DNA from: Phoronis australis | Lineage: Eukaryota; Animalia; Phoronida | Length of the DNA: 64,000 nucleotides | Assembly (NCBI GenBank): GCA_002633005.1 | Contig: NMRA01000155.1 | Location: forward strand, 303,844 to 367,843 | Direction: 5' to 3' | Part shown: positions 1 through 64,000 of the stretch, one piece after another | Position numbering within the stretch: position 1 is the first letter of the stretch | Layout of the letters: each line of letters starts with the position of its first letter | Notes under the pieces: generated by a model | Told to the model about the DNA's origin: nothing | Databases searched by the model: none | Seen by the model: only the letters and a program-made list of their open reading frames with translations | Program-made: the position numbers and the translations under genes

Positions 1-1567
1 TGAATTTGTAAAGCTAATGAAAATGTCGGAGACTATTGCTCAGATTAATCTAATGAAATTTGTATTTCACGCCACTACCCTCAGAGTTATCCTGTAAATT
101 TGTAACATGTGGGCCAAGACCTTTTAGGAGTAAAAAGAAACGCCAGTATATCACCATCTATTTCATTTCAACATTTAATAATGTTGAATCCAATAGATGA
201 TGATATAGTAGCATTTGGTTTTCCTTTGTTTTTGTGATGTTCCTTGACGGATTTAAATGAAATTCGGTAAATGATATATATTTGTTTTTGGATAGATTCG
301 GCGTATTTTGCGCCATCTCGAAGCCAAAGTTTTGATGACACAAATAATAGGCGGACTTAGGGGGGTCAGCCCCCCTGGCAGTCGCAAAAAAAATAAAACT
401 GCAAGAGCGCCATCGTTTTCGTTTTTTATTCCTCCATTTGGTAAAACGTCTGCATACCCAGAAATGAGAGTCCCCTAGATTGTAGCCTGGACGCACGCAT
501 GCAATCGTACTTTCCGCGATTACCGAACACGAAATGGTGGGTCCCCCCATATGATATCCTATATCCGCCACTGCAAATAAGCAGTCATGGAAGTGCACCA
601 TTTGTGGTGCATTTATGGGCGCATTTCAGAGCTCCGCGTTGCTCTTGTCTTTTCTTAGATTGATCTTGGAAAGGGGAGAATTGCCATCGCGCTTCAACCA
701 ATATTTGTCTAGTTTATCCAACTTTATCCCGTCGAGTTGAGGCCCTCAGCACAGCAGTAATACGTCGTTGGTATTGGGAGGACGAATAGAGTACTGCAGC
801 CGAGAACAACTTGTTAATAATATGGCAACAACAAAGTGAATGTAATTTTCCAATGGCGTGTGTGAGGATATAAATAATGCTTGTGAGATATTGGAACACA
901 GTGAGATTTAAGCGTCGTTGAGTAATATAGAACGGCCCTATGGTCGGTAAAATATGAGATCTGAGCTCACGTTATTACAGAAAAATCCAATCTCTATTCA
1001 GAATGTGCTTTTAAGAAGTATTTTTGAGTGGAGTCATGATATATTGTCGATTTCTACGACATGTTGTTTGACAGTTGTTGGTGAGCCGACTCGTAGACGA
1101 GCCTGTCTCGCCATCTGGTGGCTGTCGAAGTGTAATATCTCTTGCACCCAAATGACTTGGAGATAATTATTAAACAATATTGAAATTACGCTTAAGACTT
1201 TGAATATGATTAACAAACTACGAAAGGCCAATTTGGTTTTAACAAGAGACCATTTTTATTTTTATAAGAGATTTTTTATCGATTTCTCAATCTGCCTGCC
1301 AGCACTCGAAAATTTTTGTATTCGTTTTGTGCGAGACAATTCGATTGTTGACTAGTATCACACATCAATATACACGATTGTACTTTTGTTTAAGTACCCA
1401 TGTCCTTTATCATTTCAGTAAGTACACATCGTGAGTTGAGTTGAAGTGGCAGTGGTTATTGTTTAAAAGCTCGTGCAACTGTATACTGTCGCTTTTACAG
1501 TGCAAAAAGGCGTTGTGGTGTGTACAAACATTTCTGTTGATTCAGTAAGCGCCTCCCACCAAGACCA

Positions 1568-2362
1568 ATGTTTGTATCTTGTTTTTTTGTCATCGCGATA
1601 TTTATGTGTTCGTGCCAAGGCAACGTTATGAAGGTAGAACATTTCAGGAAACTTCACGGTTCCGATAATTTAGGAAATGCTCAGGTGTTCCGCACTTATT
1701 CAGTTACGACGTTATCAGAATGTGCGCTAGGCTGCATATCTGAAGATTGTAAGTCGTTCAGTTGTGATGGCCATGAAAAGATTTGCGAGCTATGCTCATC
1801 AGTAGCCAATTCGACGTCACAGTCGTCTCGGCGCACCGGTTTTAGTCATTGGCGAGTTGCTGCGGTTAATGAAGGATTGGTCGAAGAATCACATATGCTG
1901 ACTTCAAACAACACCTCAGTGTGGATAAGCGATGGCACTTCTCAGTCAACACCTATCATTTCTACGACGACAATCGATACTGTTCCCACCACTACTGACC
2001 TAATGACAAGAATCGCTGCGTATGCGACTGTTGAGCCTGCAACAACAGCCAATAAGTCTACCGACACTAAACCAAGAACTGCTTCTGAGACGACGCCTGC
2101 TGAACCTGCACTAACCATCGCTAAATCGTCTATTTCTCAGTGGACAACCTTTTATGGTTATGCTTCTACTGATCAACCAACACCAACTACCACTGAGTCG
2201 ACAACTTCTTCTGATGACTCATCTGACGAGACGATACAAACCACCGTCGTAGCGACGTCATCAAAAACTTCCTCTCAAACTACGTCTACTGAGGTGATAA
2301 CAACCATCACAGAAACTCCACTTTCAAAAGCTGACCCGGATTTACTCGAGAATCTCAACTGA
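1568..2362 (+). CDS. Secreted PAN/Apple-like Cys-domain protein with Thr/Ser-rich mucin-like stalk (264 aa; may be one exon of a longer gene)
   Basis: Hydrophobic N-terminal signal peptide (MFVSCFFVIAIFMCSCQG). PAN/Apple-like Cys pattern ECALGC-x4-CKSF-x7-CEL. About 140 aa of T/S/P-rich low complexity follows. Uninterrupted 795-bp ORF. Confidence 0.7.
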   Translation: MFVSCFFVIAIFMCSCQGNVMKVEHFRKLHGSDNLGNAQVFRTYSVTTLSECALGCISEDCKSFSCDGHEKICELCSSVANSTSQSSRRTGFSHWRVAAVNEGLVEESHMLTSNNTSVWISDGTSQSTPIISTTTIDTVPTTTDLMTRIAAYATVEPATTANKSTDTKPRTASETTPAEPALTIAKSSISQWTTFYGYASTDQPTPTTTESTTSSDDSSDETIQTTVVATSSKTSSQTTSTEVITTITETPLSKADPDLLENLN

Positions 2363-3756
2363 CACCCGTGAGCTGAGGTTCCTTAATTGGGAGTGAATTC
2401 AAGGGACGAGCTACTTGGATGGGTAACTTTTTCACGGTCAGAAAGGATTGTTTTTCGGATAAAATTCCGTACGCAATTGTTTACGTTTGGGTTGCAAGAG
2501 ATTTGTGTTTTTTCGTATATTTCAAATTGTATTTAAAGGAATGAAATCCAAAGAGATGTCACTCTGTTTAAATGCATTACATTAACTTTTCTGACTTATT
2601 TGAACTCTCTAGTAAAAGTCTGTGTTGGGAAAAACTACATAAGACTTTTTCATTTCCAACAAGTGGGCTCTTAATAGTACTTAGATCTACCATAGGGAAG
2701 ATTTTCATCTTGCCGACTCTCGAAAATAGTGGACAGGTATCTCTTAATTTCTTAGCAGCACTTGTGTAAGATATAGTCGTGTTTCCCTCGGAGGAAAAAG
2801 CGTCTGTGTGCGTGATTTTTGGAGTGGACGCATTATTAGTTATTCTGTAGTCATTTTAAGGTTATGTAGAACAATCCCCATTGTTGCGTTGAAATATCTG
2901 GATAAAAGTAAGCAGTATTATTAAGTGGTGGTTGTGTGCAGCAATCACTGTTTGTGACACCATGAGACTGATGGAGACTAAGCTAAGTGCCCATTCTTTT
3001 AGACATTCGGTGCGAAATGTACTCCATTTTAGTTCTACTAACCCAAAAATGAACGCTTTTGTGGGGATTAAAATCGGGAAAGGTATCTTCATTTCGTACG
3101 GCCATCAAAAAAACCATCTTCTTCATCCAGTATGTATGCCATCTCCCGGAGGAAAGTCCAATGTCTTTATGCAATCATGGGTATTATATATTGTTCATTT
3201 TAGCCCTCCCTAGAAGTTAATGGGTGTTTTGATAGAGTTATCATTTTGATATGCATGTATGTGCATGTAAAAATTGCATTAGTTTGCGCTTACTCTTTAT
3301 TATCTCTTTTTGATCGTATTGATAAATCTGTTCATTCTTTCAAAGCCAGAGTTCTAAGTAGGATGTTGGGTGCAGATTGTGAAAACATGAATAGTTTTTT
3401 GTTATCTTTAAATGTACAAAAGGTACATACAAAGCGCTGTTTGTTCTATTTAAACAACATCAAAACACGCAACAGGATTATCAAAATCATTTGATTTCAA
3501 CAAAGAAATCCGAAAACGTGCTTGCTTGAAAATACTGCGAATGAACTCACTTGTCGCCTTTGCTCGAGTTGCCAGTTCAGTGGTCGCCCTCTCGTGGCAA
3601 CTACATGTAGGTCGGTTAAGGCTCTCGTGTGCGGTGACCGTAAATAACCTATTCAACTAGAGGCTTTTGTTGCCTATTCTTTATACTGGAACTGGGACTG
3701 AAAAGGTGTTCGTCATGAAAGGTTTAAACACTGACATCTAGTGATATACAAGTATG

Positions 3757-3792
3757 CTTAAGTAAACGGAGTGAATAAAGCGATTTCGCAAT
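3757..3792 (+). promoter_or_regulatory. Conserved upstream element of gene A (forkhead-like / C/EBP-like motifs)
   Basis: CTTAAGTAAACGGAGTGAATAAA...ATTTCGCAAT about 130 nt before the ATG; homologous blocks at the same spacing upstream of B and C. Confidence 0.45.
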
Positions 3793-3892
3793 TCTTTGTA
3801 CTGGTTCTTTAAAAGATAGACGACGTGACTGTCTCGACGCACATGCCTTCGCGAAAGTATTAGTGTGCACTAGCTGTATAACGACGTACAGG

Positions 3893-5322
3893 ATGAGAAT
3901 TATAGTATTTTTCGTGTCTTGTGCAGTCTTGTTTGTCGGAGTGTTAGGCGTAGACTCGGTAGTAAACGTGAAGGGTGGAAAATTGAAAGGTGAGTGGTCT
4001 CAGGCGGATGGAGTAACTCGTTTTTTGGGTGTTCCTTATGCTTTACCACCAGTAGGGGAGCGCAGGTTTGCCCCTCCCCAGATGATGCAAAGTTGGGACG
4101 TGGAGAAGGATTGCACATCATACAAACCCTCATGCCCTCAGCCATTGGAGATGTTGAATGATTCGCGATCGGGTTATTTAAGAACATACAACGTTTCATT
4201 TGACTTACCGAAGACTAATGAAGATTGCTTGTACTTGAACATTTTTGTTCCTGGTGAGGTTCAAGGTAACAAATCTTTGCCAGTTATGGTTCATTTCCAA
4301 GACGGTGGATTTCAAGTCGCGCTTTCCGACGTGTTCGACGGTTCCAGCCTTGCACGGGAAGGTGACGTCATAGTTGTAACTTTCAGTTCCCGACTTGGTG
4401 CTCTTGGTTTCTATGGAGGGCACAATTTGGGACTTTGGGACCAGATCAACGTTTTGAAGTGGATGCATCACAACATTGGCGCGTTTGGTGGTGATGCAGA
4501 CAGGGTGACTTTGTTTGGAGTTGGATCAGGTGCATTCGCCGTTGGTCTCCATGTTCTATCCGCGGAGAGTAGAGGGTTGTTCAAAAGGGCCATCTCTCAA
4601 GGTACATCTGCCTACGATACAACCTTATTAAACTCAAATCCAGCTACTGCAAATTCTGCTTTCAACAAAGCAGTGAAGTGTGAACTCAAGGACATGAATG
4701 AACAGATGAAATGTTTGAGGTCGCTGAAGGTTGAGGACATTCTTGATGTACAGGCAAAACTTGCATACCAGTACCTTAATTTCATGCCGGCAGTTGATGG
4801 CAAAATACTACAAGACACACCAACCAAGATATTGGAAACGATGAAATTCAATGACGTGGACTACATGTTAGGTGTCAACAGCAACGGGGGATCTGCTGGT
4901 GTTTTTGACTTCTTCGCCCGTCTAAACACGGGTGCTGACGAAAATTATTTCAAGTCGTTCATAGACGCTGCTGCCTACATTGCATCACCGACAAATTTCG
5001 CCGCTGCAAAGGCAGCTTTGTCCTATGAATACATGCCAATGATGAAAGACAGTATGAACAGCAAGCAGTGGTTTCAAAAATCATTGGACTTTTCTAGAGA
5101 TGGTTACTTAAGTCAGATCAGAGGAGCTCAGTTGATACACGCCGGGGCTGGGTTACACGTTTATGCCTACTATTTTGACCAGTCTCCGCCGGTTTTAAGT
5201 GGCGTCCCAGTCGACGTGTTGGGTGTACCTGCGGGTGTGGAGGAGTTGTTCCTATTTGGAGGAGTACGTCATGAGTTCAGTAAACGACTGATGAAAACCT
5301 GGGCAAGTTTTGCTAAATCAGG
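3893..5322 (+). CDS. Gene A exon 1: signal peptide + most of the non-catalytic esterase domain
   Basis: ATG 3893; donor GG|GTATGT; 1430 nt, same length as B and C exon 1. Confidence 0.92.
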
Positions 5323-8300
5323 GTATGTACGGTACACAACCAGACAAGTTCTTTTCGTTATTGGTTATTGTAGCCAAAATTCATAGACGCACTTTATCAT
5401 GAGAATTCTTGAATGGCTTTCGTCAATCCTCAGCAGTAGACAGAAAACGTCCTTAAGTTTTCTTCATTTCCAATTTTCCAATTCTTAAGTCAAACACAAT
5501 GAGTTTTGCAATTTTTGCATTTTCTTTTTGCAGCAAATTTGTCAAAGTTTTTATGGTGTCAGTTTCATAGAAAGTAACTTTGTCTGTAATTGTGACTAAA
5601 ACTTTCTAAATAATTTTTTTTCTCCAATAGTTGATGCATTGCGTATTAAAAATATTCTGTAAAAATTATTTTGAGTAACTTAAAGATATATTTATAAAGA
5701 TCATAAACTTTGGCCACTGAGATGAGATACCTATTGCTAATCTGGAAAAGATGCTCAAACGGACACATATTTTTGCGAATGAATACTTTTCTTGGAGTGA
5801 GCAACTGCTCTTGAAAATTCATGTTAATGACAGTGTATAAACAGGTGGTGACTAATTAAAATTATGGTTTTCAGCAAGCCCTTTTTAGAACTTAGTGACG
5901 GCACTACATTAGGCTGGCCACACTTTAACGCGACGAACCAGAAAATAGTACTTTTGCGAGCCGACGTTACTAAGGCAAACGCTGTGATGGATTCTTTGCC
6001 AGACGATTTGGAACGAAAGGTTTCTTTCTGGGTTGAATTTCTACCCCAAATAACATCTCAAAGACACGGGTGCCGCAACGAGACATCTTCAACTATGGAG
6101 CACGAACACCCTATGATTCGTCTCAAGCAAGGTCACGTCCTTGGACGAAGTAGGAAAGTTGCAGGTAATTTGGTAGATTTGCGCTTTTGGTTGCTCGCCT
6201 GCTATACACCCTCGGGGGTTGGCTAAGTGAAGTACACTGTAACCTCCGGGGTGTAAATTGTTTGTTATCGAACTTCACCGTTATAGCTCCGCAGGCAGTC
6301 TTGTGTTCCTCCTGCTGTGGGTGCTTTTCTTATCACGAAAAATACACATTTGCGTGAATAAGAATATATTTGACGGGTGCAGAAATAACACTTCCTGAAG
6401 GTGTCTATTGTTATGAAAGTGTGTACACAGAAAGTGGTTGCATAATCAAGACTAAATGAAACTTGCGGGCTCACAATATATATACATATTAAGCTCTACC
6501 CACTTTGATGGCCAAATGACCAAATGATACTATGGCTAGCTGATTTCAAAGCATTGTGTGCACGAAACGATGCAAAAAGTGATGAGACATCATTGGTACA
6601 AGCCTGACGGAAGATATTGAGAAACGAAACCTGTGCCTTCCGGATGCTTAAAATAAGTCTCATCACCGTTACATTTATGATAAACCACATTCGTTAATCG
6701 GTGGTCAGATTTGTTCAGTTCTCTGTGAACACAGTTCTATTTGTTGACCCGTAAGCTCAAAGGCTAGGTTAAGTTCTTGATAAATTGTTCTTAAGACGCT
6801 GACGCAGTAAACTCAATGTGTTTAATTGGAATATCAAGTGAGTGCGTGGGGTAATGTCTCATAACATGCTCGTCGTGCCCTGGACAGCTTTTGTTATTCC
6901 AGCAATTGAAATGAGTTTTCCACAGTGAATCCCCAAAAAGTTTAATAAATTCCACCGTGTCTTGTTGGAGTCTTTTATCAATATTGGGCCTTTTCCTATT
7001 GGCGCTGCCGTTCTTAAGTAATACCAGTAAGAGAATGACTTCTGATTAATCCCGACTCAGAACTGGTGGAAATTCAATTGTAAATAATAAACGATGGAAC
7101 AAATTCCAGTGTCAGACACTCACATAGTTTGATGTTAGATTTCACTATTTTATTTTAGCATTTTGACACCGGCTAGGAACAAAATTCGCCCGCTTGATCA
7201 GTGACAGCCACTGGCTTTCTTGTGGATTCATCTTCGCAGCGGGAATTGTATGGAATTGGATGTATTACTCATCAACTGATAATTCATAACGTTTGCATTT
7301 TTTGGAAAAGCATTCGTTCATCTCAATCCAACAATGAATAGAAATTTGCCGTCATTATAATAGCAGGAAAGGTGTTAAAATGCTGTTTATACCTGTAGGT
7401 TGAAGCTTTCCGTCCACATTATTGGAGATGTGTAGGTGGGGATGAACGCCGGTTCAGACATGAACGCCAACTGGCAGTTATTTCGAAATTCAGTTTTTCA
7501 TGTGTGCCACTGCTAGTACCCTTTTGTTTCAAAGAAGAGCGACAATGCATGACCTACAAGATACCTGCTTGCAGTTTGCTGCTAGTTGAACCCCAAGGCA
7601 TATTTCCGACAAATTTGTGAATTGCTTCATCTTCGGTTGCATGTATGCAACACATGGCTACAGCCATTTCATATTTATCGCAGGTTTGTAATAGAAATAT
7701 CAATTAATCATTGTCAGTTCCATAAATCAATTTACATTTCCCACACAATAAACAGTAGATGTGCTTGTGCAATTCAGGAAACCACTTTCCATACGAAGAA
7801 TACCTGGATATCCCATATGCAGCGCCACCTGTGGGAGACTTACGATTCCATCCTCCAAGGCCCCATCAAGGCTGGAAGGGCATTCTAAATAGAACAAGGG
7901 AGACAACTGGGGTGAAGATGTGCCTACAAGCAACCTTTTCAAAGCTTCCGTTTGAGGTCATGGATGAAGACTGCTTAACGTTAGACATTTACCTGCCATA
8001 CGGAATTTCAAAAATCAGGTAATTCACGTTCAGGGCCTAGTGCTGTGTGTTATAATGTACATATACCTAGAGATATGACATGGAAGGTGTTAATAATTGA
8101 CTTGAAAACTGATGACGATTAAACCTTATCTCCAGCCTGCGCAAATCCATTGCCAGAATTTTTTTACTTTGCTTGACGTTTACCGATTGCCGATTTCTTG
8201 ACGATGTGTCCGGTCGACTGTCAAGATACAGTAACTGATGCAATTGTGTTTCAATCGGAAACTCATGGGATTCATGTTGGCAACTCTATGTGATCAACCA

Positions 8301-11300
8301 TCGAACTTTTTCTGTGTTGAGAAAGAAAGGAAAATTACTTACTAATGCCGGGCTTCTTATTTTTGTTATATTTGGAGTTGTGAATATACTTTGTTTTCCG
8401 AATTTTGAATACTAGTAAATGGTTTTATTGGGGTCAATGAGTGTTTGATGTATTCATTTCGCAAGGTAGAGAAGTTAAGAAAAATTCAGCCGACTTGGCA
8501 CTGATGCACACTCTCTGTATAGACTCTATGTCTTGTCGCATAAGGTCAATTAAACAATATTCAATATTTGCTCTAGAGTCACATAACTGGTTGTGTTTGG
8601 TGCCTGATCATCAGGCGAAATGGATTTACATAGCACCCCAATCGTCATTTTATGCACCCATATGTTTAAATGTGGGTGCGTATCGTCGTCATTTTTTTCC
8701 GGGGCGTCCGGTGTTTGGCGTCCACGGCTGTTTCTGTAAACCCCTTGAAGGTTCTTCATGAGATTTGGCACACGTGTTCTTATGAAGCTGACAACAGAGG
8801 ATTGCGGGTTGAACACTAATCCAATTACTAGCCCTCTAATAGCAAATTTTCACGTTTGCCTCTATAACTGGAGTTCCTAGTTGGTTGTTCATGAAATATG
8901 GCAAATAAATTTCTAATAATGAGGTGTCGACGCTTTGCCGTCTTAGATCGGATATGACGTATTTGCGTCTTCTTGTGGAAATTTTAAATTTTTAGTACGG
9001 TTTTGACCCCCGCCTCTCCTTCCGTCAAGCCGATCAAAAAATTACTGTCAAAAGTGACAGCTGTGTCCCTGATGGTAAAACGGCTGATGACAAAGATTTT
9101 CGGATGGGTTCGACTACTCTGGCGACCCCTAGTGGCAATTCTGTTTTTTTTGGTGTGTCTGGGGCAGTACCTCATTAACTCTTTGGAGGATCTTTGTGAA
9201 ATTTGACAGATGCTCCTATTGAGATCCTAACGGATGACGAAAAATTCATACCAATTCAGACTGCAAGTGTCTAGTGGCAATTTTATCCATTCCATTTTCG
9301 GAAGTATTCAATGTATTCTGCGCCGCCTACTGGTTATGATTTCGACTTCGTTTTAGCGTGCGCCTCTTTATCCGCTCAAAGGGTGATTACGAGTCGTAGC
9401 AGTTGTAATCCTGCTGACGAGAGCATGGCTGACAATCTCCGATGGGTTTTACACCTGTGGCGACCTCTGTCGATAATCTTGTATTTATGGCTGTAGCTCC
9501 TGATTCCTTTGCAGGATGCTTGTGAAAGTTTGATATGTTTTCCATTACTTTTTTGATGGCTCTGACTGCCACTGTNCCGGTTTCTCTATGTGTCCAGAGT
9601 TCTTTGATGCTTTTTTCATGAAATTCGGCAGACAAGTTGCTATTTCTTATATGAAGTTGGCAGCACCTGTCCAATTTAGGATGAAGTCAGGCATTGAAAA
9701 CACTAAAATCATCACCACTAGAAACACACAGATTGCGGCACATTTCAATGCTCCGCGTTCTGTTGTTGCTTTTGACAAATTCGTCGTTGATTTTTATCAA
9801 AATGACTTGCCTGGTTTTGATGGTCGGTAACATAGGTATATTGTTGGATACACGTCAGAGACATCAGATAACCAGATTTAATATTTAAGTGGTCAGTCTC
9901 ATAGCATTAATGCAACTAATCAGCATCTACGCAAGTAAATGGCATTTCAACGCATTGTGTTGCTCTTGTATCAAATTTCTTTGCAGCAATTTCCGTGACT
10001 AGCAAGATTTTATTCGCCGATTACTGAAAATGTTCGTGTAGCACTGCACCCCGTGATGTACGTTTTAAAGTCACTTTTGCTGCTCTTTGCAGTGAGTGGA
10101 ATGTTGGGAAAATGAGCACCTTTAAATCTTTGCCAGTTGTAGTGTATACAGTGGGCTCTTGGGAACGTCTTGTCTATTTAATAACAATGTTTTACATGGA
10201 ATGCTTGGATATGCAAAATTTCACTGGTTACCTGATCCTTTAATAGTCCTAGTCCCGTTCTTGGCTAAGACGGTCGTTTCAACATGATAAAAAATCAACT
10301 GTGTTTTTTATTGTAAGGAGTTATTGCAATCCAGGTAAATTCCACCTTAGTTCCATTTATAGCACATTTTATCGAAGATCGTGTGCCCTATCTCAGCAAT
10401 GACACTTGTTGGCGACGCTGCCTTTTGTGACAATGGAACTTTACTGATCAAATTTGACATTTGTTTCTTTTTAACACTGATCGACAACCAAAGTTTGAAA
10501 GGAACGTTTGTTATTTGCTCAACTTCCAAGGGAAATCCTCTATAACACAAAGCATGTCTTTCATTTGAACCACTTTCGTATAAATAAATCTCTTTAATTT
10601 TCTTTTGGGGTTGAATAGAAAGCGAATTTCAGAAACTATTTCAAACAGGACAGTTTATATATTTAATCTTTAGGTCGTTACTAATGCATGCACACGGCCG
10701 TCTTTGCTGAGGTCAATGGTCTATTTCATTGAAAGAAGCTCAAGTCCGAAATTTAATTTCCCGCTCCCACAGTAAAGTGTATAGTCATGATATTGTTAGC
10801 GCATCACAGACTAGAATTAATTTATACTGATAGTCCCAGCAATTAGTAGTAATGAGTGCATTCTCAGATATTTTGTTCTTTTCCTAACATGAGTTTTGAT
10901 TATTTTTCGGAAATAGTTATGTGGAGCGTAATACCATATTTCTGAAGTATGCCTCTGAGTCAGGCATCCTTAATATATGTATGTATATATATATATAATT
11001 CACCTTCCCGCCAACAGGTACAGACAGCTGCCCGTCATGGTATTCATTCATGGAGGAGAATACAAGGAAGGTTCCAAAAACACATATCTTGGTAACGGCT
11101 TGGTCCAGAGAGAGGTTATTTTGGTCGTAATAAACTATCGACTGAGTCCGTTTGGGTTTTTGGCCACCGGTATGTATAGTTCATGGATGTACTAGTAATT
11201 ATATGACTGTCTTTGTTCTGTAAGGTTTCCAGTTACAAGAAATAAAAAGTCAACATTTTTTTATAAAATGTCCCGCGTCATCTTTGTTACCAAGAGTGAC

Positions 11301-14300
11301 AGCACTGTGCAGGTTTATTTAATGCCCATTCACGTGCTTCTAGCGAGAGCATGAAAACTTGGAGAGCACGGCAACTCAAAAGATCTTCACAAACATCAGA
11401 GAGTATACTTTATTGGTACATCGTTCTGATCACTTATCAATCAAAATTATTTCTTGGTTATATTTCCAACAGGTGACAAGGCTTCGATAGGAAATTACGG
11501 TCTTATGGATCAACATTTGGCTCTGAAGTGGGTGAAGGAAAACATTGGGCACTTTGGAGGTGATCCTGATGAAGTTACTATATTTGGAGAATCCGCTGGA
11601 GCCGGAAGTGTTATGTTCCAAGTCATTGCACCTATCAATAGAGGACTATTTAAACGAGCTATTCCTGAGAGTGGTGGCACCGAATGTCCATGGTCACTCG
11701 TCACCAACGAAACGGCCCTTGCAAACACGAAAAAGGTGGCCGCTAAATTGAACTGTTCCTCAACAAGCACTCACATGATGGTCAATTGTCTTAAGCGAAT
11801 TAACGCCGTGGATCTCATTATGGTGACAGCGGGGGATTTCCTGGACCCTGTCAATATGAAACCTGTCGTAGACGGTCACTTCATTCCAAAATCACCGGAG
11901 CAAATGTACAAAGATGGCGTAACTAGAAATATAACCATTATGTCGGGACGCACGAAGCACGAGGGGTACTCGTATATTACTTTCCCAGAAGAAACGCTGC
12001 ATCAAATTGGAATGGAGGATAAAAGTCCGTCCTTTGCCAAAGCCTTAGACTTCTATTACTCTGATGTCATTAAGGCTGTTAAAAGTGGACTTAAAGACAA
12101 GGAGAGCATACTGCAATATACCGACTTTGTGACAGACTCTCAGTTTTCGCATTGCATTGAGAGAGATGCCAGTCTGCATGTTAGGTAAGAAAACGACTAT
12201 AATTGTGGAGAGATATCTTAATACTGACCAACTGTCATGAAAAACAAATTAGCTGTTAGCATTTGCAGAGGATAAAAGTTTAATTATTCAAAGGTGAGAT
12301 ACAAAGTAGTAAAGGTTAGCGACAAATCAAAGTGACCGGGAGAGAATATTCTCAACCAACTTTATTCTGCTCGTTGACATGTTTGCCCAATAAATTCATG
12401 CAGATGTTCTTCAGAAGACATTTGAAACTGCGTGGGACGAGTTGATACGGAAGCTTCTGCTTTAGAAATTGAACACCCTGTAGCCTTTCTTTGGAGATGC
12501 AACAAGTAGTACCGTGACATGTGGAGTGCGTTCCGTAGACCATAGTATTCTGCCAGAGAGCGAGATCACGCAAGACCGTGTAAAATTAGAAGGGTGGAAA
12601 GCGATTTTCCCACGCACGACGAATCTACTCAAGACCTTTCTAGTGTTACTTGTTGCAAAACCACAATTTGTCTGCGAGAGTAGAATGTCGATTTACGAGA
12701 CAAAAATCCTGAATAATGGGTTAGAATTCGCTGCCTTCCTTCCTTAAGCTAAGATTTCTTACCGCAAGACAATGCCATGCATGAGTTTGTTTAAAATTGA
12801 CAAATTGGTCGAATCGCTGACACCCTGGTAGTTGTCACGATACTCCCTTCAAACTGTTGAGACTTGCACCAAAACGACCTAATTCATTTCAAAAAAGAGA
12901 TGAGGGTCAATTCAATTTGAAGTCGCAGAAAACTCGTGCCCTTGTTTGGAATGTGGTAATTGAATTCAGATGCTCATCGCTGAGCATTGGTATAGAGTAT
13001 GGAACAATTTGGGTTTTTCCGTAAGCTCATACTATTTCTCGAGGGGTTTCATAGCTGCACATGTCCGAACTTCAATCATACCAGCAAAGGAATTTATTTC
13101 GCCAAAATGCTTGTCAGGAACACGGCTTCAGCCTAGCGTGACCCAACAGCCGTACGCTACTTCAGTTTTAAATTCTTTGTCTGCCTCTTGATGTACAGTT
13201 GTCTGTTTTTTAAGCCTGTTGTCGCTGAGAGTATATTAGTTTGCATTCTCCTGTTTGAAAGTTACGTGAGTTGCAATTATGACTGAAGTTCGTACACGCA
13301 CAGGGATGATACACCTCCAAGGAAAACTTTAAGGTAGCGAAAATAACTGAACTGTTATTGATGACGTAATAATGTCTGAACAGATGGAAAGTCGATGCTT
13401 GATTAACGTTTTTGAAAGTAAGTCAAAGCCTATCTCATGTCGATTTCATTCTCTATGGCGTACGGCTACTTGATGCCAGAACTTCACTGGGTGGATTTCA
13501 CATTCATATTGTCTTTTGTTTCAGCAACGGAGGCAAATTGTATATGTTCATCTTTAACTTCCATGCTGGTGTCTCCTTCTTTTCGAATTCCAAAATCCCG
13601 GACTTCATATACGGGTCGCATGGTGACGAGCTGGCGTACGTGTTTGGCAACGCCTGTGTAAGAATGCCAGAGGTTGAACCACTGAGATCATTTCCCGGAA
13701 TGACCAAAAGCGATATCACCATGTGCCATGCAATGATGGACATGTGGACTAACTTTGCCTACACCGGGTAAGATATCCATAAGATCCGCCATCTGCACAT
13801 CTGGTTTAGTCTCCTCACCATTATAAAACAGAAGCTCTTGTTATTGAGATAGATTAGAATCTGACAACCGAACAAGTTGAGGCCAGTTTTGCGTTAAGGG
13901 TAAGTTCTCTTGAGACTGTTCTGAACCGATGTCTTATCAAAACGTAAGTGGGACTATCCAGGTTAACGAGTCTGGTGACAACGAATAACGAATAACTAAC
14001 TGTGTCTTCTTCTTTCTAAAGCATGCGGAGACATTGCAGTGTTATAACGGAAGTCTGATGAAATTGAAGTTACGTTAGAAATGATGGGGATTTTTTTAGT
14101 AGTTTTAACTTTTTGCTAGAAAATTAAAGCTGTTGACGGGTTCACCTTAACTTCATATATCGGTGTCCAAAATTCTTGAAAGGTGTGTCCAAAAGCAGCT
14201 TCACCAGTCCCTGGAGCAAAATTCCCTTCTCTCGTCAGCACAGTCTGGTTTCCGCCCCTTGCATTCCACTCTGACTACAAATATTCATGCTACTGAGATT

Positions 14301-17300
14301 ATCTTTAATGATATGTATCAGGGGAGGCTTATTGGTGCTGTCTTAATTGGCCTTAAGAAAGCCTTTGTCACTGTGGACCATGGTATCTTATTACAGAAAC
14401 TAGTCTTATAGAGTTAATGATAACGAACTCCTTTAGTTTAGAAACCACTTATACGACCGTAAACAGGCCAAAGAATACGGTGGTATTCTTTCTGACTACT
14501 CAACCGTATTCACGGGCGTACCCCAGGGTTCCATTCTGGGCCCTCTATTGTTCACTACTTTTATTAACGACCTCCCTACTGTCCTCCACAACCTTGTCCC
14601 AGTTTTATATGCTGATGACACAGCAATTATGTCTACAGCTGGATCCGTAAAAGAACTCGAAACTTCTCTCAACAATGAGGAGCCCTTATCCATAATTGGC
14701 TGATTCAAAATAAACTCACTCTAAACAATTTAGTAAAACCAAGTCGACGCTGTTGGCAACCCACCAGAAATTAATACAACAAAAACTGTCTCTTAATATC
14801 AACGGTTCTCCCATCGAGAATGTTTAAGTACTTGGGCGGCCCAAGTTGGATCTTATTTTAGATCCTAATCTTAAATTTAATATGCACATAGATCATATCA
14901 CAAAGATATTATCAAAGCAAATAGGTGTACTTAAACGTGTAGGCAAATTTCTTAATATCAGTACTCTTAAGACACTTTACCATTCCATTATTCAGCCTCA
15001 TATTGATTATTGTTTACTGGTTTGGGGACATACTAGTGACACACTAGTCAGCAAAGTCCAATTAATGCAAAATAGAACCGCCAGGACTATCCTAGGTACT
15101 AGAATTAGGGACACCAGGGTCGATGACTTGTCTTCGAAGCTGGGATTTATGAAAGTGAAACAAAGAAAAAATATCTCCCCTTGTTGTATGTACAGATATA
15201 TCAATGGCTTGGCTCCAGCATATCTCTGCAGAAAATTTAATAGCAGTTAAGCTGTATGTTATACACGTTCTTCTCTTGGTGCAAATGTTTCTTTTAAAAG
15301 ATTAAAACCGAGACGGGCTAGAGATCTTTTATCTATGCCGTTGCTACAATATGGAATTCTCTTAGCCCAGAAATGAAACGGTTCAATTCAATAAATACTT
15401 TTAAACTTAATATTAAGAAGTGGTTGTTTTTTACCTAAACCGTTTTTACCCTACCTGTCTTACTCATGTCATTCTTTTCTCGTTGTCATAAATACTCTAA
15501 CTGTTTAGAGTCATGTCTTTATTTATTTCAACTCTCTTAGTTAAATTTTCACCATTCTTCGTCATTTATTTATTGTCTTTATTCTCAACCTGTTTTAATA
15601 GCGAATGTTCAAATCCGCCATATTTGAATTTGCCGCCGTAGTTGCATTATGGGAAATGAATGCCTCTATCGCTTGAAAACCGATTGTTTACAGTGTTGCC
15701 GGGTGTTTTTGTAACGACTGTTCAGCACAGAAGCGATCAATAAAGTTATTTTTTCATTTCATATCAATAAAATAATATTAAACGAATAACTAGAGCAGGA
15801 ATCATGCAGCTGTATTTTATTATAGAAATGTTTTGGAAATGAATAACGTCACCCGTTACTGCACCCCACCTTCGTCGATTGTGACTCCGGGGCCAGGTCT
15901 GCAATCTCCGTACTCAGGATCATACTCATAACCGAGATTTCATACTCAAAATCGGCTCACTGGAATCTCATTTCTAGTAGACTCTAAACGTACTCAAATC
16001 TGAGATTCGTACTCGAGTTGCTATAAAACTCTTCAGTTATGATGTGAAATGCAAAAGGACGAAAAGTTGTTCTGATTCAGCGCTCCCTATATTCGCATCG
16101 ACTACCCTAGCAACTATGTTATCGTCAGCTTTCGCTACAATTCCAAGAGTATAACGTGGAATGCTGATTGTTCTGTAACTGTTTTTCATTTTTTCAGTTT
16201 CAATACAATATTCTTCTACCATTTCTCGGTACATGTACATTTGCCAATTATAAAGCTTTACTTCTTGAGTTCCTTATCTCCCGCCGGGAAATGTCTCAAG
16301 AAATTTGAAACAGCTTATCAAAGAAAGTCAGTCGGCCGGAGCGGATCAGCCAAAATCTCAGTGTCTGATTTAGTCAGGGGGCATTCTCCCTACACTTGAC
16401 TCATTTACTCCTAAAATTGTCATGGTCACACCAACGATTGCCGGTATATTGAAATTATCTTTTTCATTAATGCATTGATGAGCCAGTGACCCCGGAACGA
16501 GAGTCGGGTTCCATATCACAGGCCTGCAACCAATATTTTAAGGGAGAGTTCGAATTGCACATTTCCTTTGACGGGAGGTCGACTTCCAAAAGTTTTTACC
16601 TTAATATATTACCAGCGCCGGTGTTCTCCTCTCTAGTAAGCCGGTTGTCCACATCAGCCCGAAACTCCAGTCGACATTTTTGGGCCGCAGTTGCTTGGTT
16701 AGTGGTCAACTTCTGTTCTCTCTTGCATAGAACCCATTGCCGTGTAGGCCAACTTTGATGCTGTATCTAAGCATTTTACCGGGATGTATCAAGTTAGCTG
16801 ACATTTGGCGCGTGAGTTAAGAACACTACATGTAGTACAGGCATTCAGAGTTCATCAGTGAACAGGACGAGACGTCTACTCATAAATGATCGGCAAACAA
16901 AATCGGGAATATCATTCGGGGATTGAGGAATTAGCGATGACTAAAGTATAATGTGAAATCCGACAGGAAAGCAAATTGCTTTTTTAACTTTCCTCGTCTT
17001 TAGGACGAACCGTACAAACCGTTGCAAACGCACTTCAATCATGGCAATCCCCTCCCCCACAGCTGCTTTTGACCCTTGTAATGACTGGACGACATGGGAT
17101 TAGCATTCGCCAGGAATCGTAGTAAGAATTACATTAAAAACTGGTGGCAATGAAGTGCAGTGAGTATGAAGTGTGAGTTTGAGTATGATTCGAGTCTGAG
17201 TGCGGAGATTGGAGACCAGGGCCAGGTAAACTATAAGCCCATGTCTTGGACTGTACGAATTTTTAAAAGTGTAATTTTATAAGACACTGAGAATTTGTAA

Positions 17301-17979
17301 CATATTTTTTCTAGTCTTAATAATTGAAAAGTGCACCTAAATGCAATAATTTCTTCCGTATAGTAACTCACGCTGTTGCTAGGAATATATACTTTATCCC
17401 AGAATGCAATCGTGAGGAACAGGTGTGGGGCATGCGCATTGAGATTGGCACATTCGCTATTGTGTCTTTGTCACGCATATTTAATTGTTGTTTTATTATT
17501 TCATTGTATATTGCTGATTTGTTGTTTGAGGGCCCTCTTGGAATGCAATGTTATCACTGACGAGGTCACCCTCATTTTAAATATCACAATAAATAAATAA
17601 ATAAATAAATAAATGAAAAATATTAACTTTCCTTCATCATCAGTTTGCAGGGTGTGTAAAACAAACATCAGACGTAAGTTATGCTTTCATTTCAACATTT
17701 CTCATCAATCGTCTATTGTTTGCACGTTTCAGTCATCCATTCATGGGCAGACGACATTTCAATTTGCATTGGCCTCAATACAAATTGGATACACGATACA
17801 TCTTCAATATCAACGAAAATCTGACCATGTCATCTGGCGACGACCTCATAGTTACACCCCATGGCAATCCAGAGCTGTTCCGTCCCAAGAAGATCGAGTT
17901 CTGGAATAAGTTAGCACCGAAACTCAAGAAAATCGACATGCCTATGCCTTGCAATGCGACAGCTAATGGGATGACCTAG
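3893..17979 (+). CDS. Gene A: two-domain carboxyl/cholinesterase-family protein (non-catalytic domain + catalytic domain), 7 exons, ~1104 aa
   Basis: Exons 3893-5322, 5875-6164, 7778-8018, 11018-11169, 11473-12184, 13525-13767, 17733-17979 sum to 3315 nt, all GT-AG and in frame. Signal peptide present. CCE motifs occur twice (GVPYAxPP/DIPYAAPP, EDCL, NxGLxDQ, FGGD, W-x-x-FA). Domain 2 has GESAG, HEG, SHGDEL. Confidence 0.92.
5875..6164 (+). CDS. Gene A exon 2: end of domain 1, linker, start of domain 2
   Basis: tttcag|C ... GCAG|gtaatt; 290 nt; encodes WPHFN...KVSFW...HPMIRLKQGHVLG. Confidence 0.88.
7778..8018 (+). CDS. Gene A exon 3
   Basis: ttcag|GA ... AG|gtaatt; encodes YLDIPYAAPPVG...EDCLTL. 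Confidence 0.9.
11018..11169 (+). CDS. Gene A exon 4 (oxyanion loop HGGEY)
   Basis: aacag|G ... G|gtatgt; encodes LPVMVFIHGG...INYRL. Confidence 0.9.
11473..12184 (+). CDS. Gene A exon 5 (GESAG nucleophile, catalytic Glu)
   Basis: acag|GT ... AG|gtaaga; 712 nt. Confidence 0.9.
13525..13767 (+). CDS. Gene A exon 6 (catalytic His, SHGDEL)
   Basis: ttcag|C ... GG|gtaaga; 243 nt. Confidence 0.9.
14150..15440 (+). mobile_element. 5'-truncated, frameshifted non-LTR retrotransposon (CR1/L2-type RT) in intron 6 of gene A
   Basis: SKILE...QSGFRP..ST, KKAFxTVDH, GVPQGSILGPLLF (14515-14544), YADD (14608-14619), then LGxILD..L.F..HI, LYHSIIQPHIDYC, VQLMQNR-AR. Multiple stops and frameshifts. Confidence 0.9.
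15891..17222. mobile_element. Non-autonomous TIR element, PIF/Harbinger-like, in intron 6 of gene A
   Basis: Left end GGCCAGGTCTGCAATCTCCGTACTCAG matches the reverse complement of the right end, GCCCTGGTCTCCAATCTCCGCACTCAG. CATACTCA subterminal repeats at both ends. Imperfect 3-bp flank CGG/CAG. Confidence 0.6.
17588..17612 (+). repeat. (AATA)n microsatellite
   Basis: aataaataaataaataaataaataa. Confidence 0.85.
17733..17979 (+). CDS. Gene A exon 7 (terminal coding exon)
   Basis: ttcag|T CAT CCA ... TAG; encodes WPQY...KIEFWNKL; 247 nt. Confidence 0.88.
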
Positions 17980-18278
17980 TTAACCTTGGTGGTGTTTTAC
18001 TTGCGTTGTCTAAGTACATTAGCACTGAAGAAATAATCTTTAGCTATGCACCCATGGCATATTCGTCTGATAGATATGAGTATTCTTTGGAGAAAAAGAA
18101 TTTTGAAGAGTGGAACATTTTCCTCTTTTTGAAGTCCACTGATAAACAAGTAGTAAAGTTGTAGAAGATAAGATTTTTAAGAACGCAACATCCAAATTTA
18201 ATTTCATACTAATTCTTTACACCAACTCATGCTGCTTCTTAGATTTTCGGGTTTTTTTTTTTGGTAGAATCGCTACTT

Positions 18279-21200
18279 GGTTCATTCTCCACTAACGTTT
18301 GCAATTGGAAAAATTTGTGTGAAAAAATAAAGTTGTCAATATTGCTTAAAAATGTGTTGGAATAAGATTGTTAATGTAATTAGCAGAAGAGCACAAAAGG
18401 GCTGATTCATAACTTTGCTGATCTTGGTTGTGCGAGTGGACAAAGAAGGGTACCCAAATTTAACTTTCGTAGACACGTTATTGGGCAGAATTTTAATAAA
18501 TCGTGCAAATATCTAAACATCTATACATTAAACTAGATATCATAAGTTTTTTTATGTAGCATACACCTTTGGATTATGATAGGAACCTTTGCTTGTTCAC
18601 AATAAAAAAGATCTTCAGTTTTATAGTTGTACTTTTGATTTGTACCTTAATGCCAAGATTACGAATAAAATCAAATGCATGACAATAGATGTTACCTTGT
18701 AATGAGGCCACGTGTACTTTATGTGAGCCAAAATAAGGCGATTTGCAGGAAATGGAGACACAGTGAAGGTTGTTCACAGACAGTAAATGAGAGAAAATTG
18801 TCAGTGGCATGACTTAAACAAAGCCATACCTTTCATAACGTACATGTATCTATGAAGAATTTACGATCACATTAAAAAACAGCCTGGAAAGGTTTTATAG
18901 GCTTGTTTATCGAACGACAGTGTTGGAAAGCTTACTTGAAGTTAAGTTATAATATGTTATTTAAAGATATTTTTGCTAATGTGTATCTTTTCTGTACACA
19001 GGTTTATATTTCTAGTACTCCCATCCAAGAACTTCTCCAAACAGACATCAAGTTGATTATTCCGCTCCATCGTACAAGCATTACTAATTAACCAAAACAT
19101 GCAGCGTTTAACCAATAGATTATTAAAAGAAAACGTAAATATGGTGTGAAAAGAATTTTTATTTATTATAACGTATCTATGAAATGTTGAACAAGATAAA
19201 ATCAGTATCGTTTCACGTGAATTTCTGGCCACACTGCCACAAAAATGCTTCTGGTGTTCTGTGTTGCGTTCGTATATTTGGTTTCTTTCAGCTCTTCAAC
19301 AATGCCGTTTGCAGCTACCAACATTTTGTTATCCGGCTAAGAAGTGCTCTCGGACTTAGCCACGCCTGTCTCAGCTCTTGTCCTGATTTGGACTTTGGTG
19401 TTGTGGGTGACTCGCACCAGTGAAATTATCATCCAGGTTTCTGTCGTTATCAGGTGTATTGCCATCTTCAAAATCGCGAGGCGTGATTTTCATGCATAAC
19501 CACAAACACCTTTGTCTCCACTTTGCTACGTAGATTTTTGATTTCTCTACTTCAAGCTCCATTTTCTGTGTTCTGTATCTCACATGTCTGAGAGCTCTAG
19601 ACCTGCGGGATTCTTGGAAAGATCAGCTTTACCATAGACTATAGTACATGGACCGCCAACTCCCTATACTTTCAATGGACGAAATCTGTGAGCTTACACA
19701 AGCCCTTTCGCCATTATTCACTGGCGACACCTGGCTAAATTTTCTGGTGCAATTTCCGGCAAGTACGTCGTCTGCTAATCATGGTCGGCTACGGTGTGGC
19801 CGGTTGTTCGGCCACACACGCGAAATGCAAAGGAATTAGCTTCCATACCATCCGAAGACCCCATAATCGGCTGTCAACGTGAATGGCAGTTGTTTCAGCA
19901 ATAAGACTTTATACATTTGTTCAAGGCACTTCGAAGATGAATGTTTTTAAGAGACTACTACTTAATCCTGTCTTCACAAATCCATTTTTGTTTTCTCCGT
20001 TTTAATGAAAACTATCTGGTAAACTTTTTGACGAGAATTATCCTCTAAATTTCTTCCAAAGGTAGTGACTCGTAAACTCTTGTCCTCACGAGGAAGTTCA
20101 GCCATAGCCTAGTGAGCGAATTAACCAAATTACTCTTCGCTGGCCCTGATCAGACGGTTGGTCTCAGCAGAATGCGCACATTTGGCCAGGATTTGGATTA
20201 GCGATTTCAACAAATTCACATTCGTGTACAAATAAATAGAACGCTGGTAAAACCTTGAACATAAATAAAGATTAAATTAATACTTCATAAATAACCACCC
20301 GGACCAGTCAAAATCTATCTCGCAATTCAACAGCAGGTTACACACTCATTTCATGTCGAATATATGCCGCACAAAATCTCTCGACTGCAGTCTATGAAAA
20401 TGCAACCAACTTCTTTTAAAACATGGAACAGGAACCCCAGAGGGGTGTAAAGGTTGTTTTTATTCCTCAATGTTAATTTTTTTGTAAGCGGACATATGTT
20501 TTCCGCCTTAATTCCTAACATTTCTAAACTTAAGCGTTTCAAACGAACGTTTATGACGAAAGCAAAATTCTTCAACCAGTTTTGTAAAGTCCTATGCCGC
20601 CTGTATTACAGTAGGGTATATAATGAGCCAATCCCACTCCTAATGTAACAAAAGGGTCCCGTGCATAAAGGATACTAAGTATTGCCCTTCTGAAATATTA
20701 CCGTATGCGCCCTAATAAGCGGCAAGGGTGCTTAGAAAAATCCACTTCAGGAAGGGGGCGCTTATTATAGCCCAAAAGTGGTTGAAACCCGTTCTCCGAA
20801 ACAGGTGAAATCGTAAGCCAGAATTCTTTTCAGTTACGCTCTGTGACGCATCTGTAACCTATGAGCAGAGTTTCTACAAAACTGCAGTGCATTGCTATCA
20901 AACTTTGTTGCAAACGAGCATTTTTCAGAAAATACCACTGCCAAAAATTGCCGTGAATCAGGTTTCAAGCTCCTCAGTTTGGTTTAACTATATATTAATA
21001 AACCATAAAAGTGCTTCCAAGTGATCAGTGCAATGCCTGCGCACGTCTAATAAATGTGTATCATGCAGCTCCTGGTTTAAACAAAGGTATGTTTTTTAAT
21101 TTTGGTCCGGTATAAATAACGCCACAGACCTGGAAATCCAGCGAAACACTTCCACCTTACAAATCTGACAATCTCTAGTCTCAGAAAATTTGAGCACCCG

Positions 21201-24200
21201 GCAAAAGATACAAATGATGAAATTTTGGTGATGATGATAATCACCCACTTTATTTATTTACTTCACCTCAATTTGAAATACTTGGCAAAATGAAGCCCAT
21301 TCGAGTAAGCATCATGTGGGTCCCAATGCCAACCCTGATAGAACCCAACAAGTTCAAGTTGCAGTCAAATCAGGATGGGCATAAATAAGGAAATTTAGTG
21401 TATCAACAGATTGGCCAAATATGAATAAGGAACAAAGTGTTGCTACAGTGCACACGTGCACGATGCTTGGTCTATTATTTTCCCGCCGTAAATGCATGAA
21501 CCAATCAGATCACCAATGGCACAAAGTTTTCGAAAACAGCTCGATTTTTAGGGAGTCATGTTTTACTGTTCTATTTATTTTCAAAACTTTATTGCGTTAC
21601 AGTTAGTTTATTTTCTCTTCAACTCAATGAAGCCACCTAATATGAATGCATTCAACGTACACAATTAATGCATTGTAAAAACCAAAAGTTATGCTCTCTA
21701 TCAACGTTAGACAAAATCAGTACTCCCCTTTCTTAAAAAATGGGTTAACAGTTAGAAACAACGGACACAAGTTTCCATCACTTGTAACGTCGATTTTCGA
21801 CATTGATGTTGGGAAGGAACATCAGTCTGGTGACAGCAACACGGAATCGCTCGAAGGCGATGATTTTCAATCGTTTTCGTATTATGTCTTTTTCCCTATG
21901 GTTCAGGGCTACTTCTGAATCCATGAACAAGAACTGAAAAAGGCAGGGTTCGTGATAACGTTGGAGAACGGTAACATTTATATAAGGTGTTACAACTGTC
22001 ATCGATATTGTCATCTCCTCTGTTTTCATCCAACCTTCCCAGATGAAAACTTGAATGAAGAGGACCTTCAGTACTTGAGTGAGCATGGTATACTGTGTGA
22101 TTTGTGTTGAATTATTCAACGGTTCTTTTAAGAACCATTTCACGCTATACCTACAACCAACGGCCCTTTTAAGGGCCACTCAACACTTCCCAGAAGAACT
22201 GCTCACTTGAGAATGTTGATTTATAAACATGCTTTCGTAGTTTTCTCAGTAGGCCTATGTGAACCATAAATCAAAAACTGTCCGATAACTACATGTATGC
22301 TGCCATGGGGCAAGCAGACGACATAATCAGTCGGCACCGAAGTTTGAATTTTGTAATTAATTACCAGTAGCATTGCCAAAAGTACTCACAATACCAACAC
22401 CTCTACTATTGAAAGACTTTGAAAAGCGTTTCAATGCCGAAATTAATATTTTTTCGTTGTTTTGGCCAGTAAAGTAGATGCAAGTATTTCTCGTCAAAAT
22501 ACACTAACCGGAAACTGCACCACAAAGGTTAGGAGAGCTCAGCTCATCACGTAAGAATATGCCGGAGTTGCGAATCTGTTGTCTATAATCTATGGCTTTA
22601 CGCAAAGCTTTTCATTTGATCTCGTTGATGTCCCAAGGCCTTCGTTTTCTTTTGAACTGGACCCCTGGTTGCTCTATGAGTCATTGTCGACTATGTTTTC
22701 AGACCTAGGACTTGAAACGACGTCGCCCGTGGCAGATACTTGCTTCTTCTTTCTGTAGTATCTCCTGTTGTAAATTCTAGCCTTGGAGTTGTCCATTTTT
22801 GGGTGTAGGATTTCTCGGAAGCGGCAACCTTGTATCCGTTTTGTCTTTCTCTTTCCATTCTCAGGAAATCAGGATAGTTCTTACCTTCTCGATATGTTTT
22901 TTTAATCTTTGCTTGTGTTTTACCCATAATGTCTGAAAGAGAAAAGTCCCAATACAAATACCATGTCTGTATGAGGGAAAAATGCTTATGCGCAGCACTG
23001 CTAGACAGACCCAGCTTGAGTCACTAAAATGCAACTGTTCGCTTTCAGCCCGCGAGGGCAGTCATCTTTTTAGGCAGGGGATGTGGCCAGGCTCCAAACA
23101 TGGGGCGAAATTTATACCACCATCAAGAAATGCGACCCATATGTGTAACAACAGCAAGAATTGAGACCCATATTTATACTTCATCTGGAAAAGTTTACCG
23201 TGTGGAAGGTGAAAAAGCGGCGAAACTTATACCAAAAAATGAAAAATGCGACTCATTTGGGCGGCACGTCCCCACCACCTTTATTATTACATTGATTGCC
23301 CCCTTATTTCAGTTTTCAACGACATAAAAATGCATTTCCGGCAAAACTGTAAAATATTGTCTCTATAATCTTTAACTCCATTTGAATCGTCCTTAACCTA
23401 AGAAAAAAAACGAGTCATCAGTTTGAGGATTTTTCATAGATACGTTATTTAGAATAATAGAAAACACTTCAATTAATCATTTTACTTGTATGTGGAGCCG
23501 CTTCTCAATTTACTCAAGCTATTTTGCTTGAAAATATACATTCCGTTTAAAAATGCTTGATATGAATCGTCGCTACCTTGTTTGAAGGGAATTCAAAGAT
23601 ACGTTATTTACCGCGACGTGGATACGTTATTACAGAAAGCCTGTTTCGATTGGACCTGTACAATTTTGTTTATTTTCACTAAACATAGGACTGTTTCTTA
23701 AGCTATAAAAGCTATATCGCTTCGGAAGACACTGTCCATTTTAAATCTGACTATAACTTTACTTACCTCGTCAAAGATATAACTGATGACGTTTTGCATC
23801 TATCGGCTTCATCTTCAGGCTGTCGATTTTGCCGCAATCAGACAATATATGTCTGTTCCTCCAAAGTGGAACGCGACATCATGTTAAGAGGATGACATTC
23901 CTGTTGTACATCGCATAAGATAAATAGATAACGTATCTGTCGCATAACGTATCTCTGAAACCAAAAACAAAACTGACGATGCACCACACAATTCTGCGGA
24001 AAGGAATGAAACGACAATTTCAATACACTCTTACAGTAATTCCAAAAGCATTAAAAACACTTACATTCCTAGGATGCCTCACAGTTTCTTTAAATGTAAT
24101 AACGTATCTTTGAAAACAATTGAGTAACAATTTGTATTTCGTAGTTTTAGAGACACTGCAGCTCTTTCTGTTATTATCTATGAAATTAATAATTTTGTTT

Positions 24201-24688
24201 TCTAAATACGTAATGTTTTGACAATAAAAAAGCCTGACAATATTTGAAAGTGTGAATATAAGTCCAGGAATGAGTCAGGTGCACTCATAACGTATCTATG
24301 ACGGACTTTTGTGACAACTATATTTTCTTCGCCAGAATTTAAAAAAGACATTGGTCGGACTTCATACCAACATTTTTTCTTCGATTAATATCTATACCTA
24401 AAATGTGTCACTTTACTAATCTGGCAGCTAACGTTAAAACATAAATATGCAAAAACGTACACTATTCAATATGGTGTGTGACAGCGAAAAAATGTCGAAA
24501 ATGGGAATTCAAGCCTCAGACAGTGCAAAAACTGTCCAATTTAGAGCAAAAACTGTATTTTCCATGAGTCCACCGATAGTAAAGTTGATTTTGACTAAAA
24601 AAAACGGGAGTGGTTTTGAACAATGTAATTGTTTTTTCGACGTGTGACACCGTTTTTTTGGATTGCGCACTTTAGTGGAGAATGAGCC
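18279..24688. mobile_element. ~6.4 kb degenerate DNA transposon with TIRs and 4-bp TSD (ACTT), containing nested fragments
   Basis: ACTT|GGTTCATTCTCCACTAA at the left end and TTAGTGGAGAATGAGCC|ACTT at the right. The motif GATACGTTAT/ATAACGTATC recurs many times near both ends. Confidence 0.6.
19781..19950 (+). pseudogene. THAP zinc-finger remnant (transposon-derived)
   Basis: MVGYGVAGCSATHAKCKGISFH... followed, after a disrupted stretch, by YICSRHFEDECF. Confidence 0.55.
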
Positions 24689-27600
24689 ACTTACTGTACG
24701 TTATGTATGACCATGTCTGAGTTCATACCATTTTTTCAATCGTGCAGATAATCTAGAATACAGTAGAGTGTACCTTTGAACATGTGTCTTCAATACAAAA
24801 GCAGAAAAATCAAATTCAAAATTACATGTTTGCAAGTTTCAATTTCAGTGTCGATCATTAAATGTACATGTAAAAGCCCCTATCGTAAAATCTATTTTTG
24901 TTTGCACCGCTGCATGTCATTAGAATCGCCTGTTCTTACAAGTGTTTCATTTTCTTCAAGGAGAATACCACCCGATTTTTTAATTCGTCTGTTTTACCCT
25001 CTTAATCGGTCTATATTCACATCGCCTCGAATACGGCCGACTTTGCCTTGCCGAGAGGTATCGTAATAACCTGAGAAACGACGCAGCGACATCAGTGCTT
25101 CATCTGCAGACTGAATGCCGCTACATGTTGCGGTAAATCGTCCCCTCTTGTCCGAACTATGAAGCTGCAACGAAAGCGGGTATATCGTTTTCTCGACTTC
25201 CTCTAGAACACGAAATGCTTAGGAAGTAGCTTGGGGTAGTAAAGACTGAATGAAAAGTACGCTGTTAATAGCAAGTATGAGGCCGTGAAAGATCTCCCTG
25301 TCACTGGTAGGCATTTCGTCGACACTGATTTCTCTGACGAATGCCGGCTTGTACCAAAGAAACATTCATACGTTCCGTTGTACTGCGCATGTTCACGGTG
25401 CCTCTCTGGAATTTTTTGATCAGGGTATTCCGGCTTTAAATGATAGCCTGTTAAACCTTACGATCCATCTGTGAAGTCTTCGTCGGATATGAGCTCTTGC
25501 CTAAGTCGGGATTGTGAGAGGCCGCTTTAACGTTTACTAGTCTGCGTTCTGTTTCATGATGACTTATTCTCACTCTAACCAATGCTTGTTTAAATCTGAA
25601 ACAAAGTCTGTCTCATTAGATAAAATTTGTAATGCCTTTGGAGTATTCGTGAGTGGAAATGTTTTGAGAAGCCAGCAATGAATAAATCACTGCGTTACCG
25701 GCTTTAGATGCAATAAAAGGAATTGACCGGAGCACCGAGGCCGTGTGAGCGCAAGCCAATTCAGTGTTTGCTGACAGAAAGCTGTTGTGAAACAATTACT
25801 CGATTTTATATGCTATGGTCTTTATTTAAATATAAAATTCATTATTCAAATCATTTTTACTCTACAACATTTGCCCTGATGGTTCTGCAATTTCGTACCT
25901 AATTCACCAAAATAATTACGTGCACATTATTTCTTTGGCTCACTAGTATAATTTTTCGTAGCCGGAGGTTTAGTTTCTAACTTAAGCTGGTTCGTGTCCG
26001 TGATCACCAGTCCCGGTGGCTACGACGGGCCTGATCTGGTTCCGAGCCACTGGCTGCGGTAACAAGCGTTTTGTGTGTTTAAAATTAAAAAAATCGTAAG
26101 TCTCAAAGTACAACACACAGCTATGTTCTCCGGTCTGTATTTCACAGTAGAATGATTCGAATTTAACACACTCAAACTCCCGCGATCGACCATAGTATAT
26201 TGGCCTTAGTACTGAAATCTGTAGACTACGGTACGTTCAAATACCTACAAATCCGTAACAGTGAAATAAAACAGCACGTTTGTTTAAGAACTTGATGTAT
26301 TGTAAGGGTTTAAGATCGCTTTTGGATGATTTATTGATGTAAAACGAAGAATTCAAGCGATAGGTTGACACCAGTAAGCGTGTTGTGAACTCCTGAACAG
26401 ACTGCGTTCGGACCTATGACGTCAGTGGTTAATTTCAACTCCTCCGTCTGCCGTCAGGTGTCAGGTAAAACAATTAACATGCTGTTATCGAGTGCAACTA
26501 CTCGATCTAAATTGATACAAATTAGGTTATTTTTGGTGGTATTCTCCTTTAAAACACTGCCTCGCGTGTAGAATAACAGCAGGTAAGCATGCCAGTAAAT
26601 GCCAAGTCGAAAGTCAGATATTACAAAAGTAATTACAGAATTACTGCATAACTGAGCTCTATTGGTGAACAGAATTTGATCACTTTTTTATTTTTCTTTT
26701 AATAGCTTAATTATGGCTTAATAATGTTGACTCCAACGCACGCGATCGAATATTCAGTCACGTACACCTGCGTATACCCTTGGCGTATAGATGGCGCTGC
26801 AGTCAAACATAGTCTGACGTTTGCCGCCGCATGCGCCCTTCAGCACCTGGTGGTCTCAAGCGAGTTACTTTTTTATCATAAGCAGGCAGTGACCCATAAG
26901 CTACAGCATATTTACAAAACCACTTCTGTGACTTTTTGGGGCAATTCATTTTTGATATTTGTAACATCAGAGAAAACCAATGCACTTTCAAAAAAATGAA
27001 AAGTTTAAAGTTGCACGTTTCCATGAAATTCGAATTTCATATTCGGCTATACTATTGGACATTACATTCCCAAAAATATTAAAATTATGTTCCCACAATT
27101 ATTGATACCTCTTAAAATGTTTCCATAGGTTGGAATATGTCCTAAAGCACACGTACAGTTTCTATTTCTCCACATCAAAGTACAAATTTTATGCGAATTC
27201 GTGTCAAATTTGTAAACTCATTGTCGTCATTTGATAGGAAAATCGGAACTACTATTCGAAACCGTTTACAGTGTTATCACGATATACTTTTCCTGTTGAT
27301 TCGATACGAATTAAGAAAAAAGAATACAAAAAAACAAACAAATATATATGGAAAGTTAGAGACTTAGAGAAATATTATTTCACCAAGTAACAAGGATTTT
27401 CTATCGATTGCCTACGCCTACTTTACTATTACTGATTAAGTAGTTGTTCAGACCATGTAGCTGGTGAGGCGTACATGAGCCATGGATCGTATGATTCTAG
27501 AGCAGTTTGCGTTCTTTTTAATAACAAGGTGTTCTGATGCAAACCGTAATTTTGTGCTGGTGAACTTCACTATGGACCTTATTCACGCAGTCGCCATTTC

Positions 27601-30600
27601 AGAAGTGAGCCTCTTTTTAGGTTCAAAAGCGATGTATTTGAAGCATAAATACTACAAAAATAACGCTTTGCGCCGTGACTAAGCTCAGAGTGCATAGTTT
27701 TAGGACCTATAACGAGGTTCACTTTATAATGGCGACTGGGTGTTTAAGTTGTAAGCAAATAAGTGTGCGTCTGATTAATTCATATGCTCTAAATTATGAC
27801 ACTTCATGGTTGCTCAAAACAATCGATGATATTCTTTCAGTAACAAAATAAAGTTCATGCGATAATATGTGGGGACCGGCTCAGAAGTTTGAATAAGACA
27901 GTTTTATCCTTTTCGTATTTGACCAAATTTCTGCGGTAAAGGCAACTCACTTCCGAGTGGCATAAACAACTTTTATTAAACTCACCAAAAGCTTGACCTG
28001 TTTTCGATTTTTCAATAAGCCATGAAATAAAAGAGTGTATTCGTTCCACTCTAATGTAAGATCCTAATCAATCTATAATAAACAGTTAAGATAACAATAG
28101 CTAACTTTACTACCAGTTTGAAAGGTAAATATGAGTTTTCTCCAAGAAAATCCAAAACAATTCAAAATCCAGACACAGGTACTTGACACTGCATCAGCAA
28201 CACTCTCAACATTTCTATTGTTGGGATAGTAAAAGCAAGTTTTGGTGTGGAAAGCCAAAGACCATATCTCACCAAAGTAACATTGACAAAATACAATTTC
28301 CTTGTGGTGATGTCTCCCTGAAGTAAAAGATCATTCTTTACACAGCTGTTGTATTTTTAGTAAATTTAAATTTTTAGTCTTTGGAGAGTTAGCTTTTTGA
28401 CTTTACTGTATGCTCATATTTCAAGTACTTTCTCTGCATATTTGAAGACTACCACTTCCAAGTGATCATTAAAATTCTAAAAATGTGTGAAGATATGAAT
28501 TGTTTTGTATTTTAAAACATATTACAGAAAATTTATGTTGGCATATTCAGGCTTACGAATGTCAATATACTTGATTTCCCATGAACTACAGTTCTTTCCT
28601 CATCTGTCGCAGTCTTTTGTCGTCAAAAGCACAAGTTCTCAGTTGTACATGTACATGTATTCTACTGGCAAATATAATACACTGTACCAAGCATGTGTTA
28701 CATAACTTCAAGCAGGTGTAACTCGTGCCTTTTGTAAGGTATAAAAATGTAATTAACGATAAAACAACTGAGTTAGTAGGAACTGAACTACGGTTGGTGA
28801 GAAAACAACTTAAATTCTTAAAATAGAATTGTGTTAATGAGAATAAAACACTATGCAGACCGCTAGTTAGAAAGATTGTCCAGTCTGTTATTCCATTCAA
28901 TCCAGGTTATCTGTAAATATTAGTCTTTAAATGTGACTGAATCATTTTTTAAAAAGAATGATGAACGGCACTCCCCCGAAATTAGAGCACGCAAGTGATG
29001 AGCAAGATAACACATTTTTGTATAGAAAACAATATAAGCCGTTAGATCCACCACTGCAATGGTTCCGGTCTTCTTCGTTTACGGCCCCCGGATACCACTG
29101 TGGTGGTGAAAAGTATTGGCTTTTTTTTCTTGCGGCCTATCTTCATTTTGTAAACTGTATGAAGATACATGTAACATCAATGCACTCAGTATTGAGCAGA
29201 AAAGATTTCTTCAACAAATATCAGATTCAGGGGTTTTCCAAGCACTACCGAACCCATACTAACAACTTTTTCAAGAACATTTTGTAGCCTCTTCCTCCGA
29301 ATCGACAAATTTCATGTCACCATGCCTGCCAAATGTTCGGTAGTGTTTGGATTTCCCACGAAAGCACATGCAGTTCCCCAAATAGAGATGGGGATGTTCA
29401 GCTCACTCGGGTGGGTATTTTTATCTCTTGGGAATAAGCTTGGGTAGGTGATTATCAATCACTGTAGCATATCTATGGGCAACCATTGTTATCGCTGAGT
29501 GATTGATGTAGCAATGCACTGGTCATGTCCAGGTTAGATGTAACTTGAAGTTTTGGCTTTCACGTACACACTTGGGCACTCCTGATTTGATCAGATATAT
29601 ATAATATAAAGAATGTCTAGATTGTGACCTCTCGGTGACGTACCTCCAATGTAAATAGTAGGTTGGCATCAATAAACTACATGAAAGAATGATTTGCTTT
29701 TCCATCATATGATGCTGTAGTTCAACAGGGCATTAACTAATCTAAGGGGAAAGATGCCTGTGCCTTCTGAGCGGAGTGATTTTTTGGTCTAGGCAAAAAC
29801 CCAGTCGCTACTCTGATTAAGCAATGCCTTGAAGCCAAACTGTCACTTTGCTTAAATGACTCTAACATAATAGAGATTTTTTTGTCATAGGAGGAGAATT
29901 TTGGGGCCTGATGGGGTATATTTGAGTGAATCGTAGATGTGAATTGAAGTTTACATGTACCATGCAATGGCCGAAGTAGAATATATACTTTAGTAATTAC
30001 CGAGATTACCAAGCATGGGAACTGTTAACAGGTTTGGATTGTAAACAATAATTAGTATTGCTCTATCAGTAGATCATCCATTTGCTAACTACCCCGATTA
30101 CTGCACTAAACTTGGGAAACCAGCGACCTCAATTAAACTGGCAATTATGCTAACCATTAGGCTTGTAGGCTCAAATTATTTAGTGGAAGCACTCCCTACA
30201 ACTACAGTAAGACGTACGTAGCCGTCGATCAAGATTCGACACCGCCTGAATTTTGAGGTCTGGCAGAGGCTGAGGCTGACACTGAAGGGCTATGTTGGCC
30301 GAGTCAATTACTAACTACTGGATTATCACCTTTAAATAAAATACATCGTGTGAAACATTAACTTAATATTAGGGAAAATTCAACAAATGCACTACGTTAA
30401 AAATACAATCAAATCGCTCATTGTCTCTCAGAAAGTGGAAGCCAAATTCCTTCTTTCTTTTGGTGTCAAAAATGTCCGTCCAATGACGTTCTCGTATATC
30501 TTGTAAGTTTTTTTTCCATGATGAAACATTTATTAACTCAACCAACCACTACATAGTTGTGCAGCAATATGACATCTAGTTTAGTGTACATCAAACAAAT

Positions 30601-31785
30601 TACGAACAATATCGGACCCTATAAAAGCTAGTTAGGCAAAAAGAAGACCACCTTGCTTGGAATCTCTTAAAATCCAATTTATCATTATAAATAATTTTTT
30701 CCAGATTGTAGTAATCACATACCTCACGTAAAAATGACTGAAAATTGGGCTTAGCCTTTTGTAGCAATTATCGTTCCCTATTTGCCTCGTTCGTAATCAG
30801 TTTTTGGAACTTTTTCAAAATGTTGGTGAATAAATTGCCATTTTCACTCTTTACAAGGCAATGAGTTCCTATGACCCAGTTTGGTTTAACCCCAAGTTGA
30901 ACATTATAAATTACAAAAGTGGGTGATTTATGAGGGTTGTCATGCCAATTGCATAATATATATCTATGATTTGCCATATTTTAACGTTAATTTGATGAAT
31001 TATGCGTGCTTTTTAATCATTGTAAATTCTCTACGCCAACCACAGTACTCGTGTGAATGAGGTGTCATTCGTTAAAAAAACTGTATTCGTCCAAAATTTC
31101 TCACCGCCCAGAGTTTATAACCACTGCTTGCGTTATGTACGCAACTGCAAGAGATTTTTACTTGTTTATACAAAAAATGAAATTTCAAAGGTAGTGGAAT
31201 GATTGTCTGAATAAAATACTTCCAAGCAAATAATGGAGGAGTATCCGTGTTCTTTGATCCCCAACAACTGCAATTTCAACTGACTTCAAATAAAATTTAC
31301 CCTCATAGTTCTCAGTAACTGAATGTTTCCTATATAAGATAGGAATAAACTACTCACCGAAGGGTAAATTTCATGGAAAAGAGTCCGACAAACCTTGTTG
31401 CTTTTTTGGGAATCTGGAGTTGTACAACATTTTTGGAGGACAGTGAACAATGGCTTTAAGAATAAACATGGTCTCCTCTTAGTTTAAGAATGGCAGATGT
31501 TACCTTTGGGAAAGTGAGAGACAGACATGTAATCAAACTTATCATTTGCTTATTAAAACGCTATATATACGGAGCCTGGTGAAATTCCAGAACACCTTGT
31601 TTGTATTAGTTGAAAATGAAACTCTTAAAAATTATTATATAGAAGATGTAATTTACCAGAACTTGAAATTTGAACTCGTTAAAAAAATGTGGATTACTGT
31701 ACAATGAATAACCAAATAAGGTCATGAATACATCCAGGAACATGACTGCATTATGGGTACGCTCGAGACTGGAAGGAGGGTAAGC

Positions 31786-31842
31786 TTTGTTTGAGATGTA
31801 ATCTTGAGTAAACAGAGTGAATAAACTCTTAAGCAATTGCAC
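31786..31842 (+). promoter_or_regulatory. Conserved upstream element of gene B
   Basis: TTTGTTTGAGATGTAATCTTGAGTAAACA, nearly identical to the block upstream of C; about 130 nt before the ATG. Confidence 0.5.
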
Positions 31843-31937
31843 GAGATCGTTATAACGTAGGCGTAGTTGGGTATCCCAATCAGTGTAGTGATTGGCGAGA
31901 ACGTAAAGCGTGTACTTGCTGCATCCAATATTTTAAG

Positions 31938-33367
31938 ATGAAGATATTGCTATTTTTGGCGGCTTGTGTTATCTTGTGTTGCGGAGTGTTAAGCGAGAAC
32001 GTGGTAGTGAATGTTAAGGGTGGAAAATTGAAAGGTAACTGGTCTCAGGCGGACGGAGTAACTCGGTTTTTGGGTGTTCCTTATGCTTTACCACCCGTGG
32101 GCGAGCGCAGGTTCGCCCTCCCCCAGGTGATGGGGAGTTGGGTTACGGAGAAAGACTGCAATGTCTACAAGCCCTCATGTCCTCAACCATTGGAAATGTT
32201 CAATGACTCGCTACCCGGTTATTTAAAGGTGTACAACCTTTCATTTGACTTACCTCAGACGGAAGAAGATTGTTTATACTTAAATATTTTTGTTCCTGGG
32301 AAGGTTCAAAGTAACAAGTCTTTGCCAGTTATGGTCCATTTCCAAGACGGTGGCTTTCAAGTCGCACTTTCTGAAGTGTTCGATGGTTCTAGCCTTGCAC
32401 AGGAAGGTGACGTCATAGTTGTAACTTTCAGTTCCCGACTTGGTGCTCTTGGTTTCTATGGAGGGCTCAACTTGGGACTTTGGGACCAGATCAAAGTCTT
32501 GAAGTGGATACATCACAACATCGGCGCGTTCGGTGGTGACGCAAATAGAGTGACATTGTTTGGAGTTGGCTCCGGTGCATTTGCTGTTGGTCTCCATGTC
32601 TTATCTGCGGAGAGTAGAGGGTTGTTCAAAAGGGTCATATCTCAAGGTACATCTGCCTACGACATAACCTTAGTTAACTTAAATCCAGCAAGTGCAAATG
32701 GCGCTTTCAACAAAGAAGTGAAGTGTGAACACAAGGAAATGGATGAACAGATGAAATGTTTAAGGTCTCTGAAAGTTGAGGACATTCTTTCTGTTCAGGT
32801 AAACCTTGCATACCAGTATTTGAATTTCATGCCGGCAGTTGATGGAAAAATCCTACAAGACACACCTTTCAAGATATTGGAAACGCTGAATTTCAACGAC
32901 GTCGACTACATGTTAGGTGTCAACAGCAACGGGGGATCTGCTGGTATTTTGGACTTCTTCGCCCGTTTAGACACTGGTGCGGACGAAGATTATTTCAAAA
33001 CATTCATAGATGGTGCCGCTTACATGAATTCCCCATCAAACTTTGCCACTGTGAAGGCGGCTTTGCTGTATGAATACGGGACCGCAATGAATGAAAATAT
33101 GAACAGCAAGCAGTGGCTTCAGAAAACATTGGACTTTTTCAGAGATGCTTATTTAAGTCAAGTCAGAGGAGCCCAGTTGACACATGCCGGTGCAGGGTTG
33201 AGCGTTTACGCCTATTATTTCGACCAGTCTCCGCCAGTTTTAAACGGCGCTCCTGTCGACGTGTTGGGTGTACCCGCGGGTGTGGAGGAGTTGTTCCTAT
33301 TTGGAGGTGTACGCCATGAGTTCAGTAAACGCCTGATGAAAACCTGGACAAGTTTTGCTAAAACAGG
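31938..33367 (+). CDS. Gene B exon 1
   Basis: ATG 31938; GG|gtatgt; 1430 nt. Confidence 0.92.
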
Positions 33368-36300
33368 GTATGTACGGTATACAAACAAACGAGTTCTTTT
33401 CGATTTTGACTACTATAGTTTAAGTTTTTGGTGAAATCGGTAGATTCACTGAATCGTGTGAAAACATGAAGGGTCGCTACTGCTGGGCTTAATTCCGTCT
33501 TCATATATGAATTGGATCCTCGTCAAGACAAAACAGGTCATACACTTCTCCTCATGTCCCAGTTTTGTCTTTCTGAGGTGAATTATGGCGAGTTTTGTGA
33601 AATTTGCATTCCTCCGTTCGATCCAATATGTCGAAGTCATTATCAGGTCTACTCTATGGAAAGTGACTTACGCTTTAAAATTCCTAAATAAAGTTTTTCC
33701 ATGTAATACTTAGTACGTTATTTATTACAATTGTGGTGGAAGTTATTTTGAGTCACTAGTTGCTAAGTTAAAGACCGTATTTTTGCCGCTGAGGTGAGGT
33801 GAGATAAGTTACTTTAGTCAGAGAAAATTGCTTTACTTCTTAAGTCACTTTTCATGAAACTAAAACGTAGTTTTCTTTGCGAATGGCTACTTTTTTCACT
33901 TACCATCTTGTCTTGTAAATATACATGTATTTCGTTAGCAGTGAATACAATACGGTGACTGGTTAAAATTTTGTTTTTAGAAAGCCAACTTTAGAACTTA
34001 GTGACGGCACCACTTTAGACTGGCCAAACTTTAACGTGACTCATCAGAAAACAGCACTTTTGCACGCCAACATTACAAAGTCAAACGCTGTGGTTGATTC
34101 TTTGCCACACGATTTGGAACGAAAGATATCTTTCTGGCTTGAATTTCTACCCCAAATAACAGCTCAACGCGATGGGTGCCACAACGAGACTTCTTCGACT
34201 ATGGAGCACGAACACCCTATGGTTCATCTTAAGCAAGGTCACGTCCTTGGACGAAGTAGGATAGTTGCAGGTACTTTGTTTAAGTTCTTGTTACCTCCCC
34301 TGTGATGCACCCTGTGGTCATCAGTCATGTGAAGTATTGAACAATCTCGGTATGTTGTTTGCTTTTCATATTTCATCGTTAAGCGGGCAGTCGTCCAGAG
34401 GTGAAGAAGTAATTTGAGTCTGAAACGGCGTGTGCTTCTCTTGCAGTGGGCAAAGATTTCGCCACGAAAAACCCACAATTCCCTGTAAAAGAATTTACAT
34501 GTACTGTTTCCTTTACATTCACCAATTTAAAACACAGCATGAGTTCCATCAGTCAAACTATAACACTGAAGTATAAACATTTTAGTATTTTTCAACTTTA
34601 TGGTTGCCTTTCTTTATTTTATTTCCTTGTTTGAAGTGGTGGATTTCCGCGAGTAAGCTTAAACTCACTACGGCGTCCAGTTTAGGTCGCGACGCACCAT
34701 TTTAATTAAAAAATCACATTTAATTCAGGTCAAAAACATTTGGGTGTGTGTTAAATGCGCTTTGTGACTGAAATTAATTCTGACGTATCTAATCAAAATG
34801 TTGCAGAGAAGCATGTTTAATTGACGGCCGGTGGAGAAATATCACAATTTTGTAGGTTTTTATAACTACAAGCCACCTTGCTTAACTCGCCACTTTGGGA
34901 ACGATGGGAAAAGTAACGACTCCTCCGAGTGACGCCTTGAGTGTAATTCATACTTTTGAGTACGATACACATTTACTGGTATCGCGATGATGACGGGTTT
35001 TATCAGATTCCATGTCACCAATGTCGAGAGACAAGAATGTGTAGTTTGATAAGTTCAGTTCAAGGATGTTCCGAGGTTAAGCCAGATTTTTGTAGGGTCT
35101 GCATAAGCTTAATCCGAGTATGATATATGTGTGCATGGTAGGCTAGATGTCTCATCATTCGATCTGCCTGAAAGGCTTTTGCTGTTTGAGCAATTCAGAT
35201 GAGTTTCCGAAGTGGCGACCGAAGAAGTCTATTAGTTTCCATAGAAAATAACATGAAGAAATGCTCCCCTTATCAGTTACACGTGCTTTCCCATTTCTTA
35301 ATAATTTCAAAGACTAGCATCAATACGAGACCTGCATATTATACAGTAATCTTACAACCGGTACGAAATGAAGTTGTAGGAAATGTAGTTGAATTACATT
35401 TTCCTTAGCTGAATGTTCGCCGGGGACACACGAAGTCGGCGCTTTTTCATATTTAATGCAGGTGTGCAATAGAAATGACAATTAAGCGTCGCCTGTTCGA
35501 TGAATTTACTTACATTTTATTCCTGTTGAACGGTAGATGTGTTCGTGCATTTCAGGAAACCAATTCCCATTCGAAGAATACCTGGACATTCCCTATGCAG
35601 CGCCACCTGTGGGAAATTTACGATTTCAACCTCCAAGGCTCCATCAAGGATGGAGAGGCATTCTAAATAGTACAAGGGAGACAAGTGGAGTAAAAGCGTG
35701 TCCACAAACTAACTGGCCACTGCTTCCGTTTGAAGTCATGGATGAAGACTGCCTAACGTTAGACATTTACGTGCCATACGGAGTTTCAAAAGTCAGGTGA
35801 TTACCGCTTTAGGCTTGGTGCTGTTTGTTACACGTATACATAAAAATATAATTTAAAATGTGTTAATAATTGACTGAAAAATTGTTGACTATTAAACGTT
35901 ACTTCCGGGCTTTCAAATATAATAAGTACGACTTAACAGGCAGCAAATACACTGTATATCACCAGGAATGGTACACTGTCCTTTATATAACAACACGGTA
36001 ATAACTAACGTTTTCACTGGCACATTCGCTAGCAGCAAAGATGCCAGTAATGTGAACGATTGCACAGGTCACTTTTGCTGGCGATTTGCTTGAGGTTTGA
36101 GTTTCCCCTAAACCATTTGCGTTTTCGCCAGCGCTTTTGTACGCTGACGTCCACGTACTATGTTCTACAGTCATATCAAGAACTTTAAGACAGAGTTTGG
36201 AAGTGTTTTGACGTATAACTTTTAGCTTAATAATTACTCGATGGACTGTAACAGAGTGTATTGCTAGGAGGTGCCTGTCCCAGTTGATTTTCACCTCAAT

Positions 36301-39300
36301 ACCGTGCTACTCAGTCTAAATGTGTCAGTGAAACTAACAAATACACCTAGAAGTAAACCGCATTTCAAGCTTTTGGAATTGCTCATGTTTTCATTTTCTT
36401 TACGGCAAAATTCCCGAGTATCTGCCAGAATTTCATTCGCCAGTTTTCAATTAAGTAGCATTCCATCCAGTAGATAAAAATGTTGACTAATGTTGCTCTC
36501 ATATTATAACTTTGCCAGTTGTGATGAATAAAGTCCCTCTTTGTTTCTCTTCTAAAATATTCTGTGAGCCTTGTGGTAGCACGGTGTATATTTAATACCT
36601 ATTTCTTAAGACGAGCATTTAAACACGCGCTATTGCAATGGAATACCAGCATCTTTAAAAGTCGTATTCATGCTTTTAGCTAAGGCAGTCGTAGGCACAT
36701 GATCGATAATCAAAAACTGTGTTCTTTTGGGAAGAATTTGCAATCGACGCCCTATCAATTCTAAACTGTTTTTATCAAAGATCATAAGCCCCATCTCAGC
36801 AATGACAATTGTCGTCACGTTGTAGTGAACGCGATGCTGCATTGACATTTATTTTTTTCACGCTGGGTGAGCACCAAAGGCTTAAAGGAACGTTTTTACT
36901 TACTCCAATTTTAAATGGAAATTCTCCATCACACAAAACATGTCTTTTATTTGAACCACCTTTGTATGAAACACGACTTATATGACATTTCTATTTTGGC
37001 GGTGGGAGCCAGATGCTGCGTGCATACCATTGCAGAGAAACTTCTGAAACTATTTCAAAAACGTTATTTCACAATTTCAACCTGCATGACGTAACAAATC
37101 ATGGGAGTCACGGTCGTCTTGGCTAAGATCAGGGGTCCGTTCCCACAAAACTGACATAGCTAAGACAAATCTTAAATTTTAGGAAATTTTAAAATAAAAA
37201 TTAGATTTGTCTCAAAACCAATTCAAGAAAGAGATCTTAAGTTTAACTAAAGTGTTTGACATAAATTTTGTCTTAATTTTGATTAACTTACGGAATATGG
37301 AAGTTTCAAAGTTTGGAAGTTAAGACAAACCTTAAACTTAAGTCAAAAATGAACTTAAGTCAGTTTCTTGGTACAGGCCCCAGCTGTCGTTTCATAAAAA
37401 GCGACTTAGTCTTAAAAGACTTAGCCTCACGCTCCCACGCCAGTAAAGGTTTAGCCGTGTAATTAGCATATCACAACTTTGAATTATTTTTTTAAGTATC
37501 TAGTTTTTAACCGTAATGGGGACATTTTTATATACTTTGTTTTTTTTTTGTTGAAGTGTATTTAAATTGTGTTTTCAGAAATCGTTATGTGGAGCGTAAG
37601 ATCACTTACTTTTCATAAAAGTGATCGCAGGAGCGCTTAATATGTATTTCATCCTTCATGCCTATAGATATAGACAGTTGCCCGTCATGGTTTTTATACA
37701 CGGAGGAGGTTACGTTGTGGGTTCGAAAAACACATATCTTGGCAATGGCTTGGTTCAGAGAGAAGTTATTTTGGTAGTAATAAACTATCGTCTTGGTACA
37801 TTTGGATTTTTGGCTACTGGTATGTATAGTTCATGTACTTAAATGCTTTGTGAAGTTTCCTAGTTAAAAAGAGAAACAGTCAACATTTTTTATGAATCGT
37901 CTCTCGGCAATTCTGGCACCAAGTAAACAGTCTTTGCATGTTTTGTTTACCCATTCACGTGCTTTTAGAAGCAAGTTTGGTGTGTGTTTTTAAATCATCG
38001 AAGATTTCTGTGACTGATAAAATGAAGATAAAGATTTCTGCAATGTGACTTTATACTTGAATTAGCGTCATCGTAAATTCGGAAACTGTTCGATCATGCC
38101 GATTTCCCAGATCCGATACACATGCTCTGAATCGCTTTACGCATGCGTGATTACATAGACGTAGAGCACGAGTGCTTAAGAGTGGCGTCGCGTAAATAAA
38201 TTCTCAAGAATTTTGACATTAATATCAAAGGAAATATAATGCTACATCGGTACTAAATACCCGACACCTAACATTATTTCGCCATTATATCCCCAACAGG
38301 TGACAAGGCTTCAACAGGTAATTATGGTCTCATGGATCAACATTTGGCTCTGAAATGGGTGAATGAAAACATAGGACACTTTGGAGGTGATCCTGATGAA
38401 GTAACTATATTTGGAGAATCTGCTGGAGCCGGAAGTGTTATGTTCCAAGTCATAGCACCAGCCAATAGAGGACTTTTTAAACGAGCTATTCCTGAGAGCG
38501 GCGGCACTGAATGCCCATGGTCACTCGTCACCAACGAAACGGCCCTTGCAAACACGAAAAAATTGGCTGCTAAATTGAACTGTACCTCGACAAGCACTCA
38601 CATGATGGTCAATTGCTTGAAGCAAATTGACGCCATGGATGTCATTATGATGACTACTGGGGATGTTCTGAACCTCATCAATATGAACCCTGTTGTAGAC
38701 GGGCATTTCATTCCGAAATCGCCGGAGCAGATGTACAACGATGGCGTAGCTCGAAATGTTACCGTTATGACGGGACGTACCAGGCATGAGGGTTACATGT
38801 CTGTTGCCTATGCAGAACAAACGCTGCAAAATACTCGAATGGAAGAATACAGTCCATCGTTTGCCAAAGCTTTCGACTTTTATTATTCTGACGTCATTGA
38901 GGCCGTTAAGAATGGACTTACAGACAAAAAGAGCATATTGCTTTTTACTGACTTTGCGACGGACTATCAGGTTTCGCACTGCATTGAGAAAGAAGCCAAT
39001 CTCCATGTTAGGTAAGGAAGTGCCTTTAGTTGTGACCAGTTTCTGCTTTCATTTTCTGGTGAAATTACCGTTTACTTGAATATAGGCCCATGCTCTTGGA
39101 TCCGAAATATTGTGTTTTTTCACAGATAATTTGCATTCATTGGTATTTGCATGCAAGTATTTTGCGTACAGGTACATGCGCGTAAGTTTTGCCAAAAAGA
39201 GCATGTTCAGGTCTTTTAAGTGGGTGCATGTCTTGTGCTGGTTACAGGTGCACGCGTTGTCTTCGACAAAAGCGCATGGCTTTGCCCCTTCAAAACGGTT

Positions 39301-42300
39301 TTACACGACCTTTATCGACAGCCCATTTCCGAAGTTTTATTTCAGTTTGGACGTTCACTTAGGCTTACTTGAGATTTTTGTAGCCACCTGGTAGACAATT
39401 TGTAAGTATAACATTCATCAGACCAGTGCAGCAACCAAATGTTGTGAAAAAATCAAATTTGTGCTCTTGTTGCTCCCATATTTGCAAATCTTCATGTTAG
39501 GGGAGAAAAAGACTTTGGCAGTGAAAGGTTTCTGATTTCATAGTACATTTAATGACTGATCGCCATGAAAATTGAAAATGGGCTGCCAGTGTTTGTAAAG
39601 AATGAACATTCACTTCTTTTGAGAGGAGATAAAGAATAGCCTACGAGGTGAACTTCGAATCAAAATGACCTCAAAAGAACATTCTGCTATCTGCTCTTTA
39701 CCGACTGTATTCTGCCCCTAGAGATACTTACCAACAGATACATGCAAAGGATATTCAGAAAACATTCGAAATTCTTCGTAGAATGAAATGATCCAGATAT
39801 TTCTATTTTGGGATAACAGTATGGACAAATGGAACAGCATGTGGCTTTCAGTGGAGTTGATGGCATGAGGAGTAAGATCCGAGAACCAAGAATTACGCCA
39901 AAGAGTGAGGTCCCGTAAAACTCCGTTAAATCACTCCAGTGAAACGCGATTCTCTCGCGACTAGTGTGCTCGAAGACCTGTAAACGTAACTTGGCAAAAT
40001 AGCGATTGGTTTTTGAAATTGGATCAGGGGCAGGTCCAGGATTTTTAATTAGGGTTGGCCAGGACAGAGTATTGGCTAGGATTTTGCCCATCAGACATTA
40101 GCACTCCCGAACAGCCAGATGTAATCTTGGGGAATTTTAAGGCGACATTACCCTTGACCATGTCTCTAAATCTGTGGAATGTCGAATTATGAGATGAAAT
40201 TCATGAATTTCGAGACAGGGTTACACGTATCTGCTTTCGCTCCAGAAGCGAAGATTTCTCAACGCAGCCAAATGTCATCCATCAATTGTTATAATTAGTT
40301 TAAAATTGCCAAATTAGTCAAATCGATGACACCCATGTTTGCTTGTTTCGCTACACCATTAAAGATAAAACGGGCATCACCAAATTGGATTGGTTCGATT
40401 AAAAAGAGGCATAATGATCCGTACTTCAAATAGTACTGAAGACAACATGTAAGCCATCTAGTATAACTAGCCAATCATATCACCAATATACGACGTCGCA
40501 AAAAGTTCGTACCCTTGTTTGGTACTTTGCATAATGAGTTCATAATCGTCGAGCATAGGCACGGAGGACGGAATAACTCGGGTGTTTTCGTATACTCAAA
40601 TTATAAATCTAAGGCAATTCATGTCTTCGAATGTCTGCAAATGGTTAGGTCTAGAGACTACTACAAATCTCGGCTTCACCCTTGCATGTCTCAACAGCCT
40701 TACGCAAGGTCAGTCTTAAATTTTGATCTGCATCATGATCTACGCTTAACTCTTGTTTAAGCCTGTTATCATCATCTCCATTTTGAAAGTTACGTGAGTT
40801 GCAGTTATGATTGGAGTTAGCATATACGTAGACATGATACACTTCCAACGAAAATAACCGAGGTGCTCACGATGACTTAAGGATGTCTAAAATGACGCGA
40901 AGCCACTGAACTATCAACGATTTTGAAACAATATTACACACATGTCAACCTTTATGGAATGTACGTATTCTAATAAGTATTTCATTCAACAAACGTAGTA
41001 CACGGTAGTACAAATAAAGTTATACGGACTCTTTTAGACATTAGAGCTTTATTCAATTACCAAAATGATAATAAAATGTCACGTTCCTACCTAGTTGAGA
41101 GATCTCGTGAACTTATTTCTTTACGTAAGGATGTTTACAGAAGATGATACAGGTTGGGACCAGAGGCAGTCATGCCGATTACATTTCTATGGAGGACGGC
41201 TATATGATAGTGGAACTTGATTGGGTAAATTTTACGTTGATTTTGTCTTTTGTTTCAGCAATGGAGGTGAACTGTATATGTTTATCTTTAACTTTCACGC
41301 CGGCGTCTCCTTCCTTTTAAATAACACAACCCCGGACTTCATATACGGTTCGCATGGTGAAGAGCTAGTGTACGTATTCGGCTACGCGTGTGTGCACATG
41401 CCAGAGCTCGATTCAGTGGTGACACTTTCCAGAATGACTGAAAGCGATATCACCATGTGCCACGCGATGATGGACATGTGGACTAACTTCGCCTACACAG
41501 GGTAAGATGTCAATAGGATTTAAGCTGCTTTTAGAAGCCCCCAAAACATAATAATTCAAGGCCGAATTCGTAATGATTAGTGGCTAAATCAAAAGTTAGT
41601 TTTGCCAGAAACAACCTCACTGATGTTTTCACGGGTATAATTTGTGGATCATAAAAACGAAGCGACTTTTTGAAGGTAACATTAAAATCATCTACATACA
41701 GGCGAAAATCTATAATTCTGTACATGTATAACTTCCAACTCCAATACTAAAGTATTCATAAGATCATCCCGGATAGGAAAATCGAAACAACGTTGTTTCT
41801 AATCTCTCCTCAATTGAGTGCAACAAATTCCATTGCAAGTCAACCAAGCGATCGATAACTCTTCTCATACAACTGTGCATGGGTCCATTTTCTAAGCACA
41901 AGAGGCGGAAAAAAGCTTCGAAAAATATCATGAATTTGGGATTAGCCGACTCTGAACACTCCTGGTAGTCACCTGAGCTATCGGCAAATGAGATGGCGAA
42001 ATGAATTTCATCACAAACTTAAAGTGAATTTTGCACTTAAATATTGGCTTCTGGACTATTGTTACCACAGGACGGAACGGGGCAAACTTCAAACCTCAAG
42101 AGACATGAAATTTTTTTCACCGGTGACGCTGATATTTGTCAGTAGCAAGTCTTAACTCGCTCTCTCTGTGACAGGCTATCGTGTAGTTACCTCCCTTCAA
42201 TTTCAAATTACTTTTAATAAGTTCGTTCCTGTGTATTTCTTATGGATGGCTGCTGGCAAGATTTAGCGCATGCGCAGTAGTACAGATAACAACTTTCTGG

Positions 42301-42747
42301 CGATAATGTACTGTAATAATGGCAAGCGGGTGAAATAAAAAATTAAGTTAGGGCTGATGGTGGTTCACAGCAACTTTCAATGGACATTTGTGACCATTAA
42401 ATCCACAAATTCATAATAACTTCCCATTTTTGTTCACAACCTGTATAAAGCAAACATCAACAGTGAAATTACGTATGCTTTCATTGTTTGTACATTTCAG
42501 TCATCCGTTCAAGGGCAGACGACATTTCAATTTGCATTGGCCTCAATACAAGATGGATATGCCTTATGCCTTCAATCTCAATGAAAATCTGACCATGTCA
42601 TCTGGCGACGACCTGATAATTACACCCCATGGTAATCCGGAGTTGCTCCGTCCCAAGAAAATCCAGTTTTGGAATAAGTTAGTCCCCGAACTTAAGAAAA
42701 TCGACACGCCTATGCCGTGTAATGAGACAACTACTCGAATGCCCTAG
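31938..42747 (+). CDS. Gene B: two-domain carboxyl/cholinesterase-family protein, 7 exons, ~1104 aa
   Basis: Exons 31938-33367, 33981-34270, 35556-35796, 37668-37819, 38300-39011, 41259-41501, 42501-42747. Lengths identical to gene A. Domain 1 GVGSG; domain 2 HGGGY, GESAG, HEG, SHGEEL. Confidence 0.92.
33981..34270 (+). CDS. Gene B exon 2
   Basis: ttttag|A AAG CCA ... GCAG|gtactt; 290 nt. Confidence 0.88.
35556..35796 (+). CDS. Gene B exon 3
   Basis: ttcag|GA ... AG|gtgatt; 241 nt. Confidence 0.9.
37133..37380. mobile_element. Harbinger-like MITE (copy 1) in intron 3 of gene B
   Basis: CAG TSD on both sides; imperfect ~22-bp TIR (GGG.C.GT.CC...AAACTGAC). Second copy at 46022-46260. Empty site visible in gene A (~10710) and gene C (~56905). 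Confidence 0.8.
37668..37819 (+). CDS. Gene B exon 4
   Basis: ctatag|A TAT AGA ... G|gtatgt; 152 nt. Confidence 0.9.
38300..39011 (+). CDS. Gene B exon 5
   Basis: aacag|GT GAC ... AG|gtaagg; 712 nt; GESAG. Confidence 0.9.
40025..40140. mobile_element. Partial copy of the hAT-like MITE seen at 55437-55590, in intron 5 of gene B
   Basis: CAGGGGCAGGTCCAGGATTTT...GGCCAGGACAGAGTATT...TCAGACATT...ATGTAATCTT aligns with 55437 onward; absent from the homologous intron of gene A. Confidence 0.7.
41259..41501 (+). CDS. Gene B exon 6
   Basis: ttcag|C AAT ... GG|gtaaga; 243 nt. Confidence 0.9.
42501..42747 (+). CDS. Gene B exon 7
   Basis: ttcag|T CAT CCG ... TAG; 247 nt. Confidence 0.88.
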
Positions 42748-45740
42748 TTGAAATGGATCTACATGCATTTACATAAGTAAACACGCACTAAAAGCATAAT
42801 CTTTACCCATGCAGAGAGACACTTATCTATCTGATCGGTACAGGTCTCCTTTGGAGAAGAAGGAATTGGAGAAAGTGAAGTGTGGTGTTCTTTGTTGCAA
42901 CCCTAAAGCGTTCCTACAACGGATTTTTTTATGTTCAAGTTTTGAGACCGTGTGTCACTGCAGACTGCCATGCTATGTTATTCTGACTTACGCGTACGAA
43001 TACGTTTGTTACCTGCCTTGTAAGCAGACCTGTTACTGTGTAGTTCTTGCACCAGATGTCGATTTCTGTAATTATTTATTTTCCTGCCGTCTTTTACGAA
43101 TGTTAGTCCACAAACGTTTATAGAGGTGAAACGTCTACTGTACGTAGTTATTCAACAGGTTTTGGTTGGAATTGGGCGATATCGGCATAAGTTCTTGCGT
43201 TTATTGATATAAATGTACATTTTCATTCGTTAGTTTTCTCCCGTTCTGTGCGTGTATTTAACGTTTTGAACGCTTGCTAATGTATGCTCTTTGCCCGACG
43301 TCATAGTTTGGCCATTGTCCGGGAAATTGGCTTGTTTTCTACATGGTGGCATGTTGTAACGTGTTCAGTTGACCTACTACTACTGTCACTTGTATACTGC
43401 CGAAAATAAAAAAGTAAAGCACACCGAGCCTTTTTTGTTTTGCTTCAACACCGTGTATAATAATATTTTATGACAAAATATAATTAAGCAAACAAATTTT
43501 TAGGAAACAATTGAGGAGTTTTGAATTTTAAAGAAAAAGTTAATGAGTTTTTGATCTCCCGCTACGTGATATCGTCAGTGAAAGACGTTTATCAGTTGAC
43601 AGCAAGCACGCTATGGTGGGTCGTACTGATTTTGTAAGTTAGGAAGACTTAAAGAGCGATTTGGACGAGTTATTGTGAAGACAGGTTTGGAGATGGGGGT
43701 GAATGCGACACTCAGGCCGTAGGTAATGAGTTAGACCTCGCCGTATCGGCAGACTTTGCGTTTTGAGGCCGCACGAACTCAATCGACCATCCCGCACCGG
43801 CGTCTTCGGCAAGTAAAGCCGATATTCGGCGCTCATTCAGTCTACCGACAGCCCTGCTTCAGATGGGTAATTTATTAAATTTTTCGAACCACGCTATTAT
43901 CTAAGCACAATTCTTCAGAATTGGTTGGGCACAGCGTGGCCCCCCAGCTTGCTCAATCGTGTCCCACGCACGAAACTGTGCCATTTCTAAGAGACCTTAT
44001 AGGGTCTTTTGAAAAGGCAAAAACTGAAATGTTGCCTGTCCAAGTACTATAACTGTATTCACCGAACATTGTTTTACAATACCCAGTCGAACTCGGCTTT
44101 CGAAATTACTTCGGCTGGCGGCTGGTGTAGAACAACACAATAATGTAGCCACTGATGACGTAGCCAAAAAAAAAAAATTGTTTAGTTTTTGCGTTCATTT
44201 CTTTATTAAAAGTGCACAAATTGAAGAAGAAATGCTTAAATTATCGTGCCATTTTTTAATAACCGAATTAAAGCATTTATGACTGTAGTATGAGGAGCAA
44301 ATAAGTGTTAACTGCGTAAGTCAACACTTGCGTGTAAAGCCAACACTTGAGTACTGTCTCCAGCCGACTAGAGCGAAGTCTTTCGTGAAAATGGCTTACG
44401 AAGGCAATACAAATATAAATTCCTGCGTGTTTCAGCAAATTGTGGTCTCAAGGGAATTAATTTACCAAATCATCAGTAAGCCACATTTCTGGCCATTTTG
44501 GGGAGCAATTTAATTTTAAAGTAAACAGTCTATGTTAAGACCTGTACATTCCCTTGTACATGTAATTAGAGTGTTAAATTTAGCTATTTCTGCAATTTGG
44601 ACATGGAATATAACTTGTTTAAAACCACTGAAACAAGATGTCCACAGTGCGTGATACCACAAGCAGTATTACCATAGAATGCATTAACTACTAAAACAAA
44701 AACTGTTTATTATTTTGTTCACATTAAAACGTTAAATTATAAGTTTGTGAACGTTGCCTGGTGGTGAAATTTGAAAATGAATACTAGAAACCGTTTATAC
44801 TGTTGTTGCCATTTAATTCAAGAACACATCTAAAAATCTGCCATTGACGTAATTGGGAAGAACGTGTTTTGATAACAACATCATTAAACACAAGATGGCG
44901 CTAAAGATTCACTATTTTGATTACAGATCTTTCATAGTTTATTAAGGAAAGTGTTACGAGCAATTTTAGAAAATTAGCCCAAAATTTTCACAACAAAGTC
45001 TAGTCAAATTAAGCAGAAAATGACTCTTGTGGTTTTGACCTGTCCAACAGAACATACTCAACATTTAGAATGTTTCGACTGATTGTTGATTTGACGTTGT
45101 TTTAAGGTTCTATAGGATCATTAACATACTAATTTTGTCCAGATTTGGACTATCTTACCTTAGAAATGGCAAGTCAGGTTCACGCAAAACTTCAGTCACG
45201 TTTAAGATTTGCTTTTAAGGTGTTCACTTTTACGTGAGGTGCTATTGAATTAAACGAATACAAACCCATTATTTAGAAAGTTTTAACAGCTATTGAACAT
45301 TTACATCACTTAAAAATTGGACGTGTCATTGGTCCTGTTGTTTTGCTCTACAGGTACCTTTCCTATTTGCTAAATGTTCGTAAAATGCAAGCTCACTTGA
45401 CCTAACTAGTGGCAGATTGGTATAAAATCAAATATCAAATTCTACGGGTTTTCTACTCTCAGAAAATGCTTACTTTTGCTAAGTTAAACTCTATGGTAAA
45501 GGTAAAAACTTTTCCTACGTAATCTTAAGGAAAACATGTTTTCTAAAAGAACAGATTGCAGTGCAAACACTACATGAAAACATAGGTCATCCCTAAATAT
45601 ACAGCCTCCATTTCACTGACGGTGTCCCATTGCCTGCACGAGGATACCTGTCTGGATGTCTATCCACCGCCATGTCCCCTCGGCCGCATCTCCCTCCCCC
45701 CCTCAAAACCGATGTTCGTCAAGACTGACAATTCCTCTGC

Positions 45741-45910
45741 AAATACATACATACCCATGCATACATAAATACATACATACATACATACATACAAAAATAC
45801 ATACATACATACATACATATATACATTCATTCATACATACATAAATACGTAGATATATGCATACATTCATGTATGTATTAATCTAATGTATATGTATGTT
45901 TGTATTCATG
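45741..45910. repeat. (CATA)n microsatellite followed by a degenerate inverted (TATG)n tract
   Basis: atacatacatac... to ~45850, then gtatgtat/tatgtatgtttgtat. Confidence 0.85.
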
Positions 45911-46021
45911 TAATATTCAAAAAGTGACAAAATTTTAAATTTTGACGTTTTAGTTTTTTGCTACTTCGTCTTCTCGAGCTATTCGAGAAAAACGATTTTG
46001 TTTTGTTGCTACCGTGATCTG

Positions 46022-46260
46022 ATACCCCGTTCCAACAATACTGGCTTAGTTAAAGACAAATCTTAAATTTTAGTAAATTTTAAAATAAAAGTTAGATTTG
46101 TCTCTTAACCAATTCAAGAAAGAGATCTTAAGTTTGACTTAAGTGTATGATCTAAATTTTGTCTTAATTATGACTAACTTTCCAAATGCGGAAATTTCAA
46201 AGTTTGGAATCTTAGACTTAAGTCAAAAATGAACTTAAGTCAGTTTCTTGGAACAGGCCC
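46022..46260. mobile_element. Harbinger-like MITE (copy 2), intergenic
   Basis: CTG TSD on both sides; body aligns end to end with 37133-37380 (AAGACAAATCTTAAATTTTAG...GAACTTAAGTCAGTTTCTTGG.ACAGGCCC). Confidence 0.8.
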
Positions 46261-48064
46261 CTGTTCCACATCTCACTAAATACGTGGCCACTTGGCCAAC
46301 AAAACCGACTATATGAGCAACAAATACTTAAAATTTTAATGAAACCTACAACTAAGTAACAATTTTAAATTTCCTGGCATTTGTGGATGATTCAGCCCTT
46401 TGTATTTCCGACGCATACCAGATTCACACTCTATAATTGTACACTGCATGTAACTCGTGAAAATGTGGGTATAATTTACGGGGTTTTAGCAATTGCTTAA
46501 GACTGATTGTTTTAAAGAAAAGGAATACACGAAACTTTACTTAGTTTTTGTGTTTGCTCATACACGTCTTTTTTCTAAAAAATAAATCTATTACAGCTTG
46601 ATGACGTATTCAAATTGATTTGCTTAAAAGTCTACAAGGTTAAAAAGAATTTCTGTTCTTCTGATTCAATGGCAGTAATTTAATCAAGCCAAGTCAGTTG
46701 TCTAGAAATACAGTGCTCTACACTTAGCTTCACGCGTTTTGACGATTTGACCAAAATCCAAGGTCGTCAAACGAAATTTGAGGACGCCAAAACTAACGTA
46801 GAAATCGTCGAGCGAAATAGGTCGTGCCGTTCTCAGAAACTTACGAATACCTCTTCAGTGAAAAGTGTGTACCATTCACCGTCTAGCCTAACTCAATTCC
46901 TCTTGCTAACAAAGATAGAACGCAGACGATCGCATTCGCAGGAGGCGCATGTTTCACCGATTTTGCCGATCAATTCCGACTTCCTTCTGTTTACTTAGTG
47001 TTGTAGTTTGAGTGCGTGTTTGGTGTGTGTTGACTGTCTTGGTGTTAAATGCATTGATTTCACGAACTAAACGGAACAGTTGGAAACCAAAGGTAAACAA
47101 TCTCTCAAACCTATTTGTAACGTAATGTTTGGAAGTCAACACAAAAACTTTGAAATGAATTTCTAGGGGAATTATTGTCTGATATTAATACTTGTAGTAG
47201 CGACTTCGTGCCGACTTGGAATAAATTTCGAAAAGTGGGACAGTCTGCCAAGAGTGGAATAATGCACGCTTTCAGTAACACAAAGTATTGGAATGGATTC
47301 TCTTACAAATTTTCATTTTTAAAATTCATTTCACATATAACGTTACAACTCGAAATTGAATTAACAAAAAAGAATCTGGGCAACGGGTAAACATTGCTCA
47401 AAGGACTTAAAGGAACAACTGAAAACAGTAATAGTATATACCTGCACATTCACACATGCGCGCACGTACACGCACCATTAGCTACTCAAATGAATACATG
47501 TGTAGTTTTTTTCACACGTACAGGCCGGGGACAGATTTTTTGTTTGTATTTGAAATACAAACACTCAGAAACCAAATGACTTTTTTCACTAAAATATTGT
47601 AACACAATTTCAATAACCAAATATATCTCGTTGAGAAACTCCATGTAGATAGACAGGTTGTCGAAAGTGGCTGAAGCTGATTAGATATCATTCCAGGCAC
47701 ACAGCCACGGCAACACAAGTATGACCAGTGTATATGTGTTTGTTGACTAATTTTGCGGAGAATTCACTGGCTATCTTTATAAGCGTGCCTTCGAAAAAAC
47801 GAGACAAAATGAGAATGAAACAACGAAATGAGGCTTGATATGACAACTGCGGTACTCGATAAAAACTCAGTCGAGTAGGCAGCTGAAAATTCATTCGCTG
47901 CTGATCCCTTGAAATCTCGAAGTCGTAAGCTCTAATAATAGAATACGTAAGTCACACCGATCAGTCTACTTATTTGATGCGAAATTCCAAATAAGGAGAC
48001 GAATGCATAGGGAACAATGATGGTATTATCGACTTATACCGAAAAACGTGGGACGAGTGCAGGG

Positions 48065-48122
48065 TTTGTTTGAGATGTCATCTTGAGTAAACAAAACGGG
48101 TTAACATATTTCGCAACCGCAC
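48065..48122 (+). promoter_or_regulatory. Conserved upstream element of gene C
   Basis: TTTGTTTGAGATGTCATCTTGAGTAAACA...ATTTCGCAAC about 130 nt before ATG 48215. Confidence 0.5.
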
Positions 48123-48214
48123 TAAATCCGTTTAAGGTAAGCGAAGTGGGGATTGCCCACGTTATATAGAGACCAGCGAGAAGGCACTACTACTATTGTA
48201 AACAAATGTTTAAG

Positions 48215-49644
48215 ATGAGAAATTTGCTGTTTACGGTATGTTGTGCGGTCTTCTGGGGTGGGGTGTTAAGCACCGACTCAGTAGTGAACGTAAAGGGTGG
48301 AAAATTGAAAGGCGACTGGTCTCAAACGGATGGAGTAACTCGATTTTTGGGCATTCCTTATGCTTTACCACCGGTTGGCGAGCGTAGATTTGCACCTCCC
48401 CAGATGATGGAGAGTTGGAGTACTGAGAAAGAGTGCCTTGCCTACAAGCCTTCATGTCCTCAACCATTGGACATGTTCCAGGATTCGAGAACTGGTTATT
48501 TGAAGGTGTACAACCTTTCCTTTGACCTACCACAGACCAATGAAGATTGCTTGTACTTAAACGTGTTTGTTCCTGGCGAGGTTCAGGGTAACAAATCTTT
48601 GCCAGTTATGGTTCATTTCCAAGATGGCGGCTTCCAAGTAGCACTTTCTGATGTGTTCAATGGCTCCAGCCTTGCACGCGAAGGTGACGTTATAGTTGTA
48701 ACTTTTACTTCAAGACTCGGTGCTCTTGGTTTCTATGGAGGGCACAACTTGGGACTTTGGGACCAGATCAAAGTTTTGAAGTGGATACATCACAACATCG
48801 GCGCGTTCGGTGGTGATGCAAACAGAGTGACTTTGTTTGGAGTTGGATCAGGTGCATACGCAGTTGGTCTCCATGTTCTATCCGCGGAGAGTAGAGGGTT
48901 GTTCAAAAGGGCAATATCTCAAGGTACATCTGCTTACGATATGACCTTATTGAACTCAAATCCATCAGCTGCAAATGGTGCTTTCAACAAAGCAGTAATG
49001 TGTGAACACAAGGAAATGGGAGAACAGATGAAATGTTTAAGATCGCTGAAGGTTGAGGACATTATTTCTGTGCAAGTAAATCTTTCACAGCAGTATTTGA
49101 ATTTCATGCCGGCAGTTGATGGACAAATACTACAAGACAGTCCAGTGAAAATATTGGAAACAATGAAATTCAACAAGGTCGATTATATGTTAGGTGTCAA
49201 CAGTAACGGGGGATCTGCTGCTGTTTTTGACTTCTTTGCCCGTCTAAATACGGGTGCTGACGAAGATTATTTCAAGGCGTTCATAGATGGTGCTGCTTAT
49301 ATAGCGTCTACTACAAACTTTGCCGCCGTGAAGGCGGCTCTGTCGTATGAATACGCACCGATGATGAAAGAAAGTATGAACAACAAGCAGTGGTTTCAGA
49401 AAATATTGGACTTCTCTAGAGATGGATACTTAAGTCAAATCAGAGGAGCGCAGATGATGCACGCCGGTGCTGGGTTGCACGTTTACGCCTACTATTTCGA
49501 TCAGTCTCCGCCAGTTTCAAATGGCGTCCCAGTCGACGTGTTGGGTGTACCGGCGGGTGTGGAAGAGTTGTTTCTATTTGGAGGTGTGCGCCATGAGTTC
49601 AGTAAACGACTGATGAAAACGTGGGCAAGTTTTGCTAAAACAGG
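48215..49644 (+). CDS. Gene C exon 1
   Basis: GG|gtgagt donor; 1430 nt from the homologous ATG. Confidence 0.92.
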
Positions 49645-52600
49645 GTGAGTACATTTTGTAACTTAACCGTACTGCAGTCTCTAGCTCTATGTAAAAACTC
49701 ATGCTTCTGCTGACTGATCAGAAGATTTTTAATAGTCACCATTGTTCTGATTTAGGCGTCGACAAGTCGCAAGAAAAAACTAGTCTTAGAGTTCTTCTTT
49801 CCCAACTGATCATTTATGTCCAAAGGAAAATTGTGTTTGGCGACAAGTAGGTACGTCTTTGTCCCTATGCTCATTGTTGCCAATTTTGTTTATATTTTAA
49901 TGCTCGAGCAACTTCTCTAGAGAATGTTTTAAATGACTGTTAAAAATCAACAGTTACGTGACAGCGGATGAAATAGTGACTGATTAAGTTATTGGTTTTC
50001 AGCAAGCCAACTTTAGAACTTAGTGACGGCACCACGTTACACTGGCCAAACTTTAACGCGACGCACCAGAAAACAGCACTTCTGCGGGCTGACGTCACAA
50101 AGGCAAACGCTGTGATGGATTCCTTGCCAGACGATTTGGAACGAAAGGTTTCTTTCTGGCTTCAATTTCTACCCCAAATTACAGCTCAGAGCCACGAATG
50201 CCGCAACGACACATCGTCCACAATGGAGCACGAACACCCTATGGTTAAACTTAAGCAAGGTCATGTTCTTGGACGAACCAGGATGAGCGCAGGTAATTTA
50301 TATTTTAAGTTTACGTTGAGTAAAAATCTGCATCATTTAATGTGGCATAGAACGCGAAAAGCATACTAAGTTGCATTATTCAAAGTGATTCTCTGTCCCG
50401 GAAACAGAAGTTGCGCTGTTCACTAGACATTTTTACTGCTTGTTCGTAAAGATTGTGCATCTCAGTTGATGTCTAATGTCTTTCCTTCAGTTTCGAATTT
50501 CAGCTGCTCGTCACTTCGTTTATTTTTCTCCCACAAAGCAAAGTACGTCTCTTAAGTTTTGTGTGGCATGACCTAGGAAATCTTAAACTATGTTAAAACA
50601 TAGTTTTGCGAAATGATTTTAGTTACCGTGAATTTCCGTAGATAAGCCCATGGGCGTGTATTCGGAAACTGAAAATTTTCAGGCGTTTTAGCAACACCAA
50701 ATAAACGCCCGGGATATTATTTGGAAAAGAGGAGTGTAAACGGAAACCATAGTTTTGCTGACTTGACACTCTTTTACTTAAAACTAAGTTTTTAGTTTTT
50801 TGTAAACAAATTCATAGTTCAACAACGCCTCGTTCGTTTTCATAAAAATGATAAATGCTCCACGAAACTGAATTTGTGACAAAAATTTGACGCTGAGTGG
50901 GCTTTTAAGAGGAAATTTTCCAACTAAAGGTTCCACTGTGTGGATTCTTGACACCACAAGTTGTAACACCAAATAAACGCCCACGGGCGTGTATTCGGTA
51001 TAATTTACCAAATAAGCTCCCGTGTGCGTTTCATCGGGTGGGCTTATCTTCGGAAAACTCCGGTATGCACCATTTTATAAGCCTAAACTTTGAGACGATA
51101 GCTTTGCTTTTGGATGTCAATGTCTCCACAACGTTGCTCATTTTTGAAAAATAATGTCTCGGTACCAACTCCCTAATTCAGCCAAGCGTTATCAAAAATG
51201 AATTGAAATAGCAACTGCTCTCAATTCTTTGAACCCAAAATGTTCTGTTGTAAATTGTCATTTCGTACAGCACACCACCATAGTAAGTTATAACATGTCT
51301 AACTTTTAGTAATTTAGAGAATTCTTAACCAATATCGTATGATGCTCAGCCGCATTTGAACTTTTAGTTTTTTCCTTCCTAATTCTCCTCTAGCGGCAGC
51401 ATCTTAAACATTTAAACCAAGTCCTAACAAGTACATGTACTTACAAAATCTGATGTTAAAAAATTCACTATACAATTTCCCTGTAAGAAACTGATTCGTG
51501 AGTGACATGCATGCCCACCCCCTCTTCATAACCGGGAACACTGTGCAGAGTTGGCGTGCGGCGTAAGCAGGTACTGAGAATCGTTCTTGGCGATGTTTAT
51601 TATTAGGCTCATCATGTTTTGTATGATTCGCGTACTTGTTACGCAGTCAATGCCAAATGAATCTCCAGGGTTCGCATAGTAAGCAAGCTACACACTATGT
51701 TGGCACAGTGATCAAACAATGATTTCGACTAATGCACCGTGTTCTCGAAAGTTAGCTGACTCTCCAAGACAAATGTTCCAGGCTCTGACAGTTTATCTAA
51801 GCCCTGTTACCACAAGTGATTAAGTATTCTGACAAGCAACGGTTATCATAAGCTAACAATCTCCAATCCCGTTAATCACAGTTCAAATTTGTACGTCTCC
51901 ACCCTGTAACCAACAAAGTAGTTTGTTCTCAGGAAAACATATTTCCACAGAGGCAGGACATCCGTGGGAAATTTAAAGCTAAATAAGTTTGATCAAGTGT
52001 TTTGGTCGCTCGAAGCCTTGCTTGACCTTGCTCCTCGTAACGCAACCTAGGCTGCACGGGACCCGTTTCAAGAAACTTCAGTTTCGGCTTAGGCAAAAAC
52101 CTTGAAAGTATTCCAACGACTTTCGTATCGCACATTCAACTGTTGGGACTTTCTGACGAAGGCTTTTTTATAGTTAGGTCGTTCCTACCTTTCTTGTCGG
52201 TCGCACAATGTTGCGGGCCGCATTTTGGAAGGTAGACCTACAACATTCAATCACAGAGTGTGATTTTAATGCCTCAAGACCTATTGATTTTGGCTTAAAT
52301 CAGTTTTAAGATATAGCTATGTGCGCTCATTTTTCAACAACTGAAAGCTCAAAAATTGAATATATGCTCCAGGGTTTTGGATCGTTGCTTTGTGTTTTAT
52401 TGGTGCAAAACGATAAGGCCAATCGAGAAAAACAAACCACGAGACACGCAGTCATGACGCGATGACGTCACAGGTAAATTTAGCACCTTCCACTGCTACT
52501 TAGTTATACTGTAGCCTGGACTGTGCAGCACTGAAGTAAGTGAGGGTTATAGCCCCATATGATGCGCCGCCCATGGCCCAACACTGAAATATGTGGATAT

Positions 52601-55600
52601 TACCCCCCCCCCTCCCAGCCCCTATGTCGCTCTACCCATGTGTAGATAGAAAAATTGAAGATGTGATTATCTGTATAGTACATCTCCAAAAGACTCAATT
52701 TTAAATTCAATATTGTTGCTCCTTCAATTGCGTGCAATTCTTTGAACACATGAACATTCCGTATATCTTTCCCGTGTGTGATGCACACGGTGGGCCCATA
52801 TCAGCACTGTCACTTCGTGTTACCCTAGTTCGAGCTAACCTAAGATCGCGTCTTCAAACCGGCCCGTATACTTACATGTACCTCCCCTGGACCGACGGCG
52901 TCGCCACTATCGTTTACCATTAATGTCGAAGGCAACCCTTTTCCATGTCATTTTTAGCAAAAATAAGATGTGTTTATGATCTCAGACATATTTTTCCTTA
53001 ATTACAGCTTATTGCAATTTAATTAATTACTCGTCCTCTACTCCGGATGTGACGTTTTGGGAGGCAAAAATTTCGCGCCAATTTCTTTTCGTATAGTATG
53101 ACAGTGAGATCTGTCGAGTCAGTCATCGTTTTACCTCAATTGTGACAAGTTCGTTCGTCGTTTGCTTTTTTACGAGTCAGTCAATATGCCACACTGTTGC
53201 TGTGTACCATGATGTACTCATTATCATCTCAAGCGCGCTTTGAAAGCACCTTTGCAATGCTTTCCGAACGATGACACATTTCGCCGTATTTGGCTCGTTC
53301 GTGTGAAGAACGCAGCGTTACCCGTCCACGCAAACTTCAAAGCAGTGAAGGGTTACCGAGTGTGTGGCAAGCATTTTCTGCCGTCAGATAACGAGAGAGA
53401 TATGTACGCTTAATTGATGAAGGTCCCTTCGAAACATCGCCTGAAGAAGGGTGCCATACCGTCGGTGTTGATTCCCGGCAGTGCCCCGTCGCCACCCCCG
53501 AGAATTGCATTTTTGAAGCGAGAAGCCTCCCGAGCTATGGCCACTACAGTGTCTGGAGGCGCTTCATCTACTGTCAGTAGTGCCTCTGAACGTACCTCCA
53601 GAGCATGCAATTCCGGAACTAGCAGTGATTCGTCCTGTGCTGTTGTCTTTTGTCCAGAGCCTGTAAGCAGCCCTGCAGCGATGTTGAGTAGTGGTAGTGA
53701 ATGCAGGCCCAGTTCGACACACAGTGACGAGGACAGTTCGTCGTCCTATGAACAGGTCGGCGAGCCAAACTTTGATACGTTTATTGTGGACTTGTCTAAA
53801 GTATTGGAGCTATTTCGACGGTGATAGATGTGTAGCGAGGGAGTCAACGGCAGGAGGTAAGCAGTTTGGGTGCTCAGGTCACCATCCAGTGGGAGTGTGT
53901 CGCTGGACACTTGACAAGTTGTGCGTGTGCGTACTCTGCCTCATTATACTCGGCTCAAACATATACCCACCCTCTGACTGGCCCTGAAAAAATTTCTCGT
54001 CACCACTGCTATGAACAATGTCTCACTACTGTTACTGTGGTATGGGTTACGGGCTCCAGCCATTTTCAGGTTACTACAAACTAAACAATCCCTACATCCA
54101 ACTTAATTTGATTTCTCTAACAACCTGCTTTGTCGTAGAATACTCGTGACGCCAATTTTAGAAAAACAGCACGAAAACAAAAGTAGTACAGATTCCCACA
54201 GTAAACTCAACGCAGAGCCAAATTGGCGCGAAATTCTTGCCTCCCAAAACGTCACTTCCGGAGTAAAGAACTAGTAATTAATTAAATTACGAAAAGCTGT
54301 GATTAAGTGAAAAATACGTCTGTGATAATCAACGAACCTTACTTTTGCTAAAAATGGCATGAAAATGTTTGCCTTCGCCTTTAAGGTGTTGAAAACGTCG
54401 GTGTTCGGTGGGAGGTGAAAGTGTGATAAGACCTGAAATATTATGCCGTGCAAAAAAGTGATGGAAGACATTGTGTCTTAGTGGGCTGTCACAAAAACGA
54501 CGAACGTGGAAGTAATCAATTTGCAGTAAACATGACAAGATCTTCAAGGTTGGCCGTGTTTACCGCCGTTTAAATTTTGTATTCCCAAGAATTCAATAAG
54601 CCATAGAATGGTTATGTGAAATAAATAGAAAATAATGTAAGAAAATTAAATAATTCTCTGAAATTGAAGATAGATGGGCCAAATAAATCTTTTGGTTTAA
54701 AATAGGATGGGCGAGCCATATACAGTGGAACAGAAACACAAACTATAAATATATGAACAATTCCCAGACTGATAACAATGCGTTTAAATCGCTTTTTAAC
54801 ATTTGATTAACAACACTATTGTATATGAAAGTAGTGTTTTAAGTCAGCCTGTTGATATCGTACCGGGGAAGGGACCAGGTGAGATACTTTCCCACCCCTT
54901 TGAGTATTATTTAAAGAAAAACAAAATTTTTGGGAACCGTTTCATGACGTTTGGGTCTATATAAAATTCAAAATCGTCATTATCATGACATCGGTTGTGT
55001 AATGTTAAGTTTGAATATTTAGACATCGCGCAATAGAAAAATAATTATACAATACGATATAGCTACATGTATGTACATGTATTGCAGTTATTCAAGACTA
55101 ACAAAAGAGTCATATGCAGTTTTTCTCACTATTGTGACATTTATTAATGCTTTGCGAGTAGGTGGTATGAAGGGAATTTAAATGACTAGTAAAGGTGTTC
55201 ATGTTCAAGAGTAATTTTGAAAAATCAGCATACAGGTAAGTTCTTTACGTTGCCTCCTCTCGATCATAATTTAAATGGTTCAAATATGTTTCTACTCTAC
55301 GCTGGTTCTGAACTGCAATGGTTTCAGTAACTTAAGGTCTGCCTCCGTATTTTGGTGCCTGCATGCATTTGTAGGTCTATATTGAAATGTGGACCAGTGG
55401 AATAATGCTGAATGGTACAACACGAAATTCCATCTGCAGGGGCAGATCCAGGATTTTGAGTTAGGGGGGCCAGGACAGAGTATTAGCCAGGATTTTCCCG
55501 TCAGACATTCGCACCCACGAACTGCCAAATGTAATCTTAGAATTTTAGGGGGGCCATGGCCCCCTTGGCCCCCCTCTAAATCCGCCACTGATCCGTGTGC

Positions 55601-58600
55601 ATCATTGTGCTTGTCTTGGTTTGAGTGTTTGTCGTATATATGGTTCTTAAATGAGTGACAAGGTATTGTTTTATTGTTTCGTTTGACGCCTTTTAATCGT
55701 CCGTGTGGAAAAGATTTGTTACGTAATACACAAAGCAATGTGGGATTGTGGTCATCCCAAGCAGCACCGTCAGCAGACGTATGCATACAATCTGAAGAGG
55801 TTATTTCCTTTGAGTAGCATTTCAAGCTGCCAAAAATTCAGTTTGTCTCAGATGCGTGAATACTGGTAGCATCTATCCACGACCAACATTCAGCTTTTCC
55901 TCTGTTGAAGTGACACTTCCAGGAGAGAGGACGATGATGACCGACATGCAGAAATCCATATGTGGGCATGAACGTTTGTCGTAGATACGTGGAAGGGAAA
56001 TGAACCAAAAATGAAGTAAATGCTTTCATTGTTTTGATTGGCGCCTTGTGATTCAGAGTTTGTCAAAAAGTACGACATTGTTTCGTTTGGCATTCATCTC
56101 CATTTAGTATGTTTTGTTGCTGCTGCAGCCACATGCCACTAACGCATTTATCAATAGATGGGGAAGCATATTTGTGCATTTTTTTAGCATCAACCAATCG
56201 GAATGTCAACATATAGCTTCCCCTGTTCAACAATGTGAAGCCATGTCTCATGTTCCATTCCCAGAATTACTCCCTCCCCCCTCCCTTGTAATATTAGTAA
56301 AGAATGTATTGTCGACTTCTCTAGCATAAAATCGGCAATTTCTCTGGGGTAAGATCGAAAAAGCCTATCAAACAAATCGTTATTATTGACAATGTCTTCC
56401 ATAATGTGAAATTTTGAATTGTTTTGGCTCTTTAGAAAACTACTTTCCATACGAAGAGTACTTAGATATCCCATATGCAGCGCCACCTGTGGGAGACTTG
56501 CGATTCCAGCCTCCAAGGCCCCACACAGGTTGGAAAGGCATTTTAAACAGAACAAGAGAGACAACAGGTGTCAAAATGTGTCCACAGCCTAGTGCAGCGG
56601 TCCCGTTTGAAATAATTGATGAAGATTGTCTAACGTTAGACATTTACGTGCCATACGGAGTTTCGAAAGTCAGGTAAACGCACACACACAAACGCATGCA
56701 CACACATACACACACACGCACAGACGCACACATAGTCGTTTCTTAGCGAAATATGTTTACTGTTATGACTCGAAAGTTCGCACATGCTCAAATGTAAGAC
56801 ATCTTCTATGAGAAATTTGATGATACAGTTGAAATTAATCAGCCAGTTACGGATTTTTAAGTTTAAGTCGTAGGTGAATGTAAAGAGGCCACGCCTCTGT
56901 AAGGTCAATGGCATCTTTTCAGAACTCAAGCGAACGACTTTTGATAGAAAGCATGCAGTGGCGTTGTTGTTAAACTGAATTTATCTTTTTCATGAAGAGC
57001 TTTAACAGGAAAACAACACAGACTTCATCCATTCGTTCAATAGGTACAGACAGTTGCCCGTCATGGTTTTCATACACGGAGGAGGTTACGTCTTTGGCTC
57101 CAAGAACATATATCTTGGCAACGGCTTGGTCCAGAGAGAAGTCATTTTGGTTGTGATAAATTATCGACTCGGTCCATTTGGGTTTTTGGCAACTGGTAGG
57201 TATTACAGAGGTTTAACTATGCATTTTAGTCGTAGTTGTTCTGTAAACTTTACTGTAACAAAAAGGAGATAAAATACGTCTTAACGTTATTACAAAGGTT
57301 GTCAGTTTGAGTTTAATTCAATTATCCATATCCATGGTTTAACTAGAATATACAAAGCCATTAAATTTATGCACTTATGACTTATAGAATGAAGCTGAGA
57401 AAATGAGGGTAAAATACAATATTTGATTTGAAATGTTAGTGGATTTGAAAACAGGTAAGATAAACCGATTTCATCAAATCTATTAATATTCTAATAAACG
57501 CTACAGTTCTTCACTCGTACATTTTGAATAGAACAGCTAAAACAGATGTCGAGCAAATTAAATCCCTAAGATCTTAACAAATATCAGAGCTTCTCATTTG
57601 ATCGTGAATGGTACTGAATACTTGACCATCTTCCTAATTGCCGTTATGTTCACAACAGGAGACAAGGCTTCAATAGGTAATTACGGTCTTATGGATCAAC
57701 ATTTGGCTCTGAAGTGGGTGAAGGAAAACATAGGGCACTTTGGAGGTGATCCTAATGAAGTTACTATCTTTGGACAATCGGCTGGAGCCGGAAGCGTTAT
57801 GTTTCAAGTCATAGCACCCGCCAATAGAGGGCTATTTAAACGAGCTATTCCTGAGAGCGGCGCCGCCGGGTGTCCATGGTCTCTCCTCACAAACGAAGCG
57901 GCACTTGCTAACGCGAAAAAAACAGCGGAAAAAATGAACTGCTCCTCGACAAGCACTCACATGATGATTAATTGCTTGAAACGAGTTGAAGCCATGGATG
58001 TCGTCATGGCGACTGCGGGGGATGTCCTAAACCCCATTTATATGAGTCCCGTTGTAGACGGTCATTTCATTCCGAAATCACCGGAGCAGATGTATAATGA
58101 TGGCGTAGCCCGAAATATTACCATTCTGATGGGACGTACGACGCACGAGGGCTACATGTACGTTTCCTATCCAGAAATAATTCTAAAAGATATTGAAGAC
58201 AAAAGTCCGTCTTTGGCTAAAGCCGTCGATTTTTACTACGCTGATGCCGTAAAGGCTGTTAAGAATGGTCTTACAGATAAGGAGAGTATATTACTTTTTA
58301 CCGACCTTGGGACGGACTATATGATTTCACACGCTATGGAGAATGAGGCGAATCTTCACGTAAGGTGAGAGCTCACCCAAGCTGGGTACATTTATCATGT
58401 CATTTTCTCACTGAAGTCAATACAACTCTGTCGCCACGAACTTTGTCGATCTTTCTGACAGGTTCAAACTTTAGCCCAGGTGAAATAAATATACACCCAA
58501 AACAAATTTCAATTGTAATTTGAACTAAATGAAACTCTTTAGCTGCTCCATAAAGTATCAGAACTCTAAGAAAATTTAATAAGTGGAACACCATAATTGT

Positions 58601-61600
58601 TGTAGAAGGGGGACAATTTGGTCTTATGCATACTCATGTGCTATGCGTTATCATTGATATTGCATATCAACATTAACGTAATAAAAATACTAGAAAAAAT
58701 GATAAATGATACAGGGTTATATAGAATTGGAAATATAAGATTAGAAATTATTAATTTTCAGGATATAATTCGTAGTTTATTGTTGCAAACACTGATCGAG
58801 CTACCTTTTCTATGTGGTGGATTTTAGTCAATATTAGAGTTCATTATATCATTGATTAAATAATGATGGAGCATATTTATGATACGTCTAGTGAACCCTG
58901 TACGATTTCTTAACTACAGACCAGGGCCTGGGGATTTATCCTCGTACTGGAGATGGAATTCGAAGATTTTGTTGACGTTTTTGTTGTTCTTTAAAACGAA
59001 ATCAAGGTAGCTGTCTTTCATTCTGTATTCGATTAATGTTTGGTTTAGGCGACTGAGAATCTAGTCCAAGTTTTCACTCGAGTCCTCTAGATGAAGGTTA
59101 AAAACTTTCTGGGTGAAAACTCGCGATTTCAAGTATAATCCGAGATTTTGAGTTCATAGGCAAGCTTTATTTCTGAGGTCAGCATGTGCAAACTAAGAGT
59201 ATACAGTCAGTCAGCCACGTAACCACAGTTTAAATGAGCACATGGAAAACAGACCGTTAGCTTAAGCTCGCACAAAAGTAGAACGAAAAATGTGAAAAAT
59301 AGTTCGAGTTCAATTTCAAGTACACTCGAGGTTAGGCCCAAGGCTCACTTCCGTAAAAGCTGGCTTTCACCGGAATGATGTGTAACTTTTGCTCTTACAA
59401 AGAGCTGCTGACAGACCGCTTCTCTTCAATGCAATGATCGGGAAATATATAATGGCACGGGCCGTGACAAGTCAATTTGTAGCACCGTGTTCATCCTGCT
59501 TCAGGTAGCTCATACAGTGTTCACAGCATCATATTAATCTATCCTGTACTGGAAATAAGTAAAATCGTACCATATAACTTCTCTTGTGAGAAATCTTATT
59601 ACGTATCTTATTTCATCTTATTTCTTTTGTTTGTATACATGTATGTGCATTGTTTTTAAAAATGCTCAGAGGTAATATCACAGATAACGTATGGCATCTC
59701 GTTACGCGTAAGGCTAGATTAAACCCTCTCTAAAAACGTCGTGTGGCTGAAAATATCCAACCGATACGCTAAGCAGGTCTGTAGGAAACAGAAGTACCAG
59801 GGTCCATGTGCCCTCTCCCACCGTAATGGTTTGCAAGCGTCATGGTTGAACAATTCGTGGTGACTGACGTAAGAATATTAAGCGCGTTGGTTCCCCAGGT
59901 TAGGGAAAAAGTGCGACAGAGCATAATACTGTCAGAGAGATATATAAGATTAAAAAGAGAATATTTGTCAACTACAAGTGCAGGATACCCGTCAGGACAT
60001 GTTTGTCAGGGGCCCTCCGGTTTTTGCTTCATGTATCGTCTACAAGCACTTGAAACCGAACTCCTTATCATACTTGAGAAAACAGGATATGGGATTTTCT
60101 GAAGCAAATTTATTCCGGCTTTCTAAGTTCAAGAAGACAATTTTCTGATCAGTTTTTCTTCTGTTTTCTTTTTTGATATTGCATGTCATTTTACATTAAC
60201 GTGTCCCATGACGGAGAGGGACCCTTATGATATAAACTGTTGCTGCTCATTTCCTGGTTCCGAAATAACCTGTCACCTCAATGATGATGTCATCCATGGT
60301 CTTTCTTTCACTTTTTATCAATATCCTTTCGTCTTATGAAGCCGTTATCGGAGAGACTGGTGACGGTATCAATTGTCACTTTTTCCTGTTCTTTAAATGA
60401 TATAAACTATCATAATGAGGGCTCTCCTCACTAGGTAATTATTGCTAATATGAAATAACCCGTAGACGTATGTTTATAGCTTTCGAATAATTCTAAGCCT
60501 TCAAAAGTAGCAACATTCAGATACACCAGGGGATGCAAGCTTGGTGAAAACCGGGGATATGAGTGTGATGGCGAAATTTGGTACGTTTAGTCCTTCCTAG
60601 GAACGTGCCAATAAGCCTTCACGTTCTTTCATTTACTCTACACTGTATTCAATGATTCTGGTGCTTTATTAAGGGTATCTCACTTTTGCTTAACTCTTGT
60701 TTCAGCAACGGAGGCAAGCTATACATGTTTATCTTTAACTTCCATGCAAGCGTTTCCTTCATGTTTAATTCCACAACCCCGGACTTCATATACGGATTGC
60801 ACGGTGAAGAGCTGTCGTACGTGTTTGGCTACGCGTGCGTGCGAACTCCAGAGCTCGACTCAGTGATGTCTTACTCTGGAATGAAGAAAAGCGATATCAC
60901 CATGTGCCATGCAATGATGGACATGTGGACCAACTTTGCCTACACCGGGTAAGATATGTATGCTACAAACCTTCCGTCTGTTGAAAATACATATTCAATT
61001 AATTTATGTCACTTGCCATTATAGAACCAAAATGCGCCCTTGTTTCTAAGCTGGATTAGAAGAAACCGAGAACCGAGCAAGTTTAGAGGCCATAATCCGG
61101 AGTCGTTTTTACAGAAGACGGCTTTGCAATGCCAATGATATAACTTACCCATTTCTCGAGAAAAGATCAAACACAAAAATTAATCATTTGCAATAATTTA
61201 TTCGAATGTACACCATTCAATGAACTTTTTAGCTTGTTTCAATGTTTCAATAGTACAACTTCTTACACTGGTTATCGAAAACGCATACGCTGTAGCTGCC
61301 ACTATCAAATGTTATTTACTGAATTACTAGGTGTAGATGTGAATTCACCGAATATTCAGCAAAAAACAAAACACGCTCGGACTATGGTTAGTATTGTCGA
61401 TTGTGTCTTATTGGAACGATGCGAGAGCTTCATTGACAATATATCTTTTCGGTCCAGCATTGTGCTCCCTCGCAATACATTCGAGGATACGTTATACCTT
61501 CAACATTTTTTCGCAGCTAGTTCTTACATTTTGTGTAAATATTGTTTGAAAAGCATAGAAACTACGCCTGTGGTTCGTAACGGGTTTACGCTCTGGAAAT

Positions 61601-62073
61601 AATGAGGACTGATCACGTGGAACAGGCGATTCTTATGGTCACCTGGCTGTACCAGGAGGTACGTCTTTTCCTAAACTCCTTATTCACTTCTCAGTCAAAT
61701 GTAAAGAGAACAGAGTTACAAAAAGGGTTGAAACCATTGGTAAAGTTTTTTAAAGAACTGGTGGAGAGAAATTTTATTGCATATTTTTCATGTTTCTCAA
61801 AATCGTCCATTGTTTGTACATTTCAGCCACCCTCTCATGGGCAGACGTCATTTTAATTTGAATTGGCCTCAGTACAAAATGGATACGCAATATGTCTTCA
61901 ATATCAACAAAAATCTGACCGTGTCATCTGGCGACGACCTGATTCTTACACCCCGTGGCAATCCGGACCTGCTCCGTCCAAAGAAGATTAAGTTTTGGAA
62001 TAAGTTAGCCCCGAAGCTCAGGAAAATCGACACCCCTATGCCTTGCAATACGACAGCTACTGGGATGCCCTAA
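48215..62073 (+). CDS. Gene C: two-domain carboxyl/cholinesterase-family protein, 7 exons, ~1101 aa (in-frame upstream ATG at 48206 also possible)
   Basis: Exons 48215-49644, 50003-50292, 56436-56673, 57044-57195, 57659-58364, 60706-60948, 61827-62073 (3306 nt). Only in-frame indels versus A/B (-3 in exon 3, -6 in exon 5). Domain 2 has GQSAG, HEG, LHGEEL. Confidence 0.92.
50003..50292 (+). CDS. Gene C exon 2
   Basis: ttcag|C AAG ... GCAG|gtaatt; 290 nt. Confidence 0.88.
50626..51063. mobile_element. Tc1/mariner (pogo/Tigger-like) MITE in intron 2 of gene C
   Basis: TA|CCGTGAATTTCCGTAGATAAGCCCA ... TGGGCTTATCTTCGGAAAACTCCGG|TA; internal repeats of CCAAATAAACGCCC and GGGCGTGTATTCGG. Confidence 0.8.
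52924..54380 (+). mobile_element. Internally deleted Kolobok-like DNA transposon with THAP-domain pseudogene, in intron 2 of gene C
   Basis: TTAA on both sides (52920-52923, 54381-54384). About 160-bp imperfect TIRs including TCCGGA.GTGACGTTTTGGGAGGCAA.AATTTCGCGCCAATTT. THAP frame from ATG 53186. Confidence 0.85.
53186..53900 (+). pseudogene. THAP-domain transposase N-terminal remnant
   Basis: MPHCCCVP*C...FP...W...VCGKHF...*...RLKKGAIPSV with two in-frame stops, then a Ser-rich linker, then FIVDLSKVLELF...GAQVTIQWECVAGH. Confidence 0.8.
55437..55590. mobile_element. hAT-like MITE (154 bp) in intron 2 of gene C
   Basis: TIR CAGGGGCAGATCCAG versus reverse complement of the end, CAGTGGCGGATTTAG. 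GC-rich palindrome GGGGCCATGGCCCC. TSD degenerate (ttccatctg/atccgtgtg). Partial second copy at 40025. Confidence 0.7.
56436..56673 (+). CDS. Gene C exon 3
   Basis: tttag|AA AAC ... AG|gtaaac; 238 nt. Confidence 0.9.
56678..56712 (+). repeat. Degenerate (CA)n tract at the start of gene C intron 3
   Basis: acgcacacacacaaacgcatgcacacacatacacacacacgcaca. Confidence 0.7.
57044..57195 (+). CDS. Gene C exon 4
   Basis: aatag|G TAC ... G|gtaggt; 152 nt. Confidence 0.9.
57659..58364 (+). CDS. Gene C exon 5 (GQSAG)
   Basis: aacag|GA GAC ... AG|gtgaga; 706 nt. Confidence 0.9.
60706..60948 (+). CDS. Gene C exon 6
   Basis: ttcag|C AAC ... GG|gtaaga; 243 nt. Confidence 0.9.
61827..62073 (+). CDS. Gene C exon 7
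   Basis: ttcag|C CAC ... TAA; 247 nt. Confidence 0.88.
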
Positions 62074-63339
62074 TTTACTCACACAAAGACACGTGACATA
62101 TAACTACTAGATACCAATGTTCTTTGTGCAGAAACAATGAAATTAGAACGATCGGATTGCTCAGATTTTCATTCTATAAAGATATGTTCATGGTGGAAGG
62201 GTTCACAGAGCTAAAATAAGGTTTCTGGTGAAACAGAAATTTTATTTATTTTCATGTCAATTATTTCCCTGTTTTCATGCTTCACTTCTTGAAAGAATTT
62301 GCTACGATTTATAGCACTTTTGTACCTATGTAACGAACGGAAATTTACAATAAAATACCACTGTCAACGTTGAGCTCATTAAAAAGTAGAAAAATCATTT
62401 GTTTTTAAAAAATCTTTACATATTTTGGATGGGGCTGGGCGACAGCTCTCTATAGATCCAATTCTTTGCCTGCAATCTGCATTGCTAAATGCTCTACTAC
62501 ATACACTTTTTCATTAAAATCGCATGGTCTAGCGAGTGCTTTACGATCGATAGAGTAACAAATAGCCAGGCGTCAATCCAGGCGTCAGCAGATTTCCGGT
62601 CACGTGATGTAAACATCTGAGAAGTAGATCTTTGACTAGACATGTTTTCTGCATAAGACAAATGCGGCAAAATGGTTAAAAGATATTTAAAACAGACGTT
62701 GTGTAATTGAGTCAGAGAGCAAGTGTCATGGTCTGTTAATTCGTTCTATTTCCGAAACCGGCAAAACCTAAGAAATATCGGGAAAGTGCCTCACGATGGG
62801 TTCGACCATGTCGACCAATGTTGAACGTGAAAACGATGGAAACCATTTGTTGCATTCTTGCAAAAACGTAATCAGGCTCTTTACCAAAATAAGCGATTTG
62901 CTTATAAATTTTCAGTTAAATGCAGAAAATAAGAAAAGTTCTCGAGGAATTTCCCCCATTCGGTGACTTTGTGATTGACGCTGGATACATCTTTGCTCCA
63001 TTTCTTGTATGGAAATTTAAACCAGTTGCAACCAATTAGAAAGCTCAATTTTGAACTAAAATTTGCATAAAGAGCTAAAGCCAACCCTGAGACAAAACAG
63101 GTTTTTATAAGAAATTATTTTTAAAGGTTCATTTGCTACATGTCTATTTAGTTGTCTAGAAACAAAAATGAAATCAAACAAATTACTCTCTTAAAACCGA
63201 TCTCTTTACCGTGATAGCATTATATTTCATAACCAACTCAAATCAAAGGATGTTTTCTTGAATTTCTTGAATCGCTGATGGTTTCGAGGTTCTCATTTGT
63301 AACAGAAATAGAACCCTACCACAGTGAGGGATATTATGA

Positions 63340-63380
63340 GAGGAGTTATATACTGTAAGAGGAGTTATATACTGTAAGAG
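63340..63380 (+). repeat. Perfect 19-bp tandem duplication
   Basis: GAGGAGTTATATACTGTAA x2 + GAG. Confidence 0.85.
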
Positions 63381-64000
63381 CAAAATTCCTAATTCGAGTT
63401 TCTTTTTTGATTCACATAGATTCTGCGAAATGCAGCTTTGAAAGCGTGTGGTGCAACTTTTCACTTCACAGAAATCTGACACTATTGTTCCCTGACTGCA
63501 GCATGTTGCTACTCTTGAACTTCAAAACAACACATCTTTACTTTAAAAGGTTTTGTCAGTAACGCAATACACGTGTTTAAAACAATTGGTTTATGTTTTG
63601 CAACATTGGCGGCTTGTGGAGCAAAGAAATTATTGAATATTGCCCGGCATTTCGCTTAGACACAATTGCTTGTGACGTTTTCGTTGTTTGTCTACGGCAG
63701 CATTACGTGATTGAGTGGGTGGAGCGATAGTAATTTCAGCGTCTCGTCAATTGAGTTTACGTTGGCAGACATTACATGTTTTTTAATCAAATTTTATTTA
63801 CCCTCATTGCGAATTACGAAACATGTTTGCTGCGTTTAAAGTCTTGCTTGTTAACTATCTCACGTCACATATTTTTGCCCTTTTACACCCTTCCGAAAAT
63901 GAAACGAGACTCAGAAAGTGTGGAAAAGAACAAAAATTGACACTTTTCAGGCCAAAACTACGACTTCCTTGCCAGTGCTCGACACGAGCCCAACACCTGA

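Follow-up and report, generated by a model that had tools for sequence, protein, structure and literature searches.

The window analysed here, a stretch of 64,000 nucleotides from Phoronis australis, contains open reading frames that suggest six separate esterase genes, and it raises the question of whether these are six genes or three copies (A, B, and C) of one longer gene, in which a catalytically dead cholinesterase-like domain (D1) precedes an intact esterase domain (D2). As shown in Table 1, each copy was modelled as a 7-exon gene, and the predicted chains of 1104, 1104, and 1101 aa agree with the original prediction of about 1100 aa. The 18 introns were all GT-AG, their phases (2,1,2,1,2,2) were identical in the three copies, and none of the gene models contained an internal stop codon; the claim that the junctions are in frame in every copy was thus upheld. 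Exon 2 was 290 nt long in each copy and connected the final D1 helix, via the linker, with the first D2 strands in one open frame. It had been described as running without a stop from a KVSFW motif into D2, which was true of the open frame in all three copies, but the motif reads KISFW in copy B. The resulting chain consists of a signal-like N-terminus, a triad-less D1, a linker of approximately 18 aa, and a triad-intact D2.

Table 1. Positions, within the window, of the three gene copies and of the main features of copy A.
Feature	Position	Strand	Content	Evidence
Copy A, exon 1	3893..5322	+	Signal-like N-terminus and most of D1, aa 1-476	Gene model, Pfam, fold, RNA
Copy A, D1 triad positions	Gly211 (Ser position) 4523; Gly332 (Glu position) 4886; Ala447 (His position) 5231	+		
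Copy A, exon 2 (bridge)	5875..6164	+	D1 C-terminal helix, linker, D2 first strands from 6110	Both joints in RNA
Copy A, exon 2 linker	Cys543 at 6071	+	Cys543 and conserved sequon	
Copy A, exon 3	7778..8018	+	D2, short cysteine loop	Gene model, Pfam, RNA
Copy A, exon 4	11018..11169	+	D2 oxyanion loop, HGGEY in copy A	Gene model, Pfam, RNA
Copy A, exon 5	11473..12184	+	D2 Ser745 at 11592, Glu868 at 11961	Gene model, Pfam, RNA
Copy A, exon 6	13525..13767	+	D2 His974 at 13619	Gene model, Pfam, RNA
Copy A, exon 7	17733..17979	+	D2 C-terminal helix, Cys1096 at 17950, stop	Gene model, RNA
Copy B	31938..42747	+	1104 aa	Gene model; low-level reads and some joints
Copy B, exons	31938-33367, 33981-34270, 35556-35796, 37668-37819, 38300-39011, 41259-41501, 42501-42747	+		
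Copy C	48215..62073	+	1101 aa	Gene model; E1-E2 joint in RNA
Copy C, exons	48215-49644, 50003-50292, 56436-56673, 57044-57195, 57659-58364, 60706-60948, 61827-62073	+		

The expression of copy A was followed in three stranded RNA runs of one study (151-nt reads, 90% identity cut-off). All six introns were seen with similar read counts, and all joint reads were on the sense strand: 16/20/28 reads per run for E1-E2, 14/15/26 for E2-E3, 14/20/28 for E3-E4, 12/16/23 for E4-E5, 5/27/21 for E5-E6, and 21/38/41 for E6-E7, counts to which close alleles, paralogues, and repeats contribute alongside copy A, because many of the reads (827/1346, 864/1464, and 831/1643 in the three runs) were only 90-95% alike. 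The read depth in intron 2 (6464-6957) was 0 to 0.24, and no pile-up of read starts or ends was listed inside any exon of copy A. The E1-E2 and E2-E3 joints were seen in separate reads, none of the 151-nt reads containing both ends of exon 2. At a 96% cut-off, copy B had low-level reads overall, with 0/0/5 reads at the E2-E3 joint; the E3-E4 (offset row) and E6-E7 joints were also seen, and E1-E2 was not among the joints listed. For copy C at the same cut-off, the E1-E2 joint was found in 0/2/6 reads, in a mapping limited to the part of the copy ahead of exon 3. Six separate esterase genes were rejected on the single open frame and the spliced reads, which cover all introns of copy A. Each copy is one spliced gene whose N-terminal domain is dead and whose C-terminal domain is intact, as originally predicted.

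Both domains belong to the type-B carboxylesterase/cholinesterase (CCE) family (PF00135) by Pfam, D1 also by its predicted fold, and D2 with its triad. The copies differ from that family in that they put two domains, one of them triad-less, in one chain. In copy A, exon 1 (D1) matched COesterase with 336.6 bits (E 4e-100) and exons 3, 4, 5, and 6 (D2) with 69.5, 61.3, 180, and 36.7 bits, against a curated cut-off of 27, which gives the two domains expected; exons 2 and 7 had no Pfam match. Residues 1-476 of D1 are predicted to adopt the alpha/beta-hydrolase cholinesterase fold (pLDDT 91.8; TM 0.85 to butyrylcholinesterase). The accessible text of PMC8387733 takes the Ser-Glu/Asp-His triad as a criterion for a catalytic carboxylesterase. 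In the alignment, D1 has Gly/Gly/Ala at the Ser/Glu/His positions in all three copies, including the GVGSG motif at 4517-4531, whereas D2 has Ser/Glu/His in all three, with GQSAG as the nucleophile motif in copy C; the loss of the whole triad from D1 and its retention in D2 had both been foreseen. D2 is thus likely to be an active carboxylesterase, as judged from its residues, and its copy A version may be impaired or changed, given that Glu replaces an oxyanion-loop glycine there (HGGEY). D1 keeps two oxyanion glycines. The cysteine loop has 16 residues in D2 versus 30 in D1, and, by alignment, D2 is approximately 26-30 residues shorter after the catalytic Glu than AChE and neuroligin. The loop Trp of AChE is choline-binding. 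D2 as a true cholinesterase (AChE/BChE) was rejected, since its 16-residue loop has no counterpart of this Trp and it did not group with AChE rows.

The sole signal-like stretch of each chain, on the basis of hydropathy, lies at the D1 end. Past residue 25, no 19-residue hydrophobic window above 1.6 was found in any of the three chains, none of which has an ER-retention motif at its C-terminus. These scans support the earlier statements that the chain has neither a TM helix nor an ER-retention end and that D2 has no signal peptide of its own. A D2 signal exon hidden in intron 2 was also rejected, as a simple scan returned 0 hydrophobic leader-exon candidates in the 3 copies. The protein is predicted to be soluble and secreted. 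D2 has paired cysteines and 5 glycosylation sequons common to the 3 copies. The linker carries a sequon in each copy but no dibasic site common to the three, and Met551 and Met557 are conserved in all of them. One cysteine follows the last helix of each domain (Cys543 in D1, Cys1096 in D2); because each domain also has another odd cysteine (Cys74 in D1, Cys776 in D2), pairings other than Cys543/Cys1096 are possible.

D1 and D2 are 26% identical and their intron sets differ. A single D1+D2 clade was rejected by the AU test (p 0.03) but not by the SH test (p 0.066), in tests that covered 38 of 66 rows and relied on fast searches for the trees, with 2000 replicates. The branches leading to D1 and D2 are long. 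In the careful tree, D1 joined rows from Lingula, Haliotis, and Gigantopelta and some further rows (support 97/96), its neighbours being mostly Ser-less single domains. In the quick tree, D2 was placed next to rows from Lymnaea, Penaeus, and Actinia (support 97); the careful tree gives only 80/89 for a wider group including neuroligins, so that any placement of D2 is tentative. One gene duplicated and then decayed is disfavoured by the identity, the introns, and the AU result, the SH value notwithstanding. Since D1 and D2 appear to belong to different subfamilies, the locus likely arose by fusion of two genes rather than from a decayed duplicate.

Among the three copies, dS was 0.42-0.63, and dN/dS was 0.16-0.23 for D1 and 0.18-0.23 for D2, ratios that indicate purifying selection on both domains and support the view of D1 as maintained by selection. 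In pocket-lining segments, which were picked after the alignment had been inspected, 91/117 columns were invariant in D1 versus 58/103 in D2 (Fisher p 0.0009). Outside these segments the two domains did not differ (317/401 versus 333/438, p 0.32), and within D1 the pocket was conserved no more strongly than the remainder (p 0.8). The D2 pocket differs between the copies while the D1 pocket stays constant. The copies therefore form a matched natural set, a fixed dead half with a drifting enzyme pocket, for asking what a dead domain does for its catalytic partner. In the putative dimer-helix segments, which align with the AChE and neuroligin helices, 9/12 and 10/13 columns were invariant in each domain.

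Dead members of the cholinesterase fold serve as adhesion molecules or as the thyroglobulin chaperone, and the live members are enzymes. Word-index searches returned no close relatives of the copies, the ESM Atlas only generic COesterase clusters, and NCBIfam no match above cut-off. With HMMER against 1.84 billion representatives, identities were 29-42% among the best 150 matches; the nearest database relatives among the matches listed were 32-33% identical to D1 (full length) and 37% to D2. Two or more CCE domains were present in 89/509 fetched proteins. A second signal-like stretch occurred in 37 of these 89 models; among the 52 without one, 12 mixed Ser-bearing and Ser-less domains. The two-domain dead/live design is, on these models, not unique to copies A-C. 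The novelty proposed for the architecture therefore stood in part: tandem live/dead models exist elsewhere, but only 1/89 had a dead domain ahead of a live one and no second signal, and no description of a dead+live CCE architecture was found in the literature searched, although Johnson and Moore 2012, on the family in invertebrate deuterostomes, may mention tandem models. Copies A-C, with their RNA support, also show that some carboxylesterase models with two domains and great length are real, although they might readily be taken for merged genes.

The ambulacrarian models (Acanthaster XP_022100211.1, P0257, and P0263; Patiria P0260; Saccoglossus XP_006825066.1; Glandiceps XP_077983973.1; sea-urchin XP_797799.2), all of them database models, resemble copies A-C in having two CCE domains joined by a short linker, of which one is Ser-less (both in the sea urchin), and in lacking a second signal. 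Unlike copies A-C, they have the live-then-dead order and, in most, a C-terminal membrane segment. In the careful tree, their dead domains grouped with one another (support 98/98) and away from D1, and neither D1 nor D2 joined ambulacrarian domains; a clade of D1 with the ambulacrarian dead domain was rejected in the AU test (p 0.02), though not in the SH test (p 0.53), whereas one of D2 with the ambulacrarian first domain was compatible with the data (p 0.18). The ambulacrarian tandems appear to have arisen separately, and a live+dead family common to sea stars and acorn worms is apparently unstudied. The Saccoglossus analogue, a stand-in from another family and of little weight, was predicted as two well-folded domains with a disordered linker and no confident relative position (pTM 0.59). 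This lack of a fixed arrangement was counted against a pairing of the two domains. The pseudo-heterodimer originally suggested, and any regulation of D2 by D1, are putative. The 'acetylcholinesterase' A0A0N4Z9T2 (P0411) of Parastrongyloides trichosuri, a single database model, is like copies A-C dead-then-live, approximately 1100 aa long, and devoid of a second signal and a membrane segment, but its first domain keeps Glu and His. Because its first and second domains pair with each other in the quick tree (support 100), it would be a local duplication.

The thyroglobulin ChEL domain, like D1, is a dead cholinesterase fold within a larger secreted chain, and acts as an intramolecular chaperone and dimeriser according to the accessible parts of PMC5943944 and PMC12992692. 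It lies C-terminal to non-enzymatic Tg repeats, whereas D1 comes first in its chain and is joined to a second CCE domain; the two did not group in the tree, and none of the 7 copy A exons matched the Tg1-3 repeat families in Pfam. Neuroligins, insect neurotactin, gliotactin, and glutactin share with D1 the Gly in place of the nucleophile, and neuroligins were the top PDB sequence matches of D1. However, D1 has also lost Glu and His, which vertebrate neuroligin rows keep; neuroligins have a membrane segment and a cytoplasmic tail, which the hydropathy scan did not find in copies A-C; and placement of D1 within the neuroligin clade was rejected (AU p 0.005).

The best account, which we hold with a little less than even confidence, is that the constant, triad-less D1 is a secretion and pairing partner for the variable, likely active carboxylesterase D2 in a secreted glycoprotein. 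A lophotrochozoan Ser-less CCE gene with one large first exon would have been fused ahead of an unrelated multi-intron esterase gene, and D1 would carry D2 along the secretory pathway. Both domains appear to retain the two dimer helices, which would pack into four-helix bundles of the cholinesterase type, either inside a single chain or across two chains, locked by Cys543 and Cys1096. Such an assembly, half catalytic and half structural, would hydrolyse extracellular esters with copy-specific preference, the substrates being probably bulky or lipid-like rather than choline esters. In its accessible portion, PMC5943944 reports that the four-helix bundle forms cholinesterase and neuroligin dimers, is tied to ER trafficking, and is thought to dimerise the thyroglobulin dead domain too; the same portion states that the cysteine tail plays no major part in determining AChE dimers, which counts against the cysteine lock. 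With a linker of only about 18 residues, a bundle made from a single chain might be under strain, a point of reasoning rather than of measured distances. A stronger version is unlikely: a single-chain, disulfide-locked copy of the AChE dimer, in which the pseudoenzyme subunit gates the open active site of its partner, as one of at least three independent animal inventions (in the lineage of copies A-C, in ambulacrarians, and in a nematode) of a fusion architecture not yet recognised.

The D1 conservation also fits a targeting or adhesion module like neuroligin or neurotactin, which would park the esterase at a surface by binding some constant component, be it a protein, matrix, or mucus, with the domains as beads on a string. 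We consider this somewhat unlikely. It is in keeping with the constant surface and pocket of D1, with the neuroligins as its best PDB matches, with the absence of a fixed interface in the Saccoglossus analogue, and with its mostly Ser-less single-domain neighbours, two of which (Haliotis P0122 and Lingula P0394) have a C-terminal hydrophobic segment and thereby suggest an ancestral cell-surface role; however, D1 does not group with neuroligins, and the ligand is only putative. Targeting and secretion/pairing may both hold for D1. The two retained oxyanion glycines and near-invariant pocket loops of D1, together with the short loop and the residues missing from D2, would suit a small-molecule binder or allosteric lid, which holds a substrate, product, or toxin or caps the unusually open site of D2 and so gates activity. 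Such binding is putative, and the D1 pocket is no more conserved than its surroundings, which makes this role rather improbable.

Apart from secretion and pairing by an intact chain, the exposed linker and the two complete domains would allow a precursor that is cut in the linker after secretion and yields equal amounts of two independent products, the dead protein and the esterase; the linker sequon and the want of a shared dibasic site speak against it, and we regard it as very improbable. Least credible of all is that each unit holds two separate genes or transcripts, the fusion being a modelling artefact or minor read-through, and that translation of D2 could begin at one of the linker methionines and give an esterase that lacks a signal. 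The conserved Met551 and Met557, the exon 2 spanned by no single read, and the second signal-like stretch in 37 of the 89 multi-domain models, which is typical of merged neighbours, point that way. However, D1 has no terminating stop, the E1-E2 and E2-E3 counts match, intron 2 is almost free of reads, no read-end pile-up was listed in the exons, and the frame has been kept in three copies that differ at dS 0.42-0.63.

Three similar units lie on the forward strand of the window, and splice sites read from the sequence gave three seven-exon models (copies A, B and C) of 1104, 1104 and 1101 residues. All 18 introns were GT-AG, with phases 2,1,2,1,2,2 in every copy, and none of the models contained an internal stop, as expected for the predicted in-frame chain across the domain junction. 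A translated search with copy A as the query revealed no further esterase pieces in the window. Each protein starts with a hydrophobic N-terminus, which is followed by an N-terminal esterase-like domain (D1, ending near residue 537), a linker of some 18 residues and a C-terminal domain (D2, from residue 556). In all three copies, the Ser, Glu and His positions were Gly, Gly and Ala in D1 and the triad was intact in D2, in agreement with the original prediction. Likewise, no membrane-length hydrophobic segment was found past residue 25 in the three proteins, consistent with the claimed lack of a transmembrane helix. Pfam COesterase, for which two hits per protein had been anticipated, matched five of the seven exons of copy A when scored exon by exon. 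D1 and D2 shared about 26% identity; between-copy identity was 82-86% in D1 and 78-80% in D2. D1 and D2 each belong to the carboxylesterase/cholinesterase (CCE) family, and the pseudoenzyme-enzyme fusion in three copies is real and selected. The protein as a whole is neither a neuroligin nor a thyroglobulin nor a true cholinesterase.

Transcription was assessed in three stranded runs of one study (151-nt reads); 284 nt of copy A showed no difference to a contig of a small set that contained 0.09 of the words sampled and shares its species label with these runs. All six introns of copy A were spliced on the sense strand in the three runs, including both joints of the exon 1-3 stretch for which long-read RNA-seq or RT-PCR had been proposed. 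Since exon 2 (290 nt) exceeds the read length, D1-D2 continuity is inferred from the matched joints. More than half of the reads on copy A were only 90-95% alike, so close alleles, paralogues or repeats contribute to the joint counts. These reads were closer to copy A than copies B and C are on average. Beyond the window there are likely further copies, or alleles that diverge strongly. At a 96% cut-off, copies B and C were weakly covered: five reads in one of three runs spanned the copy B E2-E3 joint, the E1-E2 joint being absent from the listing, and two and six reads in two of three runs spanned the copy C E1-E2 joint, in a mapping that covered exons 1 and 2 of copy C. Splice support is thus full for copy A and partial for B and C. 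In one run (X2), four reads with two starts indicated a spliced transcript antisense to exons 1-2 of copy B; none occurred in the other two runs.

Features of the window and read counts at the copy A joints (three runs)
Feature	Position	Strand	Remarks
ORF directly upstream of copy A	1568-2362	+	Hydrophobic N-terminus, long Thr/Ser-rich tail
Copy A	3893-17979	+	
Copy A exon 4	11018-11169	+	HGGEY, residue 668
Broken LINE-type reverse transcriptase pieces	14151-15247		Copy A intron 6; Pfam RVT_1 in 2/3 ORFs tested
Copy B	31938-42747	+	
Interval skipped by antisense reads	32604-34295	opposite	CT..AC ends
Dispersed repeat, 245 bp	37137-37381; 46027-46261		85% alike; many RNA reads from elsewhere map here
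Copy C	48215-62073	+	
Inverted repeat, ~165 bp	52920-53084; 54220-54384		Copy C intron 2; 85% alike
Copy A E1-E2 joint			16/20/28 reads
Copy A E2-E3 joint			14/15/26 reads
Copy A E3-E4 joint			14/20/28 reads
Copy A E4-E5 joint			12/16/23 reads
Copy A E5-E6 joint			5/27/21 reads
Copy A E6-E7 joint			21/38/41 reads

D1 is maintained, not decaying. Its model (residues 1-476) had a pLDDT of 91.8 and a TM of 0.85 to butyrylcholinesterase and carboxylesterase 1, and pairwise dN/dS was 0.16-0.23 in D1 and 0.18-0.23 in D2 at dS 0.42-0.63 (custom Nei-Gojobori script). In seven pocket-lining segments per domain, picked by homology after the alignment had been seen, 91/117 columns were invariant in D1 versus 58/103 in D2 (p 0.0009); outside them the two domains were alike (p 0.32). 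The D2 pocket was more variable than the remainder of D2 (p 0.0001), and the D1 pocket no more variable than the remainder of D1 (p 0.8). This pattern reads as a fixed module carrying an enzyme with drifting specificity. Because its cysteine loop is short (16 residues versus 30 in D1), the loop tryptophan of AChE has no counterpart and some 26-30 residues are missing after the catalytic Glu, D2 is predicted to have an open site and to be a general carboxylesterase, not a cholinesterase. In copy A, Glu replaces the third oxyanion glycine (HGGGY in B and C), and two additional charged changes adjoin it. An acidic substitution at this position alters insect esterase specificity, and the esterase activity of copy A is likely altered or reduced.

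Among the matches listed, database searches gave no close relative, the best full-length matches reaching 32-33% identity for D1 and 37% for D2. In a tree of 38 rows, D1 joined proteins of Lingula, Haliotis and Gigantopelta and unnamed ones in a clade at 97/96, and D2 had no firm partner; seven of eight D1 neighbours lacked the nucleophile Ser. In tests with fast tree searches, both domains lying on long branches, a D1+D2 clade was rejected by AU (p 0.03) but not by SH (p 0.066), and a clade of D1 with neuroligins was rejected by AU (p 0.005). The only D1 intron matches the last of D2 in position and phase, and D2 has four more. Five D1 neighbours (P0127, P0149, P0392, P0404 and P0409; 6 of 8 neighbours checked) end exactly at this position, suggesting that the large first exon is typical of the family; 27 of 501 proteins end there. 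Given the separate tree placement, the intron sets and these ends, the likely origin is a fusion of two distinct genes, with later multiplication of the fused gene. The tree points to a lophotrochozoan as the likely host.

The tandem architecture was sought in 509 fetched proteins, a query-biased sample of unverified database models, with live and dead classes set by Ser alone and CCE domains counted at at least 400 residues. At least two CCE domains were present in 89; 37 of these carried another signal-like stretch, which would fit merged neighbouring genes, and 52 lacked one. The latter included eight live-dead, three live-live-live-dead (one Styela cluster) and six dead-dead proteins, and a single dead-live Parastrongyloides model whose two domains are sister to one another. 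Of the eight live-dead proteins, six came from sea stars and acorn worms, and the dead domains of these six formed a 98/98 clade with an urchin second domain, apart from D1. No description of such tandem dead/live CCE proteins was found in the literature searched, and convergent uncharacterised look-alikes exist. Seven database proteins (P0257, P0260, P0263, P0366, P0369, P0378 and P0003) represent an unnamed membrane-anchored tandem carboxylesterase family, apparently conserved in echinoderms and hemichordates, live plus dead, or dead plus dead in one sea urchin. All-live tandem models that have very short linkers and lack a second signal (P0241, P0243; P0264, P0268, P0271; P0252) comprised three-domain proteins in cyprinid fish, two-domain proteins of metagenomic origin and one model encoded by a 3.5-kb Logan contig.

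According to PMC5943944, the dimer interface of cholinesterases and neuroligins is a four-helix bundle with two helices per subunit, which is probably also that of the thyroglobulin dead domain and is linked to ER trafficking. Both domains contain segments matched to the dimer helices, and these are mostly without variation; Cys543 and Cys1096, shortly after the last helix of D1 and D2, respectively, were conserved in all three copies. As originally described, D2 lacks its own signal, and scanning intron 2 in every copy gave no candidate for a hydrophobic leader exon; with five sequons common to all copies and paired cysteines, D2 would thus depend on D1 for secretory entry. The kept helices, the tail cysteines and the missing signal lead us to favour, tentatively, D1 as the secretion and pairing partner of D2, which would bring D2 into the secretory pathway and pair through the dimer helices of a cholinesterase-type bundle. 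If so, the fusion would work like the thyroglobulin ChEL domain attached to an enzyme.

Several points weigh against this partnership. According to PMC5943944, AChE dimers do not depend chiefly on the cysteine tail; Cys74 and Cys776 leave room for alternative pairings, a linker this short may prevent bundling inside a single chain, and the model of a Saccoglossus tandem CCE protein folded as a stand-in lacked a confident inter-domain position (pTM 0.59, linker pLDDT below 50). D1 may instead be a targeting module, which we consider rather unlikely; its action as an allosteric lid or ligand binder seems improbable, and a cleaved precursor chain more so. That D1 and D2 are separate genes is very hard to reconcile with the sense-strand splicing of copy A and with the read depth of 0 to 0.24 in the first bin that lies entirely within its intron 2, which makes a common D1-only transcript ending there unlikely.

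The ORF upstream of copy A occurred once in the window and had a weak PAN/apple domain match (E 6e-4, 20 bits versus a cut-off of 21.4). The inverted repeat of copy C encloses 1.1 kb with short ORFs lacking a Pfam match, and is possibly a non-autonomous DNA transposon.
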